Positions 1 through 64,000 of a DNA stretch of 64,000 bases are shown one piece after another. Numbering within the stretch: position 1 is the stretch's first letter; every line of letters starts with the position of its first letter. Made by a program: the position numbers and the translations under genes. The stretch is from Mobula hypostoma (Eukaryota): contig NC_086119.1 in NCBI RefSeq assembly GCF_963921235.1, forward strand, positions 46,748,001 to 46,812,000, in the 5' to 3' direction. Under the pieces are notes generated by a model, which saw only the letters and a program-made list of their open reading frames with translations, made no database searches and had not been told where the DNA came from.

Positions 1-570
1 AATATAGCCACTGCCTTGCCTTCTTTACAGCTGCATGGATATTCTGGGTCCAGATAGATCCTCAAAGATCTTGACACCCAAGAACTTGAAATCTCTCCAC
101 TTCTAATTCCTCTATGATGATTGGTTCGTGTTCCCTTGTCTCACCTTTCCTGAAATCCATAATTAACTCTTTCATCTTACTGATGTTGAGTGTAAGGTAG
201 TTACTGTGACACTACTCAACTAGCTGGTATATCTCACTCCTGTTCACCTTCTCATCTCCATCTGAGATTCTACCTACAACGGTTATTTCATCAGCAAATT
301 TATAGATGGTGCTTGAGCCATGCCCAGCCACACAGTCATGGGTATAGAGGGAGTAGAGCAGTGGGCTAAGCACACACCCCTGAGGTACACCACTAATATG
401 ACCAATCACACAGATTGGGGTCTTCCGGTTAGGAAGTTGAGGATCCGACTGCAGAGGCCCAAGTTCTGTAGCTTATCTATCAGGACTGTGGGAATGGTGG
501 TGCTAAATATTGAGCTATAGTCAACGAAAATCATCCTGACATAGATGTTTGTATTATTTGTAAATGACGG
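1..570 (-). mobile_element. Rex1/Babar-like LINE RT fragment
   Basis: ORFs with GVPQGCVLSPLLYSLYTHDC, KFADE and [11 protein letters not shown]. Confidence 0.85.
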
Positions 571-919
571 TAGGGTAAACGGGAAACTTATTTTCAAAAA
601 TCTGACGGAGTGAGAGAGAACAACAATCAGAGTTGTGGCAGTACCCAGCAGAATTTCTTAGGTAAAGATGGGCTGAAATTTCAAACACCAAACTAAAACA
701 ATTGATAAAACACCAAAATCAAATACTTATTTGCAGTTAAGGAGAACAAAATTATGACAGAATAGAGTCAATCTACATTTCAGTAATCTTATTGAAAAGT
801 AGATCTAGCATGGCAAACTGATTGGCTTATACCGGTATAATACTGAATAAACACTTGACACTCCATTTTGAATATAGTAGAATCCTGCATTACAAGGGGT
901 TACATTTCCAGGAACATTC

Positions 920-1152
920 CACTCCCTCCCTCTTTCCCCTTCCTCACTGCCTCCCCCATTCCTCACTCCCTCAATCCCACCCCCTTCCACTTCCTCACTA
1001 CCGCCTTCCTCACCGTCCCCTTCCCACCCACCCCTCCCTCCCCAAACTTCTCCCCCCCACCTTTCCCCTCACTCACTCCCTTCCCCTTTCCCCTCACTCA
1101 CTCCCTTCCCCTTTCCCCTCACTCACTCCCTTCCCCTCATTCGCTCCCCCCA
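920..1152. repeat. Polypyrimidine low-complexity tract (G-rich on the minus strand)
   Basis: nearly pure C/T with repeated ccctcactcactcccttcccctttc units. Confidence 0.9.
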
Positions 1153-1173
1153 GACAGGTGTCTCTGCACTTAC

Positions 1174-1980
1174 GGTCCGTGTCAGTTCGGCGGCCACGGC
1201 CGGGTGTCGGCTCGACCTCGGCCGGGTGTCTCGGCGCTCACGGCCCGGTGCCGGCCGGGTGTCTCGGCGCTCACGGCCCGGTGCCGGCTGGGTGTCTCGG
1301 CGCTCACGGCCCGGTGTCGGACGGGTGTCTCGGCGCTCACGGCCCGGTGTCGGCCGGGTGTCTCGGCGCTCACGGCCCGGTGTCGGCCGGGTGTCTCGGC
1401 GCTCACGGCCCGGTGTCGGACGGGTGTCTCGGCGCTCACGGCCCGGTGTCGGACGGGTGTCTCGGCGCTCACGGCCCGGTGTCGGACGGGTGTCTCGGCG
1501 CTCACGGCCCGGTGTCCGTTCGACCTCGACCGGCAACAGGACGAGTGAGCGATTTCTCGTCGCTCCGGCCCACCGTCAACACCTCGGCAGCCGCCAGGGG
1601 AGCAGAGAGACACACACACACATCCACCCCCTTCCTGAACAAGGCATTCATTCCTTAAAGTACAAACACGTTGAATTAGTTCCTTTGCTTCGGAAACCTA
1701 AGGACTATGCACATAATTCTGTGCGATTGCCTAAATAATTATTATTCTTAAACGGGGATCTTCCCTCTGCAACATTGTGGTACATTCCAATCACGGTCCT
1801 GGCCCCGCCCCCTGGTGGCGGACCGAGCAGATGGGCGGCCGATTGGAAGCGCCTCAGAAACAGGGTAAAAACATAATTATTGCCTTGGAAGAAAACTGTT
1901 TTCAAACTGACGTCGGGCTATGGAGCGCGAGTGACATGAATTGGGGTGCTGCGACGTTAGAGCGAAGCGCTGATTAATGC
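1174..1980 (-). promoter_or_regulatory. CpG-island promoter and probable non-coding first exon of a minus-strand gene
   Basis: dense CpG; GC box ccccgcccc ~1803-1812; CCAAT 1787-1791 and ATTGG 1842-1846; TGACGTC 1908-1914; minus-strand donor ACC|GTAAGT at 1173-1168. Confidence 0.6.
1220..1517. repeat. GC-rich 33-bp minisatellite, 9 copies
   Basis: unit cgggtgtctcggcgctcacggcccggtgtcgg(a/c); gives 11-aa periodicity in several frames. Confidence 0.95.
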
Positions 1981-2674
1981 TGAGTATGCCAACTTCCAGT
2001 GCTGCACTCTGCTGGCACTTGGCACAATGTCAGACGTGTAGGACTTAAGGTATTCAAATATTTAGTTTCTGGTTTGAGTAGTTTAGCCCTGGGTGTAGTC
2101 GCACGCAAGCATCAGTGTGTCTGCTGCTTCTGGGTGACTGTAGGTTCAAATTCCGGAAAACAGCGCCAGTTTTTAGATTCAGATTCATTATTTAATCACA
2201 TTTACATCGGAATATACAGTGAAAGGCGGCCACTTGCGTTAAACCCTCAACGCAACCTAAGGACGTGCTGCCAGCAGCCTGCAAGTATTGCTTCACATTC
2301 CGGTGCTAATGTTGCGTGCCCACCAAGCTGAACAGAACAAGACAAGCGCATTCAACCCTTGGACAGCCCTCCGATCACCAGAGCCTGGACTGGACTTTGC
2401 TTCTAAATCTGATGGCAGAGGGGAAGAAGCTGTTCTTAAAGCTTGAGTGAGAGTATTCAGGCTCCTGTACCTCCTTGATGGGAAGAGTGTTTGTCGTGAA
2501 TAGTGGGGGTCCTTAATGATGGATGCTGCCTTTTGAAAAATTTCCTTGATGGTGGGGAAGATAGTGCTCGTGATTGAGTTGGCTGAGTTTTCAGGTTTTT
2601 CTGATCCCGTGCATTGGCCTCGTCCGTACCAGACAGTGGTGCAACCAGTGCAACCATGCTCTCCGCGGTACATA

Positions 2675-3845
2675 AAACATAGGAACAGAATTAGGCCGTT
2701 CGGCCCATTGAGTCTGCTGCGCCATTCCATCAGGGCTGATTCCCAATCCCACTAAACCCCATACAGCTGCCTTCTCACCACAACCCCTGATCCCCCAACC
2801 GATCAGGAAACCATCAGCTTCCGCATTAAGTATACCCACAGACCTGGCCCCCACTGCAGTTTGTGGCAGAGCATTCCACAAGTTCACCACCCCCTGGCCA
2901 AAAACATTCCTCCCTGCCTCCGCTCCAAAAGGTCACCCCTCAACTCTGATGCTGCCCCCCAACCCCGGATATCCACACCCCAAGAGACATCCTCTCCACA
3001 TCCACCACATCCAGTGCCCCCAACACCTGGTAGGCCTCAATGAGATCTTCCAGTACCCCTCCAAACTCCAGTGAGCACAGGCCAAACGCTCCCCACATGT
3101 TAACCCCCTCACTCCCAGAATCTTCGCTGCAAACCTGTCCTGGACTCTCCCCAGCAACAACACATCCCCTCCTAGAATTGAGTACCCCTCCAAACTCCAG
3201 TGAGCACAGGCCCAAAGCTGCCAAACAATCCCCACATGTTAACCCCCCCCACTTCTGGAATCAACCCCGCGAACCTCCCCAGACACTCCCCAACAATGAC
3301 ACATTCCCTCCTAGATTTGGATCCAAAACTGTCGCCAATACTCCAAGTGTGGCCCAACCACAAAGCCTCAACACCACCTCCCTGCCTCTACATTCTACTC
3401 TCCCTGAAACAAATGCAAACATTGCACCCGCTCCCTCCCCCCAACCAACCACCACAGACCCAACCCTCCGGGAGTCACGCACAGGGACTCCCAAGTCCTT
3501 CTGCACCTCTGATGTTTGAACCTTCTCAAATGGACCAGGATAGACAGAGGAGATGTGATGTACTTGGATTTCATAAGGCCTTTCACAAGGTGCCACACAT
3601 GAAAGCTGCTGAAGAAGCTAAGAGCCCATAGTTTAACTCGAGTGAGTGGAAGATTGGCTGATCAGCACAAGGCAAAGCAAATAAAGGGAGCCTGTTTTGG
3701 TTAGCTGCTGGTGGTGTTCCAGAGGGGCTAGTATTGGGACTGTTTCTTTTCACGTTGTATTGCAACGATTTGGTTGATGGACTTGATGGCTTTGTGGCCA
3801 AGTTTGCAGGCAATGATGCAAAGACTGGTGGAGGGGCAGGTAGTG
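2675..3845 (-). mobile_element. CR1-type LINE 3' end (minus, 2675-3530) with adjoining inverted RT piece (plus, 3545-3845)
   Basis: VNLWNALPQTAV and EVQKDLGV on minus; YLDFxKAFxKVPH on plus; internal tandem duplication at 3052/3181. Confidence 0.85.
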
Positions 3846-4520
3846 TTATGTCTGTATAACTACACATCAATTAAAATAAAAGCACACGTGGATGGCTTTA
3901 ACTGGTGTACTGTATTCACATTGCAAGGAGAGAGAGAGACAGAGATCAATGCAATACGTAGACAGCAGATCAATGCGCTTGGGTAAGTTATCAGTCCAGA
4001 CGCAGTGTTAAGGGGAGTCATTGCTCTACAAGAATGTGAACCATACATTACACTTCCTCCCCTTTTAGATTAATGTAACAATAAACTGTATATATGACAA
4101 AACATTCAATTTCCCTTCAACAAACCATATTCAAATAAACATGCTTTCACAATAACAGTCCATAACTAACTTCACTATACCAGAGAGTCGGTCTTTTGGG
4201 TGACGCTGGGTTTCTTTCAGGATAGCACCTTTGGACTGGTGGAGTGACTTCAGGTATGGTCACTTCCTCTGTTTCAGGCATCACATTGTTGTTAGTGACA
4301 TGATCGTTACTGAGAGGTAAGTCTGGTGGGTGTAATGTGTCCATCTTGTTGGATGCAGCCAACTCGGGTGTGTTCTTCGGCTGAGCATCCAGTACCTGGT
4401 CCACATGACGTCCCCGTGTATGATCGCCAACATCCACTGTGTACATCAGTGGTCCAGATCTTGTGCTTTCCCACCGGGTGTCCACTTGTCTTCTTGGTAA
4501 TCACGCGCTAGGACTTCCTG
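3844..4520 (-). mobile_element. Gypsy-type LTR retrotransposon 3' remnant (LTR 3844-4052, PPT, integrase tail)
   Basis: TG...CA bounded segment, adjacent polypurine tract (minus AAAAGGGGAGGAAG), ORF GPLMYTVDV...RHVDQV...YPERN. Confidence 0.7.
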
Positions 4521-4854
4521 CCCAACCTTGAAGCTCCTTGCTGATTCACTTGGCATCTGGCTGAACTGTTGATTTGGCATCTATTGAAATTGACTGCAGT
4601 CTTTGTTGACGTGCCAAATCTCAACTAATCCCAGCTTCCTCATTCCTTATGTGGATGCTGCACGTACTGATGTGAGTGGTCTTGGATTCCATTTTCATCT
4701 GGGTTTTGCTGTTAAGACTGTTCCCATGTCTAACTCTCTAAAACTTTGCAGCTTATTGCTCTACTTGACTTTTTGGCAGCACTCCATGTTCCCATAAAGC
4801 TTGTTCGGAAGCTTGATATTTGATATCTGTAAATGTGAGAAACAAAATTACAGT

Positions 4855-6050
4855 AATAGAGCTCTAAACCACAGGATCAGGCCCTCTGCCCCATCTAGTC
4901 TGTATCAGACTGGTCTTCTGCCTTGTTGCAAATCCTGCAACTGAACCATTTGCATTCGATACCTCTCTTACCCACGTACACATCCAAATTATCCTATCCT
5001 AACCTATTTAACCTTTCCTTACAACTCAGTTCCTCGAGTCCCAGCAATATACTTCCACATTTTCTCTGCACTCTTTCAATCTAACTGATACCTTTCTTGT
5101 AGGTACGTAACCAGAAATGCACACACTACTCTAAATTTGGCCTCACAAATCTCTTATAAAACTTCAACATAAATCCCAACTTCTGAACTCAAAGTCATGA
5201 TTTTTGAAGACCAATGTGCCAAAAGCTTTCTTTATGACCCCATCATGACACCACTTTCCACAAATTATGGATCTGCATTTCCAGGGCTCTCTGTTCTATT
5301 GCTTAACTCAGTGCCCTACCATTAACTGTATTACCCTGGTTTGTCCTGCCAAGGTACAACACCTCACACTTGTCTGCATTGAATTTCATCTCCTATTTTC
5401 AGCCCTTTTTCCATTTAATCCAAATCGCTTTGTAAGCTTTGATGACCTTCCTCATTGTCTACTACACTCCCAGTCTTGGTGTCACCTGCAAACTTGCTGT
5501 CCAGTTTACCACATTATTGTCTAAGTCGCTAATGTAGATGATAACATCGGACCCAGTACAGATCCCTGTAGCACACATTTAGTCACAGGTCTCAAGTTGG
5601 AGAGATAACCACCCTCTGGATTCATACATAGAACAATACAGTACAGGAACAGGCCATTCAGCCCACAGTGTTGTGGTGAACCAGCTAAAAAGCAGATCAA
5701 AAACACCCAAACACTAATCCCTCCTACCTACTCCATGTCCATATCCCTCCATCTTCCTTATATCCATGTGCCTATCCAAATGTCACTTAAAAGCCTCTAA
5801 TGTATTTCCCTCTACCATCATACCAGGCAGCGCATTCTATGCATCCATCATTATTGGATGTCAATATTGAATCCATTTGACTATTTCATTCTGAATGCCA
5901 TGTGACTTAGCCATCTGAACCAGCGTCCCATGCAGGATTGTCAAATGCCTTGCTAAATTCCATGTAGATAATGTCCACCACTTTTTCTCATCATCCTCCA
6001 TGATAAACTCTGTGAGATTTGTTAGATGTGACCTGCACTGCACAAAGCAT
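4855..6050 (-). mobile_element. Degraded CR1 LINE fragments
   Basis: VLQGSVLGP and SHLTNLTEF motifs in minus-strand ORFs. Confidence 0.8.
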
Positions 6051-6051
6051 A

Positions 6052-6442
6052 CTCTATACTTTATACTTTATTGTTGCCAAACAATTGATACTAGAATGTA
6101 CAATCATCACAGCGATAATTGATTCTGCGCTTCCCACTCCCTGGATTACAAATATTAAATATTAAAAATAGTAAAAATGAGTAAATATTAAAAATTTAAA
6201 TTATAAATCATAAATAGAAAATAGAAAAATGGAAAATAAGGTAGTGTAAAAAAACCGAGAGGCAGGTCCGGATATTTGGAGGGTACAGCCCAGATCCGGG
6301 TCAGGATCCATTCAGCAGTCTTATCACAGTTGGAAAGAAGCTGTTCCCAAATCTGGCCATACAAGTCTTCAAGCTCCTGAGCCTTCTCCCAGAGGGAACA
6401 GGGATGAAAAGTGTATTGGCTGGGTGGGTTGTGTCCTTGGTT
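6052..6442 (-). mobile_element. LINE 3' tail (Rex1/L2-like); close copy at 15352-15705 (+)
   Basis: HPANTLFIPVPSGRRLRSLKT...SFFPTVIRLLN; reverse-complement match to 15352-15705. Confidence 0.8.
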
Positions 6443-6651
6443 ACTATCTTATATATTCTTTTCTTTGGAATATCTTCCAATAATTTAACTACAACTGACA
6501 TCAGGCTCTCTAGTTTATCATTTTTCTATTTATTCTTAGTGCTTTTCTTAAACAGTGGAACATTTGCTATCCTCCTGTCCTCTGGCTAAGGACATTTCCT
6601 CCTGTGGCTAAGGACATTTTAAATATTTTGCCAAACTCCTGCAATTTCTGA

Positions 6652-8880
6652 ACACAAAATACTCTGCAGATGCTGGGGTCAAAGCAACACGCACAACACA
6701 ATGGAGGAACTCAGCAGATTGGACAGCACCCTTGGAAACGAACAGTCAACTTTTCTGGCCAAGACCCTTCGTCAGAACTGAAGAGGGAAGGGGCAGGGCC
6801 CTATAAGGAAAGTAGGGGAGGGTGGGAAGGAGAAGGCTGGTAGGTCCAGGTGAAAAACCAGTAAGGGGAAAGATCAAGGGGTGGGAGAGGGGAAGCAGGG
6901 AGATGATAGGCAGGAAAGATGAAGAAGGAATAGGGGAAAACACAATGGGTAGTAGAAGGAGGCAGAACCATGAGGGAGGTGATAGGCAGCTGGGGGAGGG
7001 GGCAGAGTGAAACTGGGATGGGGGAAGGGAGGGGAAGGGGATTACCGGAAGTTGGAGAATTCAATGTTCATGCCAACGGGCTGGAGACTACCCGGACGGT
7101 ATATGAGGTGTTGCTCCTCCAACCTGAGTTTAGCCTCATCATGGCAGTAGAGGAGGCCATGTATGGACATATCCGAATGGGAATGGGAAGCAGAGTGAAG
7201 TGGGTGGCTACCGGGAGATCCTGTCTGTTGTGGCGGACGGAGTGGAGGTGCTCGACGAAGCAGTCCCCCAATCTGTGTCGGGTTTCACCGATGTAGAGGA
7301 GGCCGCACCGGGAGCACCGGATGCAATAGATGACCCCAACAGACTCACAAGTGAAGTGTCGCCTCACCTGAAAGGACTGTTTGGGGCCCTGAATGGTGGT
7401 GAGAGAGGAGGTGTAGGGACAGGTGTAGCACTTACGCTTACAGGGATAAGTGCCGGGTGGGAGATCCGTGGGGAGGGACGTGTGGACCAGGGAGTTGCGG
7501 AGGGAACGATCCCTGTGGAAAGCAGAGAGGGGTGGAGAGGGAACGATATGCTTAGTAGTGGGGTCCTGTTGAAGGTGGTGGAAGTTGTGGAGGATAATGT
7601 GCTGGATCTGGAGACTGGTGGGGTGATAGGTGAGGACAAGGGGAACTCTGTCCCTGTTGTGGTGACGGGAGGATGGGGTGAGGGGCAAAGTGCGGGAAAT
7701 GGAGGAGATGCGGGTGAGGGCATCATTGATGACGGCAGAAAAGAAACCATGATCTTTAAAGAAAGAGGACATTTGAGATGTCCTGGAACAGAAAGCCTCA
7801 TCCTGGGAGCAGATACGGCAGAGACGGAGGAACTGGAAATAGAGAATAGCATTTTTGCATGTGGCAGGGTGGGAAGAGGTATAATCGAGGTAGTTATGAG
7901 AGTCAGTGGGCTTGTAGAAGATGTCAGTGGACAGTCTGTCTCCAGAGATGGAGACTGAGAGATCGAGAAAGGGGAGAGAAGTGTCCGAGATGGACCAAGT
8001 GAATTTGAGGGCTGGGTGGAAGTTAGAAGCAAAGTCGATGAAATTGACGAGCTCAGCATGGGTGCAGGAAGCAGCACCAATGTGGTTGCCAATGTTGCGA
8101 AGGAAAAGTTGGGGAGCAGTACCAGTATCATTTGGAGTATAGACTGTTCCACATAACCAACAAAGAGGCAGACATAGTTGGGGCCCATGCGAGTGCCCAC
8201 AGCTACACCCTTGGTCTGAAGAAAGTGGGAAGAGCCAAAAGAAAAGTTATTAAGTGTGAGTACCAGTTCCGCCAACCGGAGGAGGGTGGTGGTGTTGGGG
8301 AACTGGTGAGGTCTATTGTCCAGAAAGTAGCGGAGGGCTTTGAGGCCTTCTTGATGGGGAATGGAAGTGTATAAGGATTGGACGTCCATAGTGAAAATGA
8401 AGCAGTCGGGACCGGGGAACTGGAAGTTATTGAAGAGGTGGAGGGCATGGGATGTATCCCGGATGTAGGTGGGGAGGGACTGAAGTATGGGTGTCAAAAT
8501 GGAGTCTAAGTAGGCAGATACAAGTTCGGTGGGGCAGAAGCAGGCAGAAACTATTGGTCTACCGGGACAGTCAGGCTTATGGATCTTGGAGATGAGGTAA
8601 AATCGAGCAGTGCGGTGTGTGGGAATTATGAGTTTTGTGGCTGAGGATGGAAGGTCTCTGGAGTTGATAAGGGCAGTGATGGTACGGGAGACAATGGTTT
8701 GATGTTTTTTGGTGGGGTCCTGTTCCAGGGGTAAGTAAGAGGAGGTGTCAGAGAGCTGTCGTTTGGCCTCAGTGAGGTAGAGGTCCATCCACCAGACTAC
8801 TACAGCACCACCTTTGCAGATTTGATGGTGAGGTTGGGATGAGTGCGGAGAGAGTGGAGGGCAGTGTGTTCAGAGGGAGT
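6652..8880 (-). mobile_element. Penelope-like retroelement (RT + GIY-YIG endonuclease), frameshifted
   Basis: ORF 7364-8788 KIHKPDCPGRPIVS...TMDVQSLYTSIP...QTKGVAVGT; ORF 7068-7772 VIYCIRCSRCGLLYIGET. Confidence 0.93.
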
Positions 8881-8899
8881 GAGGTATGACTGGTGGAAT

Positions 8900-9680
8900 T
8901 TTCAGAGTCAAACGATGCAGTTGGACACTGACAGAATTTTTCAGTTACGTTCAGGAAAGTTTTCTTTATCAATATACAGTATATAGGTCTTAACTAGAGA
9001 GAGAGAGCAATATCGGATGTCCAATTAGTGGACGAGATAGGCAAGGTGACAGAAATGTATGTAGGGGAATACTTTGGATCCAGTGATCGTAATTCCACTA
9101 GATTCAAGATAATTATGGAGAAGGATAGGACTAGTCCTCAGGTTGAGATTCTAAATTGGAGAAAGGTATCAGAAAGGACCTGGTAGGCATGGATTGGATA
9201 TGTTGTTTTCTGGCAAAGGGATGTCTGGTAAGTGGGAGACCTTCAAAAGTGAAGTTTCGAGTGCAGAGTCTGTATGTTCGAATAAAAGGCAAGATTAAAA
9301 GGTTTAAGGAACCTTGGTTTTTGAGGGATATTGAGGCCCTAGTTAACAAGAAGAAGAAGGTGCATAGCAGGAATGAGCAGCAAAGGAACAATTTAGGCTT
9401 TAGAGGAGTATAAGAAATGCGAGCGGGAAATCAGGAGGGCTAAAAGAAGGCATGAGGTTGTTCTGACAGACAAGGTGAAGGAGAATTCCGAGGGCTTCTG
9501 CAGATATATTAGGAGCAAAAGGATAGTAAGGGATAAAATTGATTCACATAAACATAAGTGTGGTCATTGATGCATGGAATAGAAAGAAATCCGGAAATCT
9601 TAAATGGATTGTTTGTATCTGTATTTACTTAGGCAATGGACACAGAGTCTACGGAAATGAGGCAAAGCAGCAGCAGGAGA
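8900..9680 (+). mobile_element. CR1 LINE ORF2 fragment (endonuclease-RT linker)
   Basis: GSSDxNS...F and REPWF-like segments with multiple stops. Confidence 0.75.
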
Positions 9681-10480
9681 GATTGCGCAAACAACAACTG
9701 TTGCCCAGTACTTCACCAGTTGCAGCTTTATGAGAGAGAGGCAAAGAGAACGCCACTGTTGAAAAAAAACTCACCCATGAAATCTTGGCTGGAAAAAGGT
9801 TCTATGGTCTGATGAAACCAAAGTTGAGCTTTTTGGCCATCAGACTAAACACTATGTTTGGTGTGAAGGCAGAGGGTAAAATGAATACAGCAAAATACAG
9901 GGAAATCCTGGAGGAAATCCTGATGCAGTCAGCAAGAGAATTGCGACTTGGGAGAAGATTTGTTTTCCAGCAAGACAATGACCCCAAGCGCAAAGCCAAA
10001 GCTATACAAGAATGGCTTAAAAACAACAAAGTTAATGTCCTGGAGTGACCAAGTCAGAGTCCAGACCTCAATCCAATTGAGAATTTGTGATTGGACTTGA
10101 AAAGAGTTGTTCACTCACGATCCCCGTGCAATCTAACAGAGCTTGAGCGGTTTTGTACGGAAGAATGGGGGAAAATTGCAGTGTTCAGATATGCAAAGCT
10201 GGTAGAGACCTATTCCCACGGACTCAAGGCTGTAATTGCTGTCAAAGGTGCACCTACTAAATACTGACTTAAGGGGGGTGAGTAATTATGCAATCAATTA
10301 TTTTGTGTTTCATAATTGTAATAAGTTTAGATCAATTTGTGGAAATTTGTTTTCACTTTGATGTGAAAGAGTCTTTTCTGCTGATCAGTGTCAAAAAAGA
10401 AAAATCCACTGTGATTCAGTGTTGTAAAACAATGAAACATGAAAACTTTCAAAGGGGGTGAATACTTATTATAGGCACTG
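9680..10480 (+). mobile_element. Tc1/mariner transposon 3' part with right TIR, defective
   Basis: FQQDNDPKR, then stop-interrupted WPSQSPDLNPIENLW; terminus gggggtgaatacttattataggcactg|TA. Confidence 0.9.
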
Positions 10481-11129
10481 TATATACATATATTATGTTA
10501 AAATGGTTGTGGTGATGGTAGTGTAGTGGGTAGTTGTTGTCCCTCTCACTTTCAGCTTCCACCGCTAGCTAGCAGTCTTGTGAAAAGGAGAGTCTCTCCC
10601 AGCCAGCACATAGCCTCTCCAACAGCAAGCCTCTTGACATGTCTCCTCGCTGGCAACACACAGAAACTGAGCTCCTTTTGGACTCAGGTTGAACTACAGG
10701 GGACGGGGAGGAGGTCTGGCCCTTTTGCACGTATCATGCTGGCCACCGGTGTGTGAACACACCCCGGTGCTTATGAACCAGATCCCCAGCTATGGGTAAA
10801 TAGACCGACTGCCTTGTGGGCAGCCTCGGGAGAGACAAAGGCTACGGGAGTAAACCCAGACAGCAAACCTGGAGTGGAGCCCCTAAGGCGGCTGGATGCC
10901 ATTGAACATCCTTCCAGCAGCTCCTGCAGCTAAGCTGGTGCCAAACATATTGCTTCATAAGCTTTCCTTTGGACTACAGGGGTGAGGCCGAGAGGGAGAT
11001 CTTGACAAATGGGCATCTCAGGATCTCTGTACCTTCCACCCAGGCCTGTAATAATGATCATCATGACCCATTGTCCTTTGATACAGATGGATGCCAACCA
11101 ACCATATGTATATACATTAAATAGTTAAA

Positions 11130-11760
11130 TTAATAGGTAGTGCAAAAATAAAAATAAAGAAGTAGTGAAGTATGTTTCACAGGTTTAATGCCCATTCAGA
11201 AAGCTGATACTGAACTGTTGAGTGTGTACCTTCCAGCTTCTGTACCTCCTTCCTAATGGTAGCAAAGAAAACAAGGCATGTCCTGGGTGATGGGGGTTAT
11301 TAATGATGGATGCCATTTTTTTGAGGTGTCGCTCCTGGATACTACGGAGGCCAGTGGCCATGATGGAGCCAACTAAGTTTACAGCTCTCTGCAGCTTATT
11401 TCAATCCTCTACCATAGCCTACCGCATGCACCCCCCCCCCCCCATGCCAGACGGTGATGCAGCCAGTTAGAATACTCTCTATGGTACATCTACAGAAGTT
11501 TGCAAGTGTTTTTGGTAACATACCAAATCTCCTCAAACACCTGATGAAATAAAGCCACTGTCTTGCCTCCTTTGCTGCTGCATCAACATGTTGGGTCCAG
11601 GTTAGATCTTCAGAGATACTGGCACTCAGGAGCTTGAAATAACACACTCTTTCCACATCTGACCCCTCTCTGAGGACTGGAGTGTGTTCCCTCATCTTAC
11701 CCTTTCTGAAGTCCACAATGAGTTCTTTAATCTTGCTGACTTCGAGTGCGAAGGTGGTGT
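11130..11760 (-). mobile_element. Rex1/Babar-like LINE 3' fragment
   Basis: DFRKGK...ISEDLTW...LYFIRCLRRFG...ESILTGCITVW. Confidence 0.85.
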
Positions 11761-12321
11761 GTACTTCTCATATGAGACCACTGATAACAGTAAGTTCCAC
11801 TGAAACTGCATTGATAACATTTATCAATGAAATAACCAGGTTCAAGCCACTGAAACCAAGAAGTTTCCAGAATAATATAGAAGCAACTGGAACCACTGAA
11901 AAACTCACTCAGCAATTACATGTGATTATATAAAAATGTAAGTATCTCAATGTGTACTTAAGAATGTATAAAAAATTGTAGTTTTATACATATAAAAAAA
12001 TGGAAAAGGTTATATGTGTGAAAAAAGTACATGATAATTGTGAATTCCTTATCCAAATAAAAATAAAATTAAAAAAAAATGTAAGTAAGCATAAGAAAGC
12101 TAAACTGCAAGAAAAATAATAGATCTACAGCCCAACCTAACCCTGTTCTTTTAGTCCGGATGCGGAAACCCAAAATGTCAACTCTCCATTTCCCTCCACA
12201 GATGCTGCATTTTCATTAATAAGTTTTTGGATTAATAACATTTAAATTATCGTGAGTAATTTCCGGTATCATGAGGACGAGAGAGGTGCTTTAGTCTCTC
12301 CCTAGCTTATTTTATTTAGGC

Positions 12322-12515
12322 TGGCCGGCGTTGTAGTGGCATCCGCAAAGAACTTTGAGGCAAGTGGTCTCAGGTTTGAATCTGACGGGCTCCTTGCACG
12401 CTTCCATCCGTGCTGGGCTGAGCATTGAGCTAGTAACTTGGCCTTATTAAAAAACAGACAGAAGTGCAAGGCTGCTGCCTGAAGAACCGCAAGGTGTGGA
12501 AAGGAACAAAACAAC
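12322..12515 (+). mobile_element. tRNA-derived SINE
   Basis: A-box-like gtagtgg and B-box-like ggtttgaatc followed by an A-rich tail. Confidence 0.55.
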
Positions 12516-12787
12516 TTATTTTACTTCGGGTGAACAGTAATGTATTCAGTGGTGTGCCTTTAATTTGTAAATATTCTAATACTCGTTCCTGATGTCACCA
12601 TTTTCTCTGTGGCATTTGCTTAATTCTGTGTTTATTCTCTTATAATCATGTTTCTTTTTTAAGAACATAAAGCATAGAACAGTACTGCACCATACAGGCC
12701 CTTCAGCCCACAATGTTGTGCCGACTTTATAACCTACTGTAAGATCAATTTAACTTTTCTCACCTACGTAACCCTTTATTTTTTCTC

Positions 12788-13160
12788 ACAACACGCTGGA
12801 GGAACTCAGCAGGCCGGGCAGCATCCGTGGAAACGATCAGTCAACGTTTCGGGCTGGAACCCTTCGTCAGGACTGTAGAGGGGAGGGGGCAGAGGCCCTA
12901 TAAAGAAGGTGGGGGTGAGTGGGAAGGAGAAGGCTGGTAGGTTCCAGGTGAAGAACCAGTAACGGGAAAGATAAAGGGGTAGGGGAGGGGAAGCGGGGAG
13001 GTGATAGGCAGGAAAGGTGAAGAAGGAATAGGGGAAAACACAATGGGTAGTAGAAGGAGGCGGAACGAAGAGGGAAGTGATAGGCAGCTGGGGGAGGGGG
13101 CAGAGTGACATGGGGATAGGGGAAGGGAGGGGGAGGGAATTACCAGAAGTTGGATAATTC
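12788..13160 (-). mobile_element. Penelope-like terminal repeat copy
   Basis: closely matches 6695-7063. Confidence 0.85.
12838..12875 (-). ncRNA. Minimal type I hammerhead ribozyme motif (GUU site)
   Basis: minus strand cagtc-CTGACGA-A-gggttccagccc-GAAAC-GTT-gactg: helix I cagtc/gactg, helix II, palindromic ACGT helix III. Confidence 0.65.
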
Positions 13161-16100
13161 TGTGTTAACTACCTTTATTTTTTCTATCATCAACTACCTG
13201 TGGCAGAGCATTCTATGCTCTCACCAATCTCCCTGTACAAAACATACCTCTAACATCCCCCGTATACTTTCCTCCAATCACTTTATAAACATGCCCCCTA
13301 ATATTAGTGACTTCCACCCTGGGAATGAAGTCTCTGGCTATCTATGCCCCTTATCATCTTGCACACCTCTGTCAGGTCAGCTCTCATCTTCCTTCGCTCC
13401 AAACAGACAATCTCTAGTTTGCCTAGGCTACCCTCATAAGGCATGCTCTCTAATCCAGACAGCATCCTCTGCGCACTCTCTAAGGCTTCTTCATCTTCCC
13501 TATACTGAGGTGGCCAAATATGAACACAATACTGCAAGTGTGGTCTAGCCAGTGTCTTATAGAGCTGCAGTATTACTTCACAGCTCCGGAGCTCAGTTCT
13601 CCTATTTAGCTGTTCCATTTCTTTTTAGTTATAAGGCTGAGTAAGTGTGAGCATTTTCACCCAGGTTATTTGTGAATCCTCTGGCCAGACTGAAACCAGC
13701 TTTTATCCCACAGTTATCAGACCCTTGAATGGACCTCTCATATGCGAAAGACCGAACCTTTATCTCCCAATTTACTATGCTGTGGCCTTGCACTTTTCCT
13801 TTACCCTCACTACACTTTATTTATAACTACAACATTGTAGTCTACATTCTGTCTTTCTTTTTTTCTTATGTATGGCATGATCTGATTGGATGGCATACAA
13901 ACAAAAACTTTTCACCATATCTTGGTACAAGTGACAATAATATAGAAATACCATTAGATTTCCGGTGGAAGTTTCATCTATATTAGCTTATGTTTGCCAT
14001 GTTTGTAATATACTGTGCTGCTGCTGATAAAAAATGCTCATTTCCATAGTATTATTGACTACGTACGTATCCCTATGACGACAATATACTTGAACTTGAA
14101 TTTGACAATATGCAGGATGAACCAGTATTGGAGTAGGAAAAAGTACCAGCTCATGTACAATTCTGGCATATAGTTGAAGTATTTTGTACCTTGCTGTGCA
14201 ATACCAACCCTAGAGATTATACTGCTCCCTCCCAGGCAATAACTTGGCTTGTACTTCCTGAGGGAAGGCAGTGGAAAGATGATTCCGTCGACATGTTTGA
14301 ACTTACTGCCTGTTATGCTACTGACGTTTAGGGCAGCAATGAAAGTTCTCCATCTCTGGCAGTGTTCAGGGTTTCCTTCATCGTGTCAGCAGCTTCCTCT
14401 CGGCTTTCACTACTGTCAGGTCCCGGGTGGAGACTCAGGAATACCATTGCATTTAGATGTAGAAGGACTCTTCATTGCTGTTTCCATAACAATTTTGTTT
14501 TATAGTCAGGTTTGTTGGCCCTGAGCTGAACCCCTGAACCTGGAGGACCGGTGGACCACTCTTAATCTATCCTCTACACTTTGATCTGTTTGGCATGGGT
14601 GATCCTACCAAGAGCCAAAGCATAAAGCCCAGACTCCAGCCAACATCGCTCTCTGGGTCACTGAGGCACGCAAGTCTCCAAACCACAACAAGGTTGTGGT
14701 CCTCTTGGAGGTGATGTATTTGAAGCACGGCTTGGAATGGCAGCATAGCAGTTAGCATAACGCTTTACAGCCCCAGTGACCCAGGTTCAAATCCCACTGC
14801 TGTCTATGAGGAGTGTCTACTTTCTCCTTTCTCCATGTGTTTCCTCCTGAATTCCAAAGATGTATAGGTGAGTAACTCGCGGGCATGCGATGTGGGCACT
14901 GAAGCATGGGGACGCTTGTGAGCTGCCTCCAGCACATCCTTGGACAGTGTTAGCCATGGACGCGAATGAAGCACCTCACTGTATGTTTCGATGTACATGT
15001 GACAGACAAAACTTATCTTTATCTTTAAGCATCTGATAGTTTAGCTGGAAAGAAAATGGCTCCTTTCCAGGGCAAAAGAAAAAGAAAGCCGGGAGAACTC
15101 AGTGGGTCAAACAAAATCAGCGGAGGTAAAACATGCAAGTCAAAGTTTCGGGTTGAGACCCTGCATCAGGACTGAAAGGGAAGAGGAAGGATTGCCAGTA
15201 GCTAGCAGTACAATGGAGATGGGATAGGGGATAGGTGGAATGAGATGGGGAGGGGACTATAGGCAGTTAGAACCAGGTGAGGGGAGAGGATTCGGAAGGG
15301 GAGATGGTCAGATAGGTGAAGAGAGAGAATAAAATGAAGTAGACAGCGCAACATGACCCACCCAGCCAACACACTTTTCGTCCCTCTTCCCTCCGGGAGA
15401 AGGCTCAGGAGCTTGAAGACTCGTACGGCCAGATTTCCCAGCTTCTTTCCAACTGTGATAAGACTGCTGAATGGATCCTGATCTGGATCTGGGCCGGACC
15501 CTCCAAATATCCGGACCTGCATCTCGGTTTTTTTTGCACTACCTTACTTTCCATTTTTCTATTTTCTATTTATGATACATAATTTAAATTTTTAATATTT
15601 ACTATTGATTTGTAATCCAGGGAGTGGGAAGTGCAGAATCAAATATCGCTATGATGATTGTACATTCTAGTATCAATTGTTTGGCGACAATAAAGTATAA
15701 AGTATGTGTGAGAGAAGAGCCCCAAAGCTGCAAATGGAAAAGAGGGCTTTATTATAAATGGTAGTGCAAGGCAGGAAGTTAGGAAGCAGTTTCCCACGCA
15801 AAAAAAATAGCACTTTCTGCCTGAAAACAGAGGGAACACTGAAGCTTTCAAGACTGAGATCAACATGTTTTTGTTGGGTAGCCATGGAGAGGATAAGGAA
15901 CAGCTGTGGCAAAATATAGTTTTCAAAATATTTTTATTAGAATAACACATTTAATGGCAGTGCTACCAAATAAAGTTTGACAATGTGCTACAGATTAAGG
16001 GACTGCTAATAGTAAAGCTCAAAGAGGTAGATCTCATGGAGTGAAAGCCACTGTGGCGGGGGCTCTGTAACACAGCTCCTAGGCTGCAGATAATGGACCA

Positions 16101-17467
16101 ACTAAAGTCAGAATCCCTCAATGTGCAGGAACTCGAGAAGGATTGTAGAACTAGAGCATATTATCGCCACAGGTGCATTTGGAAACATAGGTGGAAACTT
16201 TAAAATTGGGGCATTGTTTAACAGAAAGCTAGAGTAGGCCAGTGAGCAGAGTAATTTTTTTATTATTGTCAAATGTATCAAGGCACTGTGTAAAACTTGC
16301 CTTACATACTGTTCACACAGAATATTTAATTACAACAGTGCATTGAGGTAGTGCAAGGTAAAGCAGCAATGGAGTGCAGAATAAAGCGTTACAGAGAAAT
16401 TGCACTGCAGGTAGATCATAAAGTGCAAGGTCATAATGAGGAAGACTGTGAGATCAAGTGTCTATCTTATTGTAAACGGGAATTGTTCAATAGCCTTATA
16501 ACAGCTGAATAGTGTCGAGTATTTAATATTTCAGTAATATTTGAGTAATCTTGTAAATGTAAGCATTCTTTGTTTAAGTAATTCATTATGGGTTACAATA
16601 TATGTAAAAGTAAGTGAATTGCGTACACCATGACACTACCATATTATATGTGCGCGCCTCACCTAAAGTAAAAACGAAGAACCATGACTTATCTCCCAAA
16701 TCACTTGTTTTCCTTTTAATTAGGTTTCATGTTTTGAAGTTACAAAACATAACAGTGGCGATGAGGTATTTTTAAAATGAACCCGATACGATTACCTACC
16801 TGTGGAAGTTCAGCGAAATATTTGTGCTTTAAAAAAAAGCAGCAGCACAGCATGTGTTCTTTGGAAGATAAGACAGAATCGAGTTTTTTTTTAATTCAGA
16901 AAACTGATGAGTTCACGTGCTAATAAACAGTGAGTACTGGGTGATAATAATTATTAAAAAAAAAGCTGACTATATTGGGAAGATTGATGCATTTGATCAC
17001 ACAGCAGATAACTGGATTTTGTATGCTGTACCAATTCTGTTGTGTGCATTGGGTTTAAAGTTGGTTTGCTGAAATGTTTGACTGCTCCAATCAAACCAGC
17101 AGAAATGAGCTTTGCTGCTATTGTGAAAGTAATGCAGGAACATTTAGAACCAAAACTATTGTTGATTGCAGAACAGTTTAGGTTTCATAAGCTGAAACAA
17201 AAGGAAGGGGAGTCCATTCTATCTTATGTGGCTGAATTGAAGAGATTGTCTGAGCATTGTCAGTTCAGTGATGGGCTTAATGTTGCACTGAGAGATCATT
17301 TAGTCTGTGGAATCTTACAAGAAATCATTCAAAAATGGCTTCTAACTGAAACACAAATATTTGAAAGAGCATTTGAATAGCTGTATTAATGGAAACAGCA
17401 GATGGAGATGCAATTGAATTGTTTTCAGTTATGAAAGTGAGCATGAACAAAATTGCAGAGTCTAGAC

Positions 17468-17532
17468 CAAGGGTTCCCAAGCTTTTATTATGCCATGGAC
17501 TCCTACCATCGACGCCAGGTTGGGAACCCCTT
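17468..17532. mobile_element. hAT-type MITE inserted in gag; relatives at 31741-31813 and 38612-38690
   Basis: TIRs caagggttccca...tgggaacccctt with 8-bp TSD GTCTAGAC/GTCTAGAT. Confidence 0.75.
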
Positions 17533-18261
17533 GTCTAGATGGTGGCCTGTGTGGCCAAACAAATTGTGCTACTGTTGTGCCAGAGGCTCACATACACCAG
17601 AACAATATAAATTTAAAGGCCAAATTTGCAGAAAATGCAACAAGGCAGGACACATACAAAGAGCATGTCAGGCAGACAAATATAAATGGACTGCACAGTG
17701 AAGAGATAAAGATAAAAAGTCAAGTTGAAGTTTCAAAAAGAACACTAATCTGAATGCTGTTGTAGAAGCTTCTGATAATGATGAGAGTGTTACAGGACTG
17801 TGTAGCCTTGAGAACTACAATGTGAAAACTAACAAAAAATGAGAAATGTGGCTTACACCAGAAATGAATGGCAAATTAATTAAAATAGAATCGGATACTG
17901 GCTCAGCTGTTTCAGTCATTCCACAACATGAGTTTGAATATTTCAAAGATACTGAACGGAAACCCTCAGATATCCAACCAAGAACTTATACTGGAGACAA
18001 GTTAATTCTGGTGGAAATTACATTTGTAGCAGTGAAATATAATAACCACCAGGTCACATTGGGCTTGTATGCGGTTAAAAACAGTACGGACATTGTTGTG
18101 GGGACTACTGAGACTACTACAACTTGATTGGCGATCCGTCCTCCATTTGCATGCCATTTTCGCGAGAGTCAACTGAAGGCAAGTTAAGAAAGATACTGGA
18201 TGATGCCACAACTGTCATCATGCTGCACACCATGAACCATTGCCTAACAGAGGGCAAATGG

Positions 18262-18885
18262 GTGTTGACGCCAACCTCTGTGCCTCTGGTTGGAAAACAT
18301 ATTGGACTAAAGAAGGACTATTTTGCTCATAGGAATCATGAAAGTAATGAAAGCAGGGGCCCAACTACAACTGTTTTTGCCAGTAACGTATCTGAGAAAG
18401 CCTCTGTATGTTAATCAGGTAGTTGCATGTGACATGTGGCTTGGTTTTAAGCTGGAAGAGAGTTCAAGGAGCTTCAAAAAAGTTGCAAGCATTCGGCTTT
18501 TGTGAGCTTAAAGAGCTCAGAATTTGCTCTGCGTGCATTATGGTTATTGCATGAACTTCAAGTGGGAGACAAAAAGATGCTGGTAAAAGTAGATGCAAAG
18601 ACCGAACCCAGCTGGGTGAATGGAAGGCCAAGAGAACTGTGTCAGTGGATATATGAAAACTGAGGAATCATCAGGTGATATTGTGGATGAGGAAATTTAG
18701 AGGAGAGATCAGTTCGTAAAGGGAGTATAAAAGAAGGATTAATAGACAATACCTCAGTGCACCTTCCCAAGATCAAGATACACATTCTAAAAAGAAGAAA
18801 AAGAGCAGGAAAAAGAGAGAAAGAAGTAGTGACTGGGAGAAGCAAGGATTGAAGTAGATTCAGAGAGAAAAACTGAGAAAAAAGG
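18262..18885 (+). pseudogene. RBM25: Processed RBM25 cDNA fragment (RRM region) inside the LTR element
   Basis: translates across frameshifts to VGKH...GPTTTVFASNVSEKAS / MLIR*L..CGLVLSWKRVQGASKKLQAFGFCE / LLHELQVGDKKMLVKVDAKT / DEEI*RRDQ / APSQDQDTHSKKKKK, matching the RBM25 N-terminus as I recall it; no introns. Confidence 0.88.
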
Positions 18886-19619
18886 AAGAAAGCTGCTCAG
18901 AGCTCTCTTGGACCGCTTCCTGCAGTCTCGGAATGTGTACAACCACCATAGAGGAGGGCCTAGAATCTGAGACTGTTTCCACAGCCACAGGTCTCACCTG
19001 CCAAGCAGAGTGACCTCCCTTGTCAAGAAAGACAGTATCCCACAAGGGCAAGGAATCCTTCACAACGATTAAATCTTTAGGCCTGAATAGGACAATTTAA
19101 AATTTGACTATGCTGTAGATGTCTATATATAGTTGTATTATATGGTATACTGTATATAGAGTTTAGATATATTCTCTATTGACTTCGAGCTGATAGCTAA
19201 GCAGGGAGGAGTGTTGTGTATTTAATATTTCAGTAATATTTGAGTAACCTTGTAAATATGTTGTCGATTAAGCATTCTTTATTTACATAACTTGTTATGG
19301 ATTATATGTAAAAATAAGTGAATTGCTACATGTGTGCCTCGCTTAAAATAAAAGCAAAGTGCATGAATTATCTTCCGACTCTTGCTTTGATTTCAATTAG
19401 TTTTAATGTATTGAAGTTACAAAATATAACAGATGGAAGCTGTCCTTGAGCCTGGTGGTATCTGCTTTCAGACTTTTGTATCTTCTGTCCAATGGAAGAG
19501 GGGAGAGGAGAGAATGTCCAGAGTGGGTGGGTCTTTGATTATGCTGGCTACTTTACTGAGCAGTGAGAAAAATAGGTAGAGTTCACGGAGGGGAGGTTGA
19601 CTTCTGTGATGTACCTATC

Positions 19620-21220
19620 ACCACAAGAGAGCCACAGTGAACGCAACTTCATTGGCTCGCCACTCAGCCCTGAACCACCTGGACAATAGCAATAACCGCA
19701 TCAGGCCGCTGTTTATTAATGACAGCTCACATTCAGCTCCATCATACCCTCCATACTAATCAACAGTTCAAAAATCTGGGCCTTTGTACCTCCCTCTTAA
19801 CGTCCTTAACCAACGTAACGTCATCATCAGGAGACCACAGTCAGTGCAGATTGAAATAACATCTCCTCCTCTTGGACAGTTAACACTGGTGCACTTGAAG
19901 AATGCATGCTTAGCCCACCGGTCACTCCTTCTCTCTACATCCATGACTGTGTGGTTAGGCACAGCGCAATTGCCACATATAAATTCACCAATGACAACTA
20001 TAGTTGGCAGGATTTAGGATGGTGATGAGGAGGCGTACCAAAATGGGATGGATCAGCTGGTTGAGTGGTGTCTCAGTACCAATCTTGCACTGAATGTCAG
20101 TAAAACCAAGCAATTGATTGTGGACTTCAGGAAGGGAAAGTCGAGGGAACACACTCCAGTCCTCTTCGAGGGATCAGCAGTGGAAAGGGTGAGCAGATTC
20201 AAGTTCCCGAGTGTCAACATCTCCGAAGATCTATCCTGGGCCCAACGTATTGATGCAATCACGAAGAAGGCACAGCAATGGCTATATTTCATTAGGAGTT
20301 TGAGGAGATTTGGTATGTCACCAAAGACTCTAGCAAATTTCTACAGAGGTACGGTTCTGTGGAGAGCATTCTAACTGGTTGCATCACCTTCTGGTATGGA
20401 GGGGCCACAGCACAGGATCAGAAAAAGCTGCAGCAAGTTGCAAATTCAGCCAGCTCCACCATGGGTACTAGCATCCCCACCATCGACGACACCTTCAAAA
20501 GGCGATGACTCAAAAATGCGGCATCCATCATTAAGGACCGCCGTTACCCATGACGCGCCCTCTTTGCATTGCCACCATCAAGAAGCAGGTACAGGAGCCT
20601 GAAGAAACACACTCAATGCTTAAGAACAGCTTCTTCCCCTCCACCATCAGATTTCTGAACGGACAGTAAACCCAGGTCTGGTGAGCGTCCTTAGCTATAG
20701 CATCAACGTGGTTGGACCAGGAAAGGCTTTTAGTAAAGGTCACTCCCAGGAATTGGAAGCTCTTAACGTTTTCGGCCTCAGCACTGTTGACATAAACAGG
20801 AGCATGAACACCACCTCCCTTCCTGAAGTTGCTTTTGTTTTGCTGACAATGAGGGAACGGTTATTGTCATGACACCATGTTACTAACCTCTCTATTTCCT
20901 TCCTGTACCTTGACTCATTGTTATTTGAGATACGGCCCACTATGGTGACATCATCTGCAAGCTTGTGGATGGAGCTGGCTCTGGCCATGCAGTCGTGAGT
21001 GCATGGGGAGTGGGGGGGGGGCTAACGACAGAAGCTCGTGCTGAGAATAATTGTGGAGCTGTTGCTACCTATCCCTGTTGATTACAGTCTGTTGGTCAGG
21101 AAGTCAAGAATCCAGTTGCAAGGGGCAGTGTTGAGTCTCGGCTCTCAGAGTTTGGAGATGAGTTTGATTATAGTATTGAAGGCAGAGTTGTAGTCAATAA
21201 ACAATAGTCTAATGTAAGGT
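19620..21220. mobile_element. Two Rex1/Babar-like LINE pieces (plus 19620-20670, minus 20670-21220)
   Basis: NLALNVSKTKQLIVDFRK on plus; HKLADDVTIVGRIS on minus. Confidence 0.85.
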
Positions 21221-21552
21221 TAATGGAGGAATGTAATTTCATCATAACATCATCAGTAGGATGAACTAAGCATGTGTATAAACTGTACAATGTTTATATT
21301 CACTGTTACTGGCCCAGCATATGCAAGCTATGTAAATGACTCATTTGTGTCATAGAGTCATTCAGCACGGAAGCAGACTTTCAGCCCACTATGACCATGC
21401 CAGCCACCAAGTGCCTATCTCTGCTGATCCCATCTTCCAGAACTCGGCTCACAACTCTGGCTCGGCATTTCAAGTAATCATATAAATTCCTCATAAATGT
21501 TGTGAGAATACCTGCCTCCTCTGCTCCCTCAGGCAGTGCATGAGAATTGTGT

Positions 21553-23285
21553 TATAGAAACATAGAAACATAGAAAATAGGTGCAGGAGTAGGCCATTCG
21601 GCCCTTCGAGCCTGCACCGCCATTTATTATGATCATGGCTGATCATCCAACTCAGAACCCAGCCTTCCCTCCATACCCCCTGACCCCTGTAGCCACAAGG
21701 GCCATATCTAACTTCCTTTTAAACATAGCTAATGAACTGGCCTCAACAGTTTGCTGTGGCAGAGAATTCCACAGATTCACCACTCTCTGTGTGAAGAAGT
21801 TTTTCCTAACCTTGGTCCTAAAAGGCTTCCCCTCTATCCTCAAACTGTGACCCCTCGTTCTAGACCTCCCCAACATCGGGAACAATCTTCCCGCATCTAG
21901 CCTGTCCAATCCCTTTAGGATCTTATACGTTTCAATCAGATCCCCCCTCAATCTTCTAAATTCCAACGAGTACAAGCCCAGTTCATCCAGTCTTTCTTCA
22001 TATGAAAGACCTGCCATCCCAGGAATCAATCTGGTGAACCTTCTTTGTACTCCCTCTATGGCAAAGATGTCTTTCCTCAGATTAGGGGACCAAAACTGCA
22101 CACAATACTCCAGGTGTGGTCTCACCAAGGCCTTGTACAACTGCAGTAGTACCTCCCTGCTCCTGTACTCGAATCCTCTCGCTATAAATGCCAGCATACC
22201 GTTCGCCTTTTTCACCGCCTGCTGTACCTGCATGCCCACTTTCAATGACTGGTGTATAATGACACCCAGGTCTCGTTGCACCTCCCCTTTTCCTAATCGG
22301 CCACCATTCAGATAATAATCTGTTTTCCTATTTTTGCCACCAAAGTGGATAACTTCACATTTATCCACATTAAATTGCATCTGCCATGAGTTTGCCCACT
22401 CACCCAACCTATCCAAGTCACCCTGCATCCTCTTAGCATCCTCCTCACTGCTAACGCTGCCACCCAGCTTTGTGTCATCCGCAAACTTGGAGATGCTGCA
22501 TTTAATTCCCTCATCCAAGTCATTAATATATATTGTAAACAACTGGGGTCCCAGCACTGAGCCTTGCGGTACCCCACTAGTCAACGCCTGCCATTCTGAA
22601 AAGGTCCCGTTTATTCCCACTCTTTGCTTCCTGTCTGCTAACCAATTCTCCACCCACACCAATACCTTACCCCCAATACCGTGTGCTTTAAGTTTGCACA
22701 CTAATCTCCTGTGTGGGACCTTGTCAAAAGCCTTTTGAAAATCCAAATATACCACATCCACTGGTTCTCCCCTATCCAGTCTACTAGTTACATCCTCAAA
22801 AAATTCTATGAGATTCATCAGACATGATTTTCCTTTCACAAATCCATGCTGACTTTGTCCGATCATTTCACCGCTTTCCAAATGTGCTGTTATCACATCC
22901 TTGATAACTGACTCCAGCAGTTTCCCCACCACCGACGTTAGGCTAACCGGCCTATAATTCCCCGGTTTCTCTCTCCCTCCTTTTTTAAAAAGTGGGGTTA
23001 CATTAGCCACCCTCCAATCCTCAGGAACTAGTCCAGAATCTAACGAGTTTTGAAAAATTATCACTAATGCATCCACTATTTCTTGGGCCACTTCCTTAAG
23101 CACTCTGGGATGCAGACCATCTGGCCCTGGGGATTTATCTGCCTTCAATCCCTTCAATTTACCTAACACCACTTCCCTACTAACATGTATTTCGCTCAGT
23201 TCCTCCATCTCACTGGACCCTCTGTCCCTTACTATTTCTGGAAGATTATTTATGTCCTCCTTAGTGAAGACAGAACCAAAGTAAT
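21553..23285 (-). mobile_element. Young 5'-truncated CR1 LINE with uninterrupted 518-aa RT ORF
   Basis: KSPGPDG, NYRPVSLTS, DFQKAFDKVPH, GVPQGSVLGP, FADD; tail repeat (catagaaa)n. Confidence 0.95.
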
Positions 23286-26171
23286 ATTATATTGGGATAG
23301 TCCCAAATCATATGCTACCTTTCCAAACAGAGGGGCACAATGAGTTTCAGGACTGTGGTAAGAATACAAGAAGATGGGAGCAGGAGCATTTGGTCCCACA
23401 GATCTGATCTGTTATTCAACGCAATCATGGTAGATCATCTGCTCTGTGCCTGTTTCAAATAGCCTGCAATTTGCATCTTAATGTATGAAAGGTGCTATGT
23501 AAGTAAAGTTATTATTATTAATTCCCTGATCTTTTAGATAGAGATCTGCTTCCTCTTATGTTACTCTAATGATCTAGAATTCTCAATTCTCTAGAATAGA
23601 GAATTCCCAAGATTTACCGATTTCTATAAGAACGTGGGTTTCTAGAGTTCTGGCAGTAATGCAGCCTTACTGCGAGGTATGACAAGGAATTGTGTTTGAC
23701 CAACTGGGCGAACAAGGAACTCGGGCAGCAGCATATCAGAATTGAAACAAATCAGAAAAAGCTGGAAACACTCAGCAGGTCAGTCAGCATCTGCAGTGAG
23801 AGAAACAGAATAAATATTTCAGGATCAAACCCGGGTCTTGTGCGGCATTAGCACTTACTGCTGCTCCTCCATTGCCACCCAGTATTTACAAAGAGAAGAT
23901 GTATGTTTGGATGCACAAGTTTGCAAGTGCTGGAATCTGGAGCAACAAACAAGATGCTGGAGGGAAAACTACAGAGAAGCATCTGTGCAGGAAATGGACA
24001 GCTGACATTTCAGGCCAAGACCTTTCAGCGGAGTTGAAAGACAGAGGGGAGGTAGCCAGATTTACCTTTACCTGTTTTACATCTGCATGAGCTGTGCTAC
24101 TTGTGAACTCATGGGACAACAGTCCTAAGTTTGTATCATTTCTTTCAAATGGAAGGCTGCAGGCCTGTTAGTGGGCCAGTTTTACCATAATGCCCATCCT
24201 CACTGGGGCTCCCCTTGCAGGACTTCATGTCCCTTACCCAGGAGACTATTGAATTGGTTCAGTTAAACACTTAGTAAACCAAAACAAACCTAATGAGTTG
24301 TTATTTTAAGAGGTCATCCAACTGGATTTACATCAGAATCAAGTTTATTATCTCTGACATATGTCACAAAATCTGTTGTTTTCTGGCACCAGTACAGTGC
24401 ATGAGAAAAACATTGTTATAAGTTAGAATAAATGAATAGTGTGAAAGAGGAATAGTGAGCTAGGGTTCAGGGGATCATGGACCATTCAGAGATCTGATGA
24501 CTGAGGGGAAGAAGCTATTCCTTAAGCATTGGGCACGGGTCTTTAGGCTCCCTGATAGTATTAATGAGAAGACGATATATCCCGGATCCTTGATGATGGA
24601 TTCCACTATTTGAAGATGTCCTTGACGTAGGCAACGGTTGTGTTCATGATGGGACTGGCTAAGTGTACAGTTTCAATCCTGCACATTGGAGTCTAATACC
24701 GAGCAATAATGCAACCAGTCAGAATGCTCTCCACCATACATCTGCTAGTCATTGGTGACACGCCAGATTTCCTCAACTTCAGACCGTTCAGCAATAATTG
24801 TGAGGTTGCCGTGCATCATAATACAGTGCTGGGAGAATGTAATCAGACATGGCATGGATCTCTGAATCTCTGCAATATGGCTTAACATAACCAATTATGC
24901 ATGGCTGGTAAAGGCTCCACAGAGCTTTAATTGGAAAACCACCAACTATTTATGTTCAATGAGGCTTCACACATTCATTGCTAATGGTCCTCCTCTATTT
25001 GTACGGTTTCAATTGCCTGGTTGTCCTTTTCAAAATCAAACACAGATTAGTTTGTGAGTTGACTGCCCTTAGGGTTGTTCACTTTTTCTCCGATCTGCAG
25101 AAGCTGGGGATCATTAAGAGTGTTTCTGAGCTTGGATTTTCTCCAAAGACAGGCTACTTGCATGGTAATGTCATTACTAAGATTTTGCTGGTGTCTGATT
25201 AAAATATGGTTGAAATGTGGAGAGCTATGAAATAATATATCTAGCACAGCTGTTTATCTAAATGTGCCACTAATGTAACCTGAACATTGCCTAAGTAAGT
25301 TGAAACAACTGAACATCTTCAAGATTTATCAATATATTGCATATTTTCACAGTTTACTTAAGTATTAACAAGATCTGTTGAACCAGCTTGTTTGTTAATG
25401 GAAGTATTTGCATTTTGAATAAAAGTATTAGACAAATATGTTATTAACATGTTAAAGGCAAGCATGTAAGATATTTGCTAAGTTGATTGAGGTATTAACT
25501 AGGTTAAATGAAATGCATGTAAAATGTTTAAGTTGTGTATCTTGATTACCAGAGGCTTCTTAAAACAACAGGTACAGCTGCCCAACACTGTGCATTCTGT
25601 GTCCTGATTTGCACCATCTCATTGACCACTGCTCCTGTCCACAGTGACCTACAGCAGGTTCAGTAGCAATACTTTTATTTAGAAATTCTCCTCCTTGGAT
25701 TAGATTTCCCTCATTACCTGTTCCTTTCCTATGTAAACTCCTTCAATCCTAGAACTTGCTGAAATTAAGTCTTCCTGCTCTTTCTTGGACCACATCAGCC
25801 AAGAAGCTTCCAGCTTTGGAATTGCCTCTCAAAATCTGCATCTTCTGAGAATGGCATCTTTATCCTACAATTGTGCATGACTTTGGTCAAGTATTTCCTG
25901 ATGTCAATGGCAGTCACTCTTAGCACTGGAGTTTAGCTTTTTGATCCATGGTGTGGCAGTGTCTAGAGCTGAGTGGTCCTGGCATAATCTAAATTGAACG
26001 CACTGTTATTGACACCTTTCCTTACCCGGTTGAGGAGTTAGAGTAGAAATGTGGTGGGACAGACCAGATTGGTTTTGACCCACTTTCAGTGACTTGGGTT
26101 AATTCCTGACTTTGTGTGGGTTTCCGCCGGTTCCTACAACATTGCAAAAAAAACTGTCAGTACTCCTTTAA

Positions 26172-26175
<4 letters not shown>

Positions 26176-26212
<37 letters not shown>
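26176..26212. repeat. (TG)n microsatellite
   Basis: direct inspection. Confidence 0.97.
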
Positions 26213-26216
<4 letters not shown>

Positions 26217-26841
26217 CGTAGCTTCCGCACTTACTTAGAATGTATAGTTCCAAATCAGGATGTTGTGTGCGAACTGTAGGGAAACCTGCCATCTTTATTG
26301 GTGGTAGAAGTTGCTGATTTGGAAGAAGATGTTGTAGTAGCTTGGGCAAGCAACTGCATTGGATTTTGTGAATGGTATGCATAACAGACTAGGTACAGCA
26401 GTGGCAGTAGGAGTGAACATTTAGGGTGGTGGACTAGGAGTCATTCAGATGAATTGCTTAATCCTGGATAATGATGAACATATTGAGTTATTGGAATTGT
26501 GGCCATGAAGGTAAATGGAGAGTACTCAAATCAGATTCCTGACTTATGCCATGTAGATGGTTGGAAAGAATTTGGGATGCCAGGGAATGACCCATGCTTC
26601 AGAGTCTAACCTCTAACATGCTCCAGTACTTAAGTGGCAGGTCTAGCTGAGTTTCTGGTCGAGTATGATACCCAGGATGTCGATGGTGTTGGAGCTGCTG
26701 ATGGTAAAGCTGACAGCTGATGTTCAATTCTTTCCCACTGGAGATGGTCTTTGTGTGGCTCTGTTTGAATTTGTCATTAAGGACTGGATGTTTTACAGGA
26801 TCTACCACTTACTGCCATCTTTTCCCCCTGAAACTTTACAG

Positions 26842-26901
26842 ATGAAAAACACTCAAGGTAGAAAGACTCCAAGAAATAAGGGAAGTCGTCAATCTGCTAA
26901 G
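26842..26901 (+). CDS. TTSP-like pseudoprotease, exon 1 (cytoplasmic tail MKNTQGRKTPRNKGSRQSAK)
   Basis: tttacag|ATG...AAG|gtaaat. 60 nt, phase 0 matches the next exon; basic tail typical of type II membrane proteins. The AG directly before the ATG implies a further upstream exon. Confidence 0.65.
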
Positions 26902-27270
26902 GTAAATTTCTTACTTACCAATACTCCCAGGTTCTGTTTGTGTCAAAGTTACAATGAATTTGCAGTGAATGTATTCTGTCTGTTTCCCATGTACTGTTCC
27001 CTAAGTGCTGAAAGAGTGCGATAATAATTCCCTTGCATCTCCTTGATAATAATTTGAATTAGTAATACTCCATTTGCTCCAGGGTCTCCCAGCATCCAGT
27101 ATTGAAAGTCAGGAAAACTTTTTATCTCATCCTGAAAGGCAAACTTAAGAGTAAAAATCAGAATCATATTCAGCTATATTGTCACTGACATATGTCATTA
27201 AATTAAAGCAACACACATCAAAGTTGCTGGTGAACGCAGCAGGCCAGGCAGCATCTGTAGGAAGAGGTGC

Positions 27271-27306
27271 AGTCGACGTTTCAGGCTGAGACCCTTCGTC
27301 AGGACT
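27271..27306 (-). ncRNA. Minimal type I hammerhead ribozyme motif (GUC site)
   Basis: reverse complement of 28556-28591. Confidence 0.7.
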
Positions 27307-28555
27307 AACTGAAGGAAGAGTGAGTAAGGGATTTGAAAGTTGGGGGCGGGGGGCAGATCCAAAATGATAGGAGAAGACAGGAGGGGGAGGGATGGAGCCA
27401 AGAGCTGGACAGGTGATAGGCAAAAGGGATACGAGAGGATCATGGGACAGAAGGTCCGGGAAGAAAGACAAGGAGGCGGGGGGGGGGGACCCAGAGGATG
27501 GGCAAGGGGTATATTCAGAGGGACAGAGGGAGAAAAAGGAGAGTGAGAGAAAGAATGTGTGTATAAAAATAAGTAACAGATGGGGTACGAGGGGGAGGGG
27601 GGCCTTAGCGGAAGTTAGAGAAGTCGATGTTCATGCCATCAGGTTGGAGGCTACCCAGACGGAATATACGGTGTTGTTCCTCCAACCTGAGTGTGGCTTC
27701 ATCTTTACAGTAGAGGAGGCCGTGGATAGACATGTCAGAATGGGAATGGGATGGGGAATTAAAATGTGTGGCCATTGGGAGATCTTGCTTTCTCTGTCGG
27801 ACAGAGCGTAGATGTTCAGCAAAGCGGTCTCCCAGTCTGCGTCGGGTCTCGCCAACATATAAAAGGCCACATCGGGAGCACCGGACGCAGTATATCAAGC
27901 TGAACATCTACGCTCTGTCCGCCAGAGAAGGCAGGGCTGAACATCTATGCTCTGTCCGCCAGAGAAAGCAGGGCTGAACGTCTACGCTCTGTCCACCAGA
28001 GAAAGCAGGGCTGAACATCTACGCTCTGTCCGCCAGAGAAAGCAGGGCTGAACATCTACGCTCTGTCCACCAGAGAAAGCAGGATCTCCCAGTGGCCACA
28101 CATTTTAATTCCACATCCCATTCCCATTCTGACATGTCTATCCACGGCCTCCTCTACTGTAAAGATGAAGCCACACTCAGGTTGGAGGAACAACACCTTA
28201 TATTCCATCTGGGTAGCCTCCAACCTGATGGCATGAACATCGACTTCTCTAACTTCCGCTAAGGCCCCCCTCCCCCTCATACCCCATCTGTTACTTATTT
28301 TTATACACACATTCTTTCTCTCACTCTCCTTTTTCTCCCTCTGTCCCTCTGAATATACCCCTTGCCCATCCTCTGGGTCCCCCCGCCCCCTTGTCTTTCT
28401 TCCCGGACCTCCTGTCCCATGATCTTCTCGTATCCCTTTTGCCTATCACCTGTCCAGCTCTTGGCTCCATCCCTCCCCCTCCTGTCTTCTCCTATCATTT
28501 TGGATCTCCCCTCCCCCTCCAACTTTCAAATCCCTTACTCACTCTTCCTTCAGTT

Positions 28556-28591
28556 AGTCCTGACGAAGGGTCTCAGCCTGAAACGTCGACT
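28556..28591 (+). ncRNA. Minimal type I hammerhead ribozyme motif (GUC site, predicted cut after 28587)
   Basis: agtc-CTGACGA-agggtctcagcct-GAAAC-GTC-gact. Confidence 0.7.
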
Positions 28592-30514
28592 GCACCTGTT
28601 CCTACAGATGCTGCCTGGCCTGCTGCGTTCACCAGCAACTTTGATGTCTGTTGCTTGAATTTCCAGCATCTGCAGAATTCCTGTTGTTTACGTCATTAAA
28701 TTTGTTGTTTCACAAGGAATTCGAGTAGGAGGTCCACTGAAGTGCTGGTTACTAAAGTGTACTAGTTAGTAAAGAGCTGCATAACCAGACTTTTACTGTC
28801 CGGCTAAAAGTAAATAAGAGCACAGCTCTTGTGCCTGATGTGGTCCATATGTTTGGATGAATGCCTAATGCTCCCCTCTACCAGTTGGGAAGTAGTTAGT
28901 TGGGCAGATACATTGGGGATATTTAAGAAACTCCTAGATAGGCACATGGATAAAATAAAAATGCAGGGTGATAGGATGCGTAGGAGGGAGGGGATTGATC
29001 GTGGGGTAGGTTAAGAGGTCGGCACGACATCATAGGCTTAAGGGCCTGTACTGTGCTGTATTATTCTATGTCTATGTTCTAATTGTGATATTGATTGAGG
29101 GAAACTAGAGTGGGGCTGTGTTTAGAACAGCATCATGTTTCAGAATGTAAATAAGATGATCCGGGTCTGCCACCCAGGCAAATGAGGTCACTTTTTCTCA
29201 GTTGCCTCTAATCTCCTTTGTGTCACCAGACCGCGGCCTCAACTCCCACCCCAGAGGCTGATCCAAGACTTCTGCTAAGTGTAAAAATGCCCACAGTCCC
29301 TGTTACAGAAGGAGACTGCTTTGACAAAATTCTTCTCTCAGTCAGAAACCAATCACTGTGAAAGGTTCATAACATTTATTATATACAGTAAATAAATGGT
29401 AATTGCTTCTTCGCTTTACGACATTTCGGCTTACGAACCGTTTCATAGGAACGCTCTACCTTTGGATGGCAGGGGAAACCTGTAAACATTTTTCCAAATT
29501 ATCCATGTGTGGTCCGAAACAGGTATTGATTACATATGACATTTAACAAGTTCAATTTACACAAGGCAGCAATCATCAAAAAGCCGTTCAAGATGGCACC
29601 CATAAATGACACGACCAACGGCAACGTTTTCCAGACAGTCCATGAAACCATTTCTTTTACCTCTTTTATTTCTGCTACTGAGCTGCAGATGATTGCAACC
29701 AGTGGTTTATATTTTGATGGTGTATTTTGGGGCCAATTGAGTGATCTGGCACTTTGATGTCTCTAAGGGAGCTCAGTGAGGTTGGCAGCAGAGTGTGAAG
29801 TCTGGCAGCCTGTAAGCCTGGACATGGGGCATGAGCCCATGATTGACTCCATTGCTTCCCTCTGATTTGAGGTGTCGAGTTGGCGAAGACAAGAGCGGAG
29901 TGCGGGTGGGTGCTTTGCGCCATCTGTCTGTTTTTGATCAGTCTTCCTCTCCCTCTCACTAGCTGCTGTTGGAGGAAAGTGCAGGAGTCCTGCCTTCCAC
30001 GTAGCGGGGATTGATCTGCGAGGCTTGTGGACTTGTTTTGGGGGAACGTTGAGGTTCATGTTGCATGTACTTCTGGATTCTGGTTGGCGAAGACTGGTTC
30101 TAGAGCCTGCAGTCAGCTAGCAGTGTGGAGCTTAACTGAACTAAACAAAATACTTATGGTTTGATGTTGATATTCTATGTGTTGTTCACTCACTATCTGC
30201 TGTTTGTGCAATTTGTTCTTTTAGTGCACGTAAGGTGTTGGATGTTTCCTCTGAATGGGTTCCATGGTGTTTCTTCATTTTGTGGCTGCATGAGGGAGGG
30301 CTAATCTCAAAGTTGCATTCTGTATACATACTTTGGTTAAAAAATGTACTTTGAATCTTTTGAACCAAGTTAATCGAATTTTTAAAGCATCATGTTTTGG
30401 TTCTGTCCAACCCAAAAGCATCCTGTTTTGCATAGACATTACAGAGTCAAATAAAGTGTCTATTGCTCGAGTCGCGTGGATACCTATGGAATGCTTCTTT
30501 TTTATTGTGAGCAA

Positions 30515-31040
30515 TTTTGGGCTTCTTATCTAAGAAAGGATGTGCTAACATTGTAGAGAGTTCAAAGGGGCTTCACAAAAATGATTTCTGGATTAAAAGG
30601 CTTGTCATATGAAGAGCGTTAGATGGCTCTCGGCCTGTGCTCACTGGACTTCAGAAGAATGAGGGTTAACCTCATTGAAACCTATCGAATGTTGAAAAGA
30701 CTGAATAGGGTGGATGTGGAAAGGATGCTTCCTATGGTGTGGGAGTCTAACACCATAGGACACAGCCTCAGAATAGATGGGTGTTCTTTTAGAATGGAGA
30801 TGTGGAGAAATTTCTTAGCCTGAGAGTGGTAAATCTGTGGAATTCATTGCCACAAGCGGCTGTGGAGGCCAAGTCTATGTATATTTAAGGCAAAGGTTGA
30901 TAGATTCTTGATTAGTCAGGGATACGGGGAGAAGGCAGGAGATTGGTGCTGAGAGGGAAAAATGGATCAGCCATGATGAAATGGTGGAGCAGACTCAATG
31001 GGCCAAATGGCCTAATTCTCTTCCTATATCTTATGGTCCT
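30515..31040 (+). mobile_element. CR1 LINE 3' end
   Basis: LGLCSLDFRRMRVNLIETYRML. Confidence 0.85.
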
Positions 31041-33372
31041 ATTAGTGAATCGGTTCTGTTGTTACATCAGTGTAATAACTTCATGCATATCATGACTGAA
31101 GCCGGTTCTTTCCTTAAGGATGTGTAGAAACTGAATTGCAGTGTTTAAACACATATGGTAGGATTTTAGATTCCAAATCAGATGGATATTAGATCTTCTG
31201 GATTATGGATTTAGCAATATCACCACCAGATTTCCAATAATGTACCTACAGCAGGTTTTGGGAGAAATCGGAACTATAACATTGTACACTCCCTGAGCCT
31301 TCACATGGGATTCAGCCTTCACAATAAAACAGAAAGATGATCATAAAAAGGAAGTATAAAATGGTGGTGGTGCACATTTATCCCAGATGCTGAAATTAAT
31401 TCACGTCTTTTGTTGGTCATCTTATATTTCAAATTAATAAAGCATCCGTGTCAACAAGGTGGGTGTAGGTGTGAGGTGATGACTTTGCCTATTCATTACC
31501 AGGTATTAAATATTACAGCTACCTCCCTTTTCATTAAAGACTTGATATGTAATTTTATCCAGGGTGAAACTTATGACAATGGCTGGCTCCACAATCAAAA
31601 CTGACATCGTTCCTGATTCTTTATTCAAAAACAAATATTTGTAGAAAGATGCCCTGTTTGACTGGCTCCCCACCAATCACACTAAATGCTCATTCCCTCC
31701 AGCTTTGGCTCACATTGACTGCAGTGTGTATCATTTACACCAGGGGCTCCAAACCTTTTTTAAGCCATGGACCCCTACCAAAGGGTCCGTGGACCCCCGT
31801 TTGGGAACCTCTGATCTACAGAAGACACTGCAGTTACTGAAATCACAGTTCCTCTGACAGCACCTCATAAGTCACACCACCTTCACCAGCAAGAAGGACA
31901 AGGGCAGCAATGCACAGGAGCACCACTACCTGCAAGTTGCCCTCCAAGTCTTACACCATCCTGACTTATTGCTGGTTCTTCCTGTCCTGGAACTGCCTCC
32001 CCTACAGCGCGGTAGAAGAGCTGCTGCATTGCAGCATCAGAGGCTAGGTTCAATCCTGACTGACCCTGTACCGCTTTCTCCGCATTCTAAAGAATCGGAG
32101 GTGGATAGGTCAATCGTCCGCTGCAAGTTGCCACCCGTGCATGGATGGGTACTAGAGAACGGGGGCAATTGATGGGAATATGGGGAGGACAGAAGTTAAA
32201 GGAATTAACATAGAATTAGTGTAAGTGGGTGGTTGCTGGTCTGTGTGGACTTGATAGGGTGAAGATACGGCATCTCTAAACTCAATAACTCTAGCATTGG
32301 AAGAAAACCTTCATCTGAAACAGTTCAAGAAGGTGACCCATTATCACCTCCTCAATTAGGGATGGGAAGTGATGCCCAGTTTCCAAAATAAATTTTTTAA
32401 ATATTCTTTCCCTTCTTTGAAGACCAAGCATGGCATAATCCCATCTCTTTATCTCCCCTCCTAACACCCCGTAATACAGTTGATGAAGCCAGTCATCCCT
32501 CATTTTCTCTCCAATCATTCTACATGATCGCATTAGACTCTGCGCCTTCTCCTTTTGTCAGGCTTAATATCAGGTTTCTATTGAGAAGGGGCAAGGAAAA
32601 CTATTTAGAATTTGGAGTGAATCCATTAACCTTTGACTCCATGTTACCTCTTTGTCTCTATAGGTAGTGGGACAACCAGGTGACTTTCCCCTGATACTCC
32701 ATCTCATGAGGCCAAGTTGTGGACATTTCCAACTGGGATGTCTTTAGCGACTCCCAGCTCTGGGATCTGGGAAGCTACATGTGGCTAGCAGTAGGAATAA
32801 CACCTGGCATTTCTGTGCTCATGTGTGAACGTCTAAGTATCTCTAAATGAAGGTGTCCAGTGAAGTGTGAGATCTCTTCATTCTCCACTTCCCTACCTTA
32901 CACTGCTGTTTAATTGCTTTCATGCGAGCCTTAAGAAATAAGAGGCCTTTCCTCACTGATCCTGTTTAGGTCCCGGGTACCTGCTGCACCATGTGTAACC
33001 CACACACATAAACAACCAAAGCAGCAGTGTGTGCTGGGGTGTTATGACACAATAATTCACTTAACCATCACATTGAGCCGACGAGGGATTTGAACTCATG
33101 AACACTGTTTCCATGCAGTGGTGCCACAGGGTAAGGGTGATAGCAAGCAGTTATAGGAAAGTAAGCAATGCTACTGAGGTGCATGCAGCTCGAAGTACCT
33201 GCTGGGAGAAAATAAACAGGTCACAGAGGTGACAGAGGGAGAAACAATTGTTGCCCATTCAGGTTGCTGTTGAATGAGCCAAGGTAAACCAATCTGAAAC
33301 TTGCAATGGCTAATACAAGAAACTTCCTCATGTACATCCCAATGTAATAATGAAATCATTATGTATCTGCAG

Positions 33373-33490
33373 GAGAAGGCAGCCAAGAGAAAATGTCCCA
33401 GTTGTTGCTTCAAATGTCTTCCGATCATCAGTGGATTAATTCTCTTCATATTGATAGCAGGATCCATTACACTGATTCGTGGTGTTCTTG
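33373..33490 (+). CDS. Exon 2: Cys-rich juxtamembrane segment and transmembrane helix (EKAAKRKCPSCCFKCLPIISGLILFILIAGSITLIRGVL)
   Basis: ctgcag| acceptor and G|gtgaga donor; ~20-residue hydrophobic run after basic residues; phase 0>1. Confidence 0.85.
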
Positions 33491-34782
33491 GTGAGAAAGC
33501 AATTCAATTCATAGAACTTACATGTCAACATAATTGTATGCTTGATGTTGAGATAGCTCGCCGTTCCAATGATCAATTCTGAAACAGTCTCACAACAAAC
33601 TTAGTTCCTGATAACTTCACAACAAGGGTCTCAAGTACAAAAAGAATGGATAACTGGACTCTGAGCATAACTTGGTGCTGTCCACGTGGATGTCTCTAAT
33701 GCTGGGAGCAGCACCTGGACTGCAAGGTCAATACCGGGACTAAGAAGCCTCTTTGCACTCCAGTGCAGAATTTCACACATTGGGAGCTCTAACCTGGTGC
33801 ATGTTTGGGAGAAGGTGGCTGGGTCCTTTAAAATAAATTGATTTCTGGTTCTTGGTTTTAGTGATGGAGCTGATTGATTGATAACTTGTAATTTTCCAGG
33901 CTGAATTGGTCCTTAAAACATTTCAATGACCTGTAGCTGAATCCATCCCTGATTTAACATGGATTGGATAAGTTTCCTGGGCCTCAGGAAATCCAGCTGC
34001 TGAAGGGAGGCATTGGATCAAACTGCTAGGGGAAGCTTCAAACATCTGAGCATCAAACCTTGAGGCAGAGTGGGGGAGAGTTTGGTTGCTTTCCCATGAC
34101 CTCAGGCTCTAGCCCCCACCATTGAGCATATTCTCAACAATCCGATTCACTCTAAGATTGGCCCATGCCATTGGCTCTGAATTTTTCTACTGAATCTATG
34201 TACCACCTCTTATGTGGGAATCTGAAATAAAAACAGACCAAAAGCACTCCATGAGCCAGGCACCATCTGGGGAAGAGCAGCAGAATTAATGCTTCAGGTT
34301 TAAGAATGCAAACATTTTCTTGCCATCTTCTGCAAAGGAATCCGGGGTCCTAGTACATGAAACAAAATGTTAGCATTCAGTTACTACAAGTAATTGCGAA
34401 GGGAAATGACCATATTGCCAGAGCCATGAGGATTAAAAGTAGGAAGTTTTGCTGCAGCTCTACAAGGCATCGGGGAAAAGGCACCTGGAGTGCTGTGCAC
34501 AGCTTTGATCATATTATGAAGGCGGATAGACTTGCGCTGGTGTCAGTGCAGTGAAGGAGCTGTAGTTTGATTCCTGAAGTGAAGTGTTCGATGTATGTTT
34601 GAGCTGGTTGGACAACTGATCTGCAATACCTTTCACCAAGTGCCCCCTGATCTCCTGAGTGTTTCACCTTTCTGGTTCCTGCTGATTTAATGAAGCTTCT
34701 TCCCTCAAATGAGGAGTATCAATCACTTTCTATCAAACCAACACGAGACATGACCTAACTAAGGAGCTGTGCTTTCTTTCAG

Positions 34783-35057
34783 AGGTCCCAGTGATCATCA
34801 ATGGCTTTGCTCCCAATCGCCGTTTGAGTACAGTAGCCACAACGATCCTGAGCAGCACCAGCCAAACACTCAACTTCTCCACCAGTGCCAGTAATGACAC
34901 AAGTGCAACAAACACATCTGATTCAAATAACTACAGCCCAAATGCCAGATGCTACTTTGTGGGAGAGATGGAGGTAAAAGAGAATATCTCCATTGAACTC
35001 AACAGTGATCCCAGCTCAGAAGAATATTTGAGGATTACAGAAGGTGTAGAGAAGATG
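34783..35057 (+). CDS. Exon 3: Ser/Thr-rich stalk and start of SEA domain (...CYFVGEMEVKENISIELNSDPSSEEYLRITEGVEKM)
   Basis: ctttctttcag| acceptor and ATG|gtaagt donor; 'YFxGxxxI...L..PSSEEY' SEA pattern; phase 1>0. Confidence 0.88.
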
Positions 35058-36669
35058 GTAAGTCTTTTAGGCATTTTAAAACTGAAAGCAGTTTTTAAAA
35101 TTATTTATTGACATACAGCATGGAGTAGGCCTTCCTGGCCCTTTGAGCCGTGCTGCCCAGCAATCCCCAAATTATTCCTCGCCTAATCACAGGGCAATTT
35201 ACAATGACTAATTAACCTACCAGCCAGTAGATCTTTGGACTATGGGAGGAAACTGGAGCACCCAGAGGAAATCCACACAGTCACGGGGTGAACATACAAA
35301 CTCCTTACAGGCTGCAGCGGGAATTGAACCTGGGTTGCTGGTATTCTACTGTTTTCTAATCGGCATACTTTTTCTGTTGCCTGTACTGCACTACTGTGCT
35401 ACCTTAAAAGAAGCTGCTGAGATTAAAAAAATCATTTTATTAGCAATAATTTTTTAAATTTCTATCTTTGAATTAAAATGTATATGGAATAGATAATGTA
35501 GTGTTATCCCCAAGTGAAATACAAAATGCTGAGCAACCTTGGCAAGATGGATGTGGAGAGAATGTTTCCTCTTGTGGGAGAGTCCAGGTCACTGTTCAAG
35601 AATAACCATTACCCATTTAAGGTCAAGACAGGGTGACTTTTTTTTTAGTCTCAGAGGATGCTGAGTCTCTGGAACTCTTTGCTCAAAGGCCGATGGAAAG
35701 AAATTCTTCTTTGAAGGAGATTATTGAAAAAACAAGGGAGAGTAAATTTACCACAAGCTGGAGAAGTTCAGAATGCAGGGTTGAATCTGTAGTCAGGTTA
35801 ACCAGGATCTTATTGAATGATGGAGCAGGGAAGTGGGGGTGAGTGATCTACTCTTGCTCCTGATTGATACTGTCAAGTTAGCAGTGGGGGAGGTGAGAGG
35901 CAGGGTTGTCACTAGTGTTTGGCAGTGCTGAATCATAGCTTGTTGGCACTTGGGACAGTGATGGTGAGAGAATATTTCATTTGATAAAGCTTGCTATGGC
36001 AGAGATCTGCATCTTCTGGAATGGTCACATATAATGTTTTTCACCATACTGCATTGGGATTGTTGTTTTTGAAGCTGGCTTTCACTTTTCAGTGTGGAAG
36101 AATGTCACAGAGCACGTTTGAGTAGTGATCTGTTTTGAGTACTGTCGTGTCAGCAACTTCCTATTCCTCCTTTGGTTTCTCAAGTTCAAGTTCAAGATTA
36201 ATTGTCATTCAACCATACATGAATTTCTATGAATACAGCCAAACAAAACAGTGTTACTCCAGGGCCAAGATGCAAAACACAATACCAACAAATATTCACA
36301 GCACAAAGCACACATGGCATATAAGCCAGCAATAAACTACAGTCACACACAAAAATACTCTTAATACTCAAAATGGACTTCAATTCTTTCAGAGAAATTA
36401 ACATTAAATCCAAGGGTTAAGGTTTAAGGGTAATTTTACAGACTTTTGCTTGGTAAACATTTTGCCTAGGAGAAACAATTATCAAGGTGAGCATTTCCAA
36501 CATATGCATTGATTTGGCGTTAAAGGTTTACAGTCCCCAAGGAACTTTCCCTCCAGTAACTAACTTCCTAAAATGACCTGCACTGTGCTCGTTGGTTGAT
36601 TTGCTTCATCTTGCTAATTATTTTTATGAGAAATTTGTGAATAATCTATTCCATTTTTTTTCTTGTCAG

Positions 36670-36737
36670 ATAAATGGTACATACAAAACTTCAGCATTCA
36701 ACACGGTGTATATAACTACTAAAGTCATTGGAATAAG
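36670..36737 (+). CDS. Exon 4: SEA domain middle (INGTYKTSAFNTVYITTKVIGI)
   Basis: long pyrimidine tract, tgtcag| acceptor, AG|gtgaga donor; phase 0>2; too short for the ORF track. Confidence 0.85.
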
Positions 36738-37099
36738 GTGAGAAGTAGACTCGTGAAAGTTCCCACAGTGTAATTGTAGTGACGTGAATCAAACTCCATC
36801 ATTAGAAGGTGGACAAAGTACTTCTGGAGACAAGAGCTTGTGGCTGACTACACAGAGAAATTAAAGATGTGCACTTGAAGGATCATCCAAAACATCAATA
36901 ACCTTCCTTCTAACACTACCTCTGACAAGCCTCCACTGAAACACATACAACATAGACCTTAAAACAATTAAACAATAGTCACAGTGGCTCCAAATAGCAA
37001 TGACAATGGTGCAGACATTAAGGCATGTTCAATTTGGGTAGATTCCCTTTGTGAGAATGGATGCAGAGAGCGTGACACTATAGGGAACTGGGGATTGAC

Positions 37100-38032
37100 T
37101 GATTTATTATCCCTCTGCATCCCGTTCTCCCACTTTCTCCCTGTAACCCTTGACTCCCTTACTAATCAAGAACAAATCAATCTCCATTTTAAATGTACTC
37201 AATGCCTCCACAGCTGTCTGTGGCAATGAATTCCATAGATTCAACACCCTCTGGCTAAAGAAATTCCTCCTCATCTCTGTTCCAAAGGGATGTTCTTCTA
37301 TTCTACGGCAGTTCCCTCTGCTTCTAGACTCCCCCGCTATAGGAAACATCGTCTCCATGTCCACTCCGTCTAGGCCTTTCAACATTCGATAAGGTTCAAT
37401 GAGATCCCCATTTCCCCTCCCCAATTCTTCTGAACTCCAGAGAGTACAGATTGAGAGCCATCAAACACTCCTCATATATTAACCCTTTTGTTCCTGAGAT
37501 CATTCTCTTGAACTTCCATTGGCTCTCTCCAAGCCAGCACATCCTTTCTTAGATAAGAGGCCCAAAACTGCTCACATTACTCCAAGGACGGTCTGACCAA
37601 TGCCTCATAAAGCTTCAGTATTACATCCTTACTTTTATATTCTAGTCCTCTCAAAGTGAATGCTAACATTGCATTTGCTTTCCTTACCATTTGGTGCTCC
37701 ACAGGTGGGCAGTGTTGGGATCGCTTCTTTTCATGTTATATGTCAATTATTTGGATGATGGAATTGATGGCTTTGAAGTCAAGTTTGTGGAGGATATGAA
37801 GATAGGTGGAGGGGCAGGAAGTGTTGATGAAGCAGGGAGTCTGCAGAAGAACAGACATATTAAGAGAATGGGCAAAGAAGTGGTAGATGGAATATAGTGT
37901 AGGGAAGTGTATGGTCATGCACTTTGGTAGAAGGAATAAAGGCATAGACTATTTTCTAAATGGAGAAAATTCAGAAATCAGAGGTGCAAAGGGACTTGTG
38001 AGTCCTTGTGCAGGATTCCCTAAAGGTTAAGT
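37100..38032 (-). mobile_element. CR1 LINE with 5' inversion (minus 37100-37690, plus 37691-38032)
   Basis: plus part ends at QDSLKV, just upstream in ORF2 of where the minus part begins (VRKANAMLAF). Confidence 0.85.
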
Positions 38033-39464
38033 CACTAGTCACCCATGGCCAACCAGAAGACCCCCGCCCCCCCCCCGGCCCTTATTCCCTCTCTTTGTCT
38101 CCTGCCAGTCAGCCAGCCTTCTTGGTGGTATTAAAATTTTTCCCTGAAAAAAATATGAGTTTCTGTGTGTGTGTGTTTCCAGCAAAGACTGGCACTATTG
38201 TACTCTCCTCTCACGAAAATATATCACAGAAGATTTAATTAGTGAGAGGGTCAGATATCATTTAACGAGATAAGGAGAAATGGAAAAATTAGTCGAAATC
38301 AAGGAGAGGGCTATTTAGTTGAAGTGATATTTGACCCCTTTAGGAATCCGTAGTTAGACATCAGATTAGAAAGTGGGGCTGAATAAATATTGTTAACAAG
38401 CTGAATCAATGTGATGGTATAATGATATTTCAAGTGACAGTCTTTCTACTTTGTTTCTTCGTATGTTGGGCAAATTTAGCTGGGTGAGATCAGGTAATGG
38501 GTTAGATAATGGTTTAATGGGTGTGTAAAACCTTGAATAGGCCTGGTCTGCTGAATGGGTATTAGCTGGTGGAGGCTCTAGATGACAATTTATAGGAGTA
38601 ATGTACAAGCGCAGAGGTTCCCAACCTTTTTTATGCCATGGACCCTTACCATTAACCGAGGTGTCTGTGGACACCAGGTTGGGAACCCTGGTCCTAGAGG
38701 GTGCACAAATGTTACTGAGGCCAGATGGCATCTTTAACATCATCATCATCATTATCTGCTGTGTCATATGATGTGGGTGAACATGGCCATGACCATGATT
38801 GTTCTTGATAATTTTTTCTACGGAAGTGGTTTGCCATTGTCTTCTTCTGGGCAGTGTCTTTACAAGGTGGGTGAGCCCAGCCATTATCAATACTCTTCAG
38901 AGATTGTCTGCCTGGAATCAGTGGTCGCATAACAAGGACTTCTGATGCGTACCGGCTGCTCGTACGACCATCCGCCACCTGCTCCCATGGCTTCACGTGA
39001 TCCTGATCGGGGGCTAAGCAGGTGCCCAAGGGTGACCTGCAGGATAGCGGAGGGAAAGAGTGCTTTATACCTCCTTTGGTAGGGATGGATCTCCAACATG
39101 CCACCTGTCTTTAATAGCACCCTCTTAATCCCTCCATCCTAGGTTCAAAGCTGTGGCCAAACATCAGCCAATGTCAAAGTGCAACACACAAAACACTGGA
39201 AGAACTCAGCGGATCAGGCGTTATGTATGAAGAAGAAATAAGCGGTCAATATCCTTCATCTGGACTGCTCAGGTGAAGGATGCCAACCTGAAACATCAAT
39301 AGTCCATCTCTCACCATGGATGCTGCAATGATCTGCTGAGTTCCTCTAGTGTCTTGTATGTTGCTCTAGGTTCCAACGTTAGCAGTTTCTTGTGTCTCCA
39401 ATGTCAAAATGGCTAGGGGTCAGTTGGACAGATGTTGCACAATGTGGTCTCTTTCTCATTACAG

Positions 39465-39613
39465 TCCTGTCTACTCTGCTATCCGGTTCTGGATGCACCT
39501 CGAGTGCAGTGTGAGATTCCGTACAGAGGAAATTACAGCAGTCTTTCAGAAAGCAGAGGGGACCATCAATTTTCCCAACAACCAGCAGCTGAAGGTTCAA
39601 CTCAACACCATGA
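39465..39613 (+). CDS. Exon 5: SEA domain C-terminal part (SPVYSAIRFWMHLECSVRFRTEEITAVFQKAEGTINFPNNQQLKVQLNTM)
   Basis: ttacag| acceptor and A|gtaagt donor; phase 2>1. Confidence 0.82.
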
Positions 39614-41229
39614 GTAAGTCTACTCACCATATGTCTTGACCTGAATAGTTTTCTCAAATACCAGCTGCTGCCATTCCATTGTTGTAAATGCACTGTAAGT
39701 TCAGTGGAAGTATTCAGGCAGATATTGTAGATGCTGTGATCCGGTAGAAGCATGGAGGCTCCATTTATTGCAATTTGTTTTAATCATTTGTTTCATTCTC
39801 CATCCTAATCCAACAAAGCATTTTCCAAGTTGTTAACCATTTGAGCTTCGCTTTACTGGACAGACTATCTTCCAGGAGTGAAGCTGACTTATATCTTTCA
39901 AATGGTCCTCATGAGAAAGACTTTGCTTGCATTGTCTTCCTAGTTATAGCATTGTCACTACTAGAAAATATAGACTACCAGACAACAGAAACACTCACAA
40001 ATACTGGAGGAACTCAGCAGGTTGGTCAGCATCTATGGAAAAGAGTAAACAGTGGACGTTTAGGGCTGAGACCCTTCATCAGGTCTTAAAATGAAGGGGG
40101 AAGATGCCAGCCCCCATCTCTTTATTCTGGCGTCTTCCCCTTTCTGTCTCAGTCCTGAAGAAGCTCTTGGCCTGAAGCATCAACAGTTTACTCCTTTCCA
40201 TAGATGCTACCTAACCTGCCAAGTTCCTCCTGCATTTTGTGTCTGTTGCTTTGGATTTCCAGCACTTGCAGATGTTCTTGTGTTTATGATAGACTACAGT
40301 ATATCTTCTAGTAGAGGCAATGCCACAGCTAGCCAGACAATGCAAATGACTGGGTGGTGATAAAAGTGAAAAGGAATTGGGAGATTACATTGCAGTTATA
40401 TAAGATGTTGGTGAGGCCACACCTACAGTATTGTTAACAGATTTAGTTACTCCATTACGGGAGAGATGTCATTAAACTGGAAAGTATGCAAAGACATTTT
40501 GTGAGAATATTAACATGACAAATTCTGCAGATGCTGGAAATTCAAGCAACAAACATAGGGTCTCGGCCTGAAACGTTGACTGTACCTCTTCCTAGAGATG
40601 CTGCCTGGCCTGCTGCATTCACCAGCAACTTTGATGTGTGTTGTGAGAACATTGACAGGAATCGAGGGCCTGGTACAGAAAGAGGTTGGGAAGGATAGGA
40701 CTTGGAACATATGACTGAATTTATAGAGATCGTTAAAATCATGAGGGGTATAGACAAAATAAATGGGCATAGTCTTTTTCCCAAGGAAAGGGAATCAAAA
40801 ACTCGAGGGCCCAGGTTTAGGGTGAAAGAGGAAATATTTAAAAGAGACCTCTGAGGAAACTTCCTCACACAGAGAGTGGAGGGAATATGGAATGAGTTGC
40901 CAGAGGAAGTCATTGAGGCAGGTACAAAAACATTTAAAAGACACTTCTACAGGCACATGGGTAGAAATAGGCCAAACTTGGGCAACCGGGACTAGCTAAG
41001 TTGAGCACCTTGGTTTGCATTAATGAGTTGGTCTGAACGACCAGTTTCCATGCTGTTATTATTCTATGACTCTGATTCTGAAAGGACCATCAGGTTTTAC
41101 TCAAGGTCAGTAAATTCTTGTGATGTTGAACTGGAGGGGGCATATTAAAAAGTGAGTGTGCACTGATTGCAACTTGTCAGTAAGCCAGGAGTGGAGATGG
41201 TAAAGGGCTCATATCATAAAGTCTATAAA

Positions 41230-42235
41230 CAACACACACAAGATGCTGGAGGAACTCAGCAGGTCAGATTACATCAATGGAAAAGAGTAAACAGTTGATG
41301 TTTCAGGCCCAGACCCTTCATTAGGACTGGAAAGGAAGAGGTTAAAGTAAGAAGGTGGGGGCAGGGGAGGAAAAGTACAAAGTGGTAGGAGATAGGTGAA
41401 ACCAGGAGAGGAGAAGGGGTGAAGTAAAGAACTTGGAAGTTGATTGCTGAAAGAGATCAAGGACTGGAGAAGGGGGACTCTGATATGAGAGAACAGAAGA
41501 TCATGGAAGAAAGGGAAGGGGAGGAGCACCAGAGGGAAGTGATGGGCGGGTAACGAGATAAGGTGAGAGAAGGAAATGGGGATGGTCAAGGAGAGCAGGA
41601 GGTGGAATTACCTGAAGTTTGAGAAATCGATGTTCATGCCATCAGGTAGGAAGCTAGCTGGAAATCTCAAACTTCCAGCTGGATAAAAATAGAGATACTG
41701 TACATGGGTTCATTGTCCGTTGAGAAAATTTAGTGATTAATGCCACCTTTTTTGAGGCATCGTCTTTTGAAGATGTCCTTGATGCTAGGGGGCTGGTGCC
41801 CATGATGGAGCTGGATGAGTTTGCAACTTTCTGCAGATTTTCCTGGTCCTGTGCTGTGGCCCCTCCATACCGGACAGTGATGCAACCAGTCAGAATGCTC
41901 TCCACAGTGCATCTGTAGAAATTGGCAAGAGTCTTTGGAGAAATTCCAAGTCTCCTCACACTCCTAATGAAATATAACCACTGTTGTGCCTTCTTTGTAA
42001 TTGCATCAATATGTTGGGCTCCGGATAGATCTTCAGAGATGTTGACACCTGGGAATTTGAAGCTGTTCATCCTTTCCACTACTGATCCCTCGATAAGGAC
42101 TGATGTGTGTTCCCTCAACTTCCCTTTCCTGAAGTCCATAATGAATTCCTTGGGCTTACTGACATTGAGCGTAAGGGTTTTGTTGCGACATCACTCAACC
42201 AGCTGATCTATCTCACTCCCGTATGACCTGTCACT
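41230..42235 (-). mobile_element. Penelope terminal fragment (41230-41655) and Rex1-like LINE fragment (41700-42235)
   Basis: similar to the 6695-7080 segment; ORF 41654-42139. Confidence 0.8.
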
Positions 42236-42406
42236 TGAGTTTCGAGTAGTCTGCTATAACACACTCACTAACCAAATATGTGCTAATTATGTGCAGCTGT
42301 GGAGTAGATCTGTAAAAAGAATTCCAGGGAAGGCATTGCAAAGTCAAAAGGTCTTGCACTACAACCAGCACTATTTAACTTGCTGAACCAATTTGCTTTT
42401 TTTCAG

Positions 42407-42523
42407 TTATATGGTGTGAGAACAGCATGCCAAGATGTTCCAGTGGATACTGCATTAATAAAAACAATGGATTTTGTGATGGCATTGAAGATTGCTGGAA
42501 TGGAGAAGATGAAGCAGTTTGTG
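42407..42523 (+). CDS. Exon 6: LDL-receptor class A repeat 1 (IWCENSMPRCSSGYCINKNNGFCDGIEDCWNGEDEAVC)
   Basis: tttttttcag| acceptor and G|gtcagt donor; six Cys and CDGxxDCxxGxDE motif; phase 1>1. Confidence 0.92.
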
Positions 42524-44489
42524 GTCAGTTGGCTTGCAAAATGACCCCATGCTATCTATCATTCCACAGTGCAGTGGGGGTAAATTTGACATGGTGACAG
42601 GGGCTCCCACTGATCTACTGTAACATTCACCAAACAGATGCAGTATGCCTCTCCTCCATCTCTCCCCACCCAAACAAAATCTCAACATAAACAGCACACA
42701 AGCCATTCGCACTGAGATCTCAGCACCTCTTCCAACCAGTGACCCTGAACCCGACCCCATGTAGGGTCTTCAATGTATGTTGTCCAGTTTGTTACTTATG
42801 CTTCACTCAAGCCTCTTCCCTTGTCCACCCGCTAGCCATTTGTGCAAAACCTTCACTTTGAGTCTGCGGAGTCATATAGAACAGAACAAAGACATTCTAC
42901 TTAATTATTTATTTAGAGATACAGCACGGAGCAAACCCTTCTGGCCTAACGAGTCGTGCCGCCAAGCAGCCCGCCTACTTAACACTAGCCTAGTCACAGG
43001 ACAATTAACAATGACCAATTAACCTACTAACCAGTACGTCTTCGGACTGGGGGGTGGGGGGAAACCGGAGTAAGCGGAGGAATCACACGCGGTCACAGCA
43101 GGAATGCACCAACTCCTTACAGACATTGCCAGAATTAAACTCCAAAGTCTGACAACCGAGCTTTAGCAGCATTGCGCTAACCGCTATGCTACCGTAGTGC
43201 CCAAATTGCTAACCATCAAGGGTCTACCTGCAGTAATCCCACTTACCGGCATCTGCTGCCTAGACTACCATGCCTTGGTAATTCAAAGAGCTTCTTAAGT
43301 GTTGTGGGAGTGTCTGCCTCTGTCGCCCCCTGTTACGTTTCAGACCTCAACCACCATCTGAATGAAAAACATTCTTCCTTGCATTCACTCTAATCCTTTT
43401 CCCCCTTCCCTTAAATCTATGGCCTCTTGTTTTTGACACCTCTTCTCTAGCAAAGGGTTCTGTAGTATCTACCCTGCCTATGCATCTCATAATATTCTAC
43501 ACTATTGGATCACCCCTAGCTTGTCTGCTCCAGAGAAAACAAAGCCAGCCCACCTGTCTCTCCTCAGAACTAAAATCTTTCATGGGTGTTGGTATTGATT
43601 TATTATTGTCACACCTACTGAAATACAGTGGACACCTTGTCTTACAGATTAAATCATTACATAAAAACAGATCACAAATCATTGCAGAGAAACAAGGTAC
43701 AACAATAACAATGCAGAATAAAGTGCAACAGGGAGAGTGCAGTGCAGGTCCTCAATAAAGTGCAAGATTACACTGGGGTAGATTGTGAGGTCAAAAGTTG
43801 ATCTTACTGTAATAGGGAACCATTGATTAGTCTTATTACAGCAGGGTAGATGCTGTCCTTGAGCCTTCTGGTAAGTGCTTTTATATCTTCCACCTGATGG
43901 AAAAGGTGAGAAGAGAGAATGCCTGGGAAGGGTGGGGTCTTTGATTACGTTGACTAGAGGGGAGCTGGTTTCCATGATGTGCAAAGCTGTGTCCACAACC
44001 CCCTGCAGTTCCTTCCGGTCAATAAAAATTGGTGAGGGTTGACCGTGACATGCTAACTTTCTTTATCCCAGGTAACATCCTGGTGAATCTCCACTGCACC
44101 ATCTCCAGAGGATTCACATCCTCCCCATAGTGTGACATCTTGAACTACACATAATATTCGATCTGTGACCCAATGACAGTTTTATAAAGTTGTAACAAGA
44201 CCTCCCTACAGTTATATTTTACGGTAGGGCCAATGAAGGCAAGTATCCTGTATGTCTTTTTTGCCAATCTGTCTATGTGTGCTGCCACCTTTAAGGATCG
44301 TTGGCCTTATACACCAAGACCGCTTTGTTCCTCAGTATTCCCCAGGGCCCTTCCATTAATTCTAAATACCCTATGCGTATTAAACCCACTCCCCAAAAAT
44401 AATTCACCTTACACTTAACAGGATTAAGTTCCATCTGCCCAATGTACCACCTGATTACTATCACTCTCTAGCATTAAACTAGGGTAATT

Positions 44490-45345
44490 AAGTCATAGAA
44501 AACACAGCACAGAAACAGGCCCTTTGGCCCATCTAGTCCATGCTGAACCATTTAGACTGTTTACTCTCATTGACCTGCACCAGGACCATAGCCCTCCATA
44601 CCTCTACCGTCCGTGTACCTATTCAAATTTCTCTTAAATGTTGGAATTGAGCTTGCATACACCATTTGCGCTGGTAGCTCATTTCACATTCTCACAAAAC
44701 TCTGAGTGAAAAAGTTTCCACTCATGTTCCTGTTAAACTTTTCGCCTTTTACCCATTACCCAGGACATCTAGCGGTAGTCCCACCAACCTCAGTGGAAAA
44801 AGCCTGCTTGCATTTATCCTAACTATACGCCTCAATATTTTGTATACTTCCATCTAATCTCCTTTTAATCTTCTATATTCCAAGGAATAAAGTCCTAACA
44901 TATTCAATCTTTCCTTGAAATTCAGATCCTCCAGTCCCGACAACATCCTTGTAATTTTTCTCTATACTCTTTCAACTTTATTTACATCTTTCCTATAGGT
45001 GGGTGACCAAAACTGTACACAGTACTACAAATTAGGCCTCACCAATGCCTTATACAACTTTAATCTAACATCCCATCTCTTGTCCTCAATACTTTGATTA
45101 TGTAGGCCATTTTTACGACTCTATCCACCTGTGATGCTACTTTCAATGAATTATGAACTTGTATTCCCAGGTCCCTTTGTTCTACTGCAATCCTCAGTGC
45201 CCTACCGTTCACTATGTAAAACCTACCCTAGTTGGTCCTCCTGAAGTTCAACACCTCGCACTTGTCTGCATTAAATTCCATCTGCCACTTTTCAGCCCAT
45301 TTTTCCAGCTGTCCCAGATCCCACTGCAAGCCATGATGGAGAAGA
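44490..45345 (-). mobile_element. CR1 LINE 3' part
   Basis: LQWDLGQLEKWAEKWQMEFNADKCEV. Confidence 0.85.
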
Positions 45346-45685
45346 CTAGCCTCTTCACTTTTGAAGACATCACCAATTCTTGAGCTATTTGCAACCTCAC
45401 TAATCACACTCCCTACATTCACATCTATGTACTTATTGTGTATAATGTATGGGTGCCACAGCAATGTAGCAGTTAGTATAACTGTATTTCAGCTCAGGAC
45501 ATCAGAGTTTGGAGTTTGCTTCTGACTTTATCTGTAAGGAGTTTGTATGTCATGGTATGCACTGGTTTCTTCCCAGTGCTCTGGTTTCGTCTTACAATTC
45601 AAAGGTGTATCAGTTGGTAGGTTAATTGGTCATTGTAAATTTCCCATGATTAGCCTAGGATTAGTCGGTGGGTTATTGTCGGGAC

Positions 45686-46105
45686 TGTCGCAACCACAGA
45701 TTCGGCAGCAAGTAGATACGGCAATTGCGCTCGTGAATATGCATATGTCAGCTAAGTATTATTTCATTGTGATAGTATTTAACTCCTTTCATTCCGTTGA
45801 GTATTTGTCGAGACTTGGACACAGCAACACTTCGCTGCCTGTTTGCATTCTGCCTTGCTTGAGGAATTGGACTGTCGAGTCAACGGACTCTGAAGACTAG
45901 CAGTATTCATTTTATTCTTAGCTGTTCTTTTCAGTTGCAGTGTAGGCTTCGTTTTCCTTTTGAGAGTTTTAGTTAATGGCCTTGTTTGGCCTAGCACTTA
46001 TTGTTTTCTTTTCCCTTTAACACCGTTCGCATTAAAGTCAGCGAACTATCGAACTTCTTCAGTGTCTATCACTCCGCACTTGGGCCACGTCTGCATCGGG
46101 TGACA
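45686..46105. mobile_element. Solo LTR inserted in a SINE
   Basis: TGTCGC...GTGACA termini with perfect 5-bp TSD GGGAC. Confidence 0.75.
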
Positions 46106-47183
46106 GGGACGGCTTGAAGGGCCGGAAGGGACTATTCCACACTCTATCTCTCAACTAATAAGTAAATAAAATAACAGGCAAAAAGGGTCCCAGCTCCACT
46201 CCCTGTGGTACACTGTTCATCACAGGCTTCCATTTACAAAATCACCCCACCACCATCAATCCTTTTCTTATTACCAAATCAATTTTGGACCCAGGATCCT
46301 CACAGACTCTAACCTTTTTGATCAGCCTTCTGTGTGGATTCTTCTCAAAAGTCTTACTGGTGTCCAAGAAAACCATAGAGACCACATTGCCCTCAGTAAA
46401 TATATTAAGTTACCTTGTCATATAAACTCAACAAAATTAATCTGCCTGTTATTTAGTTGTTTATTTAGAGATCCAGTGTGGAATAATCCCTACTGGCCCT
46501 TTGAGCTGTCTGGAACATTAGCCAAGTGCTAGTTCTGTTTGTACTGTCCTGTCATTCAGCACACAAATTCTCCTCTCCTAACCTTTGCCTCTTTGGCTTC
46601 TGTGAAGTCAAACTGTGCACCGACTGACTTCTGTCATTATACACTTATATTACACAGAAGGCAAACGGTATATGGATCAAGCTGCCAGAAGAAGGGGCGT
46701 TTAAAACATATTTAGACATACTCAAGAAGAGGAAAAGTTTAGAGTGATATGGGCCAAACACAGGCATGTAAGACTAACTCTGAAAGACAACTTGGTGGGT
46801 ATGGACAAGTTGCGACGAAGGTCCTGTTTTCGTGCTGTGTACCAAAATGACTACAATTCTTGGACCTTGTTGTTTGTGAGAAATGTACAAAATGGTAAAT
46901 CTCTCTTCATTTTATGGGAAAATTCATGGCGGAGAGAAGAATCCTTTCAGCCCATTGTACTTGTGGTGGTCTTTGAAAAACAACACCCAGTTTATTCCAT
47001 TGTCCTCTCTCCTCTCCAAAAATGTCTCTGTCATTGTCCCTTTGAAAGTTACCATCAGCTTCCACACCTGTGTTGCTGTTCCTTTGGGTTTACAATAACT
47101 CACTGCATAACTAATATTTGCTTTGATTCTCCTCTGATTATTTTGCCCCCGCCTTAATTATGTGTCATATTTGCTCAACACAG

Positions 47184-47327
47184 AAGGCCATTCAACCACC
47201 CTGAACACACATCAGCAGTGTACAGCGGGCATGATGGTATGTGCAGATGACAACTGTTTAAATAAAGACAGCGGCTTCTGCGATGGTGATTCTGATTGTT
47301 CTGATGGAAGTGACGAATGGAATTGTG
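47184..47327 (+). CDS. Exon 7: LDL-receptor class A repeat 2 (...CTAGMMVCADDNCLNKDSGFCDGDSDCSDGSDEWNC)
   Basis: acacag| acceptor and G|gtgagt donor; canonical DCSDGSDE; phase 1>1. Confidence 0.93.
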
Positions 47328-48824
47328 GTGAGTTGCCTCATTATCTATTATTTTATTATTTTACTTTGAACTTTAAATATGACTAGATGTTTCTTTGTAG
47401 TTCGATATGCTACTGCTCTCTGTCCCGGGTTGTGGTTCCAGAGGGTATGTCTCTACCTGAAGCACAAACAGTATCTAGTGGCGGGAACCAGCTGGGTTTT
47501 TCTCTCAACAGCCCTCGCTGTGTCCTACCAGTTTGCAAGATCTCTGTGCAGGGGGGATGTGAAGAGGGCATTTCTTCTTGTGGCAGAGCACGGAACCAGC
47601 AGGGAATGTTTATAAAATAGGAGACGCTGGAGATGTGTACCCATGGCAAGGCATTTTCTAGGCAACCGGATTGTGAAGCCTTCGCAAGCCTCTTCCTCAA
47701 AGAGTGGTGGAAGCCAAGTTTGAACATTCTCCACATGGGCTTTCTTTGAGTGCTCGGCTTTCCTCCCGCATCTCAAAGGGGCGTAGGTTGAAAGATTAAT
47801 TGGCCATTGTAAATGGTGGGTAGGTGAGTGGGGTTGGTTGATGAGATAATGGAAAGAATAATAAATGGGGATTCGTGTAGGTTTTGTGGAAATGGGAGAC
47901 CATGGGCTTAAGGCCGTGTTCCCCTACTGCATGTCTCGATGACTTGCCTCATCCTGTTGCCTACAGTGGGTGAGTAGAACTGTAACTATTTGCTGGAACC
48001 CCAGCAGTCCCTTATAAAGGAGCCCAATTTAAGACCCATTGGCTGCTTTAGAAGCTCTCTAAGATTATGCTGATTCAGGCAACACTGGATCTTCAAACAG
48101 TTTCAGGCAGTTTGAGGCTGTTTCATCCTGAAGCATTAATTCTGTTTCTGTCTCCACAACTGCCTTCTTTCCAACATTTTCAGTTTTAATTTCAAACAGC
48201 TGTTGGCCATGAACACAAGTGCTCTAACCTACTAACAAATGATGGTTATTTCATTATTTCCTTTCACTATCCCTTTAGAATACATGGTAAACTGAGCTAA
48301 AACCTCACACGCCCATTACAAATCAAAAATTTAAAAATCTACACATGCTGGAAATTGGAAGTATAAACGGAATGTGTTGGAAATATTCAACAGGCAGCAT
48401 CTGAGAGTATTGACATGGTCAACATTTCAGGTCAGTGACCCTTCACCAGTTCTGAGAACTGGTCACTGACGTGAAATAGTAAGTGCGTGAGTCTCTCTCT
48501 CTCTCTCTCTCTCTGCAGATTTGCTGAGTATTGATATTTATTTTATTTAAAACCATTTGTGCTTATTCTACCTTGCCTGCATCAGATTGCGGAGCAATGC
48601 GATCTGGACTATTGCTCTCAACCACCTTGACATGAAACCATGTGTTCTGATACGGTGGTCAGTAGAGTGTTCTGTTGCCTTCTCCCTGGAAACATTGAGA
48701 ACTTCACCTCCAGTGTATGTCTCTCGTTCCTGAAATCCCAGCCTGTCCTCTTGTAGATATCAATACATTTCCAGGTTATTTCTACCATGTAATGAGATGT
48801 TTATCTTGTTTTAATTTGAACCAG

Positions 48825-48957
48825 ATTGTGAAATATCCCGTGCAACTGATTGCTCGTCAGTAGTGACCCTCACCGGAAGAAAGTATAGAAATCCTTGCCA
48901 AGGCTCTCTTATCTCCAACAAGTGGGTGCTGACCACTGAAAGCTGTGCTGAAGACAG
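48825..48957 (+). CDS. Exon 8: start of trypsin-like domain, His57 region degenerate (DCEISRATDCSSVVTLTGRKYRNPCQGSLISNKWVLTTESCAED)
   Basis: aaccag| acceptor and AG|gtataa donor; CQGSLISNKWVLTTESC corresponds to CGGSLISxxWVLTAAHC; phase 1>2. Confidence 0.9.
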
Positions 48958-51900
48958 GTATAAAGACCATTCTTTTTCCTTCAATAACAGGTTGAGACAG
49001 TGTGCTCACTGCCAGAAGCATACTTACTCATGCAGCAAGACTGAGATGCCCAGGCAAAGGGAGATGAAAGGGTAATAGCACGAAAACTGTGACATTGATC
49101 ATTTATTCCAGATGATCAATTACATTGTGATATCATTACATACCCTTTAAGTGAAAAGGGAGGCTGATGGATGAATGAATAAGTAAAAATACATACATAT
49201 AAAGAACGTAAAACTGCACAGTGTAAAGTAACAAACTATCTGCTGCGGGAACTCGGGATCAGCAGCATCTGTGACTAGAAAGGACCTGTTGATACTTCAG
49301 GTTGAAACCCTGCATCGGTTTTTCTTTCCCAAATGGACAACCCTTCCAGCACCTCAAGAAATTTGCCACAACTCTGAATTTCCAAGTCCTCCATCATCAA
49401 CGTCTTGGTGTCACCTTCAAGTAGAAACTCAGCTGGACCAGCCACATGAACGTTAGAGGCTGAGGATTGTGAAGCAAGTGACTCATGAAATTGGCTGTCA
49501 CATCTCTGCATTACAATAATATTTCATTGGTTAGGGATTTTCTGAGATTGTGTAAAAAGTCTTAATTTTTAAACTCATTTTCATTTGCTTTCGATTCTAA
49601 AATGTGACAGGCTAAATGAAAGAATGCTGCTGACCCTTTGGGATACTTGCCCATATTTCTTTGTTATACAGAAGGCCATTGGGCCCATTGAGTATATGCC
49701 AGCTTCCACAATCCCATTCACCTCACTCCCTCAACTATTTCCCTGTAACCTATTTCCCAGTTATAACCCTCCTTCTCCTATCACTCACCCATACACTAGG
49801 GGCAATGGAAAGTAGACAATTAACCAAACAATGCCCATATCTTTGGGATGAGAGAGGAAACCACAAGGTCACCGGGCAAACGTGCAAACTCCACACAGAC
49901 AATAACATATCGTTATAGAACAAGACCTAGATCCATAGTCAGGCTTAACCAGGGTCTTCAGAGCTGCAAAATGGAAACTCTACCTACAGCACCACTTTAT
50001 ATCATGCCAACACACACGTCCTAATCCATAGTTGCAGCAAATTTCTTGAGGAGCTGGAAGGGTTGTCACTTTGCCCATTAGGAACAAACTGATGCAGGGT
50101 TTCAACCTGAAACATCAGCAGATCCTTTCCTGCTGCAGGTGCTGCTCAACCCTCCTGAGTTCCCGCAGCAGACTGTTACTTCATACAGTACAGCTTCACA
50201 TTTTTTGTATGTATTTAACGGTATATTTACTCATTCATTCATCCATCAGCCTCCCTTTTCATTTAAACGGTCTCTATAGATATCACACTTTCTGTTATTT
50301 TTATTCAGTTAAAGGACATGGGCCTTGCAGGCTGAGACAGTATTTAATTCTTCTTCTTCAGCCTATCACCCCCACAAGCGCATAGGTAGCTCGCTACAGT
50401 CCTCTATCCTGGGTGAGTCTTTCAAGTTGTAGCCAGGTGTGGCCCATCTTCTTGGCATATCCTCCCTCTCCCAGGGATGAGGTCTTTGGAGCCTCTTTTG
50501 GCATCTCTGCAGCACTGGGTGTTTACGGAATGGGGATGCCACCCCACGCCCGTCCCTCCTTTCACAGCCAGACTTGGGACCGCGCATGGTGGAGTTACAG
50601 CATTTCATTACCTATCCATAATTGTCCTCGAAGGCAGCGGTGAGCTACCTTCTTGAACCACTCCCGTCCTTGTGGAATGGGAACATCCACAATCCCAGTA
50701 GGGAAGGAGTTCCCGTTATGACACGTACCCAAACATGCCAGCTTCTGGGGTATAGAAGCTCTAACTCTCTGGAATATGGATAGCTGGCACAGATTCAGGA
50801 CCATTCCGCTAATTGGCAGTCATGTTTTGGATGCCAAAAATTGAGTATTTAAAAAGCAGCTGAATGGAGCCTCAGTTAAATTGTAAGCCCAACCAGAGAT
50901 ATCGTCTAGCGTTTTGTTTTGTGCTCAGTTCTCCATCCAGTTTTATTCCATGTCCCGATCCTAGCCTCAGATACTCCAGCATTTGAGTCCAAACCATCCT
51001 CGTCCCCGTATGATTGAGCCAGCAAGGACCCAAAGGGGTAGCAGTGTCTTTTGTCCACATTTGATCAGACACAGCAAGAAGATTTCCAGACAGAGCCTGG
51101 AGATATGCCATCTCCAGGTAGCCATTTGTCAACTTTCACCAGGAGGAAGCCAGAGTCGCTCGGGAGAGCCAGCACATCTTGCAGCCCTGGAGAGATTCAA
51201 TAGTGACACGGGCTCTTGCTGTGGCTTCCTCATCCAGTGCTCATTAGTGTTCAAACTCCAGCCGTCCCAGTTCCCTTCAAAGTGTAGAAAGGTGCCTTCA
51301 TTATCTCTCTTCTGACTGGAAGAGCCCTGGCCTGGGCCACTGTGCATTGGGAATGAAGGTCGGAGGTTTTCTTGGATTCGGAGAAATCCATGGCCGCCAT
51401 CAGGAAGGTGTTCCAGCACCCTGCTGGAGCCAGCCACCCAGTCTGATGAAGATTCAACAGGTCAGACGGTCAGCGGCCAACTACACTATCAAGTTTTAGA
51501 CCTTAGCCCAAGAGAGAGGCTGGAACGGGGTGGGGGCGGGGGCCTTGGCCACTATAACACCATGGACTGTGAGATGAACTGAAGGAAGCCCTTGCCTTGG
51601 GAGAGCCACCAGAGGACTTGGAGGTTCTGATTGACAAATCTATTCGTCTTGATAAGTGTAAGTAGAACTACATCAAGAGGTCAAATAAGGCTAGCCTGAG
51701 CCTGGTCTCAAGGCATTGAAGTTCCACCCCACAATCTCAGATAATGACCATCCCATCTCCTGGTCAGGATACTGTCGAGCCCATGCAAATTGGCCGCATA
51801 GGAATCTCCGCCAATAAGAGGTTCCAGCGTCGGAGTCAAGGTTGTTGCTATTACTGCGGGAAAGCAGGTAACCAGTGGGCTGAATGTCCGAAGCTGCAGC

Positions 51901-53174
51901 CGTTGGAAGAACTGTTAAGACCATCCAGTATTGGGAGGACTGTGACGGTAGCGGCCACTACTCCCAACCTCACGGATTTTGGTGTCACGCTGAGGGCGGA
52001 GATCTCCTGGGCTGGGGTATGAACTGACTCGAGATGAATGCTTTTTTGGACTCTGGGGCAGCTGGAAATTCCCTGGACATGGGGACCAAGCATCGGCTGA
52101 ACATGTCACTGCAGAAGTTGGGCCAGCCCATGTTCCCAACTGTCTTGGACAGCTGCCGCTTGGTTCCGGGCAGATCCGGCAGCGGGCATTGGTCTTGCAG
52201 ATGGGGATAGTAGATCATGTGGAGGACGTTAGTTTTTATAGCATTGACTCCTTACATACCCCTGATCTTCGGCCACCTTGGCCCTCCCAGCGTCGCCCTT
52301 CCGTCAACTGCATGGTCCAGTCACTGCAAGAAGGTAAGTTTTCGGCCTGGTGTTCTCACCCCCAGACTCCCCTGAGACCAGTGCCCATTAAGGGAGCAGA
52401 CTTCTATTCAGGGTAACCTGGAGCCTTCAGGAAACACAGTCCTGCCTTCAAGGGTAGATAACACAGCTCCAGCAACAGGCCCGTGCGAGTCCCGGCCCTG
52501 TCCAGTCAGGGGTGTGCTGGAACTAGATCTTTATTCAGGAACAAGTCAAGCAGGCATCCAAGAGGTCTGGAACTCTAGCAGCTAATCTAAAGGGCTCCAG
52601 TTGACAGATCCCATCTAAGGGGAAGACTCCAAGATGGAGTTCTTTAAAACCTAGTCCCAGGAGCTCGAGGACCCCAGGCCTTACTGCCGATATCTGAGGA
52701 TACGGACGAGGATTTGGACTGTGACTTGGCCTCTGCTTTCACCAAAGACACTTGTGAACCTATGGAGAAGATCCTGGGGCTTGCTGAATCACCCCTGCTA
52801 CTCAGAGAGCCTCAGGAGTTGTTCTCAAAGGAAGGTTCAGGGCTAATTCCAGCATCCAGGCCAGCCGAAATCCCTTCTGCTTACACAGATTTGGAGGAGG
52901 CCTTCATCAAGGGAAAGTCCTCAACTCTTCCACTGCACCGACCCTATAATGTGCTACAGATCTACTGCCAGGGACCTGCCCTCTGTAGGGTCAATTGTAA
53001 GCAATCTCAGGCCTGGAAAGAAGCACTGTGGAGGAGTATGTTAAGAAGGCTCTTGCCCTGGGATTCATTCAGCCCTCTACCCCACCTGCGAGTGCTGGCT
53101 TCTTCTTTGTACGGAAAAAGGACAGGAGCCTGCGGCCATGTATTGATTATAGAGGGATGAATCGCATAATGGCC

Positions 53175-54480
53175 ACCGGAAGTTTGAGAAATTAATGTTC
53201 ATGCCATTAGGTTCGAGGTACCCAGACAGAATATAAGGTTTTGCTCCTCCAACCTGAGTGTGGTCTCATCGCAACAGTAGCGGAGGCCATGGACTGACAT
53301 GTCAGAATGGGAAGTGGAATTAAAATGGGTGGCCGCTGGGAAATCCGGCTTTTCGTCCAGCAGATGGATCACAGATGCTGGCAAAGCTGTCTCTCAGTCT
53401 ACATTGGATCTCACTGATATACAGGAGGCCACACTGGGAGCACCAGATACAGTAGATGACCCCCAACAGACTCGCAGGTGAAGTGTAGCCTCACCTGGAA
53501 GGACTGTTTGGGGCTCTGAACGGTAATGAAGGAGGTGGAGTATGGGCTGTTGTAGTACTTGTTTCACTTGCAAGAATAAGTGCCAGGATGGAGCTCAGTG
53601 GGGAGGGACGAATGGACAAGGGACGTAGGAAATGATTCCTGGGGAAAGCAGAAAGCAAGAGGGAGGGAAAGATGTGCTTGGTGGTGGGGTCCTATTGGAG
53701 ATGGCGGAAGTTACGGAGAATTATGTGCTGAAATTGGAGGCTGGTGGGGTGGTAGGTGAGGACAAGAGGAACTCTATCCATGGTGGGGTGGTGGGAGGAT
53801 GGGGTGAGGGCAGATGGAAGAGATGCGGTTGAGGGGAGCATTGATGGTGCAGGAAGGGAAACCCCTTTCTTTGATGGAAGAGGACATCTCCTTAGTTCTG
53901 GAATGGAAAGCCTCATCCTGAGAACAGATGTGGCAGAGACGGAGGGAATGAGAGATGACATTTTTACAAGAAAGAAGGTGGGAAGAGGTATAGTCCAGGT
54001 AGCCGTGAGAATCAGTGGGTTTATAAAAGATATCAGTGGATTAGCTGTCTCCAGAGATAGAGACAGACAGATCGAGAAAGGAGAGGGAGGTGTCAGAAAT
54101 GGACCAGGTAAATTTGAGGGCAGGGTGGAAGTTGAAGGCAAAGTTGATGAAGTCGACAGCTCACACCAATACAGTTGATGTAGTGTAGGAAAAGTTGGGG
54201 AGTGATACGGTGTAGGCTTGGAACATAGACTGTTCCATGTAGCCGACAAATAGGCAGGTATAACTGAGACCCATGTGAGTGCCCATGGCTACACCTTTTG
54301 TTTGAAGGAAAAGGGAAGAGCCAAAGGAGAAATTATTCAGTGAGGACAAGTTCCACCAGATGGAGGAGAGTGTTGGTGGGTCTGGTGTCTAGAAAGAAAC
54401 GGAGAACTTTGAGGACTTCCTGGTGGGGGATGGAGGTGTATAGAGACTGGACATTCATGGGGAAAATTAGACGATCGAGT
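53175..54480 (-). mobile_element. Penelope-like fragment inserted in Gypsy pol
   Basis: LNNFSFGSSLFLQTKGVAMGT and RVPLVLTYHP; homologous to 7040-8410. Confidence 0.88.
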
Positions 54481-55905
54481 AGTCTTAGATAATTATGGAT
54501 CGTTTTTGAATGCCTGCAAATTCATTGCCTTGGACAGACTACTGTCTGTGGTGGAGACAGCCGAAATAGTCCTGCAGTAGCTCTTCAGGATCCATGGTTT
54601 TCCAGTGGACATTGTGTCAGATCGCAGTCCACAATTCGCGTCACGTTTTAGGAGGGTGTTCTTTAAGCCGATTGGGGCAACAGCAGATCTTTCCTCTGGG
54701 TTTCACCCACAGTCCAACAGCCAGATGAAGCAGGTGAACCGAGCTTTGGAATGAACCCTATGATGCCTCTCCTGCAGCAGGCCTTCAGGATCCATGGTTT
54801 TCCTGTGAATATTGTGTCGGACTGCAGTCCGCAATTCGCATCACATTTCTGGAGGGTATTTTCCAAACTGATTAAGGCAACAGTGAGTCTTTCTTCTGAG
54901 TTTCACCTGCACGGGAGAACTAGGATATACAATAGAATGTACCCTCAGATGCCTGGCCTCTGAAAGACCATATGAGTGGTTCTACTGTTTGATGAGGGCA
55001 GTGGTCGCCCACAACACTTTATGGCATTTGGTGCATGGTACGTCCCCTTTCAAATGCCAATTTGGGTATTCTCCACCACTCTTCCCTGAGCAGGAAGCCA
55101 AAGTTTGGGTTCTTGTGGCCAAAGATCTTGTCCGATGCCACAGAGCAAAATGCACTTGGGCAAGGGAGATTTTGCTAGCTTCTACTCAGAACGCTGAAAT
55201 AAAGGCTAACTGCAAGAAAAGAAGGGGACCAGATTTGCAGCCTGGCCAGCAGGTCTGGCTGTCAACCCAGGAATAGCCTTTCTGAGTGGAATCCAGGAAA
55301 TTGGTGCCCAAGTTCATTGGACCCTTCAAGATTCTCAGGAAAGCAAACCCAAAGGCTTACACCTTGCAACTCCCCAAGACCCTCAGGTCAATCCAACTTT
55401 CCACATTTCCAAATTAAAACCTATGAACACCAGCCCTTTAGCCCCTCCACCACTCGTCCCACAGCTGCCCAAGTTTGTCGATGGGGAACAGGTCTTCACT
55501 GGGAGAAGAATTTTGGATTCATGAACTGTTCAGGGTGTTCGGAGGTTCCTCAAGGACTGAGAAGGATTCCGACCCGAGAAATGGCGATGGGTTCCTGAAA
55601 GGGACATCTTGGATCTGGCTCTCATCCATGACTACCATCATCATCTCACCAAGCCGCCAGGGCCGCCAGGAGTCAACCTTAGGGGAGGGGGTCTTGTTAC
55701 AACATGTACCCAAATGCGCCAGCTTACAGGGTTTAGATGCTCTAACTCACCGGAGTATGGGTAGCTGGCACAGCCCCTTGAAAGATTCAGGACTGTCCTG
55801 CTAATTGGCAGTCATGTTTGGGGCACTGAGAATTAAGTATTTAAAGAGCACCTGAACCCAGCCACAATTCTTAATCGTAAGCCCAACCTGAGATATCGTC
55901 TAGCG

Positions 55906-57082
55906 CAGGGGTCTCCAACCCTTTTTGCACTGCGGACTGGTTTCATATTGACAATATTCTTGCGGACCAGCCAACCCGGGGGCGCGGGTAGGGTTGCCAA
56001 CGGACAAAAGTAGCAGTCAAATACGTTGTTTACCGCGAGACTACAATGACCATGAAGCCTTGCGCGGCACAAGTGCACATGCGTTTACGTACCGATTTTT
56101 TCTATAAATCGTTTTTGGCGATTCTGTTCGGGGGAGGGGAGGGTGGTGTTAATCACGACGGGAATATCGGTGATAAGTGGCTAATATACTCAATTTCGTT
56201 TCTAAAAGGGATTATCTAATGAATTTAATATTAAACACACAGCGCATATTTTCCTCGCATGAATATAGCGATAAGTCTATTATCAGGGGAGCTTGAAGTA
56301 AGTGTTGAACAAACTTCCAGTAGAAGTGGTAGAAGCAGGTTCGACATTATCATTTAAAGAAAAATTGGATAGGTATATGGACAGGAAAGGAATGGAGGGT
56401 TATGGGCTGAGTGCAGGTCGGTGGGACTAGTTGAGAGTAGCGTTCGGCACGGACTAGAAGGGCCGAGATGGCCTGTTTCCTTGCTGTAATTTTTATATGG
56501 TCATATAAGTAAGTCAATAGCATCGTAACATTTTAAGTACCATTTGGATATTAAACACACAGCACATATTTTCCCCGTATGAACATATAAAATCATTACA
56601 ACACACCAATATCGCTGGATCAGTGGGAGCCCTGGGCTGAATACTTGTTCCCTGCAACAAGACGGTCCCATCGAGGGGTGGTGGGAGACAGCGATACTCG
56701 AAGGGGGTTCCTCATGTCCGGTCTATTCTGCAATTTGGTTTTTGTTGCATTCATTGCAGAAATATGTTGGAAATGGAAGCAACGTTTTCAGTGCTTTCCC
56801 GTCTATCTCAGGATATTTAGCCTTGACTTTGATCCAGAACGCCGGCAGAGATGTTGTGTCAAACATACTTCTCAGCCCGCCGTCATTTGCAAGCTCGAGG
56901 AGTTGATCTTCTTCCCGCGCTGACATGGAAGACACGCGGGTAATGACCTCGCATGTGTCATGGCTCAACAGTGGGTGTGGCAGGGAATGAGGAAAGGTGC
57001 AGCTGACTCATATCGCCAAATCATATCTTTTCCTCACGGCCCGGTAGTGCATGCTTTGCGGCCCGGTGGTTGGGGACCGCTG
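55906..57082 (-). mobile_element. hAT (Charlie-like) non-autonomous DNA transposon in the 3' LTR; itself contains a CR1 tail (~56305-56500)
   Basis: TIRs CAGGGGTCTCCAACC / GGTTGGGGACCGCTG; 8-bp TSD GTCTAGCG (single copy in the 5' LTR); hATC-like FWIKVKAKYPEI..KALKTLLPFPT. Confidence 0.93.
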
Positions 57083-57270
57083 GTCTAGCGTTTTGTTTTG
57101 TGCTCAGTTCCCGATCCAGTTTGATACCGTGCCTTGATCCTAGCCTCAGATACTCCAGCATCTGGGTCCACAGCATCCTTGTGAAGGGCTCTCATCACAG
57201 TTCCAGGATTTTGTCCTGACGATGGTAAAGGAATGGTGATGTATTTCCAAGTTATGAAGGCATGTGCCTT

Positions 57271-57798
57271 TGTTAGGAGGAAGCAGGTTCACAGGTTTGG
57301 TAAATGAGACAGAAGGCACTGATTACAAATCAACACAATAACCATTTATTTACAGGCAAACAGTAAAACATTCAATCAAACATCTAAGTCACCCTACATT
57401 ACAGAAACTACAACACTAACCATTCACTAACACTTCAAACTCAACAGGTACTTCATTAAGTCTCCCCAAGTTACACAACTACAAAACTAAACATTCAACA
57501 GATACCTACCTAAGTGTGCACGTGGCCCTCCTATATCTGCAGCAAACTTTCCCAATGGTTCTTCAGCACTGGTTGAGACCAAAATGTGAAGATGAGCCCC
57601 TGGAGACAGAGGAAGGCCTATGAGTCTCTTGCACGTGCTGTCCCTAAACCCTTCAGGTGCCTGGAAACTGACACTGGTGTTGTGGTGAGCAAGGTGACCA
57701 ATGGGAAGGAGGTGGTACATCCCTCAAAAGGCTCAGTCAACAACTGGCACAGTGGAAGGGGCTTTCGACTGGCAAATAAACTAACCCTTCACATTACA
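57271..57798. mobile_element. Probable solo LTR
   Basis: TG...CA termini with near-TSD GCCTT/GGCTT; splits a LINE tail. Confidence 0.55.
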
Positions 57799-58486
57799 GG
57801 CTTGGAGGGCAACTTCCAAGTGGCGGTGTTCCCAAGCTTTTGGTGTCTTTGTCCTTGCTGGTGGACGTCAAGTGTTTGGAGGGAGTCTTGACGAGTTGTC
57901 TGATAACAATGCAGAGAAATTACATCAGCACTCAGGTCAATGTCCCATTTAACACCAGAGACTCTTTACTCAGAAAAGAGAGCTAATACCTGAAACTACG
58001 ACAACTTTACTCAATAGACATAGGTAATTCCTCCAGGAAAATTCAGTGAATGGAGGAAAGCTCCATTGAAGTCATTCACATGTTATACAATTAACCCCAG
58101 TCATTTATGTGGTGGGGGTCACTGAGCTTGAGTGACAGGAAGTTTAACCAATCATCCTACTGACTGTGAATAATATTGTCACCATTTATGAAAGTTGCTG
58201 GTGAACGAAGCAGGCCAGGCAGCATCTCTAGGAAGAGGTACAGTCGATGTTTCGGGCCAAGACCCTTCGTCACCTCTTCCTAGAGATGCTGCCTGACCTG
58301 CTGCGTTCACCAGCAACTTTTATGTTTGTTGCTTGAAATTCCAGCATCTGCAGATTTCCTCGTGTTTGCATTGTCACCATTTCCCAGTTTTCAAAGTACA
58401 TCAATATTTTTCCTGCATTTCTTCTGCAAAAATGTATTCTTTATGGTTAAAAGTGATTTTAGCTTTGCTCATGATGTCTGTTCCAG

Positions 58487-58710
58487 TTCCTTCCAGTATA
58501 TTTGTGCTGGCTCTCCCAAGCTGACAAAATACAGGATTGAATCACGTTACACTCTGGACAGTACAGGTGAAGGTATTGCTCTCCTGCTTCTGGACTCCCC
58601 GGTGGCATTCAACGGCTTTCAGCCAATTCCTCTGCCCAGCCCTATGAATCAAACGGAAACAGCTCAAACCAGCTGCAAAGTCACAGGCCTGTGGAACACC
58701 ACACGTCAAG
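58487..58710 (+). CDS. Exon 9: trypsin-like domain, Asp102 region degenerate (...GEGIALLLLDSPVAFNGFQPIPLP...SCKVTGLWNTTRQ)
   Basis: gttccag| acceptor and G|gtaaga donor; GIALLLLDSPV ~ DIALLxLxxP, QPIPLP ~ QPICLP, CKVTGLW ~ CxVTGWG; phase 2>1. Confidence 0.9.
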
Positions 58711-59971
58711 GTAAGATAAGCTGCCATTTAGCATGCAGATACATGTTGTCTCGTGGAACAGTGCAGAACAGAAGGATTATATACAAAATAAAAGCAACAT
58801 GTCAGAGTGTTGCAACGTTTAGCCCTGCAGCCACACAGCTTTAGGCAATCAAGTTCGACCCAGACTCTGTTGCTCACCGGGACTTGACAGGCTGAATGGC
58901 CTCCTTTAGAACCAACATAAGGAAGTGTTGGAATTACTCAAAAGGTGAGACAGCATCTGTGGACAAAAGGGGAGGGTTACCTTATGAGGGTTCATTGTCC
59001 TGAAACATTAACTCTACTGCTCTCTCCACAGATGCTGCCTGACCTGCCACTTATTTCTGGTTTCCAGTATCTGCAGTTACCCTTCAACTTAAAGCTCCTT
59101 AGTGTCCTATTGCAAATACTGAGCGTGGTCGGCAAATGAAGTGGGGTTCAAACACGGGATAATTGGACCAAGGCACCCAATATTCAATCCCCCTTCTACA
59201 TCCTGCTCTCAGTTCACTTCTGGGAAGTAAATACACAGGAACTTCCGTACAGCACAGACTGAATCCCTAAAAGCCAAGAGCAGGGATACCACTCCGGGAA
59301 GTGGGCATCAGTGCAGCCGGATACTTAAAGTACATGCGAGGCTTCCAGCTGCATATTGGATACAGAACATAGAACAGTAAAACTCAGCAAGAGGCCCCGC
59401 AGCTCACGTTGTATGACGCAAATTAAACTAAACCGTTTTGCTTGCACATAATCTAAATCGTTCCATTCCCTGCACTTTCATGTCAGTGTCTAAGAGCCTC
59501 TTAGATGCCTCTTTCTTATCTGCTTCCACCACCCTGGCAATGTGTTCCAGACGTCTTTTACACTCTACGTTAAAAAAAATGCTTTGCACATCTTCCTTAA
59601 ACTTCCTCAATCTCACCTTAAAGGCATACCCTCTAATATTTGACTCTCCTGGAAAACAAAAGACTAATCTATCCTATCTGTGCCCCTCATTGTTTTATAA
59701 ACTTCTATCAGGTCCCCCCCTCAGCTCCCAACTCTTCAGAGAAAACAATCCAAGATGGAAATATATAGTGAGAAGGGAATAAAAAAGGTATCACAATAAC
59801 AGAAATGAAGAAAATAGGTCTAAAATGTTTGCAAAAATGATGTTATAGTCAGTGATTGGCATCTATATCCTTTCAATCTAAACTTTAATCCAATTAGCTT
59901 GTAAACCGTTTGTTCCTGGGGTCAGTTAGGTACCTGAATCGCAATCATCGACCTTCTGTTTCTTCCAACAG

Positions 59972-60048
59972 GTGAATGGTATGTGATTGCTTCTGATGAA
60001 CAACGGATCGTAGTACATGAAGTTTTTCAACATCTCAGAAACTGTCAG
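59972..60048 (+). CDS. Exon 10: shortened trypsin-domain exon ending in CQ (GEWYVIASDEQRIVVHEVFQHLRNCQ)
   Basis: ttcttccaacag| acceptor and CAG|gtacgt donor; phase 1>0; ends at the conserved CQ|GDSGG intron position. Confidence 0.8.
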
Positions 60049-60627
60049 GTACGTCTATACACTGCTGAATTTGTGTTTAGCAGAGGCAACATGCCTGTGC
60101 ATTCATTCTGCAGATGCTAACAATGAGTTTCAAGGCACATCCAATCGACATGCAGCACCTGTGTTTGCAATGTAACTCCTGACTCCTGTCCTGTCTGAGC
60201 TAAATTCTGGACCGTAAGGATTCCTGATCAGAAACCAGATTCTGACAGATAGGAGTGGGGGAAGATTTAAAGGGGACTTAAGGAGCACAAAGGGTGGTGG
60301 GTATATGGAATGAGAGGAGGAGGTATAATGAGTACAATTACAACATTTAGAACGTTTTTGGGACAGGTTCATGGAAAGGAACGGCATGGGGGTTTATAGA
60401 CCAAAGGCAGGCAAATGGGATCATCTTAGACAGGAATTTTAGCTAGGCCGCTGTGGTAGCGGAGAATTTAGTGCAATATTATTACATCTCAGGGCTTCGG
60501 AGTCAGAGATCAATCCCAGCGTCTTCAGTAAGGGGTTTGTAAGTTCTCTCTGTGGAGTGCGTGGGTTTTCTATAGGTCCTCCAAATTCCTCCCACAATCC
60601 AAAGATGTACCGGGTAGATTAACTAGT

Positions 60628-61165
60628 CATTATCATCATAGCTTGTCACACCAGACAGCCAGCCACTATAGTGTTGTTTGGTTGATGTTGAGCAGGTCAG
60701 TGTCAGCTAAATCAGGTGAGAGTGGGCAGTTGCGCAGAACGTGTTCAATGTTCTGCACCCTTTCGCCACACTCACAGGATTGGCTGGTCTTTCAACCCCA
60801 CTTCACCATATTGTCTCCCGTCCTACAAACTTCCGCTCTCGCTCTGTTGAGAGTGCACGACTTCTGTCTGTCAAGCAGTGCCTCGTCTGGCAACATTTTT
60901 GTGAGGTCTTGCACTGTGTTGTTTGGTGGGGTTCTGGCTTCTGTTTGTTGCCAGAGGTCAATCCTGTATGTTTGGGGGGGTATGTTCCGTGCGGTAGTTC
61001 CTCCACTGGAGCAAAGCTTTTCCACGACTTTAGGTGGTTAGAAACTGGCACATGATGGTATAGTGGGTGCCGTGGATCCAAGTTCTGTTTACCTTTTTCA
61101 ATTTTTGTTGTAGTGTGTCTTTGGATTTACAATGACCAATAAATCTTTTTTTTTGGTAAAAGGGA
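60628..61165 (-). mobile_element. RTE-like LINE 3' end inserted in a SINE
   Basis: TLNRARAEVCRTGDNMVKWG followed by a Cys motif; flanks agattaactagtcatt / agattaattggtcatt. Confidence 0.6.
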
Positions 61166-61419
61166 AAAAGATTAATTGGTCATTGTAAATTGACCCATGA
61201 TTAGGGGTTGTCAGGGGATGTGGACCGGTGCCCCTCAAAAGGCCAGAAGGGTCCATTCCACGCAGTATCTCTAGATAAATCTTAGTCAGCATGGATGAAT
61301 TGGGCAGAGGGGCTTGTTTCCACACTGTATAAGGTATTAGCTATTCAGTATGCTGGTTACTACTACAAGATGAGGACTCAAATTATTGAAGATAATATCC
61401 TGGGCTATCGAACAAAGAA

Positions 61420-62700
61420 CAGAACAGCTACATTGTCCGCTACATTTGCCTTTTTTTTTAACTTTTCCTGTCAGCCATGGTTAGTCCTCCTAGCTTTAGA
61501 ATACCTGTTCTTCTTTGGGATGTATCTATCCTGTGCCTTCTGAATTTCTCCCAGAAACTGCAGCAATTACTGTTCTGCCATCATCCCTGCTAGTGTGCCC
61601 TTCTGATCAACTTTGGCTAGCTCCTCTCACATGCCTTTGTAATCCCTTTACTCCACTGTAATACTGATATATCTGACTTCGGGTTCTCCCTCTCAATTTG
61701 CAGGGTGAAGTCAGTGATATTATGATCACTGTCTGCTAAGTGTCCCTTTACCGTAAGCTCCCTAATAAAATCCTGTTCATTATACAACACCCAATCCAGA
61801 ATTTCCTTTTCCCTAGTAGGTTCAAATACAATCTGCCCTAAAAAGCCATCTCATAGGCATTATACAACTTCTCTCTCGGGATCCAGCACCAATCTGATGT
61901 TCCCAATCTACCTGCATATTGAAATCCTGCATGACTATCAAAACATTGCCCTTTTGACATGTGTTTTCTATCTCCCATTGTAATTTGAAGCACACATTCT
62001 GGCTACTGTTCAGGATTCTGTATATAACTCCCATCATGGTCTTTTTACCCTTGCAGTTTCTTAACTCTACCCACAAGGATTCTACATCTTCTAATCCTAT
62101 GTCACCTCTTTCTAAGGACTTGGTTTATTTTTTTTTACCAATAGAGCCATTCCAACCCTCTGCCTACCTGCCTGTCCTTTCAATATAATGTGTACCCTTG
62201 GATGTTAAGCTCCCAACTATGATCTTTAAACCATGACTCAGTAATGCCCACAACATCATACTAACTGATATCTAACAACGTCAATGTCTAACTGATCATC
62301 TACCTTATTTCATATACTGCATGGATTCAAATATAACATCTTCAGTCCTGTACTCACCACCCTTTTGGATTTTGTCCCCCACTTACACTGCAATTTTGCT
62401 CGATCATCTGCCTGTACCTCCTGACAGTCTTAAAGCACACTGTATACCAACTGTCCCATCATGATCAGCCCTAAAACTGGTTTCCCATCCCCCTGCCAAT
62501 TTAGTTTAAACCCTCCCCAATAGCTCTAGCAAACTTGTCCGCAAGGGTATTGGCCCTTCTCGGGTTCAGGTATAACCTATCTCTTTTGTACACATTCTAC
62601 CTCCCCCAGAAGAGATCCCAGTGTTCCAGAGATCTGAAGACCTACCCCCTGCACTAGTTTTCAGCCATCTGCCAAATCATCTCATTCTTACCCTCAATGG
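61420..62700 (-). mobile_element. CR1 LINE endonuclease region
   Basis: WVELRNCKGKKTMMGVIYR...DFNMQVDW. Confidence 0.85.
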
Positions 62701-63921
62701 TGCAAGTTATTGGAAAAAATTAGAAGGCAAGTAGAATATTGAACTTTGTTGTTAAGAGATTGGGGTACACATCTAGGAAAGATTTCCTGCAGATGTGCAG
62801 GACGTTTGTGAAGCCACAGCTGGAGCTTGGCGTACAGTTCTGGCCTCTTGGTGGCTGGATTCCTGGAGCAAGGGGGCTGTCCTATGAGTAGAATAGGCCT
62901 AGCCTCTGGGGTTTGGAAGAAAGGAGGTGATCACAGTGCAACATATAATAAACCAAGGAGACTTGTCCGGGTAGAGCTAGGAGAATTTTTCCACATTGCG
63001 GAAGATCAAGATAAGGGACTGGATGCTTAAGAGCGAAATGATGAGGACCTTCTTCAAAGAGTGCTCATGAATCTTTGAATTCCCTACCCTAGAGAATTAT
63101 GCTGCTGAGTCATTAAATGATTAGAATACTTAGTCTGACTTTGGGGTAATCAAAGGTCTGGGCATGGAAATGTCTCAACCCTGGATAGATCAGATCGACT
63201 ATGCCATGTAAACCTTACTTCTATTTATTTTCATTTTCTCATAAAGTAAAAACCAAATACAGCATATCGTACTTATATTCAGTCTCTTTCGGGACTTCCA
63301 ATCCATGGGAGTTCTTATCTTCCGAGTCCTTCCTCCATGTAATCTATTTTATTCAAAAACAGAAATGCTGGAAGAATTCAGCCAGTCAAACAACATCTGT
63401 GGGAACAGAAACCAGTTAATAGTTCAGGTCAGAAATGGAGAGGAAGAGTTACAGTTTCCCACACAGAGCTGAGACAGGAGTGCAAGCTCAAAGCTGGTTT
63501 GGTTAAGAAAGTGTTCTGCCAGCATTTTAGTTAGATTTTACTTCAGATTTCAGCATCTGCGATGTTATTTGCTTTCCATTACTATTGGAGTTTGGATGTC
63601 ATCTCTCTGATGATTTGAGTTTATTGTTGTGTGCACAAGTATGGTGTGGTAAAAGTACAATGAAAAACGTGTTTCCACCAACAGCGTCACAGTCACACAG
63701 ATTCAGAAGCACACAGGGCATACAATTGTACACAAACTGTACACAAAGTATACAAGAGAGAAGAAAAAGACTGGAAAACAAGACATTAGTGCAAGAACAC
63801 AACTGGAAATGAGTGCACAGTAGTGTAAAAGTTGGTTAGGGTGGGACTCCTCCTTCCCTGAGTCCAAAGGCCTGGTATAGTCCACTGGATTTAATCACCT
63901 TGTGTTTGTGGTTTGTTGCAG

Positions 63922-64000
63922 GTCCAAAGAGGCAGCCCTTTAGTGTGTCTTGAAGCAAATGAGACCTGGGTCCTCACAGCAGTCAGAGGTGGATGTTCGA
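63922..64000 (+). CDS. Exon 11 (partial): Ser195 region degenerate (VQRGSPLVCLEANETWVLTAVRGGCS...)
   Basis: ttgttgcag| acceptor; VQRGSPLVC ~ GDSGGPLVC and WVLTAV ~ WxLxGIVS; runs off the window. Confidence 0.88.

Follow-up and report, generated by a model that had tools for sequence, protein, structure and literature searches.

The window analysed here, a stretch of 64,000 nucleotides of the Mobula hypostoma genome, carries at positions 16513 to 19431 a copy, now dead, of an LTR retrotransposon of the Gypsy type, read on the + strand in all its coding and cis-acting parts. An earlier sequence-only reading of this DNA had given exactly these limits, together with the order LTR, primer-binding site, gag-protease, integrase tail, polypurine tract and LTR, which was also recovered. 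The 5′ LTR (16513..16754) and the 3′ LTR (19212..19431), both of the TG..CA type, were recognised as direct repeats of each other, with 84% identity (K2P 0.178), and the 5-bp 5′ flank (16508..16512, no strand assigned) pairs with 19432-19436 at three of five bases, both differences being transitions, and is likely a decayed target site duplication (TSD). The primer-binding site (16756..16766) is complementary at 10 of its 11 positions to the 3′ end of the host tRNA-Ser(GCT) plus CCA, the triplet that is added to the 3′ end of tRNAs; a pattern search gave 16 genome matches vs. 1 for the control, and ARAGORN identified all five of the matching loci checked as tRNA-Ser(GCT). A decayed gag with a CCHC zinc knuckle follows at the approximate limits 16960..17700, collinear with the siblings of the element and with Pfam matches under the cut-off (Retrotrans_gag, E 0.007; zf-CCHC, E 0.0015). 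Within these limits lies a 65-nt secondary insertion (17468..17532, no strand assigned) with terminal inverted repeats and an 8-bp TSD (7 of 8 bases), where the sibling alignments are interrupted, and which we take to be a hAT-type MITE by its signature. The decayed aspartic protease, together with the linker up to the start of the reverse transcriptase (RT), occupies 17843..18203; its identity was read from the D-T-G motif, in frame at 17843, and from the frames of pol-bearing siblings, with which it is collinear, given that the protease of the window copy has no Pfam match. Further downstream, the C-terminal tail of the integrase (18892..19085, approximate end) is continuous with the integrase of the pol-bearing copies L071, L074, and L077, and the polypurine tract (19199..19211) recurs in the siblings. 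The window copy thus retains its LTRs, primer-binding site, gag-protease, and polypurine tract, and is missing the RT and the integrase core.

Between the protease linker and the integrase tail, at 18204-18891, lies a sense-strand piece of spliced RBM25 cDNA made of two parts on the + strand. The first (18204..18801) corresponds to mRNA 162-769, or residues ~50-251, comprising the RRM and a 48-nt exon, with five exon junctions and blocks 79-96% identical to the parent gene; the second (18802..18891) corresponds to the Arg/Glu-rich mRNA 1140-1233, has one further exon junction, and follows a 370-nt secondary deletion. That the insert is RBM25, as had been proposed from the letters, was borne out by a tblastn match of gar RBM25 to the window (E 7e-25) and by the RRM-bearing RBM25 matches of its siblings, and its intronless character was likewise confirmed, since six junctions of the genome's own intron-bearing RBM25 are joined in it (18213/4, 18261/2, 18431/2, 18489/90, 18649/50, and 18863/4). 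The same reading had placed this sense-strand insert at ~18262-18885, correct as to the gene and the strand and mistaken as to the limits: its start was 58 nt late, missing 10 nt of one exon and the entire 48-nt exon. It had also described the copy as disrupted, and indeed the RBM25 piece is interrupted by 4 stops, as read in the frame of the parent, and by several indels of 1-2 nt, and the integrase tail behind it is out of frame with it. The internal jump from mRNA 769 to 1140 is present as well, at 18801/2; it is, by comparison with the siblings, a later deletion within a longer captured piece and no part of the capture, because the siblings L012 and L020 retain mRNA 162-1233 continuously in a single alignment. 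The full cargo of the family, preserved whole in these two copies, is therefore 1,072 nt long, spans residues ~50-406, and crosses eight exon junctions.

The RRM fragment of the window copy was uninformative in Pfam and PDB searches, and the identification needed the sibling frames and the parent gene. The long open frame of the sibling L014 has an RRM_1 match over the Pfam cut-off, and a protein search with a sibling frame gave 216 matches, the best 120 of which all have an RRM Pfam entry and are nearly all named RBM25. The parent gene, located by a search with the C-terminus of RBM25, is intron-bearing and lies on the minus strand at G000:C1:99.79-99.84 Mb; its 11 mapped exons all have AG/GT ends and together form one open frame. 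Matches to the PWI family were also considered as candidates for the parent and rejected as other genes, two C76 loci among them being only ~30% like RBM25. No motif matching the 48-nt in-frame exon was found among the 122 proteins examined, 120 of them being the RBM25 matches, and a protein search for longer proteins with this exon found none, which is a weak negative.

Both ends of the insert lie in short runs shared by the element and the RBM25 mRNA. At the 5′ switch point (18204..18210, + strand) there is a 7-nt microhomology between pol and the mRNA, as a shared exact run with the siblings, and the join preserves the pol reading frame into RBM25; an exact shared run of at least 7 nt is found in 24 of 29 pol-bearing copies, with a null probability of 7e-4 for such a length. 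The 3′ switch point (18883..18891, + strand), defined with the sibling tails, is a purine microhomology of 9-10 nt, two bases of which differ in the window copy, and the exact shared run reaches at least 9 nt in 13 of 16 copies having a native integrase tail, with a null probability of 8e-5 within the purine-rich part. Pol-bearing copies, of which 150 places were scored using as query the beginning of the RT in one sibling, match the element up to 18210 and then run on into pol. In one of them with both LTRs, L071, 2,483 nt separate the two switch points, and Pfam finds there RT_RNaseH_2 (E 7e-9), then Integrase_H2C2 (E 4e-8) and rve (under the cut-off), that is, the Gypsy order. Two fragments of the L071 RT gave no Pfam match, and we presume its assignment from familiar motifs. 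Thus, ~2.5 kb of RT, RNase H, and integrase was exchanged for RBM25, the insert replacing pol and not merely interrupting it. On translation, L071 falls apart into short frames, and no intact autonomous helper was found among the pol-bearing copies seen, all of them being decayed. In 6 of 30 loci sampled by the integrase tail, cargo-free deletions likewise fall at the 3′ switch site; as this site is a hotspot, the 3′ join could have re-formed more than once.

Given the anatomy of these joins, we find it scarcely credible that a LINE-made retrocopy of RBM25 landed in the LTR element, which separately suffered a deletion of pol and then multiplied. LINE reverse-transcriptase frames do occur in the window, and later deletions could have removed the poly(A) tail and the TSD of such a retrocopy. 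Against this, both ends of the cargo fall inside the coding region (25 of 90 copies reach mRNA 1230-1246 and none of the 90 passes 1246), both ends lie exactly in microhomology with the element, and inspection of the insert at 18204-18891 found no poly(A) and no TSD of its own, in agreement with the sequence-only reading, which had seen no such signature of an independent LINE insertion. Moreover, this route needs an insertion and two precise deletions, vs. the one event needed for template switching.

The chimera is by no means confined to the window. A 26-nt pattern across the 5′ junction, allowing up to 2 mismatches and differing at 5 positions from its non-chimeric version, gave 880 genome matches for the chimeric form and 1,892 for the non-chimeric form, with 0 for the control in both cases; hence, non-chimeric copies outnumber the chimeric ones by ~2 to 1. 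All 70 junction loci checked run on into RBM25. The pattern would detect 12 of 20 copies collected independently of the junction, which leads to ~1,470 copies, and a binomial correction for 9-13% decay leads to 1,500-2,700 copies; we thus estimate the chimera to be present at ~1,500-2,700 sites, an extrapolation whose floor is 880. The suggestion made from the single copy, that the element may have amplified its cargo, can therefore be upgraded to the statement that it did, and the insert is not unique. An integrase-tail probe gave 2,057 matches, with 6 of 30 sampled loci being chimeric, and altogether the chimera makes up 20-32% of the sampled internal-domain copies. That siblings might lack the same stretch of pol and yet be free of the insert had been named beforehand as an observation that would speak against the capture, and 0 of the 30 siblings sampled by the integrase tail do; no other captured host mRNA was found among these 30 tail loci, one of which (L184) is unclassified.

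All 20 junction-independent copies start at mRNA 151-170, 13 of them at 162. The eight exon junctions are crossed in 83, 87, 84, 82, 75, 17, 16, and 26 of 90 copies, respectively, so that the RRM half is retained far more often than the Arg/Glu half (75-87 vs. 16-26 of 90). Where the tail can be recognised (63 copies), the cargo ends through the last two exons of the captured piece in 30 and takes a short form in 29, with 4 of other kinds. Because these deletion types recur, further rounds of copying would have taken place after the capture.

Regarding the mode of spread, both LTRs were found in 8 of 40 longer loci, and their 5-bp flanks match at 5/5 bases in two, 4/5 in two, 2/5 in three, and 0/5 in one; the register is that of a 5-bp TSD, with a mean match of 0.60 at 5 bp vs. 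0.34 at 4 bp and 0.27 at 6 bp (n = 8). No near-identical pairs were found among 80 copies, whose mean pairwise distance is 0.18. The 5-bp TSDs of some copies and the lack of near-identical pairs indicate that the copies probably arose by separate integrations and not by segmental duplication. Dating by LTR-LTR divergence, as had been proposed for the window copy, gave for the eight chimeric copies a mean K of 0.21 (range 0.13-0.28), and the values for two pol-bearing copies are 0.23 and 0.27. The tree built on the protease region, from the 81 of 119 rows that were long enough, is star-like, with end branches of median 0.12 and with chimeric and pol-bearing copies intermingled (15 label changes vs. 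a mean of 17.4 after shuffling, 31 of 500 shuffles being equally low). This tree fits one burst from near-identical templates and cannot prove a single origin; a single origin would be drawn from the shared 5′ junction, the monophyly of the chimera not being demonstrable on the protease tree.

The RBM25 part is also covered by DNA contigs under four other organism labels (B, C, D, and F, the count being made over these and leaving out E and G-L, with their small word shares), and in organism D, two contigs bridge the 5′ junction. Pieces resembling this very copy are found at 92% in D and at 97-99% in B, which suggests that the window insertion predates their split. No RNA run is among the carriers listed; in four putative RNA runs, one of which is probably DNA, with contigs over this stretch, no listed contig piece spans the 5′ junction with 31 bases on each side, and there the parent mRNA and the copies are indistinguishable. 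With an LTR-LTR K of ~0.2, the chimeric copies are old.

Concerning the origin of this family, we hold it very probable that spliced RBM25 was swapped for pol once, by two switches guided by microhomology, and that the chimera was then copied in trans as a passenger family; the template switch in the particle and the trans-mobilisation are deduced from the anatomy, and the single origin from the shared junction. RBM25 mRNA would have been co-packaged with the element RNA in the particle, where the reverse transcriptase would have jumped to the mRNA at one short shared run and returned at the other, putting 1.07 kb of mRNA in the place of 2.5 kb of pol and retaining every cis signal. Since the LTRs, primer-binding site, polypurine tract, and gag-protease were kept without any RT or integrase core, the chimera would have been mobilised in trans by the enzymes of its pol-bearing relatives, during a burst of the family that would date from the same time as the pol-bearing copies. 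In later rounds of copying, the purine-rich cargo would have been lost by serial deletion, and afterwards all the copies would have decayed.

Whether the cargo was of any use to the element was approached by comparing 80 copies with the parent (10 of 90 were excluded for covering <300 nt) at 143 clean codons, 57 of 200 having been excluded for CpG or majority differences. The N/S ratio is 1.11 (95% 0.96-1.29), and 110 stops were observed vs. 106 expected; most of this signal stems from changes that followed insertion, and the ratio tells little about the replicating phase, for which its power is low. Majority differences from the parent, counted unpolarised, amount to 21 synonymous and 7 other (2 of these at CpG), a pattern as expected with the parent constrained and the copies not. 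There are 47 sites of intermediate frequency, many of them CpG-like. Frameshifts in the RRM part are each found in at most 5 of 80 copies, the exception being an indel that borders a purine run and is present in 19 of 80; with no widely shared RRM frameshift, the frame of that part was probably still open in the templates being replicated, and quick amplification after the capture predicts likewise. The combination of purifying selection and an open frame on the captured RBM25, by which a functional transduced gene would be known, was not found in the 80 copies, and a search for annotated protease-RBM25 fusion proteins gave two plain Gypsy proteins only, a weak negative. The decay is neutral, and we read the cargo as a likely passenger, no function or benefit having been found.

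Acutely transforming gag-onc retroviruses also carry a host coding sequence, whose protein activity is selected in somatic infection, and the analogy with oncogene capture had already been drawn by the sequence-only reading. Its structural side stands: spliced host coding sequence lies in frame behind gag-protease, pol is lost, and a helper would be required. Its functional side does not, in view of the N/S of 1.11 and of the fact that 0 of 80 copies have an unbroken frame over 200 codons. Unlike those retroviruses, the RBM25 family is a germline Gypsy in which no env was seen and whose cargo bears no signal of selection. We consider it quite unlikely that the in-frame Gag-protease-RBM25 product released a truncated splicing factor that protected, exported, or packaged the element RNA in the manner of gag-onc. 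The pol frame kept across the 5′ junction (a 1-in-3 outcome by chance), the RRM part free of any frameshift widely common to the copies, the preferential retention of the RRM half, and the share of 20-32% that the chimera attained would all suit such a benefit. The variants point the other way, given that the only two sites linked beyond Bonferroni (codons 57 and 66) and the two tied to structural subtype (codons 246 and 247) are all non-synonymous, and that, among the non-CpG variants with frequencies of 15-50%, 13 are non-synonymous vs. 4 synonymous; in addition, repeat-guided deletion explains the loss of the Arg/Glu half, and the broken frames of all 80 copies weigh on the same side.

A benefit at the RNA level is, in our opinion, highly improbable. 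According to it, the likeness to a host gene would force a weaker small-RNA silencing of the element, or would turn the element piRNAs on RBM25 itself. There is a Drosophila precedent in telomeric elements that capture genes (PMC13534243), and at 21 of 132 synonymous sites (0.16) the majority of copies depart from the parent, vs. a copy decay of 0.10 per site. This gap is small, however, involves different site classes, and also follows if the capture preceded the burst; besides, RBM25 is a splicing factor for which no evidence of a place in the piRNA pathway was found, and the non-chimeric copies are in the majority. Taken together, that a Gypsy element weaponised RBM25, with the in-frame fusion or the RNA favouring the chimera over the rest of the defective derivatives and driving its amplification, seems unlikely to us. 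If true, it would rank, in the vertebrate germline, among the largest amplifications of a host coding sequence achieved by an LTR element, and would be a germline counterpart of oncogene transduction.

A passenger family founded by template switching has known relatives. In the LTR-mediated retrocopies of animals described by Tan et al. (2016, PMC5131818), part of a spliced mRNA replaces internal ORFs with both LTRs kept, the microsimilarity at the junctions has a median of 6 bp, L1 hallmarks are lacking, and secondary retroposition occurs; one of these cases, BLASTOPIA, has one preferred return site (PMC5131818). The RBM25 family resembles what is described there in its spliced insert, replaced ORFs, both LTRs, lack of poly(A) and TSD, microsimilarity of 7 and 9-10 nt, and secondary retroposition, and it resembles the BLASTOPIA case in preferring one return site; it possesses all the sequence features of that class. 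In contrast, the chimeras as reported in that paper have a few copies, whereas the RBM25 family has at least 880, with deletion subtypes, is old, and extends across organism labels. With its dispersed copies of one structure having 5-bp TSDs, its cis signals, and its pol-bearing partner of the same age, it also appears to qualify as a non-autonomous LTR family, and the chimera constitutes about a fifth to a third of its element family. The maize element Bs1, as presented in the same article (PMC5131818), has 1-5 copies, three parent genes, and a reported functional hybrid protein. Both are non-autonomous LTR elements where host exons replace pol and the switch points are common to all copies; compared with that account of Bs1, the RBM25 family derives its cargo from a single parent gene, outnumbers Bs1 in copies by a factor of hundreds, and gives no sign of being functional. 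As for the Drosophila TART-like elements, Son et al. (2026, PMC13534243) report that 8 of 9 captures are of piRNA-pathway genes and that the captured host regions evolved faster, these being non-LTR elements with fragments of 140-235 bp and with small-RNA evidence (PMC13534243). They share with the RBM25 family the spread of a host gene fragment in many copies by an active retroelement family; as portrayed in that report, they differ from it in that the RBM25 family is an LTR element with 1 kb of splicing-factor cargo and without small-RNA evidence. In summary, the capture mechanism is already known, and the scale of the amplification is unusual.

We found no paper on a retrotransposon family carrying RBM25, which supplementary tables or repeat databases could hold, and none on RBM25 in cartilaginous fish. 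RBM25 is not named in the main text of two VGP preprints or of a mobulid genome preprint, nor in those supplements of PMC13320880 that were searched, and the per-species parent-gene tables of the bioRxiv retrocopy preprint may name it.

This family illustrates that a single LTR-mediated capture need not end with a handful of copies and can found a family in which ~1 kb of host coding sequence is carried by a thousand copies or more. Surveys of retrocopies can drop copies that are repeat-masked or closely spaced (methods of PMC13320880), and the RBM25 family matters for such surveys, as well as for the annotation of RBM25-like pseudogenes. Its copies are a dated fossil of an old transcript, including the 48-nt in-frame exon, and a neutral yardstick for the constraint on the parent gene, as in the 21 synonymous vs. 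7 other majority differences, and the insertions that are shared could serve as phylogenetic markers.

A second type of deletion, carrying no host cargo, was found in this family of LTR elements, in which the integrase zinc-finger region is fused to the same purine site (window 18883-18891) where the RBM25 cargo rejoins the element at its 3' end. This cargo-free type, present in 6 of the 30 sibling loci sampled by the integrase tail, is represented by L163, L164, L166, L174, L177 and L189, and also by L042, L047, L073 and L088, and since these deletions end at the RBM25 3' join too, the purine site is a switching hotspot. A further sibling, the single locus L020/L041 (G000:C62:54819172-54822812), runs from protease to the start of RT, then through a repeat of the ~46 nt preceding the junction, and into a full-length RBM25 chimera, and it may be a recombinant between chimera templates and those of a helper, or pol-bearing relative.

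Regarding the cargo itself, one exon of the captured RBM25 mRNA is 48 nt long, keeps the reading frame and is bounded by AG/GT in the parent gene (G000:C1:99832633-99832586; window 18214-18261), and no motif resembling it was found among the 122 proteins compared, 120 of them the RBM25 matches listed; because of this absence, the cargo copies may record a lineage-specific or alternative RBM25 isoform. Upstream of the parent's mapped coding exons sit two LTRs of the same family (G000:C1, near 99876650-99876890 and 99906400-99906640), both likely solo, given that no internal element sequence was matched beside either of them.

The gag of the window copy is interrupted by a 65-nt inverted-repeat insertion (17468-17532) with an 8-bp TSD, by its signature presumably a hAT-type MITE. 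Elsewhere in the window, a minus-strand LINE reverse-transcriptase open frame of 544 aa (21652-23286), which we take to be CR1-like, is far better preserved than the LTR element; minus-strand frames at 7068-8869 and 53692-54288 are assigned by motifs, presumptively, to Penelope-like reverse transcriptase and GIY-YIG-like domains; and a GC-rich tandem array of ~33-nt units (~1200-1550) yields repetitive open frames on both strands.

Other host genes might also have been multiplied by elements, the candidate further cargo being MIPOL1, SUDS3, SDF2L1, SLU7 and ZNF276, which one source names as the top retrocopied genes in cartilaginous fishes (10.64898/2026.06.26.734816). These genes are atypical as housekeeping genes.

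What the first reader, a model, noticed from the sequence alone, without database searches (positions are those of the whole stretch)
26842..64000. Intact type II membrane pseudoprotease: TM-stalk-SEA-LDLa-LDLa-dead trypsin domain
Seen: eleven GT-AG exons with phases 0,1,0,2,1,1,1,2,1,0 join into ~481 codons with no stop or frameshift. All three catalytic motifs are altered: TAAHC>TTESC (H57>S), DIALL>GIALL (D102>G), CQ|GDSGGPLVC>CQ|VQRGSPLVC (S195>R; G193 and D194 also lost). Known: TTSPs are active proteases, and in TMPRSS9 only one of three protease domains is inactive. SEA+2xLDLa without CUB domains matches no human TTSP that I know. Inference: heavy divergence with a preserved ORF, splice sites and structural cysteines points to a selected non-catalytic receptor, decoy or adhesion protein, possibly lineage-specific, rather than a decaying pseudogene.
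Basis: partly seen in the sequence, partly recalled or inferred. Interest (0 to 1): 0.9.

Follow-up and report, generated by a model that had tools for sequence, protein, structure and literature searches.

The report
Shark-and-ray membrane protease that cannot cut
This devil-ray gene encodes a membrane-anchored relative of the matriptase-type cutting enzymes that has lost every part needed to cut, yet sharks and rays have kept it intact under selection, so it most likely works as a surface binding protein.

Summary
The window is Mobula hypostoma. The 11 GT-AG exons, with phases 0,1,0,2,1,1,1,2,1,0, thread exactly onto RefSeq XP_062887499.1 ("transmembrane protease serine 6-like", 511 aa). The window holds 481 codons. 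Thirty more residues and a stop lie just past its end, so no further protease domain follows.

The order is cytoplasmic tail, signal-anchor helix, Ser/Thr-rich stalk, SEA, LDLa, LDLa and a trypsin-fold domain. His57, Asp102 and Ser195 are replaced by Ser, Gly and Arg.

Single-copy orthologues exist in four batoid lineages and four sharks. All lack the triad, exon lengths match, and a P450 gene lies next to the gene in each of the four other species whose locus was listed. dN/dS is 0.27-0.44 among rays and 0.35-0.42 between shark and ray. A skate cDNA shows that exons 3-11 are spliced.

No orthologue was found outside elasmobranchs. The closest sequence relatives are matriptase (ST14) homologues, about 31% identical over LDLa-LDLa-protease domain.

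[quoted passage not shown] It is already predicted in RefSeq but is misnamed and uncharacterised. Its function, probably ligand binding or scaffolding, is inferred and not shown.

The parts
26842..26901 (+). Exon 1: start codon and residues 1-20 of the basic cytoplasmic tail. Donor GTAAAT, phase 0.
   Evidence: Exact threading of P0001. The N-terminus MKNTQ... is conserved in Amblyraja, Narcine, Scyliorhinus and Heptranchias.
33373..33490 (+). Exon 2: basic, Cys-rich juxtamembrane segment (KRKCPSCCFKC) and the signal-anchor helix LPIISGLILFILIAGSITLI. Phase 1.
   Evidence: The highest Kyte-Doolittle window is at residues 31-55. Flank charge is +4 on the N side and -1 on the C side, so the N-terminus is inside (type II). 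The TM exon is also present in Hemitrygon and Amblyraja.
34783..35057 (+). Exon 3: nearly invariant juxtamembrane motif EVPxIxNGFAPNR, a Ser/Thr-rich N-glycosylated stalk, and the start of the SEA domain. Phase 0.
   Evidence: The stalk is 44% Ser/Thr and has 4 sequons. Its length varies between species.
36670..36737 (+). Exon 4: middle of the SEA domain (INGTYKTSAFNTVYITTKVIGI). 68 nt, phase 2.
   Evidence: The 68-nt length is the same in Hemitrygon, Amblyraja and Chiloscyllium.
39465..39613 (+). Exon 5: end of the SEA domain. 149 nt, phase 1.
   Evidence: Pfam SEA covers residues 134-196. AlphaFold gives an alpha/beta module at residues 114-219, and the Foldseek alignments to TMPRSS11 proteins start at query residues 112-114.
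42407..42523 (+). Exon 6: LDLa module 1. 117 nt, phase 1 to 1. This is the most constrained part of the gene.
   Evidence: Pfam Ldl_recept_a scores 26.2 bits on the exon alone. There are six invariant Cys. dN/dS is 0.06-0.12 between Myliobatiformes and skates.
47184..47327 (+). Exon 7: linker and LDLa module 2, with the canonical calcium-cage motif CDGDSDCSDGSDE. Phase 1 to 1. Present in batoids only.
   Evidence: The exon is present in Hemitrygon, Narcine, the skate cDNA and the Amblyraja genome. It is not found in the corresponding Chiloscyllium intron.
48825..48957 (+). Exon 8: start of the trypsin-fold domain. It has no R/K|IVGG activation site and carries TTESC in place of TAAHC (His57 to Ser). 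Phase 2.
   Evidence: Pfam Trypsin scores 20.6 bits on the exon alone. Alignments apply. No conserved basic residue precedes the domain in any orthologue.
58487..58710 (+). Exon 9: GEGIALL in place of xDIALL (Asp102 to Gly), IPLP in place of the Cys122 motif, Cys136, and a conserved NQT sequon. Phase 1.
   Evidence: An exhaustive phmmer search with this exon found only the family and three polyprotease proteins.
59972..60048 (+). Exon 10: a shortened segment that ends in Cys191-Gln192. About 27 residues, including Cys168-Cys182 and the Asp189 position, are missing. Phase 0.
   Evidence: The 77-nt length is the same in Hemitrygon, Amblyraja and Chiloscyllium.
63922..64000 (+). Exon 11 (first 79 of 168 nt): VQRGSPLVC in place of GDSGGPLVC (Ser195 to Arg), Cys201 and Cys220. 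The exon runs 89 nt beyond the window to a stop codon.
   Evidence: The orthologous last exons are 168 nt long and end in a stop in L002 and L003.

Best explanation
The region holds a real, expressed, single-copy gene of Mobula hypostoma. [quoted passage not shown]

Shown: the architecture is tail, signal anchor, mucin-like stalk, SEA, LDLa (two in rays, one in sharks) and a trypsin fold. All three catalytic residues, the oxyanion-hole Gly193, Asp194, the activation cleavage site, Cys122, the 168-182 loop with the S1 specificity position, and part of the 214-220 wall are replaced or deleted. The same losses are seen in every shark and ray orthologue. The gene has been under purifying selection since before sharks and rays split.

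Inferred: the ectodomain is a permanently single-chain, non-cleaving binding module displayed on the cell surface. The calcium-binding LDLa modules are the most constrained part and are the likeliest ligand-binding site. The remodelled protease-like domain and the invariant juxtamembrane motif would provide further contact surfaces. Three extra invariant cysteines leave the ectodomain with an odd number of cysteines. On this reading the protein acts as a receptor, co-receptor or scaffold that binds a partner without cleaving it. Examples of such partners are a substrate or a regulator of an active membrane protease.
For: The gene model equals the RefSeq protein and is free of stops. Domains are supported by Pfam, by Foldseek top hits TMPRSS6, TMPRSS11 proteins, TMPRSS7 and ST14, and by a collinear LDLa-LDLa-protease-domain alignment to an ST14 homologue (31% identity, E=2e-28). 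Residue losses and deletions are shown. Orthologues in 8 other elasmobranchs all lack the triad, and position 195 varies (R/T/K/G). Exon lengths 68/149/117/133/224/77 are identical from ray to shark. A P450 gene is listed in the DNA flanking or overlapping the gene in Hemitrygon, Amblyraja, Hemiscyllium and Chiloscyllium. dN/dS is 0.27-0.44 among rays, 0.30-0.37 for the protease-like domain and 0.06-0.12 for LDLa1. Every bootstrap interval for the whole gene and for the protease-like domain lies below 1. Shark versus ray gives 0.35-0.42. The tree shows a very long stem (2.0 changes per site, support 100/100) followed by short crown branches. A skate cDNA carries spliced exons 3-11. The type II orientation follows from charge and hydropathy.
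Against: No ligand, tissue or phenotype is known, so the binding role is inference. dN/dS of 0.3-0.4 is only moderate constraint. The AlphaFold model is mediocre (mean pLDDT 59; protease-like domain 40-89 by 10-residue block), so surfaces cannot be read from it. The only cDNA found starts from an alternative 5' exon, and its ORF lacks the membrane anchor. No RNA evidence from Mobula itself was available. The parent TTSP subfamily is unresolved: the protease-like domain scores no more than 47 bits against any other S1 domain available, and its place in the tree is a polytomy.
Confidence: 0.75

Rival explanations
1. The gene is a decaying, non-functional pseudogene of a TTSP whose ORF happens still to be open.
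For: The catalytic triad, the activation site and several loops are lost. The stem branch is very long.
Against: The ORF is intact in at least 9 species on both sides of the shark-ray split. Exon lengths and splice sites are identical. dN/dS is 0.27-0.44 with bootstrap intervals below 1. All 23 ectodomain Cys columns are conserved in every orthologue that holds them, except Cys480 in Scyliorhinus. A spliced cDNA exists.
Confidence: 0.02
2. It is a decoy that traps canonical protease inhibitors (Kunitz-type HAI proteins or serpins) or substrates of active TTSPs in its dead active-site cleft.
For: Dead proteases can keep their substrate-binding clefts. The protein sits on the membrane as matriptase does, and its LDLa modules resemble those of ST14 homologues.
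Against: The elements that form the S1 pocket and the substrate-binding strand are deleted. These are residues about 165-190, including the Asp189 position, and part of 214-220. Gly193 and Asp194 are replaced, and there is no activation cleavage to order the pocket. A canonical P1-in-S1 interaction is therefore not expected.
Confidence: 0.08
3. It is mainly a mucin-like surface glycoprotein that protects or senses through its SEA domain and O-glycosylated stalk. The protease-like domain would be only a structural cap.
For: The stalk is Ser/Thr-rich, varies in length and has many sequons, with GSTGSI-type repeats in skates. A SEA domain follows it.
Against: The stalk is short (about 45-90 residues) and is the least constrained part (dN/dS 0.3-0.9). 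LDLa1 and the protease-like domain are more constrained. The canonical SEA self-cleavage motif G|SVVV is not present; the sequence there is IGISPVY.
Confidence: 0.1
4. It is still a hydrolase that uses unconventional catalytic residues.
For: A Ser two positions after the lost Ser195 (GSP) is invariant.
Against: No conserved His or Asp replaces residues 57 and 102. Position 195 itself varies (R/T/K/G). The oxyanion hole and the S1 pocket are lost.
Confidence: 0.03
5. The window shows only the first unit of a TMPRSS9-like polyprotease, with active domains downstream.
For: By exon 9 alone, the nearest non-family hits are multi-domain TMPRSS9-like proteins of gar, bowfin and newt.
Against: The RefSeq protein stops 30 residues after the window. 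Orthologous last exons end in stop codons in L002, L003 and L004. The skate cDNA has a stop followed by 865 nt of 3' UTR. In Amblyraja, Hemiscyllium and Chiloscyllium the next listed gene downstream is a P450 on the other strand.
Confidence: 0.01

Closest known systems
Matriptase subfamily of TTSPs (ST14/matriptase, TMPRSS6/matriptase-2, TMPRSS7)
   Same: Both are type II anchored, with a SEA domain near the membrane and tandem LDLa modules directly before a C-terminal S1 domain. These are the best full-length sequence hits (ST14 homologues, 27-31% identity) and the best structural hit (TMPRSS6).
   Different: There are no CUB domains and only 1-2 LDLa modules. The activation site, the Cys122 link and the triad are absent, and the S1 pocket is deleted. 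The protease-like domain lies on a very long branch, and its sister group is unresolved.
HAT/DESC subfamily (TMPRSS11A-G)
   Same: Both have a short tail, a signal anchor, a single SEA domain and one S1 domain, and are of similar size. Foldseek aligns query residues 112-500 to whole TMPRSS11 proteins.
   Different: HAT/DESC proteins have no LDLa modules and are active, zymogen-activated proteases (general knowledge).
Inactive domains of polyserases (third domain of TMPRSS9; gar and newt TMPRSS9-like proteins)
   Same: Both are S1 domains in membrane-bound proteins that have lost catalytic residues. The newt domains even read TSARC or TSASC at the His57 motif, as the shark orthologues do.
   Different: Those dead domains sit beside active ones in the same chain and keep full-length loops. 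Here the only domain is dead and shortened. The tree does not join them.
Other S1-fold pseudoproteases: haptoglobin, HGF/MSP, protein Z, azurocidin, PRSS37
   Same: The chymotrypsin fold is kept and reused for binding after loss of the triad. PRSS37 and the ADAM pseudoproteases act at cell surfaces without catalysis (PMC9114714).
   Different: As far as I know, none of them is a type II membrane protein with SEA and LDLa modules. This family is restricted to elasmobranchs and has far larger deletions around the former active site.

Membership tests
Type II transmembrane serine proteases (TTSP) | N-terminal cytoplasmic tail and an uncleaved signal-anchor helix (type II topology) | tested here: met
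   There is one hydrophobic stretch at residues about 36-56. Flank charge is +4 on the N side and -1 on the C side. No dedicated topology predictor was run.
Type II transmembrane serine proteases (TTSP) | Stem region made of modules such as SEA and LDLa | tested here: met
   Pfam finds Ldl_recept_a twice above its cutoff. SEA is found in 8 of 8 members that hold the region at E<0.01, but P0001 is just under the cutoff at 24.7 against 26.4 bits. The structural alignments to TMPRSS11 proteins start at query residues 112-114, upstream of the protease-like domain.
Type II transmembrane serine proteases (TTSP) | C-terminal chymotrypsin-fold (S1) domain | tested here: met
   Pfam Trypsin scores 37 bits. 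Foldseek gives probability 1.0 to many S1 structures, with TM by target about 0.6.
Type II transmembrane serine proteases (TTSP) | Catalytic triad His57/Asp102/Ser195 | tested here: not met
   The residues are Ser, Gly and Arg in Mobula. All three are lost in every orthologue.
Type II transmembrane serine proteases (TTSP) | Zymogen activation motif R/K|IVGG with a Cys1-Cys122 link to the stem | tested here: not met
   Thirteen residues including the motif are deleted. No conserved basic residue is present. Cys122 is replaced by Pro.
Matriptase subfamily | Two CUB domains between SEA and the LDLa modules | tested here: not met
   No CUB hit was found in any member, whereas the ST14 homologues carry PF00431.
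TMPRSS9/polyserase | Several S1 domains in one chain | tested here: not met
   There is one domain, followed by a stop codon 30 residues past the window.
S1-fold pseudoproteases (functional class, not a clade) | S1 fold kept, catalytic residues lost, gene under purifying selection | tested here: met

The most novel reading that the evidence does not exclude
Before sharks and rays diverged, a matriptase-type membrane protease was converted in one burst of change into a dedicated, calcium-dependent cell-surface receptor or co-receptor. It lost its CUB domains, activation site, S1 pocket and triad. Through its LDLa modules, the remodelled protease shell and an unpaired cysteine, it now holds a partner, such as a substrate or regulator of the active matriptase/TMPRSS6 pathways, without cleaving it. 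That would make it the first TTSP-derived pseudoenzyme with a regulatory role, and a vertebrate-lineage-specific one.
Probability: 0.25. Interest if true: 0.7.

Novelty: new variant of a known kind. Interest (0 to 1): 0.5.

Why it matters
In mammals, TTSPs are treated as uniformly active enzymes. A member that has been kept since before sharks and rays split, after losing all catalytic and substrate-pocket elements, shows that the TTSP scaffold can be reused for a non-proteolytic surface function. It adds a clean natural example to the pseudoenzyme field. It also has a practical use: databases call this family TMPRSS6-like, enteropeptidase-like, serine protease 30-like or uncharacterized, and those names wrongly imply a protease and orthology to mammalian genes. 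The function is unknown and the lineage is hard to study experimentally, so the immediate impact is moderate.

Tried and rejected
(1) Per-exon Pfam scans gave only borderline Trypsin hits (17-21 bits). The spliced RefSeq protein was needed for clear domain calls.

(2) NCBIfam gave nothing, as expected for a library aimed at prokaryotes.

(3) All three word-indexed protein searches (whole protein, family profile, N-terminal half) found no relative outside elasmobranchs except ST14 homologues. The one exhaustive search used exon 9 only, so a very distant orthologue could have been missed.

(4) The protease-like domain could not be assigned to a TTSP subfamily. PDB phmmer puts kallikrein and plasmin on top at only 39 bits. 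A family HMM scores every other S1 domain at 47 bits or less. The ML tree leaves the family in a polytomy.

(5) DNA for Narcine, Scyliorhinus and Hemiscyllium could not be fetched.

(6) I looked for P450 exons on the minus strand of the window and found none.

(7) The spliced protein built from the window could not be passed to the other tools as typed text. The identical database protein P0001 was used instead.

(8) Literature searches found no paper on a TTSP pseudoprotease or on this family.


Full report
**Identity and gene model.** An exhaustive phmmer search with the 74-residue exon that holds GIALL returned a 511-aa protein that is 100% identical over that exon (P0001). That protein is RefSeq XP_062887499.1, "transmembrane protease serine 6-like" of Mobula hypostoma.

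An exact threader placed P0001 on the window as 11 exons. All internal junctions are AG...GT and the phases are 0,1,0,2,1,1,1,2,1,0. The last exon continues 89 nt beyond the window and encodes 30 more residues and a stop. No further protease domain follows.

**Anatomy.** The parts, in order along the protein, are as follows.
- A basic cytoplasmic tail ends in a Cys cluster (CPSCCFKC).
- One hydrophobic helix follows. Flank charge is +4 on the N side and -1 on the C side, so the topology is type II.
- A nearly invariant juxtamembrane motif (RGVLEVPxIxNGFAPNR) comes next.
- A Ser/Thr-rich stalk of variable length carries four sequons.
- The SEA domain scores 24.7 bits in Pfam against a cutoff of 26.4. 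It is found at E<0.01 in all 8 members that hold this region. It is modelled as an alpha/beta module, and the Foldseek alignments to TMPRSS11 proteins start at query residues 112-114.
- Two LDLa modules are each coded by a phase 1-1 exon. The second has the textbook calcium-cage motif CDGDSDCSDGSDE.
- A trypsin-fold domain ends the protein (Pfam 37 bits; Foldseek probability 1.0, TM about 0.6 by target, to many S1 structures).

**What is lost in the protease-like domain.** Alignments to plasma kallikrein, to an ST14 homologue and to a set of active and inactive S1 domains agree.
- His57 is Ser, Asp102 is Gly and Ser195 is Arg. Gly193 is Val and Asp194 is Gln.
- About 13 residues that include the R/K|IVGG activation site are deleted. 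No orthologue has a conserved basic residue there.
- Cys122, the partner of the stem cysteine, is Pro.
- About 20 residues of the 60-80 loops are deleted.
- About 27 residues between positions 165 and 190 are deleted. These include Cys168-Cys182 and the S1 specificity position 189.
- Part of the 214-220 wall is deleted.
- Three canonical disulfides remain (42-58, 136-201, 191-220).
- Three extra cysteines (C312, C320, C361) are invariant in the family. They leave an odd number of ectodomain cysteines.

The domain can therefore neither be activated as a zymogen, nor form an oxyanion hole, nor accept a P1 residue in an S1 pocket. This goes well beyond a simple loss of the triad.

**Conservation.** Sequence searches found one orthologue each in the following species.

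| Species | Protein identity to Mobula |
|---|---|
| Hemitrygon akajei | 88% |
| Narcine bancroftii | 69% |
| Amblyraja radiata | 65% |
| A second skate (cDNA) | 74-78% by alignment |
| Scyliorhinus canicula | 46% |
| Hemiscyllium ocellatum / Chiloscyllium punctatum | 43% |
| Heptranchias perlo | partial model only |

- Every orthologue lacks the three catalytic residues. The residue at position 195 varies (R, T, K, G), as expected if it has no catalytic role.
- Exon lengths 68, 149, 117, 133, 224 and 77 nt are identical in Mobula, Hemitrygon, Amblyraja and the shark Chiloscyllium.
- A P450 gene is listed in the DNA flanking or overlapping the gene in Hemitrygon, Amblyraja, Hemiscyllium and Chiloscyllium. 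In the last three it lies just downstream on the opposite strand. This supports orthology.
- The second LDLa exon is present in all four batoid lineages. Amblyraja has an intact copy that its RefSeq model skips. The exon was not found in the corresponding shark intron.

**Selection.**
- Pairwise NG86 dN/dS among rays is 0.26-0.44 for the whole gene and 0.30-0.37 for the protease-like domain.
- LDLa1 gives 0.06-0.12 between Myliobatiformes and skates, the lowest of any part.
- Bootstrap 95% intervals exclude 1. Mobula-Amblyraja gives 0.19-0.38 overall and 0.19-0.46 for the protease-like domain.
- Against a Chiloscyllium coding sequence rebuilt from intact exons, dN/dS is 0.35-0.42. dS is near 1, so this comparison is approaching saturation.
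- In an ML tree the family is monophyletic on a stem of 2.0 changes per site (support 100/100) with short crown branches, and batoids group together (98/96). The pattern is a burst of change followed by constraint.

**Expression.** A 2461-nt Logan contig (SRR13269334) from a skate begins with a SMART template-switch oligo. It carries exons 3-11 as one contiguous ORF with a stop and a 3' UTR, so nine exons are spliced as predicted. This transcript uses an alternative 5' exon, and its ORF starts at a Met inside exon 3, without the membrane anchor. Whether that isoform is productive is open. No RNA data from Mobula were available to me.

**Relatives.** Outside elasmobranchs no orthologue was found.
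- The best full-length hits are ST14 (matriptase) homologues of Amia and Polyodon. The Mobula LDLa1-LDLa2-protease-like region aligns collinearly with the last two LDLa modules and the protease domain of the Amia protein (31% identity, E=2e-28).
- The best structural hits are TMPRSS6, the TMPRSS11 proteins, TMPRSS7 and ST14.
- The protease-like domain alone is too diverged to place. A family HMM gives at least 160 bits to members and at most 47 bits to any other S1 domain at hand. The tree is unresolved at that node.
- I therefore file it as TTSP-derived, probably from the matriptase subfamily, but not as a member of any named subfamily. CUB domains, triad and activation site were tested and not met.

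**Mechanism.** Shown: the protein is a conserved, non-catalytic, type II surface glycoprotein. Inferred: it binds something without cleaving it. The LDLa modules are the most constrained part, and in other proteins such modules bind basic residues of ligands through their calcium cage (general knowledge). They are the likeliest binding site. The remodelled protease shell, the invariant juxtamembrane motif and an unpaired cysteine may add contacts or a covalent link.

A decoy for canonical inhibitors is unlikely because the S1 pocket is gone. Pseudogene, cryptic hydrolase and polyprotease readings are rejected by the data above. Membrane pseudoproteases with adhesion or scaffold roles are known elsewhere, for example PRSS37 and ADAM3 (PMC9114714). 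I found no paper on a TTSP pseudoprotease or on this family.

**Verdict.** The gene is already predicted in RefSeq but is misnamed and uncharacterised. It is a new variant of a known kind: an S1 pseudoprotease on a TTSP chassis, specific to elasmobranchs. Interest is moderate, because pseudoproteases are common and the function is unknown, but the case is unusually clean and old. A separate finding in this genome (s1-141770) describes another conserved dead S1 protease, a granzyme homologue. It is unrelated to this locus.

Noticed in passing
P0002 (Lepisosteus oculatus XP_069044036.1) and P0007 (Pleurodeles waltl TMPRSS9-like): The gar protein is 4066 aa long and matches the exon-9 query in 14 stretches. 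Motif scans find 13 His57-type motifs, of which only five read HC, and several Ser195 motifs read GDTGG or GDGGG instead of GDSGG. The newt protein has five S1 domains, four of them without His57. Large arrays of mostly dead protease domains may be worth their own look.
   Followed up: partly
L003:34705-41664 (-); also the L002, L004 and Hemiscyllium loci: A P450 gene lies just downstream of the pseudoprotease gene on the opposite strand in Amblyraja, Chiloscyllium and Hemiscyllium. In Hemitrygon the listed P450 model spans the whole locus on the opposite strand. The two Amblyraja ORFs read like a CYP2-family gene (my reading, no search run). None of its exons lies inside this window.
   Followed up: partly
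L001:1-180: The skate cDNA starts with a SMART template-switch oligo and an alternative first exon spliced to the exon-3 acceptor. Its ORF starts at the Met of VPMIING and lacks the membrane anchor. The Hemitrygon RefSeq model starts at the same Met, although an intact TM exon lies upstream at L002:8535-8654.
   Followed up: partly
L003:25755-25895: The Amblyraja RefSeq model (XP for LOC116988939) skips an intact second LDLa exon that the skate cDNA includes. This is either alternative splicing or an annotation gap.
   Followed up: partly
L004:56186-56262 and about 60282-60425: The Chiloscyllium GenBank model GCC36857 ends in intron read-through. The true last two exons are intact further downstream, so the shark gene is complete.
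   Followed up: yes
window about 28.6 kb, 40.6 kb and 58.3 kb (+ strand): The same interspersed repeat, which translates to ...AAWPAAFTSNF.VCC..., occurs in the first, fifth and eighth introns of the gene. Other repeat-like duplicated stretches lie at about 6988 and 13086, and the window shows a strong GC-skew swing at 6-10 kb.
   Followed up: no
P0004 / P0010 (Heptranchias perlo): Both annotated isoforms (214-215 aa) join the membrane anchor directly to the protease-like domain, skipping the stalk, SEA and LDLa. I did not check whether this is a real short isoform or an incomplete model.
   Followed up: no
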